Shown here: piece after piece, positions 1-50,370 of the stretch
Layout: every line of letters starts with the position of its first letter
Position numbering within the stretch: the stretch's first letter is position 1
Origin: a virus
Lineage: Duplodnaviria > Caudoviricetes
IMG/VR virus record: IMGVR_UViG_3300021057_000003
Span: 1 to 50,370 of that record
Length of the DNA: 50,370 bases
Strand: one strand, 5' to 3'
Made by a program: the position numbers and the translations under genes
The notes under the pieces: generated by a model
Told to the model about the DNA's origin: nothing
The model's input: the letters and a program-made list of their open reading frames with translations, nothing else
Database searches by the model: none

Positions 1-127
1 TGATCGTTCTGCTTGTGCACGGCTGAGAAGGCGGGCGTGTTCGATACGCGCCCCTTGCGCCTGGTAATACAGTACGCGCTCCTTCTCGGTCTCGATGGGG
101 AGCTTCATCATGTGTTCAACCAATGCA
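1..127. repeat. Terminal direct repeat, identical to 50244-50370; circular assembly overlap
   Basis: Exact 127-nt match; the length is typical of a k=127 assembler overlap. Confidence 0.95.
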
Positions 128-288
128 CGGTCTCGTGTTCGGATGTAGTGATGAAACCCTATGTGTCCTGCTGCGGAGTTGAACCAGTCAGCGATTGATG
201 AGTCCGCCTTGGGATCATCGGAAGCCGCTGGCACTTCGAGCAGTGATAAGAGAAGTCGGCGCAACCATAGTCGAAACCTACTTCTCAT
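1..288 (-). CDS. 100-aa hypothetical protein spanning the circular junction (288->1, then 50243->50229), upstream of the scaffold gene
   Basis: Manual translation MRSRFRLWLRRLLL...RAQAERSKKAS* is open across the junction; TGCTACACT extended -10-like motif upstream. Confidence 0.7.
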   Translation of the reverse strand, partial: MRSRFRLWLRRLLLSLLEVPAASDDPKADSSIADWFNSAAGHIGFHHYIRTRDRALVEHMMKLPIETEKERVLYYQAQGARIEHARLLSRAQAERS

Positions 289-316
289 GGTGAAAGTGTA
301 GCATGTGCGTTTTGCA

Positions 317-604
317 TCATTTTACGGTGCACAAAATGTACTTCTCTTCAACGATGTACAGCGTCTCTGGTGCGGAGATCTCTTCGAAGTTGTACTTTGA
401 GAAATACACACGGTCTCCCGGCTTCAATTCGATCGGCACGCGCTTCTTGAGGAGCGGCTCGAACGTGCCTGGGCCAACTGCCACGACGATCCCGGTGCCA
501 GGTGCCTTATCGTTCGAGGCTACGATGATTCCTGATGCTCGCTTATTTCCCGCTTCTTCATCAGTAAGAGGACGAATAACTACTCGGTCGTTGTAGGGTT
601 GCAT
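317..604 (-). CDS. groES: Co-chaperonin GroES (Cpn10)
   Basis: QPYNDRVVI...SGIIV...GIVVAVGPG...LKPGDRVYFSKY motifs. Confidence 0.92.
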   Translation of the reverse strand: MQPYNDRVVIRPLTDEEAGNKRASGIIVASNDKAPGTGIVVAVGPGTFEPLLKKRVPIELKPGDRVYFSKYNFEEISAPETLYIVEEKYILCTVK

Positions 605-888
605 AAAATGAACTGTGATTCGATGCTTATAAACTTCCTTCCTTCGTGCTCGAACTCATCGCCGTCGTGCCGATTGAGGGTCACTTCGGTTCCGGGGGGA
701 ATACCAGAACGGCCAGGTGAGGTGACGACGGCGGAGCGGATGTGATTGGTGAAGGTGTGGTCGATCACCTTGTCCCCCTTCATGAACTCCCGCTCCCACT
801 CCCTCGAAACCCTCAAGATGCCGTTCTCTTCCTCAACGACCTTTCCGGTGAGCTCCGCGATGATGCGGTTTCCGTAGGCGTTAAGCAC
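580..888 (-). CDS. Divergent GroES-like protein
   Basis: NAYGNRIIAE...AVVTSPG...GTEV...GDEFEHEGRKFISIESQFIL matches the Cpn10 layout. Confidence 0.6.
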   Translation of the reverse strand: MLNAYGNRIIAELTGKVVEEENGILRVSREWEREFMKGDKVIDHTFTNHIRSAVVTSPGRSGIPPGTEVTLNRHDGDEFEHEGRKFISIESQFILCNPTTTE

Positions 889-1099
889 GGTGGCGAATGG
901 TGAATCGCGGGTAAAAGCGAATGTTTCGGCCTAACCAATGCTCCGTTCCGCAACAGTCCACAGCAGGACCAACGTTCCACCAAAGTGTTCCCAAGTAGAT
1001 CTTCCACTTGAAGAACCGGAAGCGGACCTCGAAATACTCGCTGCGGGGGGACTTAACGATATGGACCTTGCCCTGGTAGGGGGTGCAGTGACAGTTCAT
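881..1099 (-). CDS. Hypothetical protein
   Basis: Overlaps the terL stop (ATGA) and the next gene. Confidence 0.55.
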   Translation of the reverse strand: MNCHCTPYQGKVHIVKSPRSEYFEVRFRFFKWKIYLGTLWWNVGPAVDCCGTEHWLGRNIRFYPRFTIRHRA

Positions 1100-2628
1100 G
1101 AATAGAAACTCTTCGTTGCTTTACGCTTTTCTTTTAAACGGTCCTTCTTCACCTTCATACGGAGGCGGAAGAACCTGTCCTCCATCGAGGTGGTCGTTTC
1201 ATAGGGTGTCGGGCCTGAGTTCAAGCCATATCTGAGCGCGTCTGGTGCATGGTCCTCCTGCGTCGTGTCAACGTCCTCCACTTTCGTGTCGTCGTAGATG
1301 AGGGCCGGGAGAGTCCTGATGAGGTTCTTGCAGACGTTGAAGACGGCCACCTTCGCGATCACCTTGCCTTCAGCCTCGTAGGGCTTCAGGTATTCGCGGA
1401 CACGCTGCCAGCCGATGATTCGCTCATTCATTCCGCGTTTCAGCATGAGCTCAGTTGACAGACCTGGCATTTCTACCGGGATGTTCTTGTTCTTTTCCCG
1501 CATCACCTCGCGATACCTGGCCTGCATGATTTCAGCTCCGGAGAGGCCGTTCTCAGCTTCGCCTTTCCGTGCCCAGATAGCCGGGTCAAACACCCAATAG
1601 TCAATGCGCTCGTCGCCCGGTGTGTTCGCGATGATCTCGTCTACGAGCTGCGAGTAGGTGTACTCGGTGACATAGAGCTCGCGGTAGATGAATACGCGCT
1701 CTTCTGGTGAGACAGCGCCCCACAGGACCGCCGAAGGCGCTTTGTATCCATAGTCACCCATGAGGAACCGCTTCCAGTTCTTGGGGATGGCGAAGGGCTC
1801 ACAGACATGGATGTCTTCGCGCCACTCAGCAAAGTACTGCCCCGCAAAGAGATCCCACTCTCCCTCGCGCCAGGCTTTCCCCAGGTCGCCTGAGAGGGAT
1901 TCGAGGTAGTCGCGGTATTCGGCGTTGACAAAGGCGTTGTCCTTGTACGTCGATGGGATGAACCTGGTCTCGTGCTCCAGGCCGATCCGGTGCGGCTGGA
2001 TGTAGCGCTCTTTGACGTAGCTGTGCCCGATGCCGCCTGGGTTGAAGGAGGTGTACATCCTCGGACGCCAGCCGTCCTTCGAGGTACGAAGGGAGCCGCG
2101 GATCTTGGTGACCTTCTCTTTGGTGAGCTGGTTCACCTCCTCGATCGCGATCAAGTCGTATTCGATCCCGATGTACTTGTCGATGTCCTTGTCGTCCTTG
2201 AATCCGCCGAGGAGGACGCGGGAGCCATTCGGGAAGGAGAGGGTGTTACTGGCGCGGTTGTAGTTGTAGTCAACCTTCCCAGCGAAGACCTTAATGATTA
2301 AGTCCTCAAACGATTCCTTCGCGGAGATCCCGGTCTGGCGGAGGAAGAGTGCCTTCAGCCGGGGCATCCGCTGGCAGTCGTCTAAGCCGATCTGGGCCAT
2401 TACGGCGTGCGATTTGCCTGGTCCTCGGGCTCCCCCTACACCGATGTCCACAGGCCCCAGGGCATGGTCTGCCTGGCGGCAGATGGCATGGAAGTTGAGC
2501 TGCCACGGTAAAGGCACGTAGCCACGGGATACGAACCCGGCGATCTGGTCCTTCGGGCAACCCGCTTCTCGGGCTTTGGTGAAGAACTTGGTATATCGCT
2601 CTACTTCTTTGTCGTTTTCCCCTTCCAT
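1096..2628 (-). CDS. terL: Terminase large subunit
   Basis: Walker A GGARGPGKS, Walker B IAIEE, SFNPGG coupling motif, RNase H-like nuclease GDYG...DHAPDALRY. Confidence 0.96.
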   Translation of the reverse strand: MEGENDKEVERYTKFFTKAREAGCPKDQIAGFVSRGYVPLPWQLNFHAICRQADHALGPVDIGVGGARGPGKSHAVMAQIGLDDCQRMPRLKALFLRQTGISAKESFEDLIIKVFAGKVDYNYNRASNTLSFPNGSRVLLGGFKDDKDIDKYIGIEYDLIAIEEVNQLTKEKVTKIRGSLRTSKDGWRPRMYTSFNPGGIGHSYVKERYIQPHRIGLEHETRFIPSTYKDNAFVNAEYRDYLESLSGDLGKAWREGEWDLFAGQYFAEWREDIHVCEPFAIPKNWKRFLMGDYGYKAPSAVLWGAVSPEERVFIYRELYVTEYTYSQLVDEIIANTPGDERIDYWVFDPAIWARKGEAENGLSGAEIMQARYREVMREKNKNIPVEMPGLSTELMLKRGMNERIIGWQRVREYLKPYEAEGKVIAKVAVFNVCKNLIRTLPALIYDDTKVEDVDTTQEDHAPDALRYGLNSGPTPYETTTSMEDRFFRLRMKVKKDRLKEKRKATKSFYS

Positions 2629-2681
2629 GAAGATGAGTACATGGTAGCATCCCCCGCAAACGGTATATTTTCATCTCTAAA

Positions 2682-3056
2682 ATGAACCGAGCTGAAGCCA
2701 TCATGTACGACATACTGCGGAAAGCCTTTCCGGGTGAAGTCGTGCGCGTGCGCTTCCGCCCTGAGTGGATGAAAAATCCACTCACACAGCAGGAACTGGA
2801 GTTGGACTTCTTCTTACCTGCGCGGAACTTGGCAGTAGAAGTTAATGGTCCTGAGCATGAGTTACCTACTCAGAAGATCAGGGATTCAATTAAGGCCAGG
2901 ATCTGCAAGGAACGGGGTATTCAACTCATTTCCACCCCTGCAACGCCTGAGGGTTTGCTCGATGCTTGTACGCGCTTCCAGGTACGTCACAGCTTCTCTT
3001 ACCGTGTGAATCCGTTTAAGAGGCCACATGCGTTTAAGCGCAAACGCGTCTGCTAA
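2682..3056 (+). CDS. PD-(D/E)XK / Vsr-DUF559-like endonuclease inserted antisense between terS and terL
   Basis: RPEWMKNP...LELDFF...LAVEVNGPEH...RDSIK..IC...GIQLI motif. Confidence 0.75.
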   Translation: MNRAEAIMYDILRKAFPGEVVRVRFRPEWMKNPLTQQELELDFFLPARNLAVEVNGPEHELPTQKIRDSIKARICKERGIQLISTPATPEGLLDACTRFQVRHSFSYRVNPFKRPHAFKRKRVC

Positions 3057-3537
3057 ACTAGTACACAGCAAAGACCTGAGCTCGCGTTTAGTACCGACGC
3101 GCCAATCGTCTTCCTGAAGTTTGGGGAGAGTAATGGATCAAAAAGACAGCCAACGACAATAGGCCAGGTCGATCTAGCTAAATACCATTGAAATAGAGGG
3201 TTCCGGACGGTACTTCTCTATATCTGTTATTGCGAACATTCCTCAGAATGATTCGTATTCACAACACGGCTATTCCTGGTTGTCAATACATCTATTTCCC
3301 TTCTAAAAAATTTTAAGGGTGTGTGTGCTGGTGTAGGGTACGGGTGATCTACTACCAGTGGGGTTCTTCGAGTCGGGTATACCCCCTTCCTTGATTCATA
3401 TTGAATATTGTTGTGTAGTACAGCACAAACACACCTCTCCTCCCACCCTACCCCACAACTGCACCTACCCCACCCTCAAAGAATGGCTCAGTAGAGCCGT
3501 AGAATCAGGTTGATTCGGTTAATGCATATTGTGCGAA

Positions 3538-4008
3538 CTAAGATTCCTCCTCTCCGTATGCCTTCATCATGGCTTTGAGCACTGATTCCTGAATCGGTAG
3601 ACCGCCAGAAGTGTGGTCGATTTGCTGTTTCTCCGTGAAGTCCTTATCAGCCCTGCTAGCAACGAACTCAGCACTCTTGTACTTATAAAACGGCTTACCT
3701 TCGCTATCCAGCTTCCCTTCTACAGCATCTTGCAAGACACCTCTTGCTTTTTCCACTAGATGTTGTGTACTCACGGACTCTAACGGAATCCGTAACCAAG
3801 GATAATCACGGGCTATAAGCTGTTCTGCATACTTCTGAGAGTAGCCAGCTCGCAAAGCAGACTGCAATCCATTGTTGAATGTGGGTGAATCAGGCTTGAA
3901 ATAGTACTCTAAGAAGTTCAAGCGTCGTGGGTCGAGTCGTTGCGCTACATCTCTCGGCTTAGACTTCCGTTTGACAGCTACCTCTTGTGTGTGTTCTATT
4001 GATTCCAT
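3538..4008 (-). CDS. terS: Terminase small subunit
   Basis: F..YY...NGLQSALRAGYS HTH and C-terminal QIDHTSGG; lies upstream of terL. Confidence 0.85.
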   Translation of the reverse strand: MESIEHTQEVAVKRKSKPRDVAQRLDPRRLNFLEYYFKPDSPTFNNGLQSALRAGYSQKYAEQLIARDYPWLRIPLESVSTQHLVEKARGVLQDAVEGKLDSEGKPFYKYKSAEFVASRADKDFTEKQQIDHTSGGLPIQESVLKAMMKAYGEEES

Positions 4009-4009
4009 G

Positions 4010-4061
4010 TGTGGATAAGGGCTTGACGTTAAGTTATCAAGGCGTATTGTGTAAGTATACT
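4010..4061 (+). promoter_or_regulatory. Sigma70-like promoter of the + strand early operon, preceded by a perfect DnaA box
   Basis: TGTGGATAA 4010-4018; TTGACG 4023-4028, 16 nt spacer, TATTGT 4045-4050; alternative TATACT at 4056. Confidence 0.6.
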
Positions 4062-4083
4062 AGCAATTAAAACATGCAAGTTT

Positions 4084-4242
4084 ATGATAAAGAACGATAG
4101 GTATTCTCAGTCATTTGGAGAGTACATGCAGAAGGAAGTGAGGAAGCAGAAGTGGATTGATGCAGTCGTGTTGGGGGTTCAATTGGCAGGAGGTTTAGCA
4201 TTAGCGTACATCTTCGTCGTGATGTATCTTTCGGCGTTTTAG
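4084..4242 (+). CDS. 52-aa membrane protein
   Basis: Manual translation MIKNDRY...GVQLAGGLALAYIFVVMYLSAF*, with a C-terminal TM segment. Confidence 0.6.
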   Translation: MIKNDRYSQSFGEYMQKEVRKQKWIDAVVLGVQLAGGLALAYIFVVMYLSAF

Positions 4243-4243
4243 T

Positions 4244-4384
4244 ATGAGCGAACGAGAGAAAGAACTGAGGCTGAGAGAGCATGATCTGTGGGAGAAGCTC
4301 GACACGCTTCATTGTCCCCACGATCTCATAGAGAAGCTCATACAGGTGAGGATAGAACTAGACAGACTTATACATAACAACTAA
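4244..4384 (+). CDS. 46-aa hypothetical protein
   Basis: Manual translation MSEREKELRL...; tightly packed in the operon. Confidence 0.55.
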   Translation: MSEREKELRLREHDLWEKLDTLHCPHDLIEKLIQVRIELDRLIHNN

Positions 4385-4388
4385 AAAC

Positions 4389-4541
4389 ATGCAAGATCTA
4401 CATGTAGGACAGGTTGTCCGCTTGAAGGGGGCCGAGGGAACGTTCACCATCTCAGAAATTGACGGGGACATGGTGGCGTTCGTGGGAGATGAACCGGGTG
4501 AGAGCTACGTCGATTTGAAAGACGTGGAGCCTATCAATTAA
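4389..4541 (+). CDS. 50-aa small beta-barrel (SH3/KOW-like) protein
   Basis: MQDLHVGQVVRLKG...; AAAACATG start context shared with neighbours. Confidence 0.6.
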   Translation: MQDLHVGQVVRLKGAEGTFTISEIDGDMVAFVGDEPGESYVDLKDVEPIN

Positions 4542-4552
4542 GCACTTAAAAC

Positions 4553-4804
4553 ATGCGAACAACAAGAAAGTTTGAAGTGAAGACGGGGAAGAATAGAGGC
4601 ACATACATCATTTGTACGGATGAGAAGGAGGCTAGAAAGCTTTTGAAGCGCAATGGATGGGGAATACTCGTACGAGACTACAACTATGACTTCTACAAGC
4701 GCCACCAGGCGCAAGGTGAGGAAGTCATCATTACCCACTCATGCTACGCGCCAAGTCTCGCTAAGAAGTGGTGGGAAGCACAGCGCATTCCAGTCATTGT
4801 TTAG
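4553..4804 (+). CDS. Hypothetical early protein
   Basis: ORF track; TAAAACATG start context. Confidence 0.7.
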   Translation: MRTTRKFEVKTGKNRGTYIICTDEKEARKLLKRNGWGILVRDYNYDFYKRHQAQGEEVIITHSCYAPSLAKKWWEAQRIPVIV

Positions 4805-4859
4805 CGTCTCCCTAGCCCTTGCAATGCGTTTGTAGGGGCACTGGGGCACACTAGTGCCA

Positions 4860-4880
4860 TGGTTCTTTGACAACTGAATA
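4860..4880 (+). promoter_or_regulatory. boxA-like antitermination motif
   Basis: TGGTTCTTTGACAACTGAATA resembles rrn boxA and follows a hairpin. Confidence 0.5.
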
Positions 4881-4939
4881 CCAAGCGTCCTTATCCCATT
4901 CGTGGGCGGGGTGCTTGTTATCTACATAATCAAAGAAAC

Positions 4940-5398
4940 ATGCAGAAAACAAATGAACGCGAGGCGACTAAGTACTATGAGCTAGTGGCACGGCGAGGAG
5001 ACGAATACATCATGCTTGACGAGACGTTTAAGTACGGTGACGGCTTCCACGGCGCGACTGGTTCGACGTTTAGACTTGTCTCTCGGGAGGAATACGAGGA
5101 ACGAACAAGCCCCGAAGCTATACGAGACTCATATGAGTACATATGGCGCGAGCAAGCTGGTCGTGGTGACACTGAACTAGGCTTGACTGAGTGGCTTGAG
5201 CAAATTGACCCTGATGAGATTTTTGATGACACACAATACGCTGACCTCGTAAGAGAGCGTGCTGGGGTGTCGGAAGAGGATTACCCCATAGTGGAATGTG
5301 TCGGCGGTGGTCGATGCTTCTCAGTTGGCGATGAGTATGACGAGGTTTTTCGCCCCGATTTGCTCGATGTTATCAAGCAAGCAGAAGCGGGAAACTAG
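4940..5398 (+). CDS. Acidic hypothetical early protein
   Basis: 152-aa, D/E-rich ORF. Confidence 0.75.
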   Translation: MQKTNEREATKYYELVARRGDEYIMLDETFKYGDGFHGATGSTFRLVSREEYEERTSPEAIRDSYEYIWREQAGRGDTELGLTEWLEQIDPDEIFDDTQYADLVRERAGVSEEDYPIVECVGGGRCFSVGDEYDEVFRPDLLDVIKQAEAGN

Positions 5399-5399
5399 T

Positions 5400-5708
5400 A
5401 TGAAACTCTACGCCACAGTTAGCTCAGAGCGAGCCACAAAGGGACAGGGAGGGAATGAGTTTTTGGAGATAGTCATTTCCGGCGCTCATCAAACAGAACT
5501 CATCACACTCAAATTGCTTCCAAACGGAAGCGGTTATGAGTTGCAAGGATGGACACATGACAATCACTTCGTGCAAGTCATGATTGAAGAGAACCTAACA
5601 AAAGGTGAAAGGCAAAAAGGCAAAGCATGCGCAAAATGCGGAGCAGGAACAATGCACGATGGAAATTGTGCAGGGTGCTGGGCTCCGCAGGAGTTGTGCA
5701 CATGCTAA
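5400..5708 (+). CDS. Hypothetical protein with C-terminal Zn ribbon
   Basis: MKLYATVSSERATKGQGGN...CAKC...CAGC; ATG immediately follows the upstream stop. Confidence 0.7.
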   Translation: MKLYATVSSERATKGQGGNEFLEIVISGAHQTELITLKLLPNGSGYELQGWTHDNHFVQVMIEENLTKGERQKGKACAKCGAGTMHDGNCAGCWAPQELCTC

Positions 5709-5725
5709 ACGTCAAAAAGCGAAAG

Positions 5726-5759
5726 ACCGGCTAATTCAAAACGAATTAGCCGGTTTTTT
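5726..5759 (+). terminator. Rho-independent terminator of the early operon
   Basis: ACCGGCTAATTC/GAATTAGCCGGT stem followed by a T run. Confidence 0.85.
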
Positions 5760-6157
5760 GTTGTCCATCCCCACACTATCCACAGTCTCCCAAAATGGAC
5801 GCAACTTTCAAACACCGAGGGAACAGAGCCCCCTGCCCTAACCTGGCCGGTCGCAGAAATATTTCAATACCCCTCCCCCTCTCCTCGCTCCTCGCTCCTC
5901 CCCGACCGAAGCTTGCGAAGGAAGGAGGGAAGAACACTTCCCGAAGGAGGAGGTCACGGCGCAGGAGGTTCGAAATCCGCTGTGGATAGAGGGGAGATGA
6001 GGTGGAATGCGTCCCCATAGACAATTCCCCTCACCTAGACGCCGTACTTATGGGTGTGGACAAGGGAGGTTTGCGGCCCGGCTCAGGTGTGCTAGAGTAG
6101 ATGAGTTGGAGCCGTTCCAACAATTTTGTTCCCGTAAGGGGACGCTGCATGTTTTCT

Positions 6158-6184
6158 AAAAAGGGCCCCGCAAGGGCCTTTTTT
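6158..6184. terminator. Bidirectional terminator
   Basis: AAAAAGGGCCCC-GCAA-GGGCCTTTTTT. Confidence 0.75.
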
Positions 6185-6187
6185 AGT

Positions 6188-6319
6188 TTAGTAGGTGCGG
6201 TAGCCGAGCCTCTTCTGCTTCTCAATGAGCCTCGCTCGCCACTCAGGCGTCTGCCACTTCTTCCGAATCATTTCTCCAAACTTCTTCCTACGTGCTGCCT
6301 CTTTAGGTGATATGTTCAT
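6188..6319 (-). CDS. 43-aa basic protein
   Basis: Manual translation MNISPKEAARRKKFGEM...; overlaps the upstream stop (ATGA). Confidence 0.5.
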   Translation of the reverse strand: MNISPKEAARRKKFGEMIRKKWQTPEWRARLIEKQKRLGYRTY

Positions 6320-6657
6320 GGTCGTTTCTTAGGTCTGCCCCGCTTTCGATATGAAGACGGAGACTCGCATTCCTGGATGGTGCCGGGGGTCGTCATCGAG
6401 ACGATTGCACCGCCCAGATAGCGTCGTTTAAGCTCCTCGATCTCCTCTGCTGCCTTCCCATTGTATTTCTTCAGCTCGGTCATCACGAGCAAGAGCTGTT
6501 CATCCCGAAGTGCAAGCTGGCTCTCAAAGAGATTGCGTTCTCGGAGAACCTTCTTGTTCTCGGTATGCAGTGATTCAATATAGTTTTTGATGTGCTCGTA
6601 GCTCTCTGTCGTCCGGAAAAGGTACTGCTTGCCACCGATCAGGTATCGCCGCGCCAT
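6316..6657 (-). CDS. Coiled-coil protein with C-terminal AT-hook-like motif
   Basis: RKRGRPKK at the C-terminus. Confidence 0.65.
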   Translation of the reverse strand: MARRYLIGGKQYLFRTTESYEHIKNYIESLHTENKKVLRERNLFESQLALRDEQLLLVMTELKKYNGKAAEEIEELKRRYLGGAIVSMTTPGTIQECESPSSYRKRGRPKKRP

Positions 6658-6661
6658 GCAA

Positions 6662-7033
6662 TTAGATGTCTGATGTATCTCCTACGGGTGAAAGGTCCCG
6701 TTCTGCGATGACGAGGTTCTCTCGGTCCTCTTCCATCATGGCGTGCAGGATGGCGAGGTAGTTGATTGCGTCTTGTATGCGGCCCTCCATAGGCTCTGAT
6801 TCCACCTGTGGATAGGAGGGAGATGTCTTGATCGCGTTCATGATGGACGCCAGGTGCTTCGAGAGATACACCGCAAGGATCTGGTACTTGGTCATCCCAA
6901 GGCTCTCAGCGCCCTTCTTGAAGTTCGCAAGCGCGTCTTCCTTCCCTGAGTAATCCTTCCCCTTTGCATCGAGGATGCCTCGGCACCCAGCAAAGAGCTT
7001 GTCAATTGCCTCAGTTCGTTTTTCTAGTGTCAT
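6662..7033 (-). CDS. Nucleotide-modification-associated domain protein (DUF1599/Nmad1-like)
   Basis: KGKDYS...NF...KH...E....RIQDAINYLAIL. Confidence 0.65.
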   Translation of the reverse strand: MTLEKRTEAIDKLFAGCRGILDAKGKDYSGKEDALANFKKGAESLGMTKYQILAVYLSKHLASIMNAIKTSPSYPQVESEPMEGRIQDAINYLAILHAMMEEDRENLVIAERDLSPVGDTSDI

Positions 7034-7329
7034 GATTGTTTTTTTAATGCTAAGTAAAGTCGGGCCACTGCTTCTTCGGGGGTGGAACAGTAGCCTACTG
7101 AGACATGTTCTTTCCCTCTATATTTCCCTGCTGTCCAACCTTCGTCATCTGTCGTGATGTACTGCAAGGTGAACCACGCCTTCCCACACGCCTCTATGAG
7201 TTCGGAGAGGGTGGGGACGTTGATGTAGTGCGTATAGGTTTGGTTATATGCTGTGAACAGATATTCATAGTCATCTGAAGGCATTGGAAACCCTGCATTT
7301 TCAAGCTCCTTTGCGAGTTCGTATGTCAT
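7030..7329 (-). CDS. Phage hypothetical protein
   Basis: YELAKEL..AGFP...PTLSELIEAC...TPEEAVARLYLAL. Confidence 0.75.
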   Translation of the reverse strand: MTYELAKELENAGFPMPSDDYEYLFTAYNQTYTHYINVPTLSELIEACGKAWFTLQYITTDDEGWTAGKYRGKEHVSVGYCSTPEEAVARLYLALKKQS

Positions 7330-7330
7330 A

Positions 7331-7492
7331 TCAGTAGAGGAGATAACCTACGAATGCCCAGGTGCCGAGAACGCAGATTGCGGCTCCGGTCCCCATCTCA
7401 TAGTAAGAGTTCAAAGTCTTGTGCTTGATGTAGGCCCACTCACATATAGCGATGTACCCCAGCATCCAAAGAACAAATTCAAGATGTTCCAT
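7331..7492 (-). CDS. 53-aa two-TM membrane protein
   Basis: Manual translation MEHLEFVLWMLGYIAI...WAFVGYLLY*. Confidence 0.55.
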   Translation of the reverse strand: MEHLEFVLWMLGYIAICEWAYIKHKTLNSYYEMGTGAAICVLGTWAFVGYLLY

Positions 7493-7497
7493 TTCAC

Positions 7498-8703
7498 TTA
7501 TGAATTAACAAATAATGGCCTCTGGTTCACGATGCCGTGCCTGTCGTGGATGAGGAAGTACGCCTGGCTGGGCTCCTCGAATCCGAACTGCATCCCGTAG
7601 GCGCTTGCTCCGACCGTAGATCCGTTTGAGATGTACGGCCTCGCCTGTGCCGCGGGTGTGTACGTGTGGTAGTGGCCGAAGCAGGTGAGGTCTGCCTTGT
7701 ATTGCTTGTCCCACTTCTGGGAGATCGCCTTCCACACAGGGCCGTGGATTCCTCCAAGCCCATCGTTGTATCTCCAGCCAAGGTGTCCGTGATTGAAGCG
7801 GATGGTCTTCGAGTAGATCTGCGCGTACGTGTGGTAGCTGTTATCGAGCTGGAATTTGATCTTCTTGTCGTGCTCGAACATCCCCCGTACTGCGTGGTAC
7901 ATCATCCATTCGAGTGAATGCTCCTGTTCTGATGCCACGTTCACTGGACGCTGTATCTGCATTCGAGAGTGATTCCCGACTGACCCAATGATGTGTATGG
8001 AAAGGTTCGGCTCTTCTGTGCGTAGGAACCTCAGTCCTGCAACGATCATGTCCTGAGCAAACATGGCCGCAGTGATCGGAGGAAAGGCTATCGGTGCGTC
8101 GTGCGCTTCGTTGGTGAAGAAGTCTCCACCAAGCCACAGCACCAGATTGTTGATGTCCGTCTCTGCTCTGTCTACCCGGATGAACTTCAAGACGAGCTGA
8201 AAGAATCGGGTGACTCGTGCCCGAGAGATCTCCGGGTTGTGCTTATTGAGATAGTTGACCTTGTGGTCTTCGATGATCTCTTCGCAGTGGACATCTGAGA
8301 GGAGTGCGACTGCGGTGCCCTCCCCTCTCGACCCTTGTTTTAAGGGTTCAATTCTGATTGGCTTTGGCTTATACGCTGCGATTGCTAATGCGTTTTCGAC
8401 CTCTGCTTCTTTCTCCCGAAGGGCATCGAGGAGATCCCCCTCCCTGCGCTTCATGTCCTTTACCCTTTCGCCCTGCTCCCGCAGTTTTCCATGGAGTGCA
8501 TAGTCTTTTTCTTCTTCAGCGAAGACGAGCCCCTTTCGTCCTGGTGGCACAGGCTTCAGGTAGCCGGACATTCCGCGCGATCGCAATCTGCCGTAGATTG
8601 CTGCGTCTGTGACGTTGAACTTTTGCGCGAGCTCCAGTGCGGTGTACTTTCCTTTGTTCTTCCTAATGAACTCTATTGATTTCTCTCCGTTGTGTCCCTT
8701 CAT
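7498..8703 (-). CDS. HTH plus calcineurin-like metallophosphoesterase
   Basis: SDVH, GGD, GNH, HGH and GHYH motifs; N-terminal HTH. Confidence 0.85.
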   Translation of the reverse strand: MKGHNGEKSIEFIRKNKGKYTALELAQKFNVTDAAIYGRLRSRGMSGYLKPVPPGRKGLVFAEEEKDYALHGKLREQGERVKDMKRREGDLLDALREKEAEVENALAIAAYKPKPIRIEPLKQGSRGEGTAVALLSDVHCEEIIEDHKVNYLNKHNPEISRARVTRFFQLVLKFIRVDRAETDINNLVLWLGGDFFTNEAHDAPIAFPPITAAMFAQDMIVAGLRFLRTEEPNLSIHIIGSVGNHSRMQIQRPVNVASEQEHSLEWMMYHAVRGMFEHDKKIKFQLDNSYHTYAQIYSKTIRFNHGHLGWRYNDGLGGIHGPVWKAISQKWDKQYKADLTCFGHYHTYTPAAQARPYISNGSTVGASAYGMQFGFEEPSQAYFLIHDRHGIVNQRPLFVNS

Positions 8704-8741
8704 AACGTCGCTTATCTAATAATCTTAGATTAAGAGTACAT

Positions 8742-8770
8742 GAAGAAAGCCCCGTGCAGTGACGGGGCTG
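8742..8770 (-). terminator. Terminator closing the DUF932 cassette
   Basis: AGCCCCG/CGGGGCT stem followed by a U-rich tail on the - strand. Confidence 0.65.
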
Positions 8771-8782
8771 TGTATAACTCGG

Positions 8783-9496
8783 TCAGGCCATCTCGACCAC
8801 GTTGTCCATGATCGTGTGGAGCCTGGTCGTCGTGCTCGGATCTTCTGCCACACGGCCTGCGAGTGCGAAGGTTGCGGCGTTGAAGAGACGCCACACCGAC
8901 TTGTGCCCCCAGTCGTGCATGGGGTTGTGCCACTGCCGCATGACATCGGGGATGCGCTGGAGGTTGATGATGTCCTTGCGGTACATCTCCATCACGGCGT
9001 GGTCCGCCAGCGCGTCCGAGAGCTCCTTGCCCTGGTACGTGAGGAGCTTCGCGTTCTGCGTCGCACGTTGCTCCGCCAGGGGTTCCACGAGTTCGGAAAT
9101 GAGTGCCGGAAGTTCATGCTTCACCTTCAGGGTGTGCTTGCGCTTCACCACCTGGTCGGCGACGAAGGCGAGGTTGTCACAGACGAACACGCGGGAGCCG
9201 AAGGCCAGGCCGATGGGCATGGACTTGTCGTGGCTGTTGCGGAGGCCCACCATGTCGGTGTAGTCGCCGTACGGAGACTTCAGCGTGAGGACGCCGAAGT
9301 ACCGTGCGCCGTCGCGGGTAACGCCGTGGTGCTCTTCCACCACTTCATGCCCGTAGAAGGACAGCATGTGCTTCACGATGTCCACGATCCTCGCGTGCGG
9401 AATCGGAACATGAGAAGCCGTAGCTTCAGGAGTGGGAAGCATTGCGAGTGCTTCATACTCCACTGGCTCTGCGCCAGCGTGCAAAATAAGGGACAT
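8783..9496 (-). CDS. DUF932-family protein
   Basis: PEATASHVPIPH...GLRNSHDKS...GSRVFVCDNLAF...WRLFNAAT; SD GAAAGGAG. Confidence 0.8.
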   Translation of the reverse strand: MSLILHAGAEPVEYEALAMLPTPEATASHVPIPHARIVDIVKHMLSFYGHEVVEEHHGVTRDGARYFGVLTLKSPYGDYTDMVGLRNSHDKSMPIGLAFGSRVFVCDNLAFVADQVVKRKHTLKVKHELPALISELVEPLAEQRATQNAKLLTYQGKELSDALADHAVMEMYRKDIINLQRIPDVMRQWHNPMHDWGHKSVWRLFNAATFALAGRVAEDPSTTTRLHTIMDNVVEMA

Positions 9497-9554
9497 GGCA
9501 CGCTCCTTTCAAATGAACAAAGTGCCACTACAAGTAAACCATGCCGGATGTGTA

Positions 9555-9992
9555 TTAACTAATCAGGTCAGGGTTCTCGTAGATGTTGCCTAAAACCTCG
9601 TATTGGGAGTCACTCATGCCAAATCCCATCATGAGATCACCAGCAGCATTGACTATGTTGTAGTCGCACCCTTCTGTGTCCCACTGCACCAGTCCTGTTG
9701 CTTGCAGTCTGTCTGCGCCATAGTTTCTTCGCGCTGTTCGTTGTATTTGTTCGTCCTCGTAGTTGAGTCGTGTGTCACAACGAACAACATCCCCCTCGTA
9801 AATCTCCTTCCCGTTCTTGTCCTTGAGGCCGGTGTATTGCATTACCTCGTACTCTGCGTGTAGGTCGCAGTCGCCGTTCTCATCAACGAACGGATAAGGG
9901 AAGCCCTCGTATGAAGCATCATCTAAACTGAACTCACTACCCATCTTCTTTTTCTTCTTGTCCCACGCCCTAAACTTAATTTCCCGTTTCAT
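9555..9992 (-). CDS. yopX: YopX-family phage protein
   Basis: MKREIKFRAWD...MQYTGLKDKNGKEIYEGD...EVLGNIYENPDL; start reassigned to 9992. Confidence 0.92.
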   Translation of the reverse strand: MKREIKFRAWDKKKKKMGSEFSLDDASYEGFPYPFVDENGDCDLHAEYEVMQYTGLKDKNGKEIYEGDVVRCDTRLNYEDEQIQRTARRNYGADRLQATGLVQWDTEGCDYNIVNAAGDLMMGFGMSDSQYEVLGNIYENPDLIS

Positions 9993-10077
9993 ATACACCC
10001 ACCCTACACCACACACAAAAAAATGCACACCCGAAGATGTGCATAAGTCCAGATGCCCGAAGGCCGCTGGTTCTGGG

Positions 10078-10338
10078 TCAGTCCTGGTTAGCGATGAACT
10101 CTTCCGCCCTCTCGGCCACCTTGGCAAGCGAGAGGAGGTCGGAGTGGCCGTAGCTGTCACCATCGTCTTTCCAGTTCCCTTCGCGATCCTTGTAGGACCG
10201 GGAGAAGGTCGTGTTGTAGTGCGGCTTGTCAGTGCCGTTCTTCCAGACGCTGGCTTTCACCAGGCCGATGCGGAACGTCGCAACCGGGAGCGTCTTCTGC
10301 TCATGTGCCGGTGCCGGTGCCGGGGGTGCTTTTGCCAT
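10078..10338 (-). CDS. Putative ssDNA-binding protein (PC4/Whirly-like)
   Basis: VKASVWKN...FSRSYKD..G.WK...DL..LAKVA; SD AAGGAG before ATG 10338. Confidence 0.6.
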   Translation of the reverse strand: MAKAPPAPAPAHEQKTLPVATFRIGLVKASVWKNGTDKPHYNTTFSRSYKDREGNWKDDGDSYGHSDLLSLAKVAERAEEFIANQD

Positions 10339-10409
10339 GGTGGTCTCCTTGGGTGATGGCAACTTCACTAAAGCATGGCAATCGTGCTCATGCAAAGCTC
10401 ACCTGGGGA

Positions 10410-10925
10410 TTACTTGATCTTCCGCGGCTGGTGCACTTCATCTGCCGCGAGGAAGCGGTCGATCTTGCCGTCACGGTAGACCGGGAAGACGATCCTGCCT
10501 GCGTGCGTGGACTTCGGCGGGGCGACACCGATGCCCCATGCCTTCGCATCTGCCGGCTCGATCCCGCACGCGTCGAGGAGCTCGTGCTCGGTGAGGAGCT
10601 TCGCCTGGTATGCGATCGGGTCGAAACCCTCCTTCTTCTCGGGCTTCGAGTCCAGGCTGAACTCCTTGCGGAGCGCTGCGGCCGCTTCGCCCATCTTTAC
10701 CTGCTTCACATGCGCGTAGAGGCCGGTGCAGTCACCGCCTTCCTTCTCACCGAAGCAGAAGAACTTCCCCTTCTCCGGTGTGATGGCGAGGGATCGGTGA
10801 TCCCCCTTTCCACACGGGCATTTGCACCGCTGGGTGCCTCCGTTCCCTTCGGGCTTGAGCTCCAATCCGAGGAGCTTCACCACTTCAAGGATCGGAACGT
10901 TTTCTCTGATCTGTTGAAAGTCCAC
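10410..10925 (-). CDS. CHC2 zinc-finger (primase N-terminal-like) protein lacking TOPRIM
   Basis: CPC...D.RSLAITPEKGKFFCFG...GGD; GRIVFPVY; SD AGGAGG. Confidence 0.8.
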   Translation of the reverse strand: MDFQQIRENVPILEVVKLLGLELKPEGNGGTQRCKCPCGKGDHRSLAITPEKGKFFCFGEKEGGDCTGLYAHVKQVKMGEAAAALRKEFSLDSKPEKKEGFDPIAYQAKLLTEHELLDACGIEPADAKAWGIGVAPPKSTHAGRIVFPVYRDGKIDRFLAADEVHQPRKIK

Positions 10926-10968
10926 GGCAACCTCCTATAAAAGAACTGTGCCGTGTACACACTAACAT

Positions 10969-11922
10969 CTAGCTTATGTACTTGAAAGGCTTGTACCCTG
11001 AGCGTTCCCACTCCACATTCAGAAGATTGAAGATCTCCTTCGGTGGATGGAAGATCTGTCCGAAGGCAGGAATGACATACGTGATGATGTAATCGCACTT
11101 GCCTTCGGGGTTTGTTGGCGAGGTAAATTCCTCTTTCACGTATCGTAGGAATTTCTGCCTGCGGGCTTCTGTAGTAGTGATGAATACGAACCTGGCCCGG
11201 CAATCCACCTTGAACATCTCCTTGTAGAGTTTTCCGCCGATGAGGAAGCGAGCTGCCCGGATCTTTGGGAAGTAGGCGTCGTGCCCCTCGGTCGCACGGT
11301 CGATTTCAAAGAAGTTCAAGTACCCTTTGTCAGTCTCAAGGTAGTTGATGCCGTCCGGGGTATATGCCCTTCCATCGAGCTCCATCTTCAAGGGATTTTC
11401 AAAGAGGTTCTTGAAGACGGGATGCTTCTGTCTCCTGGGCTCGGGCCAGCCAGCTTCCGCAAGGATCTGGATCTGCGATTTGAAGGGGACCGCTTCCTTC
11501 TGCGCCCAGTACTCAAAAGCTTCAGACACACAGCCGGAAAAGACCTGGTGCTTATGGTCTCCACGCATCGTGGGTGCGTAGGGGGAGAGCTTGTCTTCCT
11601 GCTTCAGGACCTCAAGTGCCTTGTCCGTGAGCTCGTGGACCAGTTCGTTCCAGCGGGGGTCGATCGTATGGAACTGCTTTGCAGGCCGGGAGAGGTAGCC
11701 TGCGCGTGCAAGCTGCGTGAGACGGTCGGTCGTTGAGCAGCGGTCGCGGTGGATGTGCTCGGTGAGCTTGTGGAGGTAGCTCGTCGTTGCCCTGCCCCCG
11801 TGGCAGTACATGAAGTAGAACCAGATCAAGTCCCGAGGCGTAAGCACAACATCATAGCCCCGCTCCTTCTGAGGAACGTTCCTTAGTTTCCGTCCTAAGG
11901 TGTCATGTGTCCGTACTTCCAT
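10969..11922 (-). CDS. Replication-relaxation (Replic_Relax) family protein
   Basis: N-terminal wHTH LTPRD...RL.QL...GYL.R; GDHKH; PD-(D/E)XK-like TPDG...FEIDRATE; RFVFITT...R; adjacent to coupling-protein ATPases. Confidence 0.75.
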   Translation of the reverse strand: MEVRTHDTLGRKLRNVPQKERGYDVVLTPRDLIWFYFMYCHGGRATTSYLHKLTEHIHRDRCSTTDRLTQLARAGYLSRPAKQFHTIDPRWNELVHELTDKALEVLKQEDKLSPYAPTMRGDHKHQVFSGCVSEAFEYWAQKEAVPFKSQIQILAEAGWPEPRRQKHPVFKNLFENPLKMELDGRAYTPDGINYLETDKGYLNFFEIDRATEGHDAYFPKIRAARFLIGGKLYKEMFKVDCRARFVFITTTEARRQKFLRYVKEEFTSPTNPEGKCDYIITYVIPAFGQIFHPPKEIFNLLNVEWERSGYKPFKYIS

Positions 11923-11972
11923 CTGGGCTTAGATACCCAGAAATACTAGCACGGTCAATGTGCGGAATGACG

Positions 11973-13613
11973 CTAATCGTCGTTCCGTGAGTCGTCGTGC
12001 TCCGGGATGATGCGCTCCACTTTATCTGCGGCGAATCGCTCTCTGTTTTCTCGGAGCAACGCTTTGAGGTCATCGCGCTTCGGGAGCCGGTCAAGCGAGC
12101 CGTACTCTACATCAATCACCGCGCTTTGCCCGCCCTTCAGGTGGGTGAAAAACTCAAGTTTCCTGAGGCCCATAAGCGCTTCAGGCTCAGTGTGCATGTC
12201 GTCCGCAAGCGCACGCGCATCCTTCGCAGAAATACCGCAGACAGCCTTAATCGAAGTGTTGGAAATGACGGAGTGTTCAACAGTCTTGGGAATCTGCCCT
12301 AACGATTGAAACGCCAAGGTGAGCCCGAGCTTGTACTTCCGCCCTGTCTCCAAGATGTTCGAGGTTTGCTCAGACATGACGGGCGCGGCCTCGTCTATGT
12401 ACAAGAAGACGGGCAGGTAGTCTCCGCCCGGATCGCGCTCCTGGATCGCTTGGAAGATGAGCGCGGTGATGAAGCGCGTAAAGAAAGCCGACCCCTCGTC
12501 CTTTAGGAAGCTGCGGGCAGTGTTGATAAGCACCACAGAGCCGTTGTCCAGAATCTCCCGCATGTTCAGCTTGGTTCTGGGAGCTGAGAACATCCTTTCA
12601 AGGGCGGTGTTTGAAAGAATCGAATAGATCCGCCTCCTGATCTGCTCACGGGTTTCCTTGAAGCCGCTCCCCATGTATTCGTTCTTGAAAAACTCCTGGG
12701 CGGTGCGTGAGAGCTTCCCAATATGCGGAGCGTGGACCTTGAATTTATCGTCGGTGAGAAGGTCGAGGAGCGTATGGATGGTCGCGTCTTCGATCACCAG
12801 GCAGAGCCGAATGAGCATTTCAAGCGGAAGTCTCTGCTTTGCAGTGACGCTGGAATCCATTGACTCCAGGACAAACAAGAGGAGTTCGACAACCGAGTTG
12901 AAGTTCTTTTCGCGTTCGTAGGCGGTGTCTCCACCAGTATTGAAGTCAAACAGGGATAGTGCGATGGGATGGTCTACATCGGTAGGATCAATGACAACTG
13001 CACGTTCACGAGGGAAGCGGACGCGAAGGATCTTGTGGATCAAGTCCCCTTGCGAATCGAATACCACCAGCGTGCAGGGCTTGCGGAGGTCTTCTGCAAT
13101 CCACGAAGAGAGAAGCTGTGTCTTCCCGACCCCAGTTCCGCCAAGTACCAGCGTGTGTTCAAGCCTGAGTGCGTCGGGTATCTCGAATTTCGGGGGCTCA
13201 GGTGGTGGTTCGGGTTCCGGCTCAGGAGGTAGCACAGGAAGTGGGGGAGGCTCCTGATTCTTCTCAAAGTACGTGATGTACTGAAACCAGCCAGAAAGAA
13301 TAAGCGCTCCAGCGGACGCACCAAACGCAAGCCATATGAGTGTTGCGTAGAACCAAGATTCCGGTGGTTTGAACTTCTCGAATGCAAGCAATGTCGAGGC
13401 GAAGATAAGTGCTGAAAGTCCGGCAAGGATATACGTCTCAAGCGAGTATGAAACTGTAGGGGGTAAGTCGTGTGGTGTTCGAGGATTGAGGAGATTAAGC
13501 TTGATGATGCGTGTCCGTTCTACCGCGACTGCTTGTCGAGCCTTGAAGAGTTTGTAGCCGTGCCAGAAAGCAAATGCTGAAGGAACAATGAGGAGTGCAA
13601 ACAAGTACAGCAC
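11973..13613 (-). CDS. VirD4/TraD/TrwB-like type IV coupling ATPase with N-terminal TM segments
   Basis: HTLVLGGTGVGKT, FDSQGD, LYIDEA, GRKYKLGLTLAFQSLGQ; SD AGGAG. Confidence 0.85.
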   Translation of the reverse strand: MLYLFALLIVPSAFAFWHGYKLFKARQAVAVERTRIIKLNLLNPRTPHDLPPTVSYSLETYILAGLSALIFASTLLAFEKFKPPESWFYATLIWLAFGASAGALILSGWFQYITYFEKNQEPPPLPVLPPEPEPEPPPEPPKFEIPDALRLEHTLVLGGTGVGKTQLLSSWIAEDLRKPCTLVVFDSQGDLIHKILRVRFPRERAVVIDPTDVDHPIALSLFDFNTGGDTAYEREKNFNSVVELLLFVLESMDSSVTAKQRLPLEMLIRLCLVIEDATIHTLLDLLTDDKFKVHAPHIGKLSRTAQEFFKNEYMGSGFKETREQIRRRIYSILSNTALERMFSAPRTKLNMREILDNGSVVLINTARSFLKDEGSAFFTRFITALIFQAIQERDPGGDYLPVFLYIDEAAPVMSEQTSNILETGRKYKLGLTLAFQSLGQIPKTVEHSVISNTSIKAVCGISAKDARALADDMHTEPEALMGLRKLEFFTHLKGGQSAVIDVEYGSLDRLPKRDDLKALLRENRERFAADKVERIIPEHDDSRNDD

Positions 13614-13622
13614 CGAAGGCTC

Positions 13623-14750
13623 CTATACCAACTGTGATTTGCACCGGCGAATGATCTTCTGCGCCTGGTGCGTGGGAAGGTAGTTGTGCCGAGGCATGAG
13701 CATCTGCTGGCGCTTGCCGTGGATCAGGGTGTACGCCTGGTGATCGGGGAGGTCTTCAAGCTGCGGATCAGTGTTTTCTTGCGTGAGAAGGAGTTTCGGC
13801 GCAAGCCTCTCCGAGTCTTCCAAGCTGGTCCTGAATGCAACGAGCCTCATGCTCGACAGTATGGTGTCCCGCTCGTCCTCGTGCAACTGGGAAAGGAACT
13901 GCACCGCAATCGTTGTGGTGAGGTGGGGACAGCGGACGAGAAGATCCCGAAGCAAGGCAGAGGGGAAGGCGTGGGCATGGTCGATGTAGACCATGGAGCG
14001 GAGTCCGCCTACTCCGGCCGCAATGAGGGAGGTGAGAACGAGCGACCCGAGCAACTTCGTGCCGCGCAACCCCAATTCACCCTCGTTCAAGGACACAAGG
14101 ACAATCTTGTCCTTGAAGACCAATTTGTTTGTCTTTTTGTCAAGGACATCACGGATCACCGGGTCGATGAAGATTGCAAGCAATCGGGACAAAATGCTTT
14201 CAGTCTTCTCGTCGCGCTTCTTATCCTTTTCGAAGATCTCCCATTCCTCAAGGACAATGCTGTCCGATACGTGCACGAGCATTTGCTTCCGATACTCATC
14301 ATCCAAGAGGAGTGTTCGGAGATTCTTGAGGGAGCCGTATCCAGCCTCAAGGATAGAAGCGACACCGATCGTGGCGTAGCGGTCAATGCGTGTGGTTTCG
14401 ACGGCTGAGGGCCAGACCCCTTTGAACATCTCCACGATGAGGGAAGTGACGAGTGCTCGCTCGGAAGTGCGGACTCCCGCTAGGGGGTTGAAGGCAAAGG
14501 GAAAGAGCGAAGGCTTGAAGAGGATGACATCCTTCTGCCGTTCCGGGGGAATGTAGTCCAGGATGACATCAATGGCGTGCCCTTTAGGGTCAATGAATAC
14601 GCCGCTTTTGCCTTTATAGATCTGGTCTAAGAAGAGCCTGATGAGCGCTTCTGATTTCCCTGTGCCAGGCACGCCAAGGAACAGTTGATTAACCCACTTC
14701 GTGAGAAGCGGGCGATATGGCGCTTTAGGGGAGTAGTAGAAGCCCAGCAT
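13623..14750 (-). CDS. Second TraD/HerA-like ATPase with degenerate Walker B
   Basis: GVPGTGKS, FIDPKG, FNPL, YIDHAH, AVQFLSQL. Confidence 0.8.
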   Translation of the reverse strand: MLGFYYSPKAPYRPLLTKWVNQLFLGVPGTGKSEALIRLFLDQIYKGKSGVFIDPKGHAIDVILDYIPPERQKDVILFKPSLFPFAFNPLAGVRTSERALVTSLIVEMFKGVWPSAVETTRIDRYATIGVASILEAGYGSLKNLRTLLLDDEYRKQMLVHVSDSIVLEEWEIFEKDKKRDEKTESILSRLLAIFIDPVIRDVLDKKTNKLVFKDKIVLVSLNEGELGLRGTKLLGSLVLTSLIAAGVGGLRSMVYIDHAHAFPSALLRDLLVRCPHLTTTIAVQFLSQLHEDERDTILSSMRLVAFRTSLEDSERLAPKLLLTQENTDPQLEDLPDHQAYTLIHGKRQQMLMPRHNYLPTHQAQKIIRRCKSQLV

Positions 14751-15102
14751 AGAGCATGTACCGTAACCTCGGTCCCCTCAAGGTGCCTGGGGACCAGGGC
14801 TTGCAGGCCCGATTAGGGTACATGCGCTGTGCTCGTTCCATGTGGAACGTGAAGAACGGTCCGTATGTATTCTACCGTGAGGAACGGGGGAATGGAGGAA
14901 CTGCCCACCGAACAGCGCCCGAGCGGAGCGCGTGGCCTTCCTACCATGAGCCCGTCCGCGGGTGAGAGTGATCTCCAGATCCGGTGGGAGGAAGGCCACG
15001 CGAGTAGCGGGCGCTGTGAGGTGGAACCTGCTAGCCACGAATAGTGGTAGAGAAGCACCCATACCTATAGGGATGGGATATGGGCACGTAAAAAGCCTCC
15101 GA

Positions 15103-15534
15103 TTAGGAGGTTGCTTCTGTCTTCTTGCCTTTCTTCGTCTCAGCGAAGGGAAGGTAGGTTCCTCGTTCACCGGACATGATCTTCTGCTCTTTCTTCAGAG
15201 CATTCAGCGTGTTGCCGATTGAACCTTCAAGGGACTTGTCACCCTTTGCTCCCATGTTTTCGAGGAGCTGAGTGCGGCTGATCCCGCTAGGGTTCTGTGT
15301 GATGAGGTCGAGTACCTGTTGCTTGATGCCGGTCTTCCGTGGGCCACGGGTTTGTTTCTTCCCACGAGTAGTGGGGAGCTTGCCCTGAAGAGCGTTCACA
15401 TACGCTTCGATGGCGACGAGCTGCTTCCTGATTCCTTCTTCCTCTTCGTCCAAGGCACGTCTGCGAGGTTCCAGGTCTTCGAGCATCTTCTGTAGACGCT
15501 GTTGCTCCTGCTCCATTTGCTTCGATAGTTCCAA
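15103..15534 (-). CDS. Coiled-coil plus winged-helix DNA-binding protein
   Basis: KQQVLDLITQNPSGISR...IGNTLNALKK; probable TTG start 6 nt after AGGAG. The longer ORF-track call overlaps the tRNA-like RNA. Confidence 0.7.
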   Translation of the reverse strand: MELSKQMEQEQQRLQKMLEDLEPRRRALDEEEEGIRKQLVAIEAYVNALQGKLPTTRGKKQTRGPRKTGIKQQVLDLITQNPSGISRTQLLENMGAKGDKSLEGSIGNTLNALKKEQKIMSGERGTYLPFAETKKGKKTEATS

Positions 15535-15583
15535 TCTCATCTCCTGGTGGTGGAGCGGGGAGTATATGTGACTTCTGAGGCTC

Positions 15584-15773
15584 TGTACATGGGGCAAGGA
15601 TTTGACGAGGATGGTCGTAAACACGGGACGTTGCAATAACGTTTGCCGCGCCACCTACTCGTATAGTCACCTTGCATTTACAGCCCAACGACCGTAAGGC
15701 GTTTCTTGTTTAAAGTGGAGACACCGGCTCCATTACTGTGCTATTTGCGTTCCTTTTACGCCACCCATGTACA
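15584..15773 (-). ncRNA. tRNA-like RNA copy 1, with expanded anticodon region and T-loop insertion
   Basis: Acceptor stem TGTACATGGG/CCCATGTACA, D-arm TGGCGTAAAAGGAACGC, T-stem GCAAGG...TCAAATCCTTGC. Confidence 0.65.
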
Positions 15774-16059
15774 CAGCCCCCGAAGGGGTGTGAGCAAAGT
15801 TCAAATCAACAATTTCTCCCCTTGCGGGGCGAGGCCGAAGCCCATTACCACTCTTGAGGAGTGGTGCTCGCAAATCGCGGGAGTTGGTCCTGGACTGAAT
15901 GTCCCTCCAACCATTTGCGAGCACCCATCCCCGAAAGGATCGGTGCAAAATTCTGTCTAGGAACTTCGCGCACGCGCGCCACCACCTTCAATGACGAAGG
16001 GGCGCGGGTACAGGATGCGCGCCTGTACCTCCGTTCCCTCACCATTGGATGATGTGCTC

Positions 16060-16527
16060 CTACAAATGGTTGACCTTTGGTTTACCTATAGGTCTGCCGC
16101 GTTTGCGGAGCATGTACTCCTGTTGCTTGCGATTCTTGCAAGTCCGACACACACGCCACGCCCTGCGGCCGCGGACTCGAATCTTCAGGTTGTCCCCGGA
16201 AAGGGGGTGTCCTGCATCACAGTGGGTAGCTCGCGCATACTTGGCTGATGGTGCCTCACCGCGCAATGTGTTCGTTTCTTGTGAAACAGGCTCCAAGTGG
16301 AGAGGATTAACACAGATTGGGTTCCTACAGAGATGGTCGATGACCTTCCCGAAGGGAATCCGTGTGTCAGTGAAGAACTCGTAGGAGACTCTGTGCGCTG
16401 GTTTTGAGGTTCCGTTGAAATGGAACTCACCATAACCATTACCCTTCTGACTTCCTGTCCAAATCCAACATGAATCTGTCTGGTCGATTCGCGTGACGAA
16501 TCTGTCTATATCCTTTCCTTGAAGCAC
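16060..16527 (-). CDS. HNH homing endonuclease (HNH_3-like)
   Basis: CWIWTG...GYG...AHRVSYE...IDHLCRNPICVNPLHLEPV...N. Confidence 0.92.
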   Translation of the reverse strand: MLQGKDIDRFVTRIDQTDSCWIWTGSQKGNGYGEFHFNGTSKPAHRVSYEFFTDTRIPFGKVIDHLCRNPICVNPLHLEPVSQETNTLRGEAPSAKYARATHCDAGHPLSGDNLKIRVRGRRAWRVCRTCKNRKQQEYMLRKRGRPIGKPKVNHL

Positions 16528-16577
16528 TCATACCAGACTACCAAATTCCCTGTGAATTTCAACTGAGGGGGTGTGGA

Positions 16578-16748
16578 TTACTTTTTCCCTATGAGGGGGA
16601 GGACGATGGCATTCAGTACCACAGCACCGATGAGCCAGGCAAGCGACCACCATGACCATGAGTAGAACGCCATGCCGATGCCTCCCGCCAAGATGATGAG
16701 GCCAACCACCATTTTGGTCATCGTGGAGTCTGTTTCTTTGTCTGTCAT
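16578..16748 (-). CDS. Small two-TM membrane protein
   Basis: Two hydrophobic segments; SD GGAG before ATG 16748. Confidence 0.6.
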   Translation of the reverse strand: MTDKETDSTMTKMVVGLIILAGGIGMAFYSWSWWSLAWLIGAVVLNAIVLPLIGKK

Positions 16749-16796
16749 GGAATGCTCCAAAAAAGAGGGAGCACTTGGCTCCCTGTTGGAATGACC

Positions 16797-16991
16797 CTAT
16801 CGGGGTCGCAAATCTAGAAGGCGCTGAATGTAGTCGTCTATCTCCTGCTCATCCCAGTAGGACATTCCGTTAGGGCCGTTGGGCTTTCCTGGTTCAGGTA
16901 GCTTTCCGGCCTTCACCCGTCGCTCCAAGGTAGCTTTGGCGATTCCGAGCTTTAAACAAACTTGCCTTTTATTTAACAGTCTGCGTGTCAT
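16797..16991 (-). CDS. alpA: AlpA-family HTH excisionase/regulator
   Basis: LLNKRQVCLKLGIAKATLERRVKAGKLPEP...WDEQEIDDYI; overlaps the integrase end; SD GGAG. Confidence 0.85.
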   Translation of the reverse strand: MTRRLLNKRQVCLKLGIAKATLERRVKAGKLPEPGKPNGPNGMSYWDEQEIDDYIQRLLDLRPR

Positions 16992-18090
16992 GCGCGATCT
17001 CCGAAGAGTCGTGCACGACGCCTTGGTAGGCGGGATTGCCACCGAAGGCACTGACGATTTTCAGGATGAATGCGCTGTAAGTCAACAATGCTTCTCGGAC
17101 TTCATCCTCATATTCGTAGCGGTTGTATGTGCGTGCGATAGGGGTGAGCGTGCCTTGGACATGGTTCAAAATCTTCTCGGTGATGTGGATGGGCACCTTG
17201 AGCCTGGCGAGGTTCGTTGAGAACGTGCGCCGGAGGTCGTGGAGCCTCCAGTTCTTCACGCCACAGAGGGCATCGAGCTTCTTCTTCTCCTCGCTCCAGC
17301 ACGGCTCTCCCAAGACGGGAAGGTGCTGTTTCATGAGCGGGGTGATCGGAAGGGTGTGGCTACGGTTGTTCTTCGTTTCCTCGAAGTGAAGGTGGGTTGT
17401 CCCTGTGCCGTACTTCGCAATCTCATTCCGACGGGCTCCAGAGAGCATGAGTACCCTGACCAGGTGGCCGTAGGGCTTGTAGTCGGTGGCGTTCCAGATG
17501 GCAACCAGCTCCTCGTCTGTGAGGACGCGTTCACGGGACTTCAGCTTGTTCGGCATGTCCACCCTGGAGAGGGGATTGACGGTCAAGATGTCCTCTTTGA
17601 CGCACCACATGAAGAAGGTGCGGAGAACCTGTTGCGCCACGTTCTGCGCCGTGTCCTTCCCTGCCAAGTCTTTCAGCTTCTCGGTTACGTCCTTGCGGGT
17701 GATGTGATCGACGCGCTTCGTGAATCCGAAGAAGTTGAGGTAGGTTTTGTAGAGGCGGAGGCTCGTTGCCTTCATTTTGTGCTTCCGAGCCTCCAGGAAC
17801 GCGTCTACGGCCTCTGGATACGGTTTTGGCGTACCAGTCGGTTTCGTGCTGGAAGACCCCGCAAAAACGATTTTTGCTCGAATGCGAGCGTCTTTGAGGG
17901 TGAGGTCGGGGTAGCGCCCGAGGGTGGTGAGCCTCCGCTCCTTCCCCGTGACCACAATGAAGGTCTTTGCGCCCCCTTGCGAGAGGCGAATGCCGAATCC
18001 ACGGAGCGTGGTGTCAAAAATGGTGAGCTGGCCCTTCTCTGGAGCCTTCAAACGCTGAATGAGCAGGTCGGTTAGTTGCGCTTTAGCCAC
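16969..18090 (-). CDS. int: Tyrosine integrase, P4-type, with arm-binding domain
   Basis: LTD..I..LK...FD..LRGFGIR...G.KTF...TLGRYP.LTL.DAR; catalytic SGARRNE, HDLRRT, LNH, Y. Confidence 0.95.
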   Translation of the reverse strand: MAKAQLTDLLIQRLKAPEKGQLTIFDTTLRGFGIRLSQGGAKTFIVVTGKERRLTTLGRYPDLTLKDARIRAKIVFAGSSSTKPTGTPKPYPEAVDAFLEARKHKMKATSLRLYKTYLNFFGFTKRVDHITRKDVTEKLKDLAGKDTAQNVAQQVLRTFFMWCVKEDILTVNPLSRVDMPNKLKSRERVLTDEELVAIWNATDYKPYGHLVRVLMLSGARRNEIAKYGTGTTHLHFEETKNNRSHTLPITPLMKQHLPVLGEPCWSEEKKKLDALCGVKNWRLHDLRRTFSTNLARLKVPIHITEKILNHVQGTLTPIARTYNRYEYEDEVREALLTYSAFILKIVSAFGGNPAYQGVVHDSSEIAHDTQTVK

Positions 18091-18270
18091 TTTTGAGCTT
18101 CCTTTTTCCCGTGGATAGGGGTGATGTGGAATGGTCTACCGCCTACCCCCGAAATGTCAATTTCTTTTTTGAAATCAACGACTTACGATGCGGAATGAGG
18201 TGGTTTGAGGAGGTATTTCACTACTGTTTGTGTATCGTGTCAAGTCCTGAATGTTCTTGTGGATCAACCA
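18091..18270. promoter_or_regulatory. Candidate attP/integrase control region with IHF consensus site
   Basis: Non-coding; AATCAACGACTTA (18173-18185) matches WATCAANNNNTTR; repeated GGAATG motifs. Confidence 0.5.
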
Positions 18271-18281
18271 CTTAGGGATGG

Positions 18282-18992
18282 CTAGTCTCTTTTGAGCTTC
18301 TCCCGTACCCATTCGCGATTGATGTGGAAGGTCTGAGCCTCCTCGGTTTCAGCGTCCACGGCGTCCAGAACTTCCTCAATCGTCCTCGCTCGTTCCTCTT
18401 GTGCGTGGCGCGAGAGGGCGGCGAGGAAGTCTTTGTCGTATCGCTTTGCCAGCTCTGTGATTTCAGGATGTGGCTTCTGGCACAAGCAACATTCAAAGTG
18501 CTTGATCTTCTGTCCACATGCGGGAGATTTGTTGTTCCAACAGTGTGAGTGATCGAGCTGGTTGTACGGCACCTTCTCTACGCTCTCGGAGGGGCCAGCC
18601 TGAGCAAGTTCTTCACCTAGTTTGTTGGCTAGCTTTTCATTTACGTCCCATGCGCTCTCTCTGTTCTCAGGCTGGCAGGTGATGCCCTTTCCGCCGTTGT
18701 AGAGTTCTTGCATTGCTTCAGGCGTGAAGTCCCGCATAGGTTCGAGTACTTCTAATACTCTGTTCTCAGTGGGGAAGCCGGAATGTGTGTTGTTTGATGG
18801 TGGAGGGTTTTGTAGTGGCTCGATGTTCTCAGTGGGGGCGGGGGAGTCTTCGATTCTGCCTACAGCGTGCCATGTGATCTTGCCAGTGCCTCCACAAACT
18901 CCGCACGTTCCATCGGCGCAAGGTTTGATGTCAGGGTTCTTCTGGCGGCACTGTGGACAGCTTTCGACTAGGTCCTTTGATGTGGTATTCAT
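18282..18992 (-). CDS. Mosaic hypothetical protein with Zn-finger modules
   Basis: CPQC, CGVC and HSHC...CCLC modules joined by repeated PTEN linkers. Confidence 0.7.
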   Translation of the reverse strand: MNTTSKDLVESCPQCRQKNPDIKPCADGTCGVCGGTGKITWHAVGRIEDSPAPTENIEPLQNPPPSNNTHSGFPTENRVLEVLEPMRDFTPEAMQELYNGGKGITCQPENRESAWDVNEKLANKLGEELAQAGPSESVEKVPYNQLDHSHCWNNKSPACGQKIKHFECCLCQKPHPEITELAKRYDKDFLAALSRHAQEERARTIEEVLDAVDAETEEAQTFHINREWVREKLKRD

Positions 18993-19199
18993 TTTTCTTT
19001 GATGTTATTGTTAATGAGGAAGCAGTGGCTCAAAAGGTTTCTGACCGGCACACGGCACTACTAGAGGTAGTAGGTTCTGTCATGGGGTTCCTCTCCCTTA
19101 TCAGATGCAGGGTGACTTTACAGGGCAATATAAATTCAGAGGTCTGTGAGCACACGTCGGCTCCCTGGCAATTCCCTGCCCGCTTCCTTCACTCCCGAC

Positions 19200-19607
19200 T
19201 TAGTTTCGGGAGTTTTCTTTTGCTCCTTTGATGAGGTTGATAACGTCCTCTAGTGCTTGGTTGTAGCTCTTTCTCTCGCCAACTGTCATAAAGGGGGAGT
19301 TCGATGTTCTCCTGCCGTATGACTTGGTGATGATGTATCGCTTTCCCTCCACCTCCTTCACGAGACGGTCACGTTCTCTTTCTTCGGGAGTTCTTGAATC
19401 ACAGTCGTCCACGCTCTCTCTGTTCTCTGTGGGGGCGGGGCGACAGTCTCCGTGGCTTTCAGTCTTTCCACACCATGTGCAGAAAGGTTCCTCAGTGGGG
19501 GCGGGGCAATCGCAGGAGTTCCATTGGGGTGTGTAGCGCGGGTTTGCGCCGATACCGTGGTCAATGACTCGCTGTGTGCCGTTCGCGCAGTTTGGTTTAT
19601 GTTGCAT
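19200..19607 (-). CDS. Mosaic hypothetical protein
   Basis: PAPTE linkers; shares RLVKEVEGKR...YNQAL.DVI.LIKG with its neighbour. Confidence 0.7.
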   Translation of the reverse strand: MQHKPNCANGTQRVIDHGIGANPRYTPQWNSCDCPAPTEEPFCTWCGKTESHGDCRPAPTENRESVDDCDSRTPEERERDRLVKEVEGKRYIITKSYGRRTSNSPFMTVGERKSYNQALEDVINLIKGAKENSRN

Positions 19608-19851
19608 CTCCTTTGATTAAACTGATAACGTCATCTAATGCTTGGTTGTAGGTGGCGTGTTCCTCGGGATAGCGTCCCAGCACAGTCAGTTTCCGCTTCC
19701 CCTCCACCTCCTTCACAAGACGGTCACTTTCTGCGGTGAGGAGGTCTATGATGAAGTTTTTGATGTCATGACAGTGACATTGGCTCCCGTCAGGTGAATA
19801 CGTCGCATTGGCGAACTTGCGGTCAAACTCCGCCTCCCAGTTTCTATTCAT
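19597..19851 (-). CDS. Hypothetical protein, paralogous C-terminus to 19200-19607
   Basis: DRLVKEVEGKR...YNQALDDVISLIKG. Confidence 0.7.
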   Translation of the reverse strand: MNRNWEAEFDRKFANATYSPDGSQCHCHDIKNFIIDLLTAESDRLVKEVEGKRKLTVLGRYPEEHATYNQALDDVISLIKGDAT

Positions 19852-20032
19852 AGATTTCAGGTGCGCGGATAATGTTCTTCAAGTCGTCAATCACTTGCTC
19901 CAGCGTTTCGTTCTGCTCACACGCCTGGATTGCTCTCTGGTAGGCGTTGTTCTTAGCGTCTCTGATGTCATCATTCATGTTCTTGGGGTTGATTAAGTTC
20001 TTCGTGTAATCCGTTGCAGGATGGGTTGCCAC
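19844..20032 (-). CDS. Hypothetical protein
   Basis: ORF track; start uncertain. Confidence 0.45.
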   Translation of the reverse strand: MATHPATDYTKNLINPKNMNDDIRDAKNNAYQRAIQACEQNETLEQVIDDLKNIIRAPEIYE

Positions 20033-20118
20033 AGTAGCTACAGCATTTGCAGAAAACGTCAGTTTCTCCGCATCCTGGGCATACTCCCTCCCACTCTCCT
20101 TTCTCTGTGGACATGGTG

Positions 20119-20361
20119 TTATGGGACTATCTCATCCAAGTATTCTTGATCTTGAAATGAGCTGTGAATAATCATGGGTTTTGCGTACTGTCCGTCGCTG
20201 TATCCTGTGGCGACTTTTGGCTTGCATGGGCAGTCGATACCACCTAGCTCTCGTTCATTACCTTCGTGCTGGGCTGAGTGTGGTTTGATGTCCGTTTCAG
20301 GGAGAACGTGGACATTCACGCCATCATCAATCGTTAGCCACTTTCCTTTATAGCGTTCCAT
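20119..20361 (-). CDS. Hypothetical protein
   Basis: HVLP..D.KPH...C.CKP...IIH conserved-looking metal-binding motif. Confidence 0.7.
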   Translation of the reverse strand: MERYKGKWLTIDDGVNVHVLPETDIKPHSAQHEGNERELGGIDCPCKPKVATGYSDGQYAKPMIIHSSFQDQEYLDEIVP

Positions 20362-20364
20362 GAT

Positions 20365-20709
20365 CTAGTTGTTATCTGATACCTCTACGTCGCTGTTAGA
20401 TTCTGAAGGGGTGGCGAGGGCTTCGAGTACAAGTTCTTTTACGTGGAAACCTCCTTCGATTACTCCCCGTGCATAGTCACCCCATTTTTCCTTGTCACCT
20501 GATAGCGCCACTATGTGTTGCGTTGCGTCCGCGACCTTCGCTTTCTCCTCCTTCCTCGCTTCCTCACTTATCTTGGTGAGGGTGGTGCGGAGCCAGTTAA
20601 TGATGCCGAGCGGGTGCGGATAGGTGTCAGGCGTCCAGTTGTCTTTTGATGTTGGAACGCTGAATGTCTCGCGGAACTCCTCTACTGCGCTTTCGATGTG
20701 TTGGTTCAT
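20365..20709 (-). CDS. Hypothetical protein
   Basis: ORF track; operon packing. Confidence 0.65.
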   Translation of the reverse strand: MNQHIESAVEEFRETFSVPTSKDNWTPDTYPHPLGIINWLRTTLTKISEEARKEEKAKVADATQHIVALSGDKEKWGDYARGVIEGGFHVKELVLEALATPSESNSDVEVSDNN

Positions 20710-20797
20710 GACTTGTCGCTTAAGTCTTCTAATGCCTTTGCGATGCGGCTCAGCGGGAAATACAGAATCCAGGCTGAAACCACGAGTCCGAGGTACG

Positions 20798-21103
20798 TCA
20801 TACCTCCTTACTTGCTGACGGGGGTAAGGGGGACTGTGCTTTGCCTTTGATGTCGTAGTAGCGACTTTTCCATACGCCGATAATGCGGAGTAAGTGGCTT
20901 TCTCTCGCTCTGTTCATCGGACTTTCCTCTTGGGAGGAGCGTTCTTCGAGGTACTGCTTCCACCGTGCGCGCGTCTCCTTCGGGTAGGTTTCCGTGAAGT
21001 GGCTGAATACCATCCCCGTCTTCTCACGGAACTCTGCAAGTGAAATTCCCTTTGTCTGCGCTCGAAGCCAGAGGTCGAGATTTTCTTTTGATGTCTTGCT
21101 CAT
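20798..21103 (-). CDS. Hypothetical protein
   Basis: ORF track; ATGA coupling. Confidence 0.6.
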   Translation of the reverse strand: MSKTSKENLDLWLRAQTKGISLAEFREKTGMVFSHFTETYPKETRARWKQYLEERSSQEESPMNRARESHLLRIIGVWKSRYYDIKGKAQSPLPPSASKEV

Positions 21104-21438
21104 TCTCCGTTTATCTTAGCTCGAATAATCTTCTGTACGTCTGAGAGGGCTTTGCGGTAGCCAGCCTCGTAGAATTGCACCTTTTCTGTTTTACCGCCGT
21201 AAAGTTCAGTGTTAGTAATCATCCCCTCCACCTCCCTCACGAGGTCTTCGGTCTGTATGAGGCTGTAGTCGGTTCCCCAGAGTTCATTGAATAGGTGAAC
21301 GTCTGCGATGAGGTCTGCGAGTGAGGACAGCATCTCCTTGTTCGCTTCTTGCCAGTTGGCGTAGGACTTCTTGAGGATGAATTGCATGGCCTCCTTTTTC
21401 TTTGCGTCGCCCTCCCATGTCTCTTGATGCTGGGTCAT
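21100..21438 (-). CDS. Hypothetical protein with LVREVEG module
   Basis: ATGA coupling; shares a module with 19200-19851. Confidence 0.65.
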   Translation of the reverse strand: MTQHQETWEGDAKKKEAMQFILKKSYANWQEANKEMLSSLADLIADVHLFNELWGTDYSLIQTEDLVREVEGMITNTELYGGKTEKVQFYEAGYRKALSDVQKIIRAKINGE

Positions 21439-21683
21439 GAGTGCTTGCGTGAGGCGAGTAGTGATTCGAGTGTTTTGCGGAGGCTTTCGACCTTACGTTC
21501 CGCGCCCTTCAGTTCTGCATCGACGTCCCCGTAGGCATTACGGCCTGTCTCCTTCTTGGACTGCCACCAGCCGAGAGACCTTTCCTCTTTTGCTTGTTCC
21601 CTTGTGATTTTCATGATGAGCTCGTACTCCGTTACGGGAGCCTTTGTAACGCTGTCACTTTTTGCGATGGTGAGTGAGTTCAT
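21435..21683 (-). CDS. Hypothetical protein
   Basis: ATGA coupling. Confidence 0.6.
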   Translation of the reverse strand: MNSLTIAKSDSVTKAPVTEYELIMKITREQAKEERSLGWWQSKKETGRNAYGDVDAELKGAERKVESLRKTLESLLASRKHS

Positions 21684-21871
21684 TTTGTTTTCTTAGGTTT
21701 CTTGGTAATGGGGAGGGAGTAGGTGATGGTGCAGGGGACGAGTGGAAGATTTGCTGTGTGAGAGTCTTCCTTTAGTAGTGCGATTTCCCATTTGGTTGTG
21801 ATTGCGTGGAGGAATCTACCCTTTGATGAGAGAAGCGCCCACGCCTTCACCTTCCTCTCTGTGGTCTTCAT
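21680..21871 (-). CDS. Hypothetical protein
   Basis: MKTTERKVKAWA...VPCTITYSLP; start reassigned. Confidence 0.55.
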   Translation of the reverse strand: MKTTERKVKAWALLSSKGRFLHAITTKWEIALLKEDSHTANLPLVPCTITYSLPITKKPKKTK

Positions 21872-22080
21872 AAGCCGAGAGAGATCTTCGCCATGTCTAT
21901 CCCGACCTTTAGCAACTCGAACCACAGAACGAGAAGTATCAATGCGATTGGAGAGAAGAGGACTATGCCGACGACTGCCTCAGTTGTGGATGCCTCCGCT
22001 TCGTCGGTGTATTCTTCCTCAGGTTCAAAGCGGCCTGTTGATTGGGACCTTCGTAATCTGAAGGATTCATTAGTTGCCAT
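21868..22080 (-). CDS. Small membrane protein
   Basis: C-terminal TM segment. Confidence 0.6.
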   Translation of the reverse strand: MATNESFRLRRSQSTGRFEPEEEYTDEAEASTTEAVVGIVLFSPIALILLVLWFELLKVGIDMAKISLGL

Positions 22081-22081
22081 A

Positions 22082-22342
22082 TCACTTAATTTTTATGGAC
22101 CACCAGACGAAGCGTGTGTAGCTGCGGATCATCGGGTCCTTCTTCTTAGCGAGTAATGCGTGGAGGTCACTGTCCGTCCACTTCAGTGTGTTTGCGGCCA
22201 ATGCGATCCTGGCTGCAAGCTTCTTCCTCTCTTCACCGATGCAGGTTGTGGCAGACACGATGTCTGCGATGAGCTGTTCCCGGTTGCTTCTTACTTGTAA
22301 TGGTTGTTCTTTTTCGACCCGTTCAAATGTGATCTTCTTCAT
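22082..22342 (-). CDS. Hypothetical protein
   Basis: ORF track. Confidence 0.65.
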   Translation of the reverse strand: MKKITFERVEKEQPLQVRSNREQLIADIVSATTCIGEERKKLAARIALAANTLKWTDSDLHALLAKKKDPMIRSYTRFVWWSIKIK

Positions 22343-22395
22343 GAGATCATCTTCTCATCTGAAGAGTTCATGAGGAAGAGGGAGAGGTGGATAAC

Positions 22396-22578
22396 TTAGT
22401 CGATGCGATGAATAGAAAGCACTGCCATTTGCTTCCCCTGTCTTTCACCCTCCTCTTTCGCATACTTCAACGCGGCGTGTACGGTCGTTCTCATTGATTC
22501 CCAAAAGGATCGGTGGACCCAGACCACCTTCTTAAACTTCTGGTTTTCTTCCATGATGACGACTTCGTAAGTCTTCAT
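22396..22578 (-). CDS. Hypothetical protein
   Basis: ORF track; AAAACATG start context. Confidence 0.55.
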   Translation of the reverse strand: MKTYEVVIMEENQKFKKVVWVHRSFWESMRTTVHAALKYAKEEGERQGKQMAVLSIHRID

Positions 22579-22653
22579 GTTTTCTTGTTCTTATTGATAT
22601 ACCTACACCCTACTCCTCCTGTAGATTCTGTAAATATGGGAGTGTGGATAGTG

Positions 22654-23106
22654 CTAGAGCTTGCGCACACCCATCTTCTTGTTTGCAATAAACTCAGCGG
22701 TTTCAGCCTGCATGACTGTTTTTGTTCCATAGAGATCGTGGAGCTCCTTGTGGCACGGCCAGCAGAGACCGATTACGTGGGCGTCAGTTTCACGACCAAG
22801 AAAACCGTAGTGCGTGTGATGAACGGTCGGGCGATCTATGTTGCCGCAAGCTGCACACCGCTTCCCGTGTTCACGCCAGTAGATCTCGGTCCTAAGTTTC
22901 CATTGAGGTGACTTGATATAGTCCTTGTATTTCCAAGAAACGAAACCCTTCTTGTTGACCCACTGCCCTTTGGCATTGAAGCCCGGCGTTCGTTTCTTCT
23001 TCTGGTTGCGCGGCTCGAATTTCGCCAGGAACTTATCTGCTCTCTGTTCTAAGCTCCTACTTCTATCTCTCTTTCTTTTAGTATCTTCATCTATCTCAAT
23101 CCACAT
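22654..23106 (-). CDS. HNH endonuclease
   Basis: YKDYIKSPQWK...CAACG....VHH.HY..LG.E....IGLC..CHKELH. Confidence 0.8.
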   Translation of the reverse strand: MWIEIDEDTKRKRDRSRSLEQRADKFLAKFEPRNQKKKRTPGFNAKGQWVNKKGFVSWKYKDYIKSPQWKLRTEIYWREHGKRCAACGNIDRPTVHHTHYGFLGRETDAHVIGLCWPCHKELHDLYGTKTVMQAETAEFIANKKMGVRKL

Positions 23107-23526
23107 ACTGTTGATGATGCTTTCTTCGACACTCTCTGGTTCTGCCCCCCCTCCCCCCATGATGGAGGGGATAGAGAGAAGATAAACAGTGAGTTCGAAG
23201 GAAGCGATGCTTTCCCCGAGAAATCTCTTCCAGGCCGAGATTTCAGGCCACTGGCCCAGGAACTATTAATTAGAGTCTGCGTTCCCAGCTTGCGTCTGCC
23301 CCACAGACAAAAGCACGCGGTTAGGCGTGCTTTCTTGAATCCTCTGTTCACCAACCCATGGAAAGTTGAATGACATCCCGTGAGCTGGGTCAGTGAACAG
23401 AAAATTCAGTTGTGATGATTTTGATGTCATTCACCAGTAATCATCTCACACACTCTTCATTCATTTATTCTTCAGACTGTGGATAGTGGGGAGATAAAGA
23501 AAGGCCCCCGGAGTGGGAGCCTGTGG

Positions 23527-23727
23527 CTACTGCGTGAAAACCGTGTAGCCGGGGAAGGTCGGTTGGATCTGCTGCACCTGGGCGATGCACTGGTCCACGA
23601 CCGGGATGGCAGAGGGATGGAGCGAAGGCCGAAGCTGCTCCAGGTAGGCGATGTACAGGCGTCGATCGAGCTCTTGCGAGAGGTCGAACACCAGCATTCC
23701 TACGTCGTCCTGAAGGACGGTCCTCAT
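23527..23727 (-). CDS. Hypothetical protein (SD-led cassette)
   Basis: ATGA-coupled to the upstream gene; followed by a hairpin terminator. Confidence 0.55.
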   Translation of the reverse strand: MRTVLQDDVGMLVFDLSQELDRRLYIAYLEQLRPSLHPSAIPVVDQCIAQVQQIQPTFPGYTVFTQ

Positions 23728-24059
23728 GCTGACACCTTGGCCTTCTGCCAGATGATCGTCTGCTCCTTGGTGTCCTTGTTGACCCTAAGGAGCTTTTCAG
23801 CCTTGCCCTCGTGGTAGATGAGGGCGTAGTAGATCTCGCCCGGCTCGTTCCAGTCCACGCCGACGATGCAGCGATGCACCGTGTAGTTGCGGTTGGCTGT
23901 CTCCGCGAACTTGCCGTCCTTGGTGAGGTGGCAGGTGCCTTCGTAGACTACGGACTTCCCCTGAAGGAGTGTCCGCAGTTCGTTTGCGCGCGCCTGGGAG
24001 GCGGCGAAGAGAAACAGGGCGACGCACACAACGGTGATGCCCTGAAGAATCTTCAGCAT
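23724..24059 (-). CDS. Secreted protein with Sec signal peptide
   Basis: MLKILQGITVVCVALFLFAASQARA; SD AAGGAG before ATG 24059. Confidence 0.7.
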   Translation of the reverse strand: MLKILQGITVVCVALFLFAASQARANELRTLLQGKSVVYEGTCHLTKDGKFAETANRNYTVHRCIVGVDWNEPGEIYYALIYHEGKAEKLLRVNKDTKEQTIIWQKAKVSA

Positions 24060-24220
24060 GACAGTCTCCTTGAAGTGGGGAACGTGGGGTATCCAGCTCG
24101 GTTCCTCGTCTGGATGCATGGCTTGCCGCCGGTTTATCGAAGGTCGGCCTGAAACCGGACAAAGTGCCTGTAGCCCGTCTATCGAGCGCTACGCCTGGCC
24201 GGGAGCCAGGCACCCATCGC

Positions 24221-24367
24221 TCAGGCTGCCAGCCCGAGTTGTTCCCTGTACCTCTTGCGAAGTGCTTCGAGGCAGAACGAGTGGTACGGCATACGGATGC
24301 CGCCTTCCATCTGATGAACAAGCTCAGAAGGAAGAATTGACTTCGCGCACTTGTGGCACACGTACAT
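24221..24367 (-). CDS. 48-aa Zn-finger protein
   Basis: CHKC...YH.FC; SD AGGAGG before ATG 24367. Confidence 0.6.
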   Translation of the reverse strand: MYVCHKCAKSILPSELVHQMEGGIRMPYHSFCLEALRKRYREQLGLAA

Positions 24368-24473
24368 ATATCCTCCTGAGGTAAGTTGGCGAGCGTGGTG
24401 TCGAGCTATACAGAGGGACCCGTATGTGTCGTGCCGGACACGATCACGCTCGTATTTCATAATACACCTTCAC

Positions 24474-24818
24474 CTAACTTTCATTTTTCTGCATGTGTAT
24501 AAGTTCCTCTTCGCTAGGGAATGGAGTAGATACGCCGAATTTATTAGACACAAAGAAGTTCACTGCGTCATATACCTGTGCGACCTGATGAGACTTCAGT
24601 TGTTTAGTTGACGAGGTGAGGAACATGTGTTCCTGAAAGATCTTCCAGATGTGGTGGAGAAATTCCTCAGTGATCGGGACTTCCCATTCCTGGAGTGATT
24701 GCACGAAAAGCTTCTGATCCACACCCGCTGCCTGGAGCTCCGCAGCGAGCTCTCTGAAGTATTTGAAAAGTGCCCTGTGCTGGGCTTCTGATCGTGGCTT
24801 AGTCGTCTCCATATACAA
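24474..24818 (-). CDS. NinB/Orf-like recombination protein
   Basis: KPRSEAQH.AL..Y...LA...SSTKQL...PFPS. Confidence 0.65.
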   Translation of the reverse strand: MYMETTKPRSEAQHRALFKYFRELAAELQAAGVDQKLFVQSLQEWEVPITEEFLHHIWKIFQEHMFLTSSTKQLKSHQVAQVYDAVNFFVSNKFGVSTPFPSEEELIHMQKNES

Positions 24819-25314
24819 GATCGGGCCTTAGCTTTCTCACCAGTTCCACAAGCTGCCAGGTTTCCATCTTCTCCCCTCGGTGCCGCTCGTTCTCTTCATC
24901 AATCCACTGGAGATGTCCTTTGCCGTACCTGCGCTCAAGCTCCTTGCCGAAGGCGTGCCCTACCGGACCATCACTCAAATAATTACATCGTGGGCACTGC
25001 AAACTTAGGTTGGATTTTTCTAGCTTAAAGAAGCCGTGACATACGGACCACGCCTTGTAGTGGCCGCAGTGGCCTTCTTGCCAGGAGTCGAGAATGGCAG
25101 GACATGAGACGCACTTCCCTCCGTACTTCTCGAAGTCTGTTCGCCGTACGAGCTGTGAGATCGCCTTCCATGCTCGCTTCTGTGCAGGGGTGTTGCCGTG
25201 ACTTCCAAGGGGGAGCGCCATGAACCAGGCCGGGGGCGTGTACGCCTGTTTGAGTTTTCGGACCTTCTTCTGCGGTGTCCGTCTGCGCTTGATGTAGCTA
25301 GTCCTCTTCTTCAT
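24799..25314 (-). CDS. NinG/Rap-like junction endonuclease
   Basis: VRR.D...CVSC...HCGHY...NL.LQC.RCN...L..RYG. Confidence 0.75.
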   Translation of the reverse strand: MKKRTSYIKRRRTPQKKVRKLKQAYTPPAWFMALPLGSHGNTPAQKRAWKAISQLVRRTDFEKYGGKCVSCPAILDSWQEGHCGHYKAWSVCHGFFKLEKSNLSLQCPRCNYLSDGPVGHAFGKELERRYGKGHLQWIDEENERHRGEKMETWQLVELVRKLRPDLVYGDD

Positions 25315-25513
25315 CTACATAAATACCATCGTCGTAGCCGATGGCGTCGGTTAGCTGTCCGACCTGGCCCTGCTTCCACTCATCGCTCACGTATGCGTCT
25401 TCAGCATCCTTCTTCTTTGCTTTGCGGATAGCTTCAGCAGCATTCTTTGCCATGACATAGGAACGGACTATGTAGAGTTTTCGCCCTGATGAGGCCCGTT
25501 TCTTCATAATCAA
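25298..25513 (-). CDS. Hypothetical protein
   Basis: KLYIVRSYVMAKNAAEAIRK. Confidence 0.65.
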   Translation of the reverse strand: MIMKKRASSGRKLYIVRSYVMAKNAAEAIRKAKKKDAEDAYVSDEWKQGQVGQLTDAIGYDDGIYVDEEED

Positions 25514-25565
25514 CTAATAATACAGCATGTGTATAACCTATTTTGTAATGCACACCTGAGGCGGT

Positions 25566-25862
25566 ATGCTTAATGAATACCAGATTAATGAACTTCTAAT
25601 GAGCACACCTGGGTATTGGGAAGGACAGGAGAATGTCGTCGCAGACTTTCAAACCACGCTTGAACACTGGTTCAACGGTGATGTGAGCTGGGATGAGGTC
25701 GAAGAGGAGCTTCAGCGGCTCTTAGAGGATGATGATGTCCACCAGCGTACCTATGCGAAGTGCTGCAACATGTGGGATGAGGCGCAGACACGAGATGAGT
25801 TCTGGCAGGAGGAGGAGCGGCAGAAGTGGAGGGATTTAGATAAAGATCAGGGAGCGTATTAA
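25566..25862 (+). CDS. Acidic hypothetical protein
   Basis: First gene of the divergent + strand recombination operon. Confidence 0.65.
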   Translation: MLNEYQINELLMSTPGYWEGQENVVADFQTTLEHWFNGDVSWDEVEEELQRLLEDDDVHQRTYAKCCNMWDEAQTRDEFWQEEERQKWRDLDKDQGAY

Positions 25863-25864
25863 AT

Positions 25865-26035
25865 ATGGAGTTAATGGACAGGGTACAAACCCCGTGGGGA
25901 CCGGGTACAGTGATCGGCTTCGATCACAAGTATCTGCTCGTGCTCATGGATGAGGTCTTTGTCCAGGATGAGCACGGCGTATTTCATTATCAGAAGCTTG
26001 GCGTGAGGAGGGATGAAGTAACAAAACTACCTTAA
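25865..26035 (+). CDS. 56-aa hypothetical protein
   Basis: Manual translation MELMDRVQTPWGPGTVIG... Confidence 0.55.
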   Translation: MELMDRVQTPWGPGTVIGFDHKYLLVLMDEVFVQDEHGVFHYQKLGVRRDEVTKLP

Positions 26036-26037
26036 GA

Positions 26038-26886
26038 ATGGAAATAAAACAGGAGGGGAATGATTGGTTCGCCAAGAAGAGCAAGAAAGCAAAGCGCTGG
26101 GAGCGGGTGACTGACATCATTAAGTTTGACGGTGATCTCTGTTCGGTGATGGGCCGGGCGGGCATGACCGACTTCCATGCGTACCTGGGTCGGGATGGCG
26201 ACCGTTGGCTGGAGATGTATGGGGTTACGTCCCTCCTCAACTACTGGGGAGAGAAGGAGAACCTAATTCAGTGGGCTGTGACGCAGGCTATTGAGTGCAT
26301 TCAGAGCCATCCGTTGCTGACGAATCCACTGGTGAGGCCAGAGTACGTTGTGGAGTTGTTACCTCTTGTCCTCGAAGAAGCTCGGAAAGCCCACCTCACG
26401 AACCTCAAGACCGCTGGCGACCACGGCACGAAGATGCACTCCGCGGTAGAGGAGTGGATTGAGATCCGCCTGGCAGGGACGATCATGGATGCGACCGAGC
26501 ACCACCAGCTTCAGGATTTCATCCATTGGGCTGAGCCAGTGACGTTTCTTGCGTCCGAGAAACCCCTCTACTCTCGCCGTTTGTGGGTAGCGGGGACCAC
26601 GGACTTCATCTGCGAGATTGAAGGGAAGAAGTTCATCGGAGACTTGAAGACCTCTCGCTACGCATCCTTCAAGCACTTCCTCCAGTGCGGAGCTTATGCA
26701 CTTATGTATGAGGAGATGGGCTTGGGGAAGATTGATGGCATCGTCATAGCACACATGCCGCGAGATGGTGGATTCAACGTCCTTATGGACATCGAGGTTG
26801 AGAAATACAAGCGAGGCTTTGAGATGATCGTGGAGCTCGCTCGGATGGACAAGGATAAGAGTTACTCGCTAGGTTTTGGCAAATAA
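26038..26886 (+). CDS. PD-(D/E)XK exonuclease (recombination)
   Basis: GVTSLL...GT.MH..VE...SEK.LYS...AGTTD...DLKTS...Q..AY. Confidence 0.85.
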   Translation: MEIKQEGNDWFAKKSKKAKRWERVTDIIKFDGDLCSVMGRAGMTDFHAYLGRDGDRWLEMYGVTSLLNYWGEKENLIQWAVTQAIECIQSHPLLTNPLVRPEYVVELLPLVLEEARKAHLTNLKTAGDHGTKMHSAVEEWIEIRLAGTIMDATEHHQLQDFIHWAEPVTFLASEKPLYSRRLWVAGTTDFICEIEGKKFIGDLKTSRYASFKHFLQCGAYALMYEEMGLGKIDGIVIAHMPRDGGFNVLMDIEVEKYKRGFEMIVELARMDKDKSYSLGFGK

Positions 26887-27100
26887 AAAAATGAACATAG
26901 ACATCAGTTTGGCGAACGGGTGGATGGGAGGATACTTCCCTCTCATTGAAGGTGCGATTGTGAGAACAGAAGAAGGCTGTTGGTGCGCGGGAGTGGGCTT
27001 CTGCGGCTTCTCACTTGTTATCGGAATCCACACTCACGACTTCGATTAGTACGCGACCGCAAGTGTCGTTAAACTACGGTTAATAAATAGCACAAGTAAA

Positions 27101-27703
27101 ATGATTAAGGCACCAAGTATGCAAAGTGAAGCAAAGGAGTTAGTACCAGCAGGAAACCACATTGCACGACTTTTTAAGATCGTGAACATTGGGACAGTCG
27201 AGACACCATTTAAAGATGAAGAGACCGGAGAGCCGAAGGTGCAGCCTAAGGTACGGCTGTATTTCGAGCTTCCGCTCAAAACACGCACATACAAGCAGGA
27301 TGGGGAAGAGGTGACGACACCTCATGTCATTGGGAAGAAGTACACCCTCTCCCTTTTCAAAGGAAAGCAGGTTGCAAAGCTTCGCACCGTTGCTGAGGCC
27401 ATGATTGGCACAGCCCTCACGGATCAGGAAGCGGAGAACTTTGACGTTGAAAGTCTTCTTGGCCTTCCGTGTATGGTCCAGGTGACGCACGAGAAGCTGA
27501 AGGACGGCACTGAGTACGCGACGATCGCGAACGTGGCGTCAGTTCCTGAGGGAATGGAAGCTCCAGGCCAGGTGAATGCGTCAGTCGTGATTGATGTGAA
27601 CACCGCAAGTCAGGAGGAAATCGGAGCCCTCAATGAGTTCATCCGAGCTGAGATCGAGAGTTCGGCAGAGTACAAGCAGCGATTTAGCAGCGTAGAACTC
27701 TAG
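27101..27703 (+). CDS. Phage ssDNA-binding/replication protein (NGO0469-like)
   Basis: LVPAG.H.AR...IV.IGT...FELP...YTLSL...LR...FDV.SLLG.PC...V; follows the exonuclease. Confidence 0.7.
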   Translation: MIKAPSMQSEAKELVPAGNHIARLFKIVNIGTVETPFKDEETGEPKVQPKVRLYFELPLKTRTYKQDGEEVTTPHVIGKKYTLSLFKGKQVAKLRTVAEAMIGTALTDQEAENFDVESLLGLPCMVQVTHEKLKDGTEYATIANVASVPEGMEAPGQVNASVVIDVNTASQEEIGALNEFIRAEIESSAEYKQRFSSVEL

Positions 27704-27980
27704 GTATGCTATTGATAGGTTGGACCGTGTTGGTACTCGCTTTTTGGAATGTCTGGTTGACGATTGAGCTGATAACCTGGACTGGAGAGCAAGATAATCC
27801 ACCAAAAAAGAAGCGTGGTCGTCCACGGAAGAAGTAGTATGGAATACGCCGTCTACGATGGGGTAAAGAACAGAGGAGAGTTCGTTGCGCAGATGAAACA
27901 TAAAGGGTGGAAGATTGTTCAGTACAAGAAGACAAGTAAAGGATGGGCGTTTGTAGTTGAGCGTCCAACCGGAGCGGAAT

Positions 27981-28010
27981 GAAAAAAGCCCCCAGACTCG
28001 GGGGCTTTTC
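27981..28010. terminator. Bidirectional terminator between convergent units
   Basis: AAAAGCCCCC-AGACTC-GGGGGCTTTT. Confidence 0.8.
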
Positions 28011-28451
28011 TTACTGCCAGCATTTGCGGCTCGCGTTCCAAGGATTCTTTCCGCTCTCGTCGTAGAGCTTCCTGGCGAAAGCGATGTTCACCTTAGGGTC
28101 ATACAAGTCCAGTCCGACAATCCGAGCACTGTGGCTCGGGACATGAATTTGATATATCCCATGGTCATTCGTCGGGCCTTGTGCGGTCGGAATAAGTCCT
28201 GATTCGCACCTGGCCACCCTGAGCATCGTTTCTGGCTCTTCAGGGAAGGTTTCGCGGATCATCTCCGTGATCTGTGCTTCGTTGTAAATCAGCTTTATCT
28301 GAATCACCTCCCCCAAATTTGGTTGTTCTACGGCTGCATACACGAATTGTGTTTGAAATGTATGCGGGTACGCCGCGAAGTGTGTGTCTATGAGCAATCC
28401 TCCCAAAATGCCTAAGATGAGTCCTGCACCAATTACTTGGCGTCGTATCAC
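28011..28451 (-). CDS. Membrane-anchored lytic transglycosylase (SLT/Rpf-like)
   Basis: VARCESG...GIYQI...NI.FA..LY...G..PW; N-terminal TM segment. Confidence 0.85.
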   Translation of the reverse strand: MIRRQVIGAGLILGILGGLLIDTHFAAYPHTFQTQFVYAAVEQPNLGEVIQIKLIYNEAQITEMIRETFPEEPETMLRVARCESGLIPTAQGPTNDHGIYQIHVPSHSARIVGLDLYDPKVNIAFARKLYDESGKNPWNASRKCWQ

Positions 28452-28529
28452 AAAGGTTTGGTCTTATCTGCCTAACATCCGAATTAACGAATGGGTGTGA
28501 TGCTGTCACCACCTTAGTCAGTATACCGT

Positions 28530-29165
28530 CTAGTTGATCTGACTTGCTTGGTTATCCACACACTTCCAGTAGTAGTTATAGGCGCTCGGTATGCGGCCCT
28601 TAACGCAGGAAAGTATATTGCTGGCTCCAACAGGACTGCCAGAAACGGCGATTGCCGCATCGGCATAGGTTGTGAAACGGTTAAGCTCTTCACCAGTTCT
28701 GGTGAGTTGAATAATGTTCTTGACGGTTTTCCGCCTTCCTTTGCGAGCGCGCCTAGTGTTTTCAGAAACAGTCAGCCACCTCATGTTGTCTGCTGAGTAA
28801 TGGCCCAATGGGTCTATTCTGTCGATGCTTGGCGCTAGGTAACGTGGTCGTCCAGCCTTGTCCCAAGCTTCAAACAATGTCGCCAATTCCGAATTGTCGA
28901 ACAACTTGAGGAACTCGTCTCTCGTTATTCTTAATTCGACATCGACATATGGTGGTATCTGTTTCCTGGTACTGATGGACTTCCATCGTGATTGAAGCAG
29001 CATCTCCTTTGTACAAACTGCTTCGAGTCGTGAGCGCGAGGAAATTCTCCTTCGATCAGTGGTGCACTGGATACAGCGTGAAAAAAGACCGCTGGGAGTG
29101 CGCTTATCTTTATAAAAATCATCTTGGGCTTTCTCTACGCCACATCCTCCGCATTTCTTTAACAT
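28530..29165 (-). CDS. HNH homing endonuclease with NUMOD1 domain
   Basis: KKCGGC...CIQC; PSIDRID..GHY...N.RW....EN; C-terminal I..C..G...SAY.Y.W. Confidence 0.85.
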   Translation of the reverse strand: MLKKCGGCGVEKAQDDFYKDKRTPSGLFSRCIQCTTDRRRISSRSRLEAVCTKEMLLQSRWKSISTRKQIPPYVDVELRITRDEFLKLFDNSELATLFEAWDKAGRPRYLAPSIDRIDPLGHYSADNMRWLTVSENTRRARKGRRKTVKNIIQLTRTGEELNRFTTYADAAIAVSGSPVGASNILSCVKGRIPSAYNYYWKCVDNQASQIN

Positions 29166-29236
29166 ACCTATACATTATAAGATAACGATATGTAGTATGC
29201 AAATAGTCACCCCTGTGGGTGGATGATTGGCTCGAT

Positions 29237-29381
29237 TGAGAGGGCAAGGATTTGACGAGCCAGGATTGGACCTGAATCTACTCGTATAGTCACCTTGCAT
29301 GAATCTCTACGCTAGCGGGTTTGGCACCACCGCACCCCAAGAGACTTTTCAGTGAGCGTCTACCTATTCCGCCACCTCTCA
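29237..29381 (-). ncRNA. tRNA-Leu-like RNA copy 2, with the same T-loop insertion
   Basis: TGAGAGG/CCTCTCA acceptor stem, D-arm TGGCGGAATAGGTAGACGC, T-stem GCAAGG...TCAAATCCTTGC. Confidence 0.7.
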
Positions 29382-29513
29382 GTTGAAACAATCATCTATG
29401 GTGAGAAAAGGGTCACGCCCACAATCTTGAAAAAGAGGCACGACCCCACTCTACTCCTCACCTTCACTATTTTCTCATGTGGGAGTTATTCCACAAGTCT
29501 TGACTGTGGATAA

Positions 29514-29699
29514 CTATGCTTGCTTGGTATTGAGGTACTTGGAGATTTCACCAAGGATCAGAGACGCTACTCCTACCACGGCTGGTGAGAGGTCAAACAT
29601 TCCGAGATTTGCTGCGGTGAAGTCCACTGCTACTACGACGACTGCTGCTCCGAGACGCCAGAAGAATGACTTGAGGCGCTTCATTAGTTGTTCACTCAT
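29514..29699 (-). CDS. Holin-like two-TM protein
   Basis: KRLKSFFWR...GLILGE-like motif; lies next to the endolysin candidate. Confidence 0.65.
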   Translation of the reverse strand: MSEQLMKRLKSFFWRLGAAVVVVAVDFTAANLGMFDLSPAVVGVASLILGEISKYLNTKQA

Positions 29700-29779
29700 A
29701 CGACGAAAAACATTATTTGAAATAAGATTCCCGTCGCTATGACTGCTGCGTCCGACATGTACTAATGGTAGCACGCAGG

Positions 29780-30949
29780 TTAGCGCACTCTTTTGTACAT
29801 GTGGATAGTGAGTCCATGCCCCAAGTGGAAGTAGTTGTACCAGGTCATCGGGTCGTAGTTGATTTCGAATCGTCCTGTCTTGCTGTTATTTGATGCGATG
29901 ACGTTTCCATTGAGGAATATGCCGGTGTGCCCTGTCTTTTTCCCTACGGTGGGAGAGACGATGATTGCCTCAGGCTCGGGTTCCCAGATTTCTACGTACC
30001 CGTTCTTTGGGTCCTTGAGCCAGTCATTCCACTTGATGGTGGAGAGCATGTGCGGCACCTCCGGGTACACCTGGCGCAGCAAGGTCGTCACCGTGTCCAC
30101 ACACGCAAGGCTGTCTGGTGCGCTGTCCAGAGGGCTTGCATCCTTTCCGAGCTGTGCATAGCAGAGGTCGAGGAGGTTTTTCTTGTTGGTGAGCATGTTG
30201 ACGATTGATTGAAGTAGGGTGATGTGTTTCTTCTGGTACTTAGGGTCCTTGCGGTTGATCCAGATGCGTTTGGCGCGACGTATCACATGCTCTGGATGAA
30301 GGATCTTCCGGGAATGATCGTAGGTGTCAAAGACGTACATATGCCCATCTTGGTCGATCTTGTAGAGGAGGCACCAATGGGCACTGCCTCCGCGGTCTGA
30401 GACGTACAGGTTGTCAACCTTTCTCCACGCCTTCACCGACACTGCGATCGGTGAGGTTTGGAGCGCCTCCCGAAGGACCTGTCTCCAGTTCTCAGGCCGG
30501 TTAGTCCAGAGCCACTCGTGCATGAAGTCGTGTGTGTAGGCCCAGTTGAGACCCTTAGCCTTCATGGAGCCGGTGATCGGCGTTTCCATGAGCTCCTTTG
30601 CGGAATTGGGAAACGGAAAGACAGCCTGGTCTACGAGTCCGTGCTCGCGGATTGCTTCGTAGACTGTGTGGGGATTTGCCCCGGAGCCAGGCTTCAGTCC
30701 TGCCAGGCGGAAGGTAAAGGCGTCTGAGTAGTTCGGCTCTTCGCCGTAGAGGCGCTTGTAGAGGGTTTCAATCTGATTGAGTCCACCAAAGACGGCGCAT
30801 CCAGCGCTCTCAAATTTTTCTGCCTGGGGTTCGTACTTGGGGAGATATTGCTCCCAGTTGCCATCTGATTGGTATGGGATCTTCGGGACTTTAGACTGAC
30901 CAAAGACGTACTCCCCTACTTCTACTACCTTGTCGAGAAGTCCATACAT
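29780..30949 (-). CDS. Papain-like (C1) peptidase plus C-terminal NlpC/CHAP-like domain; probable endolysin
   Basis: Q...GCAVF...H.C...DTY; second domain LAC.DTV...GHTGIF...SNNS. Confidence 0.7.
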   Translation of the reverse strand: MYGLLDKVVEVGEYVFGQSKVPKIPYQSDGNWEQYLPKYEPQAEKFESAGCAVFGGLNQIETLYKRLYGEEPNYSDAFTFRLAGLKPGSGANPHTVYEAIREHGLVDQAVFPFPNSAKELMETPITGSMKAKGLNWAYTHDFMHEWLWTNRPENWRQVLREALQTSPIAVSVKAWRKVDNLYVSDRGGSAHWCLLYKIDQDGHMYVFDTYDHSRKILHPEHVIRRAKRIWINRKDPKYQKKHITLLQSIVNMLTNKKNLLDLCYAQLGKDASPLDSAPDSLACVDTVTTLLRQVYPEVPHMLSTIKWNDWLKDPKNGYVEIWEPEPEAIIVSPTVGKKTGHTGIFLNGNVIASNNSKTGRFEINYDPMTWYNYFHLGHGLTIHMYKRVR

Positions 30950-30955
30950 ACCCTC

Positions 30956-31213
30956 CTATTTCTTAAAGACTGAGTAAACGACGAGGGCGACGGCTGCGAG
31001 TATGTAAAAGATTCCGCCCTTCCCCCACTTGATGAAACGGTTGATGGAGTTTGCCGTCTGAAGGAAGTCAATGACAGGGCTCACGGTCTCGATGTGCGAG
31101 TCAAGGGTTGCCTGGATCTTGTTGATCTTCCCATTGACAACACGCTCTACAACTGGTGGAACTGTCGCTTCTACTGCTTCTTTTATTGCTCTTGTAATCT
31201 CATCTTTGGTCAC
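30956..31213 (-). CDS. Small membrane protein (lysis region)
   Basis: VNGKI.KI; C-terminal TM segment. Confidence 0.6.
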   Translation of the reverse strand: MTKDEITRAIKEAVEATVPPVVERVVNGKINKIQATLDSHIETVSPVIDFLQTANSINRFIKWGKGGIFYILAAVALVVYSVFKK

Positions 31214-31246
31214 GTTACCTATAAGTTTATCATGCGTAATAGCACG

Positions 31247-32062
31247 TTATTCGAAGATGATTACGTTGTTCAGCGCAGTTCCAGCGGGGGCATCGGGGGC
31301 ATCCCACGGGAGACCTGATCCGCTGTTGTATAGGTCGGTGATTTCTGCGCTGGTGAGTTTCTTGTTCCAGATGCCGACTTCATCAATGAGGCCATCAACG
31401 TACTCGCTCTGTTGGCTATTGGCTCCAATCTCGAACTGACGAGAAGAGTTGAAGGTGGAGGTTCCGAGGCCGGTGACGGTGCCGATACTGGAGCCGTTCA
31501 CAAAGAACTCCACAGAGCCAGCAGCCGCGTCGTAGACCATGGCGATGTGATACCAGGTGGCTGTGGTGAAGGCATGGTTGCGGTAGTTATTGGTCGAAGC
31601 AGAGCCGTCTGCCGAATGATTCATTCCCAAAGACAGTACGTTGCCGGAATCGCGCGCAATGCCAAATCGGTATGCTCGTTGGTTCGAGGTGCTTGACCAC
31701 TTGGAGATAACGGGGTCCATCGTGAATGCCCCAGAAGGCAGGCTCTCAGGATTGGTCCAGGCAGCAATAGACATGTTTCCCGTGATGTCGAGTCCGGTCT
31801 GCGAGGCATCAAGGATTGAGAGGTATTCGGAGGTGTCCTGTTCATGATCGCTTGCGTTCCCCTGCTTCCCTGTTCCGAAGAGGACGGTGTTGTTGTCGGT
31901 GAGGTGGTTCGTGGAGTCGGAGTCATTGCGCGTACCTGAGGTCTCTTCAAGTCTCCAGTACGAGACGAGGTTCACCGGCAGGTTCGGATCGTCCTTTACA
32001 TCAGTCGCAGCAAAGGAGGCGAATGGACAAAGGAGTGTGAGAAGGAGAAGAAGCTTTTTCAT
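31247..32062 (-). CDS. LamG/concanavalin-A-like domain protein with signal-like N-terminus
   Basis: LVSYWRLEE...WYHIAMVY...FVNG...GLIDEVGIWNKKLT..EI..LYN. Confidence 0.88.
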   Translation of the reverse strand: MKKLLLLLTLLCPFASFAATDVKDDPNLPVNLVSYWRLEETSGTRNDSDSTNHLTDNNTVLFGTGKQGNASDHEQDTSEYLSILDASQTGLDITGNMSIAAWTNPESLPSGAFTMDPVISKWSSTSNQRAYRFGIARDSGNVLSLGMNHSADGSASTNNYRNHAFTTATWYHIAMVYDAAAGSVEFFVNGSSIGTVTGLGTSTFNSSRQFEIGANSQQSEYVDGLIDEVGIWNKKLTSAEITDLYNSGSGLPWDAPDAPAGTALNNVIIFE

Positions 32063-32433
32063 GTTGAAGTGGCGGTCTTAATGACAAAGGTGTTCTCTTC
32101 TGCGTACGCACCGACACCGATCGAGACAGTCTTTCCGGGGTAGGTCACGATGATCTTGTATCCCTCCCCCGCTGGGCCGCTCTGCGTATCTACCGAGACA
32201 TTGCGCGGGATCTTTGTGGTGAGGGTTCCGTCTACAGGAACACCATTCACCACTTGGACATATCGTCCTTTCGACTGTTGTTCCGCCATGAGCTCTTCGA
32301 TGCGGGCTCTGTCTGAGGCTGACAGTTCGGCGGTAGGCTGGGCTGCGCCTTCAAGGCCGTACTGTTCGAGGGAAATCACTGCCGTCCCCGCCACAATGAG
32401 TGCTATGCCGATGTAGTAGAGAAACTCCCGCAT
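32059..32433 (-). CDS. Hypothetical protein with N-terminal TM segment
   Basis: ORF track; ATGA coupling. Confidence 0.65.
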   Translation of the reverse strand: MREFLYYIGIALIVAGTAVISLEQYGLEGAAQPTAELSASDRARIEELMAEQQSKGRYVQVVNGVPVDGTLTTKIPRNVSVDTQSGPAGEGYKIIVTYPGKTVSIGVGAYAEENTFVIKTATST

Positions 32434-32436
32434 ACA

Positions 32437-34038
32437 TCAGTCAGCAGTTAGGCTTTTAGAGACGGTGCAGCTAATCGAGGTCGGGCTTGAGGCAGCGGTT
32501 CCGACCCGGGCATAGCGGGGCTCCCCAGCCGTGAATGTGTTGTTCGACGAAAGTGTGTGAGTGGGGACCGGGTTCTGTGCAGACACCGCCTTCGAAGTTG
32601 TTGCATTTGTGAAGTTGGTTCCGTCACCAAAGTCCACGTTGACGGTGCCGGTGTCCGTAAAGCACTTCACGGCATTCCAGGTCTCAGCGACGAATGCGGG
32701 GCCAAGCGGAATGGTGGTCGTTCCGGTCCATGCTGTTGAGGTTGAATAGGTGAAGGAGGGATAGAAGTTGCCGTTGCCGTATACCTTCTTCGCTGAAGCG
32801 CCAAAGCACACGAGCTGGTCTGAGGTCGTGTCGATTGCACACTCTCCAGTTGCATCGACGGTAGGTGCTGCTCCGTTCGGTATCTCAAGCGAGGTTGCAT
32901 TTCCGAGGTCCCACACACCTGATCCGGTGAGAAGGCCAGCAAGAGCCGTGAAGGCGGAGTGATAGAGGCTCGTTACAGTAAGGCCAGTCGTTGAGGCTTG
33001 GGATGTGGACGCGAAGGTGAAGAAGCTATTTCCAGAGACGGTGAGGGCTGTTGAAGATGCGTAGGCAAGCGTAGATGAGGCAGTGAGACGAAGCCCTGAA
33101 CCTTGTATCGTTCCTGTGAAATTCGGGGTGGCAGAGAAGACGACATTCCCCGTGCCGGTCTCGTCTGAGACGTAGGAAGCTATGTTCGCTGAGGTCCATG
33201 CCCCAGCGTCAACTGACGCGACATTGGTTGTGTAGGTGAAGAAGCCATGATCGCCGTTCGCCATTTCTGCGGCCGTAATGTCCGTGCCGAGTGAAGCCTG
33301 GAGGAGACCGCCTGTGTTTATGATCCCGGTCCCGGTAATGTCTGAGATGTAGTCCGCTCCGACTCCGAGGAGTGCAGTCTGGAAGGATGTAGAAGAGGTC
33401 CCCGTCGTAAACGTGAGTGCAGTACCAAGTGAAAGTGCATCTCCCGTGAGGACGATCTCGGTTCCATCTGCCGAGAGGTTCGTGTCGTCACTGATGTCGA
33501 TCGTTCCGCGCATGATGTCCTGTCCGCTTAGGGTGATGTAGTCGGGCGTCCCTGAGAGCGTCACCGCTGCGTGCGAAAGGCTGTACGCTGAGTCGTGCTC
33601 TTTCAGCCGTGTTGTAGTGGCGATCGCATAGCCTGAATCGAGCGAAAGAATTGCTGCACCGCCGATGAGCGCACGGGTGTTGCTGAGAGAGAGTCCGGTT
33701 GCGGTCGTCGTGAGTGTGCCGGTGGCGATTGATCCTATGGTCGATACACCCGTGGCGTAAACCACCTCACCAGCGACAAGCGGGGTGGTAGTGCTGATGC
33801 CGCCTGATCCTGAAGCATCTGTTCCGCATGAAAAGATCCCTGACCCGTCAGTGTCGACGGTGTTGCAGTTCGTGAGGGAAGGAATGCGAAGTCCCCAGAG
33901 GTCGCTTGCAGGGCGAAGCTTTGAGCTTGCCACGTACCAAAGACTTGAGCCTCCTCCACTGCCTTCGTTCTCCTGGTTGAAATAGAAGCCTCCCACCACA
34001 AGGGCAACTCCAGCTAAGAATGCAAAGATATTTTTCAT
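32437..34038 (-). CDS. Ser/Thr-rich fibre-like protein
   Basis: ASST/ATTT repeats (ASSTLAYASSTALTVSG) and N-terminal signal-like segment. Confidence 0.7.
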   Translation of the reverse strand: MKNIFAFLAGVALVVGGFYFNQENEGSGGGSSLWYVASSKLRPASDLWGLRIPSLTNCNTVDTDGSGIFSCGTDASGSGGISTTTPLVAGEVVYATGVSTIGSIATGTLTTTATGLSLSNTRALIGGAAILSLDSGYAIATTTRLKEHDSAYSLSHAAVTLSGTPDYITLSGQDIMRGTIDISDDTNLSADGTEIVLTGDALSLGTALTFTTGTSSTSFQTALLGVGADYISDITGTGIINTGGLLQASLGTDITAAEMANGDHGFFTYTTNVASVDAGAWTSANIASYVSDETGTGNVVFSATPNFTGTIQGSGLRLTASSTLAYASSTALTVSGNSFFTFASTSQASTTGLTVTSLYHSAFTALAGLLTGSGVWDLGNATSLEIPNGAAPTVDATGECAIDTTSDQLVCFGASAKKVYGNGNFYPSFTYSTSTAWTGTTTIPLGPAFVAETWNAVKCFTDTGTVNVDFGDGTNFTNATTSKAVSAQNPVPTHTLSSNNTFTAGEPRYARVGTAASSPTSISCTVSKSLTAD

Positions 34039-34039
34039 A

Positions 34040-34936
34040 CTACATCGTGTAGACGGTTAGCTCTGCGACCATTGAAGCCGTATCCGATCCAAGGTAGATC
34101 GTCTTGCGGCTCAGTTCCAGGCCGTCTTGTGAGCGGAACTCGCCATTGCCTACCGTGCCGTAAAGGGATGAGTCTCCCCCTGCGGGCATCTTCCCGGAAG
34201 TGAATGAGTAATAGAGTTTGCCTGCGGGATCGCGCATCTTCATGGTGAAGGACACGGTGTTCGCGGGGAAGGTGTAGCTGTATTCGGTGTTCGTTGCGGT
34301 GAGTGCGACGTTTGCGACTAGGGCAGTGGTAGCCAGGCGCATTCCCCCTCCTCCGAGTCCACCTGAGGACATCTTGCGTACCTGCATGTCATCGAGCTTC
34401 ATCGTGCTCGGCACATTGAGCTTGATGCTGTTTGTCGCGTCGATGAGCTTGGAGACGAGTGATTCAAGCTGTGCAGGACTGTTCTTCGCTACCTGCTCTT
34501 CTAGGTCGATGATTGACGTGGTGAGCTGCTCGATTGAACCGACGACAGGCGAGAGGTCCGTTGAAGGCGCTTCCACCTTCAGGTTCTTGATAGCGGTAGT
34601 GCAGTTCTTCGTCTCTGAGAGAAGCTGGGTGATTTTGCCGACAACTGCGGTGTTGCTTGCCTGGAAATCCGCGGCGGATACCTGGCTCTTCACCGCGTCC
34701 TTGAGATCTGAGACAACAGAGGAAAGAGACCGTACCTGGTCGGCTTGAAGCTTTGAGATTTCCTTGACGCCAGAGAGTGCGGTCGCCGTTTCCTTGAGGG
34801 ACTTCGCCGCACCGTCAAGAAGCTTCGAGGACTCTCCGAGGTCGATCTTTACCGCAGAACTCTTCGAGGCTAGCGTGTCGAGCTTGGCACCGAGATACTG
34901 TGCAACCTCTTTAAATAGCTGGTGTTGGTTGTTCAT
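34040..34936 (-). CDS. Structural protein (coiled-coil plus beta domain)
   Basis: Directly follows the portal. Confidence 0.6.
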   Translation of the reverse strand: MNNQHQLFKEVAQYLGAKLDTLASKSSAVKIDLGESSKLLDGAAKSLKETATALSGVKEISKLQADQVRSLSSVVSDLKDAVKSQVSAADFQASNTAVVGKITQLLSETKNCTTAIKNLKVEAPSTDLSPVVGSIEQLTTSIIDLEEQVAKNSPAQLESLVSKLIDATNSIKLNVPSTMKLDDMQVRKMSSGGLGGGGMRLATTALVANVALTATNTEYSYTFPANTVSFTMKMRDPAGKLYYSFTSGKMPAGGDSSLYGTVGNGEFRSQDGLELSRKTIYLGSDTASMVAELTVYTM

Positions 34937-36830
34937 CTCCTTGTGGCTGATCTTCTAATCCCAAAAGGCTCGCTCCTTGCGGCTTCGGGGGCGCTGGCTC
35001 CTTGTAGTCGGAGGCAGCTTCGTTGTAGAGCTCGATGAACTCCTTGAAGAGCTTTGGCTTGTTGGATGCGACGTACTCTGGGAAGAATGCTGCGCCAGTC
35101 TGCATCTTCTCAGTGAAGACTGCGCGGCGTTCTGAGACTTCCTGGTTCGCAAGCGATTCAGGAACCACGTTCACGTCGAGGTCCCATTCATCGAGGTAGT
35201 CGGACTTGAACGCGACGAGCTTGTAGTTCACGCCGTTCTCTGCCATCGCGTCTTCCCGCGCTTCGATCTCAGGGACGGACAACATCTCGCTCTCCTTGCC
35301 TGCGATCTGGATGCCGAGGGTTCCAATTGAGCCGTCTGCGAGCTCGGTGTCAGGCACGTTGTAGATCTTGGGTTCCATGGCTTCAATGCCTTCAGGGCCG
35401 ATGATCTTCTCGTACTTCGGCCTCATGTAGTTCATGAGGATGTTGATGATGCGGAGCCTGGTCTTCTGCACCCAGAGGTCTTCAAGGAACATGAAGAAGA
35501 TGCCCTTGAGCTTTCGGGCGTTCTCATTCGCTACGAGGATTTCCCGCGCGGTGACTCCCCTCCCCTGGATGCCTGATTGGTTCGCATCAAGCGATGCCAG
35601 GTCTCCCATGCGAGAGACGTACTGGAGCATCGCGATCTCGCCTGAGGTCACGCCATTGAAAGGCATCGGCTTTACGGCGTTTACGTCTGGCACGTAGATT
35701 TTGTTGTCCTGGTTCACGAGCTCTGTCTCGATGTCGAGGAGGTCTTTGTTCGCGAGGCCCACGAGCATCGGAGGGGTGAGGCTGCGGAACATCTTGTCCA
35801 AGATCGTGTTGAGGAGGGTGTTGTCGATGTCCTGGATGCCTTCGATCGTTGATGGGAAGGACTTTCCGTAGAAGAACTGGCCGTTCACGAAGGGTTCGAA
35901 GATGGTCTTCGAGAAGGGGTACATCTTTCGCTTCTTGCCCCAGACCAAGGGTGCGAGGAGAAGCGGTACGCCGTTCACCCAGATTTCGTAGCGGTCCTCG
36001 AACTTGTTGTAGAAGCGGATGACTTCGTAGTCGTCCTTGTCCTCGACTCGCTTGCCCCAGCTTTCAAGGAAATAGGTCTGCTCGGTTGAATCGAATCGCT
36101 TGATTGTGTCTTTGTCGTGGACGTGCTTGAAGTTCTTGTACTTACCAAACTCCATCTCCAGGGCTTCACGATCGTAGTGCTTTACCCATGCGAGTTTCGG
36201 CTGGTCCTGGATGTCGAAAATATTGAAATCCCAGATGTACATCTCCTGCAAGGGGACGATGAGATCGACCGGGCGGTCATCCACGATCTCTTCGCGCTCT
36301 TCGAACTTGATGTCTCCGGTAACGGTGTCGTATGAGCTGATGAATTTGCGCTTGTATTTCGTCTTCAGGTAGCCGTCACACTTGATGACCGTACCCTTTC
36401 CTGCGGCCTCCCATGCCTCGAAGAACATGGTGAGCTGCGGGTTCTCCATCATCCGTGAGTGGCGTACGAGCTGGCGGGTAGCTTCTGCCCTGGCAGCAGA
36501 AAAGAGGCCCCGCTTATTGACAGCCTCGAACTTCAGTTGTGGAACGGTGAGGGCAACGCCTGCGATGAGCGCCTTCATCTTGTTGCGGGTCACCGGGTTG
36601 AAGAGGTTCGATTGCCAGTCTTCCTTCCCTTGCGCTTCCCGTGAAGGTGTGTTCCCGTTGAGGCGTAGATCCGAGTCGTTGATGTACTGGACGAGGGTTC
36701 TATCACCATCCTCTCCGTTGAAGTGAGGGTAGGTCTCACCCCGACGTTCAATCATCGTCTCGATGTCTTTATAGACCGATGTTCGAATCTCCTGTTCTTT
36801 GTTTGTTAGTCTATAAGATTTTAAGGCCAT
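34911..36830 (-). CDS. Portal protein
   Basis: 639 aa; DWQSNLF.P.TR.K, GT.I, FYGKS.....IQ...N...N...D, TA.EI motifs of podovirus-type portals. Confidence 0.85.
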   Translation of the reverse strand: MALKSYRLTNKEQEIRTSVYKDIETMIERRGETYPHFNGEDGDRTLVQYINDSDLRLNGNTPSREAQGKEDWQSNLFNPVTRNKMKALIAGVALTVPQLKFEAVNKRGLFSAARAEATRQLVRHSRMMENPQLTMFFEAWEAAGKGTVIKCDGYLKTKYKRKFISSYDTVTGDIKFEEREEIVDDRPVDLIVPLQEMYIWDFNIFDIQDQPKLAWVKHYDREALEMEFGKYKNFKHVHDKDTIKRFDSTEQTYFLESWGKRVEDKDDYEVIRFYNKFEDRYEIWVNGVPLLLAPLVWGKKRKMYPFSKTIFEPFVNGQFFYGKSFPSTIEGIQDIDNTLLNTILDKMFRSLTPPMLVGLANKDLLDIETELVNQDNKIYVPDVNAVKPMPFNGVTSGEIAMLQYVSRMGDLASLDANQSGIQGRGVTAREILVANENARKLKGIFFMFLEDLWVQKTRLRIINILMNYMRPKYEKIIGPEGIEAMEPKIYNVPDTELADGSIGTLGIQIAGKESEMLSVPEIEAREDAMAENGVNYKLVAFKSDYLDEWDLDVNVVPESLANQEVSERRAVFTEKMQTGAAFFPEYVASNKPKLFKEFIELYNEAASDYKEPAPPKPQGASLLGLEDQPQGDEQPTPAI

Positions 36831-36902
36831 ATTGGTGCGCTAATTATAACTTACCCCCTGTGCTTCATTTACTCCTAATGAAATATATGGTTAGATTCTG
36901 GG

Positions 36903-37046
36903 ATGACAACACAAACCAAAGGAGAGATAGTCGAAGGACTTATGTACTTCATCGGCCTGGTAGCGGCATATATGCTCATATTTGCTCTGCCGATGTGGCT
37001 GGTTGAGGGGTATCAGTTCCTTTCTTCATATATTCAAACACTTTAA
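36903..37046 (+). CDS. 47-aa antisense membrane protein
   Basis: Manual translation MTTQTKGEIVEGLMYFIGLVAAYMLIFALPMWL... Confidence 0.5.
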   Translation: MTTQTKGEIVEGLMYFIGLVAAYMLIFALPMWLVEGYQFLSSYIQTL

Positions 37047-40000
37047 TCGCCTGCTCTTCTGCGGCTTCAGAGGACTGCCCTGACTGCTTCAGGCGGTCTT
37101 TGATCTTGGACATGATGAGTTGATCCGTTGCGTACTGCGTACGAACCTGTTCGCGCACCCTATCAACGACTGAATCCACGAGCTTCTCCTTCGCTCGGTC
37201 GGGCATGGCCTGGTAGCTCTCCTGCTTCATGATGTCTGCAAGGACGTTGTAGATAAGCTGGCCTGAAGCGATCTTGATGTCGCGATACTGTTCGTCCGTG
37301 ACTTCGAATCCGAATGCGGTCTGTGCAGGGAAACTGATGCTCTTGTCGATCGCCTTGAGCTCCTCGCGCACCATATCGACGGTGACAGGCGATGGGACAA
37401 CGGGCGAGATGAAACGGACAATGCCGGAACCTGGTCGCATCAAGTCTTTCCCAAAGACATCCACCTTGGAATCAAGCTTCTCTGAAAGCCAAGGGAGCTT
37501 CGCCATGTATGCGTCCTTGACGGAGTTGACTTCACGGAAGACGGGATCGGTTGCGCGGGCGACGGACGCAACACCTGAAGGAATGGTGGCACCAGTGACG
37601 AAGTTTTGGAGCCACTTCTCGGCCTTCGTAGGGTCCTGAGTCGCCTCGAAAAAATCCTGCATTCCAGCGACGAATGACTTGTCTAGGAAGTTCGCAGACA
37701 TGATGAAGAACACATGTGACATGCGTTCAGCGGTGCCCATCTCGTCCTCATTCTTGATGGATTGCCCGACTGCCGCCGCTGCGGTGAACCACTCAGCGAA
37801 CGGGGAGAAGCGGGCATAGGGATACCACTTGTCTCCGATCTGTACCGAGTAGGCTTGCTTCCCGCTTGCGAAGAAGTCGTCTCGCTCCACAGGATTCTTG
37901 GGTGCTGCAAGGGTGATTCGGTCTTCAAGGGCGTATTGAACGAGTCCGAGTGTCGCTACCGTTCCAAGTGTCATCTTCGCCAGAGCATCAGCGCGAGTGC
38001 CAGGCAAGCTCAGTTGTTTTCGAACACTGGGAAGAACAGGTGCGACAGGCGAGAACTCGATAGCCCGGTTGATGAGGTTCGCGAGCGTGTGGAAAAACGG
38101 GACGATGAACTTGACCGCGGGAAGGTCGTGGCGGATCGAGTCGAGCTTCGCGAGGATTGGATGGAGGTCATCCTGGAAGAGCGTCTCGTTAGCAGCCTCG
38201 TGCGCCTGCTTGATGAGATCTGGACTTGGGTTTGAGACTGACTCGCCCATGAAGCGGGCATATTCATCTGTACCCGGCTTCAAGCCTTTCTGAATCGCAA
38301 GTCGTCCTACTGCGACGTACATCTCTCCCCAATGTGCAGGCTGGCGGAGCACGGTGTCTTGCACGCCCAGAAGGCGGAACGGCATTCGGATTACTTTGCC
38401 GGTCTTGTCGAGGGCCTTGTCGAACCAGGTGTCCTTCCCTGGCCTTCCTTTGATTGCTGGTCCACGAGGGTTGAAGTCTTTGACCTGCTTGGCTTTTTGG
38501 GCGAAGTTCTCATCACTCAGTGCTTTAAGCGCATTGCGCGGGGCCATCTTCCATCCCATCCACTGTCCGATAGCTTCGTTCTTGATGTCAGCTAAGAACC
38601 GCTCGCGCCGTTGGCCGGTGATCTTCGCATCAACCGAATCAATGATTGCGGCGATGGGACGAAGCGCAAAGCGATTGAACAACATTGCGGCCGATGTAGC
38701 CGTGTTGACCACGAATGTCGGTATTGCTGTGAGCTTGATAGCGGTAGCAAACTCCACTGCCATCTCCAAGGCCGTCGCCTGGCGCATACTGCGAAGGAGA
38801 TCCGCGACCTCGTCAGCATCGTCGCCTATTGTTTCGAGCTTCTTGAGGGCATACTCCTTGAGTTCATCAGCTACTTCCTTGTTCGCCAACCACTTGCTAA
38901 AGAGTTGTTCTTCCTGAGTGATCTTGTCCATTGAGAGCTGGAAGGCTCGGAGGGAGCGTCCTGCCTCCGCCGCTGCTCCTCGTTCGACGGCACGAAGCCG
39001 GGCGAGCTTGACCTTCTCCTTGCCTGCCTGTTCGGCCAGCTCCAGGTATTCCGGAGTGCCTTCGTCGAGGGTGCTTAGGGCTGCTCTGTAGCTCTCATAC
39101 GTCTCACGTACGTTTGCCGTGATGCCACGGATTGCTAACTGCTCCTCCTCGTTGAACGCTCGCCCCAACTTGAAGCCGAGTACTTGGTCCTCGGTGAACC
39201 CAAGCTCACGAGCCTTTGCCTTCGCGGCTTCGTCACCCACTACGCCGCGAGTTCGATCACGGAGTTCATCAATGCCACCAGGGTTTATCTCCGGTGTCTC
39301 TTCGATGTACCTTTGTTCGGTCTTAGGAAGCTGTGCGATTTCGTCGGGTGTAAGTGCAGTGGGAGACGGAAGCGCATCAGCTTTCAGCACCGACTCAAAC
39401 GCCTTCCGCGCCTGGGCGTGATTGGAAATAAAGGTTGTTCGGTCAACTTCACGAGCCACTTCAGCAACCCGCTTGGGATTCGCGTCGAGGTGGATCTGCG
39501 ATTCATTTGCGGAGGAAGCCGGAATCGCTTTGAGTTCATCCTTCAGCGCAGTCAATTCATCAGGAGTGAGCCGTGTGAAGACCTTCTCGCCGTCCTTAGT
39601 GATGTATGAAATGACTGAATCAGCGGCCTCGCTTGCTGCCGGTGTTCTGGTAAAAAGCTCATGCTTGCGCGTTGCGGCAGTGAAGGTCTGGATGATCTCT
39701 TTGTCATCGGTGGACTTAGCAAGCTTGGGTGCTACCTCCGAAATCACGATGTCTGAGAGCCCTGCTGACTTGAGTACCTTGGTTACGTCCTCTGTGGTAT
39801 TTGCGCGCTTGAGAGAACGGACGATCCCTTTGAGACCGCCTCCGCCTGGCATGGCATCAAGTACGCCGAGTGCCACAGTGAGAGTACCTGCTGTCTTTTC
39901 TGAAAGTCCGCCGAGGTTGAGCGCTTCGAGGAGCTCCTTATCTTCGGAGGTTGCATCAAAGGGTTTGTCTGTTCCGAAGATCGCTTTGCCCAACTTCTCA

Positions 40001-40461
40001 TTCCCGAGAAATGTTTTTGGATCAATCGTCCGAGAATCGGCTGTGCCCAGCTTTTCAGCTATGAATCCACCAGTCGCTGCGTACCCGCGCGCGGTGCCTT
40101 GGCCGACTACCTTCGCGACCTGGGGTACTGCCTTAGCAGCCGAAGTGAGAACAGAGGCTGTATTTTCCGTGGTCTCCTGAGGTGTGGTCTGTGCGGTGCT
40201 GAAGTCCGGTTGTGCCTGCTGGGTGATCTTGAGAGACAGTGGTTCAAGGGGTTTCTTGGGAACAGCAAGGAGCGCTTGCTTCATCGTGTCGTACGGTGTA
40301 CGAGGGAGAACAAGAGCTTTCGCAACCACTGGAGCTGGAGCGGCCTGCTTAGCCTCCTTCAGTCGCTGGTAGGCAGCAGTAAAACCACCTGCGGGAGTGG
40401 TAGTGTTTACGCTGTCTCCTCCAGATTTTTTCTTCTTGTACGCATCGAGGAATGCTCCCAT
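36976..40461 (-). CDS. Large internal virion / DNA ejection protein
   Basis: 1161 aa, helical; P.R.L...D, IVPF..T..N, W..Y...PF motifs; position after the tail genes. Confidence 0.7.
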   Translation of the reverse strand: MGAFLDAYKKKKSGGDSVNTTTPAGGFTAAYQRLKEAKQAAPAPVVAKALVLPRTPYDTMKQALLAVPKKPLEPLSLKITQQAQPDFSTAQTTPQETTENTASVLTSAAKAVPQVAKVVGQGTARGYAATGGFIAEKLGTADSRTIDPKTFLGNEKLGKAIFGTDKPFDATSEDKELLEALNLGGLSEKTAGTLTVALGVLDAMPGGGGLKGIVRSLKRANTTEDVTKVLKSAGLSDIVISEVAPKLAKSTDDKEIIQTFTAATRKHELFTRTPAASEAADSVISYITKDGEKVFTRLTPDELTALKDELKAIPASSANESQIHLDANPKRVAEVAREVDRTTFISNHAQARKAFESVLKADALPSPTALTPDEIAQLPKTEQRYIEETPEINPGGIDELRDRTRGVVGDEAAKAKARELGFTEDQVLGFKLGRAFNEEEQLAIRGITANVRETYESYRAALSTLDEGTPEYLELAEQAGKEKVKLARLRAVERGAAAEAGRSLRAFQLSMDKITQEEQLFSKWLANKEVADELKEYALKKLETIGDDADEVADLLRSMRQATALEMAVEFATAIKLTAIPTFVVNTATSAAMLFNRFALRPIAAIIDSVDAKITGQRRERFLADIKNEAIGQWMGWKMAPRNALKALSDENFAQKAKQVKDFNPRGPAIKGRPGKDTWFDKALDKTGKVIRMPFRLLGVQDTVLRQPAHWGEMYVAVGRLAIQKGLKPGTDEYARFMGESVSNPSPDLIKQAHEAANETLFQDDLHPILAKLDSIRHDLPAVKFIVPFFHTLANLINRAIEFSPVAPVLPSVRKQLSLPGTRADALAKMTLGTVATLGLVQYALEDRITLAAPKNPVERDDFFASGKQAYSVQIGDKWYPYARFSPFAEWFTAAAAVGQSIKNEDEMGTAERMSHVFFIMSANFLDKSFVAGMQDFFEATQDPTKAEKWLQNFVTGATIPSGVASVARATDPVFREVNSVKDAYMAKLPWLSEKLDSKVDVFGKDLMRPGSGIVRFISPVVPSPVTVDMVREELKAIDKSISFPAQTAFGFEVTDEQYRDIKIASGQLIYNVLADIMKQESYQAMPDRAKEKLVDSVVDRVREQVRTQYATDQLIMSKIKDRLKQSGQSSEAAEEQAIKVFEYMKKGTDTPQPATSAEQI

Positions 40462-40463
40462 GC

Positions 40464-41489
40464 TTAGGAAGGATTTTGCTCAAGAGCCTTTTTAATTGCT
40501 TCGTCTATAAGGGCGTCACTGCTGTCGGTGGTGTCGGTCTTCATCTGGTCCTTGATGTACTGCGGAACGGAAGGATCATTTGGGTTCACCCAGATGTTCG
40601 GAGGGAACTGTTTGAAGAACTCAGTCGCTCCGTAATTGTTTCGAAGCCATTCGTCGTACATAGCTTCGTAGGTTCCGGAGTTCGTGTAGCCGTCATCTCC
40701 TCGTTCCGTGTTCAAGATACTCGTCACTTCTCCGAGTTCCTCGCGGGTGACCTTCCCTCCCCCTGTATCAATACTGCCTCCACCACCTCCATCTGGCGTA
40801 GCAAAAATCACCTTCGCGACCTGGTTGCCGTCCTTGTCGGTCGTGACCGCAACGAGCCCTTTGCTCGTGCTGAAGATCTGAGCGTCCTTCACCTTGTCCT
40901 GGAGTGCGGTTGCAGCAAGTCCCATCGCGTCCTCCAGTGAGCCTGCCTTCTGTATGAGCTTTACCTGATCTGCGGTTGCGCCTTCTTCGAGGGCTTTGAG
41001 TGCGAGCTCGGTAATGCTCTGTTTGTCCTTCTCGATGGATTCGTTCTGAGACTTCACTGCTGCCATCGCATCGTCATGGAGACGGTCGCTGGATTTGTCA
41101 AAGATGGTGTTGACGCTTGAGATGAGGCTCGTGAATGTGCCTGCGCCGACTGAGCCCTTCGGAACCACTCCTCCGAGGTAGTCGAGTGCTGAGGAGTTGC
41201 GTTGTGCGCGACCGAGTTCGATCGCCTTATTGAGTGCAGCGGAGAAGCGGGTGATGTCCGTTGGCTTCTGTTGCGGGAGCGCCGTGTCGGTCGTGGTCTT
41301 GAGAGCTGGAAGTTGCGTGGAAGTCTCCTGGCCGAAGCGCTTTGTGTTTGCGACGGATTCCTCTGATGCCTGGAGGGCTCCTGACTGGAGCTTCTTCACG
41401 ATTGAGGAGTCAGCGACTGCTTTCAAGCCGGTGTCTGTTTTCTCGAAGTACGCCTTTCCTTTTGGTGTGTTGTAGTAAACGAAGCTCAT
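40464..41489 (-). CDS. Putative ejection (pilot) protein
   Basis: Position and composition. Confidence 0.55.
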   Translation of the reverse strand: MSFVYYNTPKGKAYFEKTDTGLKAVADSSIVKKLQSGALQASEESVANTKRFGQETSTQLPALKTTTDTALPQQKPTDITRFSAALNKAIELGRAQRNSSALDYLGGVVPKGSVGAGTFTSLISSVNTIFDKSSDRLHDDAMAAVKSQNESIEKDKQSITELALKALEEGATADQVKLIQKAGSLEDAMGLAATALQDKVKDAQIFSTSKGLVAVTTDKDGNQVAKVIFATPDGGGGGSIDTGGGKVTREELGEVTSILNTERGDDGYTNSGTYEAMYDEWLRNNYGATEFFKQFPPNIWVNPNDPSVPQYIKDQMKTDTTDSSDALIDEAIKKALEQNPS

Positions 41490-41490
41490 A

Positions 41491-42567
41491 CTAGAAGAGA
41501 AGATTTTTTACGCCGCTGATAGTGTCCTCCATACGATCCTGCTCCAATGTGCCAACAACGTCCCCGAGGCCGCTCAAGCCTTCAAGGGCTGGAAGGTTCC
41601 CGGTTCCAAGGAGTTCCTCACCCCTGCGGAAGAGGTCGATTTTTCCTGAGCGTGCGACTTCAGTGAGGCGCTGGATCTCGTCGGTGGTGTCGCGCTCTTC
41701 ACGTACGAGGCCGGTCTGAATGTCCTCGATCTGCGAGCCAAAGCGCCTGCGGGTTGATTCGCGGAGGTCTCCGGTCGTCTCTTCGAGAAGGCGCTCTTTC
41801 TCCACACGGCGAGAGGACGAGCCAAGGCCAGAGGCAGCAAGGTCCTGGCGGGTGTCGGTGAGGGTCTCGGTGTACGCGCGCTCAATCTCCTTGAGGTCGG
41901 ACATCTCTTCAAGGGTCAGGAGGTTCTTCTTCGTTGCGACATCCATTCGAAGGTCTTCGAGACGCTTCCGTGCCTGCTTCTCCTTGAACTCCTTCTCCTT
42001 GGTGATCTCTACGAAGCCGCGCTGGAGCTCGTCTTTCGCGAGCCTGAGCTTCTGTTTGAAAATGGGATTCGCGTACTGGGAGGCGACTTCGAAGGCTTTG
42101 GTGAGCTTTTCAGCCTGGACAGAGTTGTTCTCTGCGATGGTGCGGAAGATGTTGAGGACGGCTTCCTGTTCGTCGGGAGGGAGGTCCTTGAACTCAGCGG
42201 AGCCGGTGAGCTTCGACTCGTCAAAAACACCAGGCTTTGCCTCGTTTTTTGGCTTCTCCTCTTTCTTTTCTTTCTTTTCCACCTTCTCGTCTATCGGCCC
42301 CTTCATCGCTGCCTTCACGCGGTCGATGGTCTGCTGAGGAGTCTCGTAGCCTGTGGAGGTCTTTGTTTTCAGCGTCGATTTGGAAGAGGACTTGGAAGAA
42401 GAGGAAGAAGAGTTCTTAGAGGAGGACGAGGAGCTGTTCTTAGATGAAGATGAACCTCTCGTCATTGACTTAGCTTTGTCAAGTGCCTTCTTAGCACTAG
42501 ACATTGCCTTGTCAGACTTGCTTGACTTGGACTTTGAGCTCTTCTTTTTCTTTTTCTTTTTCGCCAT
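41491..42567 (-). CDS. Putative ejection protein with K/S-rich N-terminus
   Basis: Poly-K/S tail; coiled-coil; LA.SGLGSS motif. Confidence 0.55.
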   Translation of the reverse strand: MAKKKKKKKSSKSKSSKSDKAMSSAKKALDKAKSMTRGSSSSKNSSSSSSKNSSSSSSKSSSKSTLKTKTSTGYETPQQTIDRVKAAMKGPIDEKVEKKEKKEEKPKNEAKPGVFDESKLTGSAEFKDLPPDEQEAVLNIFRTIAENNSVQAEKLTKAFEVASQYANPIFKQKLRLAKDELQRGFVEITKEKEFKEKQARKRLEDLRMDVATKKNLLTLEEMSDLKEIERAYTETLTDTRQDLAASGLGSSSRRVEKERLLEETTGDLRESTRRRFGSQIEDIQTGLVREERDTTDEIQRLTEVARSGKIDLFRRGEELLGTGNLPALEGLSGLGDVVGTLEQDRMEDTISGVKNLLF

Positions 42568-42586
42568 GATGTTGTGTAATTATAAA

Positions 42587-43948
42587 CTACAGCTTGCGCG
42601 GGGTTATGAGTAAGGCATCTATCACTCCGTTGCTGTCATTGGTGGTGTAGGCTTCCAGAGCGATTGCGAAGGCCATATCGCCCGCTCCAGCCTTCGCGGC
42701 GATACCAGCCTCAGAGTAGGTGCAGAGGAAGTCACCTACTGCGATGTCGGTGGTGCCATTCACCTTGAGGGAGGTCGTTTTTCCTTCGATCAAAATTCTT
42801 GTATCGGTGAAATTCAAAGTTGCCTCAAGAACAACTCCTACGACTAAGTCGTCTCCGACCGTTGTGGTAGTCGTAAAGCCACCTGCTGGATTGGCTGGAT
42901 CTATAATTACGACGTGTCCGACGACAGAAGTTGCACCAGTATTGTTAAAGAGAGACAGCACTCGGCGTGCTGTTGAAAGATCGTGGTGTGGGTCGTGCCA
43001 AATGGTATTTGGGGTGTCGCCGATACTAACTGTGTCACCTATCTCAGACGCAATAACGGTGTTGTTTTTTCCGGTGATGTCTATTCCGTCACCCCCGTTG
43101 CCAGTCGCGTAACAAGATAACAATCTGTTGAAATTTCCATCTATGTCGAAACCTTCGACGCCATTGTCAGATGCTTCACAGTTTATGAATACCACACGGG
43201 TGTTTGTTGCTGAAGTCTGAGAAAATCCATCTAGAGTATTCTCGTTTGCGACACAAGAGATGAACGACAGGCGATGAGAGTTTGTTACACGGATGTGGAA
43301 ACCATTGCCGGTATTGTTAGTGGCCGTACAGGACAAGAGAGTAATCCGCAGCACGGAGGCTGCGGAATCACCACTGAAATCAAAACCGTCACCGTCATTT
43401 CCATCGCAGAGCACATTATGAACAAAGCCGTGCTCCGACCTCTCGATAAAAATACCGTCGTCGTCATTTGACGTAACGCGAATATTCTCAATACGGAAGT
43501 ACTTCGCGTAATCAAGTCTGATGGCTTCTACTGTTGAGTTTTGAATGGTTAGGTTTGATATGGAAAAGTTGAGAATCTCCGCTCCCGCCGTACCCATATA
43601 CCGTATGCCAACGGGGTTGGTTCCGAAGTCAAGGATTGTCTGGTCACGGCCCTCACCTACGATAGAGATTTTTGAAGCGCCAACAATGCTCTCAGTGAGG
43701 TTGTAAGTTCCAGCCTGAAGAAAGAGGATGCCGCCGCCCGCGCTCTTCAAAGTGCCAATCGCAGCGTTGATGTTTTCGCCTGGTTTTACTGTTGCGGTAC
43801 GGCCAGCAAAGTTTGATGTTCTGAGGGTACCCCCCTGAAGAATGGTGTTTTCGGAAGAAATACTTTTGTTGATGTCACTGAAAAAGAGCGGCTCAGAGAC
43901 GTTCTCGGTGACGGGTGTATTCGGATCGTAATCACGTTCAACTGACAT
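42587..43948 (-). CDS. Right-handed beta-helix tailspike/depolymerase-like protein
   Basis: I.AAI...GG.L.L.AGTY; repeated N..DGF; C-terminal DUF2190-like domain. Confidence 0.8.
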   Translation of the reverse strand: MSVERDYDPNTPVTENVSEPLFFSDINKSISSENTILQGGTLRTSNFAGRTATVKPGENINAAIGTLKSAGGGILFLQAGTYNLTESIVGASKISIVGEGRDQTILDFGTNPVGIRYMGTAGAEILNFSISNLTIQNSTVEAIRLDYAKYFRIENIRVTSNDDDGIFIERSEHGFVHNVLCDGNDGDGFDFSGDSAASVLRITLLSCTATNNTGNGFHIRVTNSHRLSFISCVANENTLDGFSQTSATNTRVVFINCEASDNGVEGFDIDGNFNRLLSCYATGNGGDGIDITGKNNTVIASEIGDTVSIGDTPNTIWHDPHHDLSTARRVLSLFNNTGATSVVGHVVIIDPANPAGGFTTTTTVGDDLVVGVVLEATLNFTDTRILIEGKTTSLKVNGTTDIAVGDFLCTYSEAGIAAKAGAGDMAFAIALEAYTTNDSNGVIDALLITPRKL

Positions 43949-45407
43949 AACTCCGAAGCACCTGGACGTTAGGTATCTCGACCTCTTTTAAGATTCCGCG
44001 GGCTCCAGACACTGATCCTGCGACAGAGATCTGGAAGCTGTTACCTCTCAAGGGAGAGTTCGCTTTCATTTCGCTCACCGGACGGTTCACCACTCCCATG
44101 TCGATGGCGGTGCCATCGCACGAGACCGTGACCTTTGCTCCATCCATGTTCGAGGAGTTCACGATGATCTGGTCTGCGAGCTCTTTGACCTGGTTGTAGT
44201 TGAAGTCCTCCTCCTCGTAGGTGACTTCGAAGAAGATGGGCTTGCTGCTGTAGTCGGTGTACGTTGCTGCTTTGTCGTAGTGGAGTACGGTTCCATCATC
44301 CGTTCCTGCGACGACCACGTTCTTTCCCCCGGTGACGTAGGAAGAGAAGACGGTGATCTCGTTCGGGTAGCTGCGGACACTCCACTGATCGAGGACGCGG
44401 TTCCAGCGGACCACTACGTTGTTGTACGTGCGGCCGTCAACGGTCACGTCTCCGATGGACCACCAGAATGCACGCGCATTGCCCCAGCCTCCGATGTTCG
44501 CTTCGGAAGCCTGCGGGATGGCGTCGATCCACTTCTTGATGTTGCGTACGCGGTCGTGAGAGATGGGGATTGGGCGTTCGCCGTTCGTGATGTAGAAGCC
44601 GCGGGCTTGTTCTGATGAGGCGCTGAAGAAAGCACAGAGTCCTCCCGCATTCACGATGGATTCGTGAGACGGGGTTCCGATCTGGATGAGAGTCTCAGGG
44701 AAAGCAGAGTCGAATGACCACCGCTTCATTGCTCGCTCTTTGAAGATGAGAAGGTAGCCAGGTACTTTCCCAAGGCCGGTGATTCCCCCTCCTCCGTCCT
44801 CAGGCTCGATGTCCACGTAGCCGTTTCCCGAGGTCCAGGACACTGCCCCTGATACCGGGGTGGAGCTGTAGTAGAGGCGGTCTGGTTGTGCGGTGTCTCC
44901 TGCGACGTAGACACGATCGAGCCATTCAAGGCCGATGTTCACGGTGTTCGATGAAGGAATGTTCGCGAGGTCGAATGCACCGCCTGTGGTAATGACCGTT
45001 GCGCCGTCATAGCTTGCCTCTGCGTCTGCGCCATTCAGCATCAGTACAGAGTCGAGGAACGACACGAAGCGCATCTTCTTCGAGGCGGTGAGGCCAGTGC
45101 GGATCGTTCCGGTGCCGACCTTGTCGACGACTGACGTTGCTCCACCTGAGGCGTTCACAGTGGCAAGAAGGGCGTGATTGCTGCCGTCTGCGTCTCGGAA
45201 ATCATGGAGGCCCAAGATCCGCATTCCTGCGACGAGCTGGGAGCCCACGATGTCTGTGCCGAGCCTGGTTACCGCGCTACCGATCTCCTCGTCAAAATCC
45301 ACATTCAGGCCAAGAGCCACCACGTTTTTAGGCATGAGGTTCTTATTGACGCCAGTCACCATCCCGCCGCTTACGTCTTTATAGAATTGTGGATTGGTAT
45401 TTGCCAT
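43938..45407 (-). CDS. Tail nozzle / DNA stabilization protein (beta-propeller)
   Basis: GGM...NVDF; RVYVAG...RLYYS; ITGL...LLIFKE. Confidence 0.75.
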   Translation of the reverse strand: MANTNPQFYKDVSGGMVTGVNKNLMPKNVVALGLNVDFDEEIGSAVTRLGTDIVGSQLVAGMRILGLHDFRDADGSNHALLATVNASGGATSVVDKVGTGTIRTGLTASKKMRFVSFLDSVLMLNGADAEASYDGATVITTGGAFDLANIPSSNTVNIGLEWLDRVYVAGDTAQPDRLYYSSTPVSGAVSWTSGNGYVDIEPEDGGGGITGLGKVPGYLLIFKERAMKRWSFDSAFPETLIQIGTPSHESIVNAGGLCAFFSASSEQARGFYITNGERPIPISHDRVRNIKKWIDAIPQASEANIGGWGNARAFWWSIGDVTVDGRTYNNVVVRWNRVLDQWSVRSYPNEITVFSSYVTGGKNVVVAGTDDGTVLHYDKAATYTDYSSKPIFFEVTYEEEDFNYNQVKELADQIIVNSSNMDGAKVTVSCDGTAIDMGVVNRPVSEMKANSPLRGNSFQISVAGSVSGARGILKEVEIPNVQVLRSYVS

Positions 45408-45409
45408 GC

Positions 45410-46813
45410 CTAGTAGCTGATGCGATTGACCTTGGGCTTCATCTTGTGTACGTGCGTGCTCCTCGATGTCCTGATCGCGTCATTGAGTTTTTCTTTAAAC
45501 ATAACGTAGTGGCCGTCATTGAGGTCAAGGTTGCCGTTGTTCTTCACGCGCATCTTCATTCGCCACTTGAGGTAGTCCTGCATCATGTCGTAGCGGGGAG
45601 CGTCGAGGGTGTCTCCGTCTGAGTCCACTTCGGTCACTTCCTTCTCAAAGTCAATCCAAATATTCCAGTTGTGGCAGTCCTCATCAGGAACAGGAGAAAG
45701 TCTCAGTTCGTCACGACTAGTCGTGTATTTGGTTGGTGTTCCAAGGATGGGGTTTTGATAGATCCGCGTGTTTGCTGGGATGTTCACTGTGATAGAACCA
45801 GAACCCGATGCTGGAATGCCAGTGAACTGAAGGTTTGGAACATCAATGCCGGTGTATGTGCAGGTGTACTTCGTACCCGCTACGAAGAACGTAAGGGTCC
45901 CTGAGCTCGTAAAATCGGAACCTGTCCCGAAGAGCCAGAAGAGCGAAGTTGCTCCAATAGAGGCAGCACTAACGAGATCGGTCGCTTGGCCTTCAAACGT
46001 CGCCTCGAAATCTCGCGGATCTACGTACTCCAGATTTGAACCCGTACCAATACGGACGTTTAGCAGTGAGCTGTGCGAGCTTGTGTCGTTCGAATTTGAG
46101 GGAAGGTCGTATGCGAATTCCCCTGCGGAAATCGGAAGATCGAGCGTCGATTCATTCAGGATGTAGTGAGAAAAATGAACCTGCTTGCCTTGCACGAACC
46201 TAAGTCCGTCATTGAGGAAGTCGTAGCAGTCGGTTCGTGAAAGCAGATTGCCAAGCGTGATGCCAAGCTCCCTGCACGCCTGCTCGATCATGTGCCCCAC
46301 GGTATTCGAAGCCCATCCTCCGTAGAGGAGTGCATCTGAGTAGCCGCCGAAGGTTGCAGCAGCAGCGTTCTTGAACCTGGCGAAGTAGTAGCCGGAAGTC
46401 TGAGAGGTGGTGGTGTAGACCTGGATCTTCTGGTCTGCCTGGATGTCCACAGTTGCAAGGACAGTCTTTGAGCCGGAAGCGGTCGTCGCGTGATTGATCT
46501 CTATCTGGTTGAACTCGATGCGGTACACCTTCGTCCCTGCTGCGTGCGCGAAGCTGGTATTCGCTGCGAGGGTGATCGTGGTCCCAGAGGGTACGGTCGC
46601 CGCGTGCGTCTTGATGATCTCGGAGGTCTCCTGGCCGAGCTCTCCAATGAGGAGGTATTGGTCTACCGCAAAGCCGTTGATGTCCTTCACGGTGAGCGTG
46701 CTGGAAGCCGCTGCAACATCTGCCGAAAGGAAAGTAACCTCAAGCCCCGCCTCAACTAAGGGGGTGAGGTCTATCGCGAGCTGCCTGTTCTTATGAGTTA
46801 AGACAGGAGGCAT
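45410..46813 (-). CDS. Head-tail adaptor-like protein with appended beta domains
   Basis: D..LN.G...Y.LP...G.P..Y...L.P.PD. Confidence 0.65.
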   Translation of the reverse strand: MPPVLTHKNRQLAIDLTPLVEAGLEVTFLSADVAAASSTLTVKDINGFAVDQYLLIGELGQETSEIIKTHAATVPSGTTITLAANTSFAHAAGTKVYRIEFNQIEINHATTASGSKTVLATVDIQADQKIQVYTTTSQTSGYYFARFKNAAAATFGGYSDALLYGGWASNTVGHMIEQACRELGITLGNLLSRTDCYDFLNDGLRFVQGKQVHFSHYILNESTLDLPISAGEFAYDLPSNSNDTSSHSSLLNVRIGTGSNLEYVDPRDFEATFEGQATDLVSAASIGATSLFWLFGTGSDFTSSGTLTFFVAGTKYTCTYTGIDVPNLQFTGIPASGSGSITVNIPANTRIYQNPILGTPTKYTTSRDELRLSPVPDEDCHNWNIWIDFEKEVTEVDSDGDTLDAPRYDMMQDYLKWRMKMRVKNNGNLDLNDGHYVMFKEKLNDAIRTSRSTHVHKMKPKVNRISY

Positions 46814-46816
46814 GTA

Positions 46817-47221
46817 CTAGCGGATTCTGAGCTCGTAAACAATGACCGAGGTTGATGCGGTTGCCGTGCAGCGGATTGCCCCAGAGTACGGATTCTTCTC
46901 GAGGTGGTACTCGTAAGACTCTCCTGTTGATGTGGAGAGCTTGAAGCTTGTGCCTCCTGTTGCAGTGGTTGATGCGCCTGCATCCCCGTTCCCATTGCAG
47001 TAGACAGCGGCCTGAGAGCCATCTCGCTGGATGAGCGCATAGCTTCGGCTTGAAGACGCAAGTACCTGGACGTTGGTGTCAGGTCCCACCGTGACGATTG
47101 CGGCGGTCTGCGCCCTCACTGCTCCGAGGGTGTAGGTGCCGGTCGCCTGCGCGAGGAATGCGTACCCGAGGACGATTGCAAGTAATACTCCGACTGCTCC
47201 TAGTTTTTGTATTGATGTCAT
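46817..47221 (-). CDS. Virion-region protein with N-terminal TM segment
   Basis: R.YALIQ..G...VY jelly-roll-like motif. Confidence 0.6.
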   Translation of the reverse strand: MTSIQKLGAVGVLLAIVLGYAFLAQATGTYTLGAVRAQTAAIVTVGPDTNVQVLASSSRSYALIQRDGSQAAVYCNGNGDAGASTTATGGTSFKLSTSTGESYEYHLEKNPYSGAIRCTATASTSVIVYELRIR

Positions 47222-47286
47222 GTTGTTTCTTATTTAATCCAGCCCCATCCCCGTTCCTGATCGCTCAGGAAAGGAGGAGAGCGAGA

Positions 47287-47778
47287 TTACTCAACCGCGA
47301 TGTACTGTGCAGTTCCTGATGCTGATCCAGACGTTGGCCATGTGTATGTGGCTCCGGTGAGGTTCAGAACCTTGAGCATGATGTACCCCGCTGTTGACGA
47401 AGGAGTTGCACCAATGACGGACAATCCTCCAACAACGTCCCCTGCGGTCGTGGTTGAAAGCTGGACGAGCACACGATCTCCAGAGTCAACGCCCGAGAGG
47501 GCTGCGACAGTGGTGATGTTTGCGTTCGCCTGGCATTCCACAAGCGCTGAGGTTGTTGCGGTGATGGTCGCTGCGGTCGGACGGATGTAGCACGTTCCTG
47601 AGTTGACCTCAGTGAGCGTGGTTCCAGAAGTTCCGATTGCGAGCGTGCCAGTCACCACAGCGTCAGCGTCGAGGGTGTCGTAGTTCGTGGTGCCTGCCTC
47701 GTTTCCGCCGAAAGATCCGGCGAAGAGAGCAAGGACAACTCCGAGTGCGACGAGTCCGAGTGATTTGATAATTTCCAT
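47287..47778 (-). CDS. Virion-region protein with N-terminal TM segment
   Basis: ORF track. Confidence 0.6.
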   Translation of the reverse strand: MEIIKSLGLVALGVVLALFAGSFGGNEAGTTNYDTLDADAVVTGTLAIGTSGTTLTEVNSGTCYIRPTAATITATTSALVECQANANITTVAALSGVDSGDRVLVQLSTTTAGDVVGGLSVIGATPSSTAGYIMLKVLNLTGATYTWPTSGSASGTAQYIAVE

Positions 47779-47788
47779 GTGTTGAGAG

Positions 47789-48139
47789 TTACTTCTTCTT
47801 TTTCGGCTTGACTGGTTTCTCGGGAGTCGCTTGCGCGATCGCTTCCCTCAGGTCCGCGTCTGAAGCCTGGTTAGTAACCGCGACCCCGAGCGAAGTTGCC
47901 TTCAGGACGAGATCGTTGTGGGGCATTGCCTCAAGTGGGAGTTCACCGCCTGCCTTGAGGTGCTGTTCATCTTTCGCCTTGAGCTCTTGGAAAGCTTCGA
48001 GCGTAAGCGCCCCGCGTCGAACATATTCAGCAGGAATCATGAGCTGGTAGCGAGCATGGAGCTCGGCATCATTCCAAGAGATGCCATGAGCCTTTGCCCG
48101 TCCTTGCTGCACTAATGCTGCCCAATCTGGTCTATTCAT
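47789..48139 (-). CDS. Hypothetical protein with C-terminal HeH/Rho-N-like motif
   Basis: LEAM...DL..KA..LGV......DLR.AI. Confidence 0.6.
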   Translation of the reverse strand: MNRPDWAALVQQGRAKAHGISWNDAELHARYQLMIPAEYVRRGALTLEAFQELKAKDEQHLKAGGELPLEAMPHNDLVLKATSLGVAVTNQASDADLREAIAQATPEKPVKPKKKK

Positions 48140-48141
48140 GC

Positions 48142-49119
48142 TTAGTTGTTATCTCCTTGTGAAGCGCGGATGTAAGCGGGGAAGCCGAGTCCGAGCGCGT
48201 AGTAGAAGTCAACTGAGTAGTCCCAGTTCTTATTCACATAGACCTGCTCTGGAGCGTCAAGGCTTGGTCGTTCTGCGAAGAGTGCTTTGAGGGAATCCTT
48301 GACTTTTGAGCTGTCGTACATGAACCAGTAGTTTGAGCGTGATGCTCCCTGGCCGGTCGATTCGAGTCTCTCCCAGACTTTGATCGTCACCTTGCCGCGA
48401 AGTGGGTTCGTGTCGTTGTTTCCTGTTCCAGACATCTGGTTCGAAAGAACGATGCGCTCTGCGAGATCCTCATTCGTTGGTGTAACGAGAAGGGTGTCGA
48501 GGCGGATTGGTCGAACGATGCTGTTTGGGTCCTGGTACACCATCGCTGTCTTGCGTGCAGTGACAATTGCGTCTCGTGAGAGCGCTGGGTTCACGGTGCC
48601 TGCTGAATCAGAAATGATGTTCGAGAACGTAGTGCTGTTCAGGTTGTTTGAGTGCGATGCAGAGAAGAGCGCGAGGCCGTCTGTGCCTGTTGCGGTCGCT
48701 GTTGCTCCGTATACGTCGAGGTAGCTGGTGCTGTATCCGTGGAGGAGTACGTCAGCCATTGACTGGTCAACCTTGTCGAATGCGTCCTGTGCGACTGACT
48801 TCACAACGCTTTCGATGCTGTCGTGCATGTCGAACATACGCATGTCTTTGGTAATTGAGACGAGACCTCCGTAACGCTTCTGCGTGTAGGTGATGGTGTC
48901 GCCCTGGACCGAGGTGATCGCTGGGAGATCTGAGCCTTCAGCAACCTTCTCGATGCCTGCCATGCCATGAAGGACGAGGTGATCGTGTGTTCGGCGTGAA
49001 GTGTCCTTCACATCGAAGATCTCAGGTCCTTTCATCTCAGCGATGGCGTTCTTTGAGGTCTCATTGAAGATCGACTGTAGATCGTCAGTGAGTGCTGAGA
49101 AATCTGATACTTGAATCAT
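48142..49119 (-). CDS. Major capsid protein (HK97 fold, Mu gpT-like)
   Basis: V.EG...YG....IT..M...D; DG.ALFSASH; L.V.P..E..A..I; YWF. Confidence 0.9.
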   Translation of the reverse strand: MIQVSDFSALTDDLQSIFNETSKNAIAEMKGPEIFDVKDTSRRTHDHLVLHGMAGIEKVAEGSDLPAITSVQGDTITYTQKRYGGLVSITKDMRMFDMHDSIESVVKSVAQDAFDKVDQSMADVLLHGYSTSYLDVYGATATATGTDGLALFSASHSNNLNSTTFSNIISDSAGTVNPALSRDAIVTARKTAMVYQDPNSIVRPIRLDTLLVTPTNEDLAERIVLSNQMSGTGNNDTNPLRGKVTIKVWERLESTGQGASRSNYWFMYDSSKVKDSLKALFAERPSLDAPEQVYVNKNWDYSVDFYYALGLGFPAYIRASQGDNN

Positions 49120-49143
49120 AGATTCTTGCTTCTAATTGGTTAA

Positions 49144-49557
49144 TTAAGAGTTCATTACTCCACGAGTGAAGTGTCCACGAACCTTTGTGGATGTTCCGAC
49201 TGTTCCTGGGATTGATTCGATGTAGAAGATGTCATCGGTTGATGCATCTGGGTCGATGGTGCCTGCACCTGCGAGGTCAGCTTCAGTTCCTACGTCTGTC
49301 TGTGCTGCTGCTGCGTCTACGTCAGCTTCGAAGGTAACGCCGTCTGTGCGCCACGCTTGTACTTGCTGTCCGTCTGCGGTTGTGGTTACGGTTTCTGCTG
49401 CTACATAGCGAACATCTACGTTGCCTCCTGCTGATGCAGTGGTGAAGTAGCCTGATCCGTTGTCTACGAGTGCATCACCTTTGGTGACGGTGGTCGCGTT
49501 TGCAACTCCGACTGAACAGAGCTTGTGTCGATGACCGAATTTGGGTACGAATGCCAT
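49144..49557 (-). CDS. Capsid decoration/cement protein
   Basis: Position between scaffold and capsid; V.KGD.L...G. Confidence 0.65.
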   Translation of the reverse strand: MAFVPKFGHRHKLCSVGVANATTVTKGDALVDNGSGYFTTASAGGNVDVRYVAAETVTTTADGQQVQAWRTDGVTFEADVDAAAAQTDVGTEADLAGAGTIDPDASTDDIFYIESIPGTVGTSTKVRGHFTRGVMNS

Positions 49558-49578
49558 TTTGAATGTTTAGGTTACTAA

Positions 49579-50121
49579 CTACGAGTACCATTCATTCATG
49601 CTTTTGGACGGCTTGATGATGCGGTCAGGCTTTGGTGTGGACTCTCTGGGAGCCACGCCTCCTGCACCGGCAATTGAAGCGACTTCGGCCTCGGCTTCCT
49701 TGGTGTCTACCTTGGGAGCGGGCTGGCGAAGTTTCCACACAGCATGAGCGTCGAAGAGGTCTTCGATGATGTCTTCGTCCGAGTTCTTGCCGCGTGAGGC
49801 CACTTTGCCGTAGATTGGTGCGAGGTTGTCCCAGTTCTCCAGGATCTCCTTCGCCGCAGGGTCTGAACGCTCTGCGAGTCGGCGTTTTGCCTTAGCTTCA
49901 TTAGCTCGTTCGAAGTCAGACCTTCGGACGACATCTTCTGGTACTTCCCGCTTGACTTCCTCCTTGGGCTTCTTGCGTGTAGCAATAGCTCTGAATTTCT
50001 TCGCTTCTGCGAGTACTTGTTCTGGGGGAAGGGCGTCTAACGGGTCGGTGTCCTCGGTCTCCTCCGATTCCACCTCCTCGATTTCTTCAGGTTGAGTTTC
50101 CTGTATTTCGTCTTTGAACAT
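49579..50121 (-). CDS. Capsid scaffolding protein
   Basis: Acidic N-terminus, helical; upstream of the capsid genes. Confidence 0.65.
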   Translation of the reverse strand: MFKDEIQETQPEEIEEVESEETEDTDPLDALPPEQVLAEAKKFRAIATRKKPKEEVKREVPEDVVRRSDFERANEAKAKRRLAERSDPAAKEILENWDNLAPIYGKVASRGKNSDEDIIEDLFDAHAVWKLRQPAPKVDTKEAEAEVASIAGAGGVAPRESTPKPDRIIKPSKSMNEWYS

Positions 50122-50243
50122 AGCGACGTGGCTAGTATTAAAACTCCTTAGGGTGGAGAAACCCCTGCCTCAAAGGAAGCAAGTTGAGCCTATAGCGTGA
50201 GGCGGACGGGAGAGACCCCAGTACAGGCTCAACTTGCCTTCTT

Positions 50244-50370
50244 TGATCGTTCTGCTTGTGCACGGCTGAGAAGGCGGGCGTGTTCGATACGCGCCCCTTG
50301 CGCCTGGTAATACAGTACGCGCTCCTTCTCGGTCTCGATGGGGAGCTTCATCATGTGTTCAACCAATGCA
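50244..50370. repeat. Terminal direct repeat copy of 1-127
   Basis: Exact match. Confidence 0.95.

Follow-up and report, generated by a model that had tools for sequence, protein, structure and literature searches.

The genes of this phage are divided between leaders with and without a Shine-Dalgarno (SD) motif, and this split is confirmed as real and tracks the modules of the genome. The window (the whole stretch of 50,370 nucleotides analysed here) is a complete circular phage genome of 50.2 kb with a 127-nt overlap of its termini. TerL, portal (SU10-like), capsid (HK97-type), internal virion protein and integrase on one circular replicon mark it as a temperate tailed phage. We called 76 genes with a heuristic caller of our own in place of an established one, and ~45 of the proteins have no family match. 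The block comprises positions 8783-18090, with 12 genes (DUF932, YopX, Zn-ribbon primase-like, Replic_Relax, two T4CP-like ATPases, AlpA-like, integrase and others), and the remaining 64 genes are termed the rest. An SD was counted where a core of at least 4 nt lay at an aligned spacing of 3-12. The habitat is soil, two soil metagenome runs carrying DNA of the phage; a single wrapping contig of 50,271 bp is present in run X1, and identical pieces of block and non-block DNA were found together in the second soil run.

With curated starts, 8/12 block genes are SD-led compared with 3/64 in the rest (Fisher p = 3.7e-6). Shuffled leaders give an expectation of 1.05 for the block, and 0/5000 shuffles reach 8, while the three in the rest are at chance level (4.9 expected). 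Five of the block starts (9992, 10338, 15534, 16748 and 16991) are internal candidates that were picked partly for their SD; a terminator hairpin, a repeat found to be non-coding at another site and the length usual for AlpA-like proteins also counted in their favour. The effect is weaker with longest-ORF starts, at 4/12 versus 3/64 (p = 0.01), with 1.5 expected in the block from shuffled leaders (P = 0.045). Given equal freedom of start choice, SDs are found near 8/12 block starts and 2/12 decoys, and near 14/57 starts and 8/57 decoys in the rest. Mean anti-SD pairing energies are -6.7 kcal/mol for the block and -1.3 kcal/mol for the rest (Mann-Whitney p = 1.2e-6). A two-component mixture is preferred to a single one (BIC 395.7 vs 404.2), bimodality having been proposed as a test on inspection of the sequence. 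The strong-pairing component contains 10/12 block genes and 8/64 elsewhere, five of those eight lying at 23.5-26.0 kb.

Table 1. Features of the window with their coordinates, strands, starts and leaders
Feature	Position	Strand	Start and leader	Basis or remark
DUF932 gene	8783..9510	-	ATG 9496; AAAGGAG, 6-nt gap; pairing -9.4 kcal/mol	Pfam DUF932 8e-8
YopX gene	9555..10163	-	likely start ATG 9992	Pfam YopX 4e-23
Small ORF	10078..10352	-	ATG 10338; AAGGAG upstream	no family match
CHC2 zinc-ribbon (primase-like) gene	10410..10940	-	GTG 10925; AGGAGGT upstream	Pfam Zn_ribbon_DnaG 5e-8
Replic_Relax gene	10969..11922	-	ATG 11922; without SD	Pfam 1e-8
Type IV coupling protein-like ATPase (T4CP)	11973..13627	-	GTG 13613; AGGAG upstream	Pfam T4SS-DNA_transf, TrwB_AAD_bind, TraG-D_C
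Second, shorter T4CP-like ATPase (T4CP2)	13623..14750	-	well-spaced SD absent	phrog_5156 3e-22 and alignment
Non-coding stretch	14751..15102	-		MFE -155 kcal/mol, z -6.3 vs shuffles
Coiled-coil protein gene	15103..15548	-	TTG 15534 (or ATG 15540); AGGAG upstream	
HNH endonuclease-like gene	16060..16527	-	without SD	ORF and translation; HNH_3 match, one among 46 proteins scanned, assigned here by reading the sequence
Small membrane-protein-like ORF	16578..16760	-	ATG 16748; GGAG, 6-nt gap	
AlpA-like HTH gene	16797..17005	-	ATG 16991; GGAG, 7-nt gap	HTH_17 match, one among 46 proteins scanned, assigned here by reading the sequence
Tyrosine integrase, Arm-DNA-bind_3 N-terminus	16969..18104	-	GTG 18090; weak AAAGGA	Pfam and phrog_1 2e-38
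Large terminase (1096-2628), exonuclease (7498-8703), small genes on both strands	317..8703	.	all SD-less	
14 tightly packed small early genes	18282..23160	-	A-rich, SD-less	
Second, smaller strong-pairing leader cluster	23527..26035	.	includes ATG 24059, AAGGAG upstream; ATG 24367, AGGAGG, 4-nt gap	around divergent junction ~25.5 kb
Virion operon	29780..50121	-	SD-less except 30949, 48139	PHROGs and Pfam
Portal	34911-36830	-		virion operon; PHROGs, Pfam
Internal virion protein	36976-40461	-		virion operon; PHROGs, Pfam
Capsid	48142-49119	-		virion operon; PHROGs, Pfam
Decoration-like	49144-49557	-		virion operon; PHROGs, Pfam
Scaffold-like	49579-50121	-		virion operon; PHROGs, Pfam

Every SD motif listed in an earlier, sequence-only reading of the window is present at its start (Table 1), and the SD-less leaders that it quoted were located at 4553, 47221 and 42567. 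Four block genes have no canonical SD, namely Replic_Relax, T4CP2, HNH and YopX. The first had been named as an exception, correctly, and its homologue in the gammaproteobacterial prophage described below is likewise without an SD. T4CP2 has GAGGT 15 nt upstream, outside SD spacing. The leader of YopX is G-rich with a pairing energy of -7.4, and without a canonical SD core; the YopX domain begins at residue 63 of the longest ORF, and ATG 9992 lies 3' of a terminator-like hairpin at 10044-10023. ATG 16748 is directly 3' of another such hairpin (16784-16766), and the repeat upstream of 15540 recurs at 29242-29300, where it is non-coding. The AlpA-like gene overlaps the end of the integrase gene by 23 nt, and this integrase is the sole one found in the genome. 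Named homologues seen for T4CP are from Pseudomonadota. An Rfam search of the strongly folded stretch 14751..15102 gave no match.

Outside the block, the cluster at 23.5-26.0 kb has strong-pairing starts at 23727, 24059/24119, 24367/24460, 25566 and 25865, and also includes NinB- and NinG-like genes, both without an SD. The genes at 24059 and 24367 are of unknown function and lie outside the lysogeny/transfer block. The claim that the split follows function, lysogeny and transfer versus virion, is thus upheld in that the split follows the genome modules, but these two SD-bearing genes cannot be assigned with any certainty to lysogeny or transfer. The two exceptions in the virion operon are AGGAGG with a 2-nt gap at 30949 and AAGGAG with an aligned spacing of 12 at 48139. 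The former had been noted as the SD of a peptidase; the SD is there, only 2 nt from the ATG, but the peptidase label (29780-30949) is unsupported by Pfam or PHROGs.

The two sets of genes also differ in predicted folding of the region from -30 to +30 around the start. The predicted MFE is -7.9 kcal/mol for the rest compared with -13.8 kcal/mol for the internal control (p = 1e-15), whereas that of the block, -13.1 kcal/mol, is control-like (p = 0.81; rest vs block p = 9e-4). Since block start regions are folded like internal sequence, it is likely that block genes rely on SD:anti-SD pairing. Leaders (-20 to -1) contain 37% A and 17% G in the rest, and 24% A and 29% G in the block. A occupies position -3 in 48% of the rest, and the A-richness continues 3' of the start codon; the traits of Bacteroidota-type leaders (A-rich, A near -3, low start structure) are therefore found in the rest of the genome. 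Genes of the rest follow their upstream neighbour closely, with a median gap of 4.5 nt (≤25 nt for 65% of them), versus 54 nt for block genes. Terminator-like hairpins lie directly 3' of four block genes (8769, 10044, 15110 and 16784), and no intergenic ones were found in the 20-kb virion region.

We think it fairly probable that the same host ribosomes read this genome by two known routes of initiation, with the modules divided between them. On the first route the block genes, loosely spaced and apparently separately terminated, would depend on SD:anti-SD pairing for recruitment of the 30S subunit. On the second, the early, recombination, packaging and virion genes lie in long, tightly packed operons. 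Their A-rich, G-poor, unfolded starts would allow SD-independent initiation on accessible mRNA, probably S1-assisted, with termination-reinitiation at many junctions of ≤25 nt. The selective reason for keeping the two grammars apart may be that selection maintains the SDs of the block, whose messages would be structured, low-level and individually regulated in the lysogenic or establishment state. The lytic genes would use the SD-less grammar that is in the majority in proteobacterial hosts. Operon packing alone might generate the same pattern if coupled genes re-initiate without an SD and spaced block genes need one, as the short gaps of the rest would suggest. That is doubtful, given that an SD core is present in just 1 of the 19 non-block genes that stand >60 nt from their upstream neighbour and have to initiate de novo, compared with 6/10 block genes with a gap >40 nt (p = 0.0026). 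Moreover, unfolded A-rich starts are a signal in their own right and go beyond the mere absence of an SD.

Related phages had been proposed as a comparison, and a like split is present in two distant prophages. The first (G001), in an alphaproteobacterial MAG, has 16 genes in common with the window, including integrase, T4CP and Zn-ribbon. SDs are present in 5/13 block genes and 1/34 of the rest (p = 0.004), with a right block boundary that was fixed after the leaders had been seen; with the best nearby start the values are 5/13 and 5/34, which is not significant (p = 0.11). A lysyl-tRNA synthetase that flanks the prophage shares 78-87% identity with proteins of Alphaproteobacteria, Xanthobacteraceae, Hyphomicrobiales and Bradyrhizobium. 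The second (G002) lies in the cultured gammaproteobacterium LSUCC0112, with a 66-nt tRNA-Arg repeat at both ends. It retains the gene order T4CP2-T4CP-Replic_Relax-Zn-ribbon, and has SDs in 3/6 block genes versus 3/43 of the rest (p = 0.019). The folding contrast is present in both prophages, and their Zn-ribbon homologues are SD-led, by GGAGGTG in G001 and AGGAG in G002. The excess of SDs over decoy starts is 0.31 (343 genes) for the host of G001 and 0.48 (185 genes) for that of G002, these being hosts of the relatives and not of the window phage itself. Both hosts make moderate use of SDs, and translate SD-led as well as SD-less genes of their own.

The block is plasmid- or ICE-like in gene content. 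It is tied to phages in G001 and G002, yet T4CP and Replic_Relax also adjoin, in the same order, on a plasmid of Sulfitobacter mediterraneus (NZ_CP081110.1), with 37% identity over 71% of T4CP. The phage differs in linking this pair to T4CP2, Zn-ribbon, DUF932, YopX, AlpA-like and integrase genes inside a virus genome. GC3 is 0.69 in the block versus 0.60-0.64 elsewhere (per-gene p = 0.065), and RSCU correlates at r = 0.80-0.87 between the block and other modules and 0.85-0.90 between those others. The tetranucleotide correlation of the block with the rest, 0.910, is within the control range of 0.843-0.928 (21 windows). The bimodality looked for in GC3 and codon usage is absent. The composition of the block is that of the rest of the genome, so we rejected a recently imported foreign module, and the match points to long co-residence. 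No direct repeats of at least 16 nt, such as might bound a satellite or IME nested in the phage, were found flanking 8.7-18.1 kb.

If the host ignored SDs, in the manner of Bacteroidota or CPR, those of the block could be non-functional relics of import from Proteobacteria. Contigs assigned by binning to Patescibacteria and Ferruginibacter do carry capsid and terminase relatives, the leaders of virion-module relatives with a GC of 35-48% are all SD-less, and SDs are not in excess on a 130-kb contig (G003; -0.07, 91 genes). These binned contigs may however be phages themselves, as one of them (G003 C17) is almost entirely one-stranded with an ORF of 3903 aa. The only relatives with both block and phage sit in proteobacterial chromosomes, whose hosts both use SDs. 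Furthermore, SDs not under selection should have decayed during a long co-residence, but the Zn-ribbon gene has a strong SD in 3/3 elements. Genome-wide absence of SDs of the Bacteroidota type was not found, the block being largely SD-led and both prophage hosts having an SD excess. We therefore regard an SD-ignoring host as unlikely.

The sequence-only reading had invoked separate ribosome populations for the two sets, or by extension a stage-specific, phage-directed change of the ribosome. The partition is indeed sharp, non-compositional and kept over deep divergence, and there is a printed precedent, in that a bS21 encoded by a phage has been suggested to give phage transcripts an advantage in late infection (PMC9723584). 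The idea of selective translation of phage late genes is common to both, but neither bS21 nor any other ribosomal protein was found among the 76 called proteins of this phage. Pfam scans of 10 + 46 + 20 proteins, covering all called genes, gave 0/76 matches to a ribosomal protein, initiation factor or rRNA-modifying family at E ≤ 0.001, ~45 matching nothing at all. Both leader classes are in constitutive use in the prophage hosts, as their genomes and the Caulobacter results (PMC4117421) indicate. Nothing found here supports the proposal, and we consider it very unlikely. Equally improbable is that the SD acts as a switchable address label, with an unrecognised phage product, among the ~45 without a family, blocking or removing anti-SD function in the lytic cycle. 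Host messages and the lysogeny/transfer block would then be silenced together while SD-less, unfolded lytic messages continued, and this would explain a sharp, non-compositional partition kept in alpha- and gammaproteobacterial prophages. That the pattern arose from the way start codons were chosen, or by chance, is extremely improbable: five block starts were curated toward SD-bearing candidates and the block was chosen post hoc by the reader, but the split survives longest-ORF starts and equal start freedom, an independent signal (folding energy) divides the genes likewise, and two further elements replicate it.

The two routes favoured here have counterparts in known systems. In phage lambda the cI message from PRM is leaderless, so that there too a lysogeny gene of a temperate phage initiates otherwise than the lytic genes. 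That is a single leaderless gene, whereas here a whole module differs and the SDs are on the lysogeny side. Caulobacter crescentus is reported to have 75.4% of its genes without an SD, with unstructured starts and translated as efficiently as SD-led ones (PMC4117421). It resembles the present case in that the same ribosomes translate both classes and the non-SD class is the majority, but its classes are described genome-wide and not by module, whereas here they are segregated by module within one 50-kb phage, a segregation kept in distant prophages. Nakagawa et al. 2017 report reduced structure and a symmetric A-rich bias at the starts of non-SD genes in 260 genomes (PMC5397173). The SD-less class of the phage is similarly A-rich and G-poor on both sides of the start with low folding energy; their comparison is between species, while here the contrast is within a genome whose SD class lacks any relaxation of structure. 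In Bacteroidota, translation without SDs is reported to go with a Kozak-like A at -3 (PMC6847099), and the A-rich phage leaders share the preference for A at that position. SDs are missing genome-wide in that group, whereas here one module is strongly SD-led and the related hosts are SD-using Proteobacteria.

The genes of the window divide into a block of integration and DNA-transfer genes and the remainder, and Shine-Dalgarno (SD) motifs are concentrated in the block. In the direction of the minus strand, the first five genes of the block specify an integrase (N-terminus of the Arm-DNA-bind_3 type), an HTH protein resembling AlpA, a small membrane-like protein, an HNH endonuclease and a coiled-coil protein. 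The other seven are two genes for type IV coupling protein (T4CP)-like ATPases, then Replic_Relax, a primase-like gene with a CHC2 zinc ribbon, a small ORF, YopX and DUF932. We called genes with a self-written program based on codon usage, which gave 68 ORFs; nine were added from gaps and one running off the record was removed, i.e. 76 in all. An SD was scored where at least 4 contiguous nt matched AAAGGAGGTGA, with GGAG, GAGG or AGGA included in the match, at an aligned spacing of 3-12. The sequence-only reading had proposed two initiation grammars in this genome, and every SD motif that it listed was found in place. Using longest-ORF starts, an SD precedes 4 of the 12 block genes and 3 of the 64 others (p = 0.01). 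In a curated set, five block starts were shifted to internal candidates, partly on independent grounds. Start 16991 yields an AlpA-sized protein of 64 aa, 16748 lies just past a terminator-like hairpin, and the stretch upstream of 15540 contains a repeat whose other copy is non-coding. Start 9992 lies past a hairpin and ahead of the YopX domain, and 10338 is the first ATG. With these starts the counts become 8/12 and 3/64 (p = 3.7e-6). Shuffling of the block leaders gave an expectation of 1.05, and eight was reached in none of 5000 shuffles. For the remaining genes 4.9 were expected, so that the three observed are at the level of chance. When all genes were given equal freedom of start choice, near starts had an SD in 8/12 block genes compared with 2/12 for decoys, and in 14/57 other genes compared with 8/57.

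The bimodality anticipated in anti-SD pairing energy is also present, with a BIC of 395.7 for two components and 404.2 for one. The strong-pairing component contains ten of the 12 block genes and eight of the 64 others. Of these eight, five are grouped in a second cluster at 23.5-26.0 kb, around the divergence point of transcription, and the other three start at 30949, 43948 and 48139.

A second signal, independent of the SD, is the predicted structure of the start regions, in which the two classes differ. Minimum free energies (MFE) were calculated over -30 to +30 around each start, and random internal windows (mean -13.8 kcal/mol) served as control. Non-block genes have a mean MFE of -7.9 kcal/mol (p = 1e-15 against the control), while block genes have -13.1 kcal/mol (p = 0.81). 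Non-block leaders are 37% A and 17% G, with 48% A at -3, a pyrimidine (C or T) at -1 and codons rich in A behind the start; block leaders are 24% A and 29% G. Taken together, the folding and composition indicate one class that has an SD and unrelaxed structure, and another that lacks an SD and is strongly relaxed.

Gene packing accounts for part of the SD split. Neighbouring genes are close together outside the block (median distance to the upstream gene 4.5 nt) and further apart within it (54 nt). Even so, the core is present in 1 of 19 non-block genes with a gap >60 nt but in 6 of the 10 block genes that are spaced apart (p = 0.0026). Terminator-like hairpins directly follow four block genes, and there are none between virion genes. 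Overall, scans for promoters and terminators were not above shuffles (16 terminator-like sites in the block region against 11.1 +/- 3.5); only the position of the hairpins right behind stop codons is suggestive.

Features of the window with their coordinates and basis
Feature	Coordinates	Strand	Basis or remark
Large terminase	1096-2628		family searches
Stretch without coding ORF	5399-6315		917 nt; neither strand has an ORF with coding potential
Block	8783-18090	minus	9.4 kb
YopX piece	9780-9842		60 nt
T4CP-like pair adjoining Replic_Relax gene	10969-14750
Structured stretch in block	14751-15102	minus	non-coding; folding z -6.3 against shuffles
Structured stretch in block	15678-16059	minus	non-coding; folding z -4.3 against shuffles
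Repeat copy	15593-15677		exact 23-nt and 18-nt repeats, spacing between them differs from other copy
Repeat copy	29242-29300		exact 23-nt and 18-nt repeats
Portal	34911-36830		weak PHROG match
HK97-type capsid	48142-49119		family searches
Leader of scaffold-like gene	50092-50121		compared with 4017-4046 of relative L001
Internal virion protein			family search match
Recombination genes NinB, NinG, two exonucleases			family searches

Related prophages were sought in several ways. Genome contigs scanned with one protein at a time, capsid or T4CP, gave no match, nor did T4CP alone against viral contigs. A terminase profile search returned 54 genome loci in many phyla, only one of which has more than two window genes. 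It lies on a 700-kb contig of a metagenome-assembled genome (G001), where a prophage has, across 60 kb, 16 genes in common with the window, including integrase, T4CP, Zn-ribbon, terminase, scaffold, decoration protein, capsid, portal and YopX. The flanking lysyl-tRNA synthetase (LysRS) has 78-87% identity to proteins labelled Alphaproteobacteria, Xanthobacteraceae, Hyphomicrobiales and Bradyrhizobium. The sole 16S gene of the bin (C16 157535-159061, locus L065) is on a different contig from the prophage, and its beginning is unlike that of alphaproteobacterial 16S. The mismatch with the LysRS may reflect contamination of the bin, and the prophage contig was classified by LysRS and not by this 16S. 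A T4CP profile search led to the cultured Gammaproteobacteria bacterium LSUCC0112 (G002), whose assembly contains no 16S. Its 36.7-kb prophage-like element (C12, ~186,596-223,367, loci L105-L107) is bounded by a 66-nt direct repeat of tRNA-Arg(tct) with 92% identity, and the integrase and the T4CP block are at its opposite ends. T4CP2 (the second, shorter ATPase), T4CP, Replic_Relax and Zn-ribbon are in the order of the window, with identities of 40, 51, 35 and 33% respectively, and the integrases are 37% identical. The ~40 further phage-like genes are without similarity to the virion genes of the window. An attP fragment resembling this tRNA-Arg was not found in the window, where matches are at most 13 nt long.

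Both the SD split and the folding contrast recur in these two prophages. In G001 an SD is present in 5/13 block genes and 1/34 others (p = 0.004), with the right boundary of the block set after the leaders had been seen; given free start choice the contrast is not significant (p = 0.11). In G002 the corresponding counts are 3/6 and 3/43 (p = 0.019). The mean MFE of non-block leaders is -11.4 in G001 (controls -16.3, p = 1.5e-5) and -7.4 in G002 (controls -11.7, p = 7e-10), with block values of -13.6 and -12.9 respectively. A strong SD precedes the Zn-ribbon gene in each of the three elements, and Replic_Relax lacks one in the window and G002. Relatives of the virion module on contigs of 35-48% GC, some binned as Patescibacteria, also have SD-less leaders, and it is doubtful that such bins are the true hosts. 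One contig of 129,872 bp (G003:C17, loci L113-L119), binned as Candidatus Staskawiczbacteria, is almost wholly one-stranded and SD-less, with a 3903-aa ORF and relatives of the window capsid, portal and terminase. It may be a large phage and not host DNA, and is therefore no firm guide to how CPR bacteria use the SD.

The block is not recently foreign. Its tetranucleotide correlation with the rest is 0.910, where 21 control windows of the same size span 0.843-0.928, and RSCU correlations are 0.80-0.87 for the block and 0.85-0.90 among the other modules. The division looked for in GC3 and codon usage is not found; GC3 is 0.69 in the block and 0.60-0.64 elsewhere (per-gene p = 0.065), and the signature is within the control range. 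Block and non-block DNA both occur as identical fragments in a second soil run, from a separate study. In its ancestry the block is plasmid-like. On a Sulfitobacter plasmid (L112 8242-11268) T4CP adjoins Replic_Relax, the arrangement also present in the window, and among the best 120 of 315 T4CP homologues (E <= 0.001) those with an organism name are Pseudomonadota. These proteins may allow conjugative mobilisation of the phage, or they may serve replication. Several unrelated contigs in both soil runs match only the short YopX piece and then diverge, and this is a conserved YopX core common to other elements of the same soils.

SD use in the two hosts was estimated by comparing candidate starts with decoys, namely in-frame start codons from far inside the same genes, using a core of at least 4 nt. 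The SD excess fraction is 0.31 for G001 (400 kb, 343 genes) and 0.48 for G002 (185 genes), which indicates that genes with and without an SD are translated together in both. In this they resemble Caulobacter, for which PMC4117421 gives 75.4% of the genes as without an SD, the same translation efficiency for the SD and non-SD classes, and an unstructured start region. The window phage carries only a soil metagenome habitat label, and one of the two soil runs may be the source of the record. A Bacteroidota host, first guessed from the A-rich leaders, was dropped given the G001 and G002 prophages, their SD-using hosts and the Pseudomonadota T4CP homologues.

The simplest account of the partition requires no special ribosomes. 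The block would be a plasmid/ICE-type module of spaced genes, apparently terminated one by one, whose structured leaders would require SD pairing. The lytic genes would take the non-SD, unfolded-leader route that is the majority route in such hosts, with extra help from coupling at the many junctions of at most 25 nt. The contrast has been kept while block protein identity fell to 30-51% and composition became uniform, which argues that selection maintains both styles. We infer that these mirror expression regimes, low and individually regulated for lysogenic or establishment genes and bulk for lytic genes. Phage-directed translation via bS21 has been proposed in other phage work (PMC9723584). 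The idea that distinct ribosome populations translate the two gene sets of the window finds no support, as neither initiation factors nor ribosomal proteins are matched by any of its 76 proteins. About 45 of these match no family, which leaves the idea a small probability.

The two routes of initiation are textbook knowledge, as are the structural features that go with them (PMC4117421, PMC5397173, PMC6847099). A clean module-level partition within one virus appears to be new; no description of a conserved partition of this kind in a phage was found in full-text searches of an open-access library. The partition leaves no trace in composition and has been kept in prophages whose common block proteins have diverged so far. 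It offers a natural system in which to ask what each kind of initiation suits, with one related prophage in a cultured bacterium. Translation signals serve in gene calling and in guessing the hosts of phages, and this genome would mislead a single-model caller or host predictor. If the partition does reflect stage-specific control of translation, it would add a new layer to the lysis-lysogeny decision.

The first 127 nt of the window recur at its end, and a 50,271-bp contig in one soil metagenome run wraps around it, indicating a circular genome of ~50.2 kb. The minus strand carries nearly all the genes. Twenty virion proteins scanned jointly in Pfam gave one SU10_portal match, a beta-helix tailspike domain and a lectin domain, and one of 46 small proteins scanned matched Cpn10, a GroES-like co-chaperonin (8e-16). 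No tRNA was found in the window, nor does any Rfam family reach gathering score there. Stretches of 20 kb and 15.7 kb had no close DNA match in the phage collection by megablast. GC skew and AT skew switch sign at ~4-6 kb. The two structured stretches of the block, for which there is no Rfam family, could be oriT, attP or non-coding RNAs. The two repeat copies lie upstream of minus-strand genes 13.6 kb apart, and may be a shared promoter or operator. The scaffold-like gene of the window has AAGGAG 22 nt upstream of its start. The 25 nt ahead of this gene differ at one position from those of L001, where the proteins are 62% identical; conservation is far higher in the leader than in the coding sequence.
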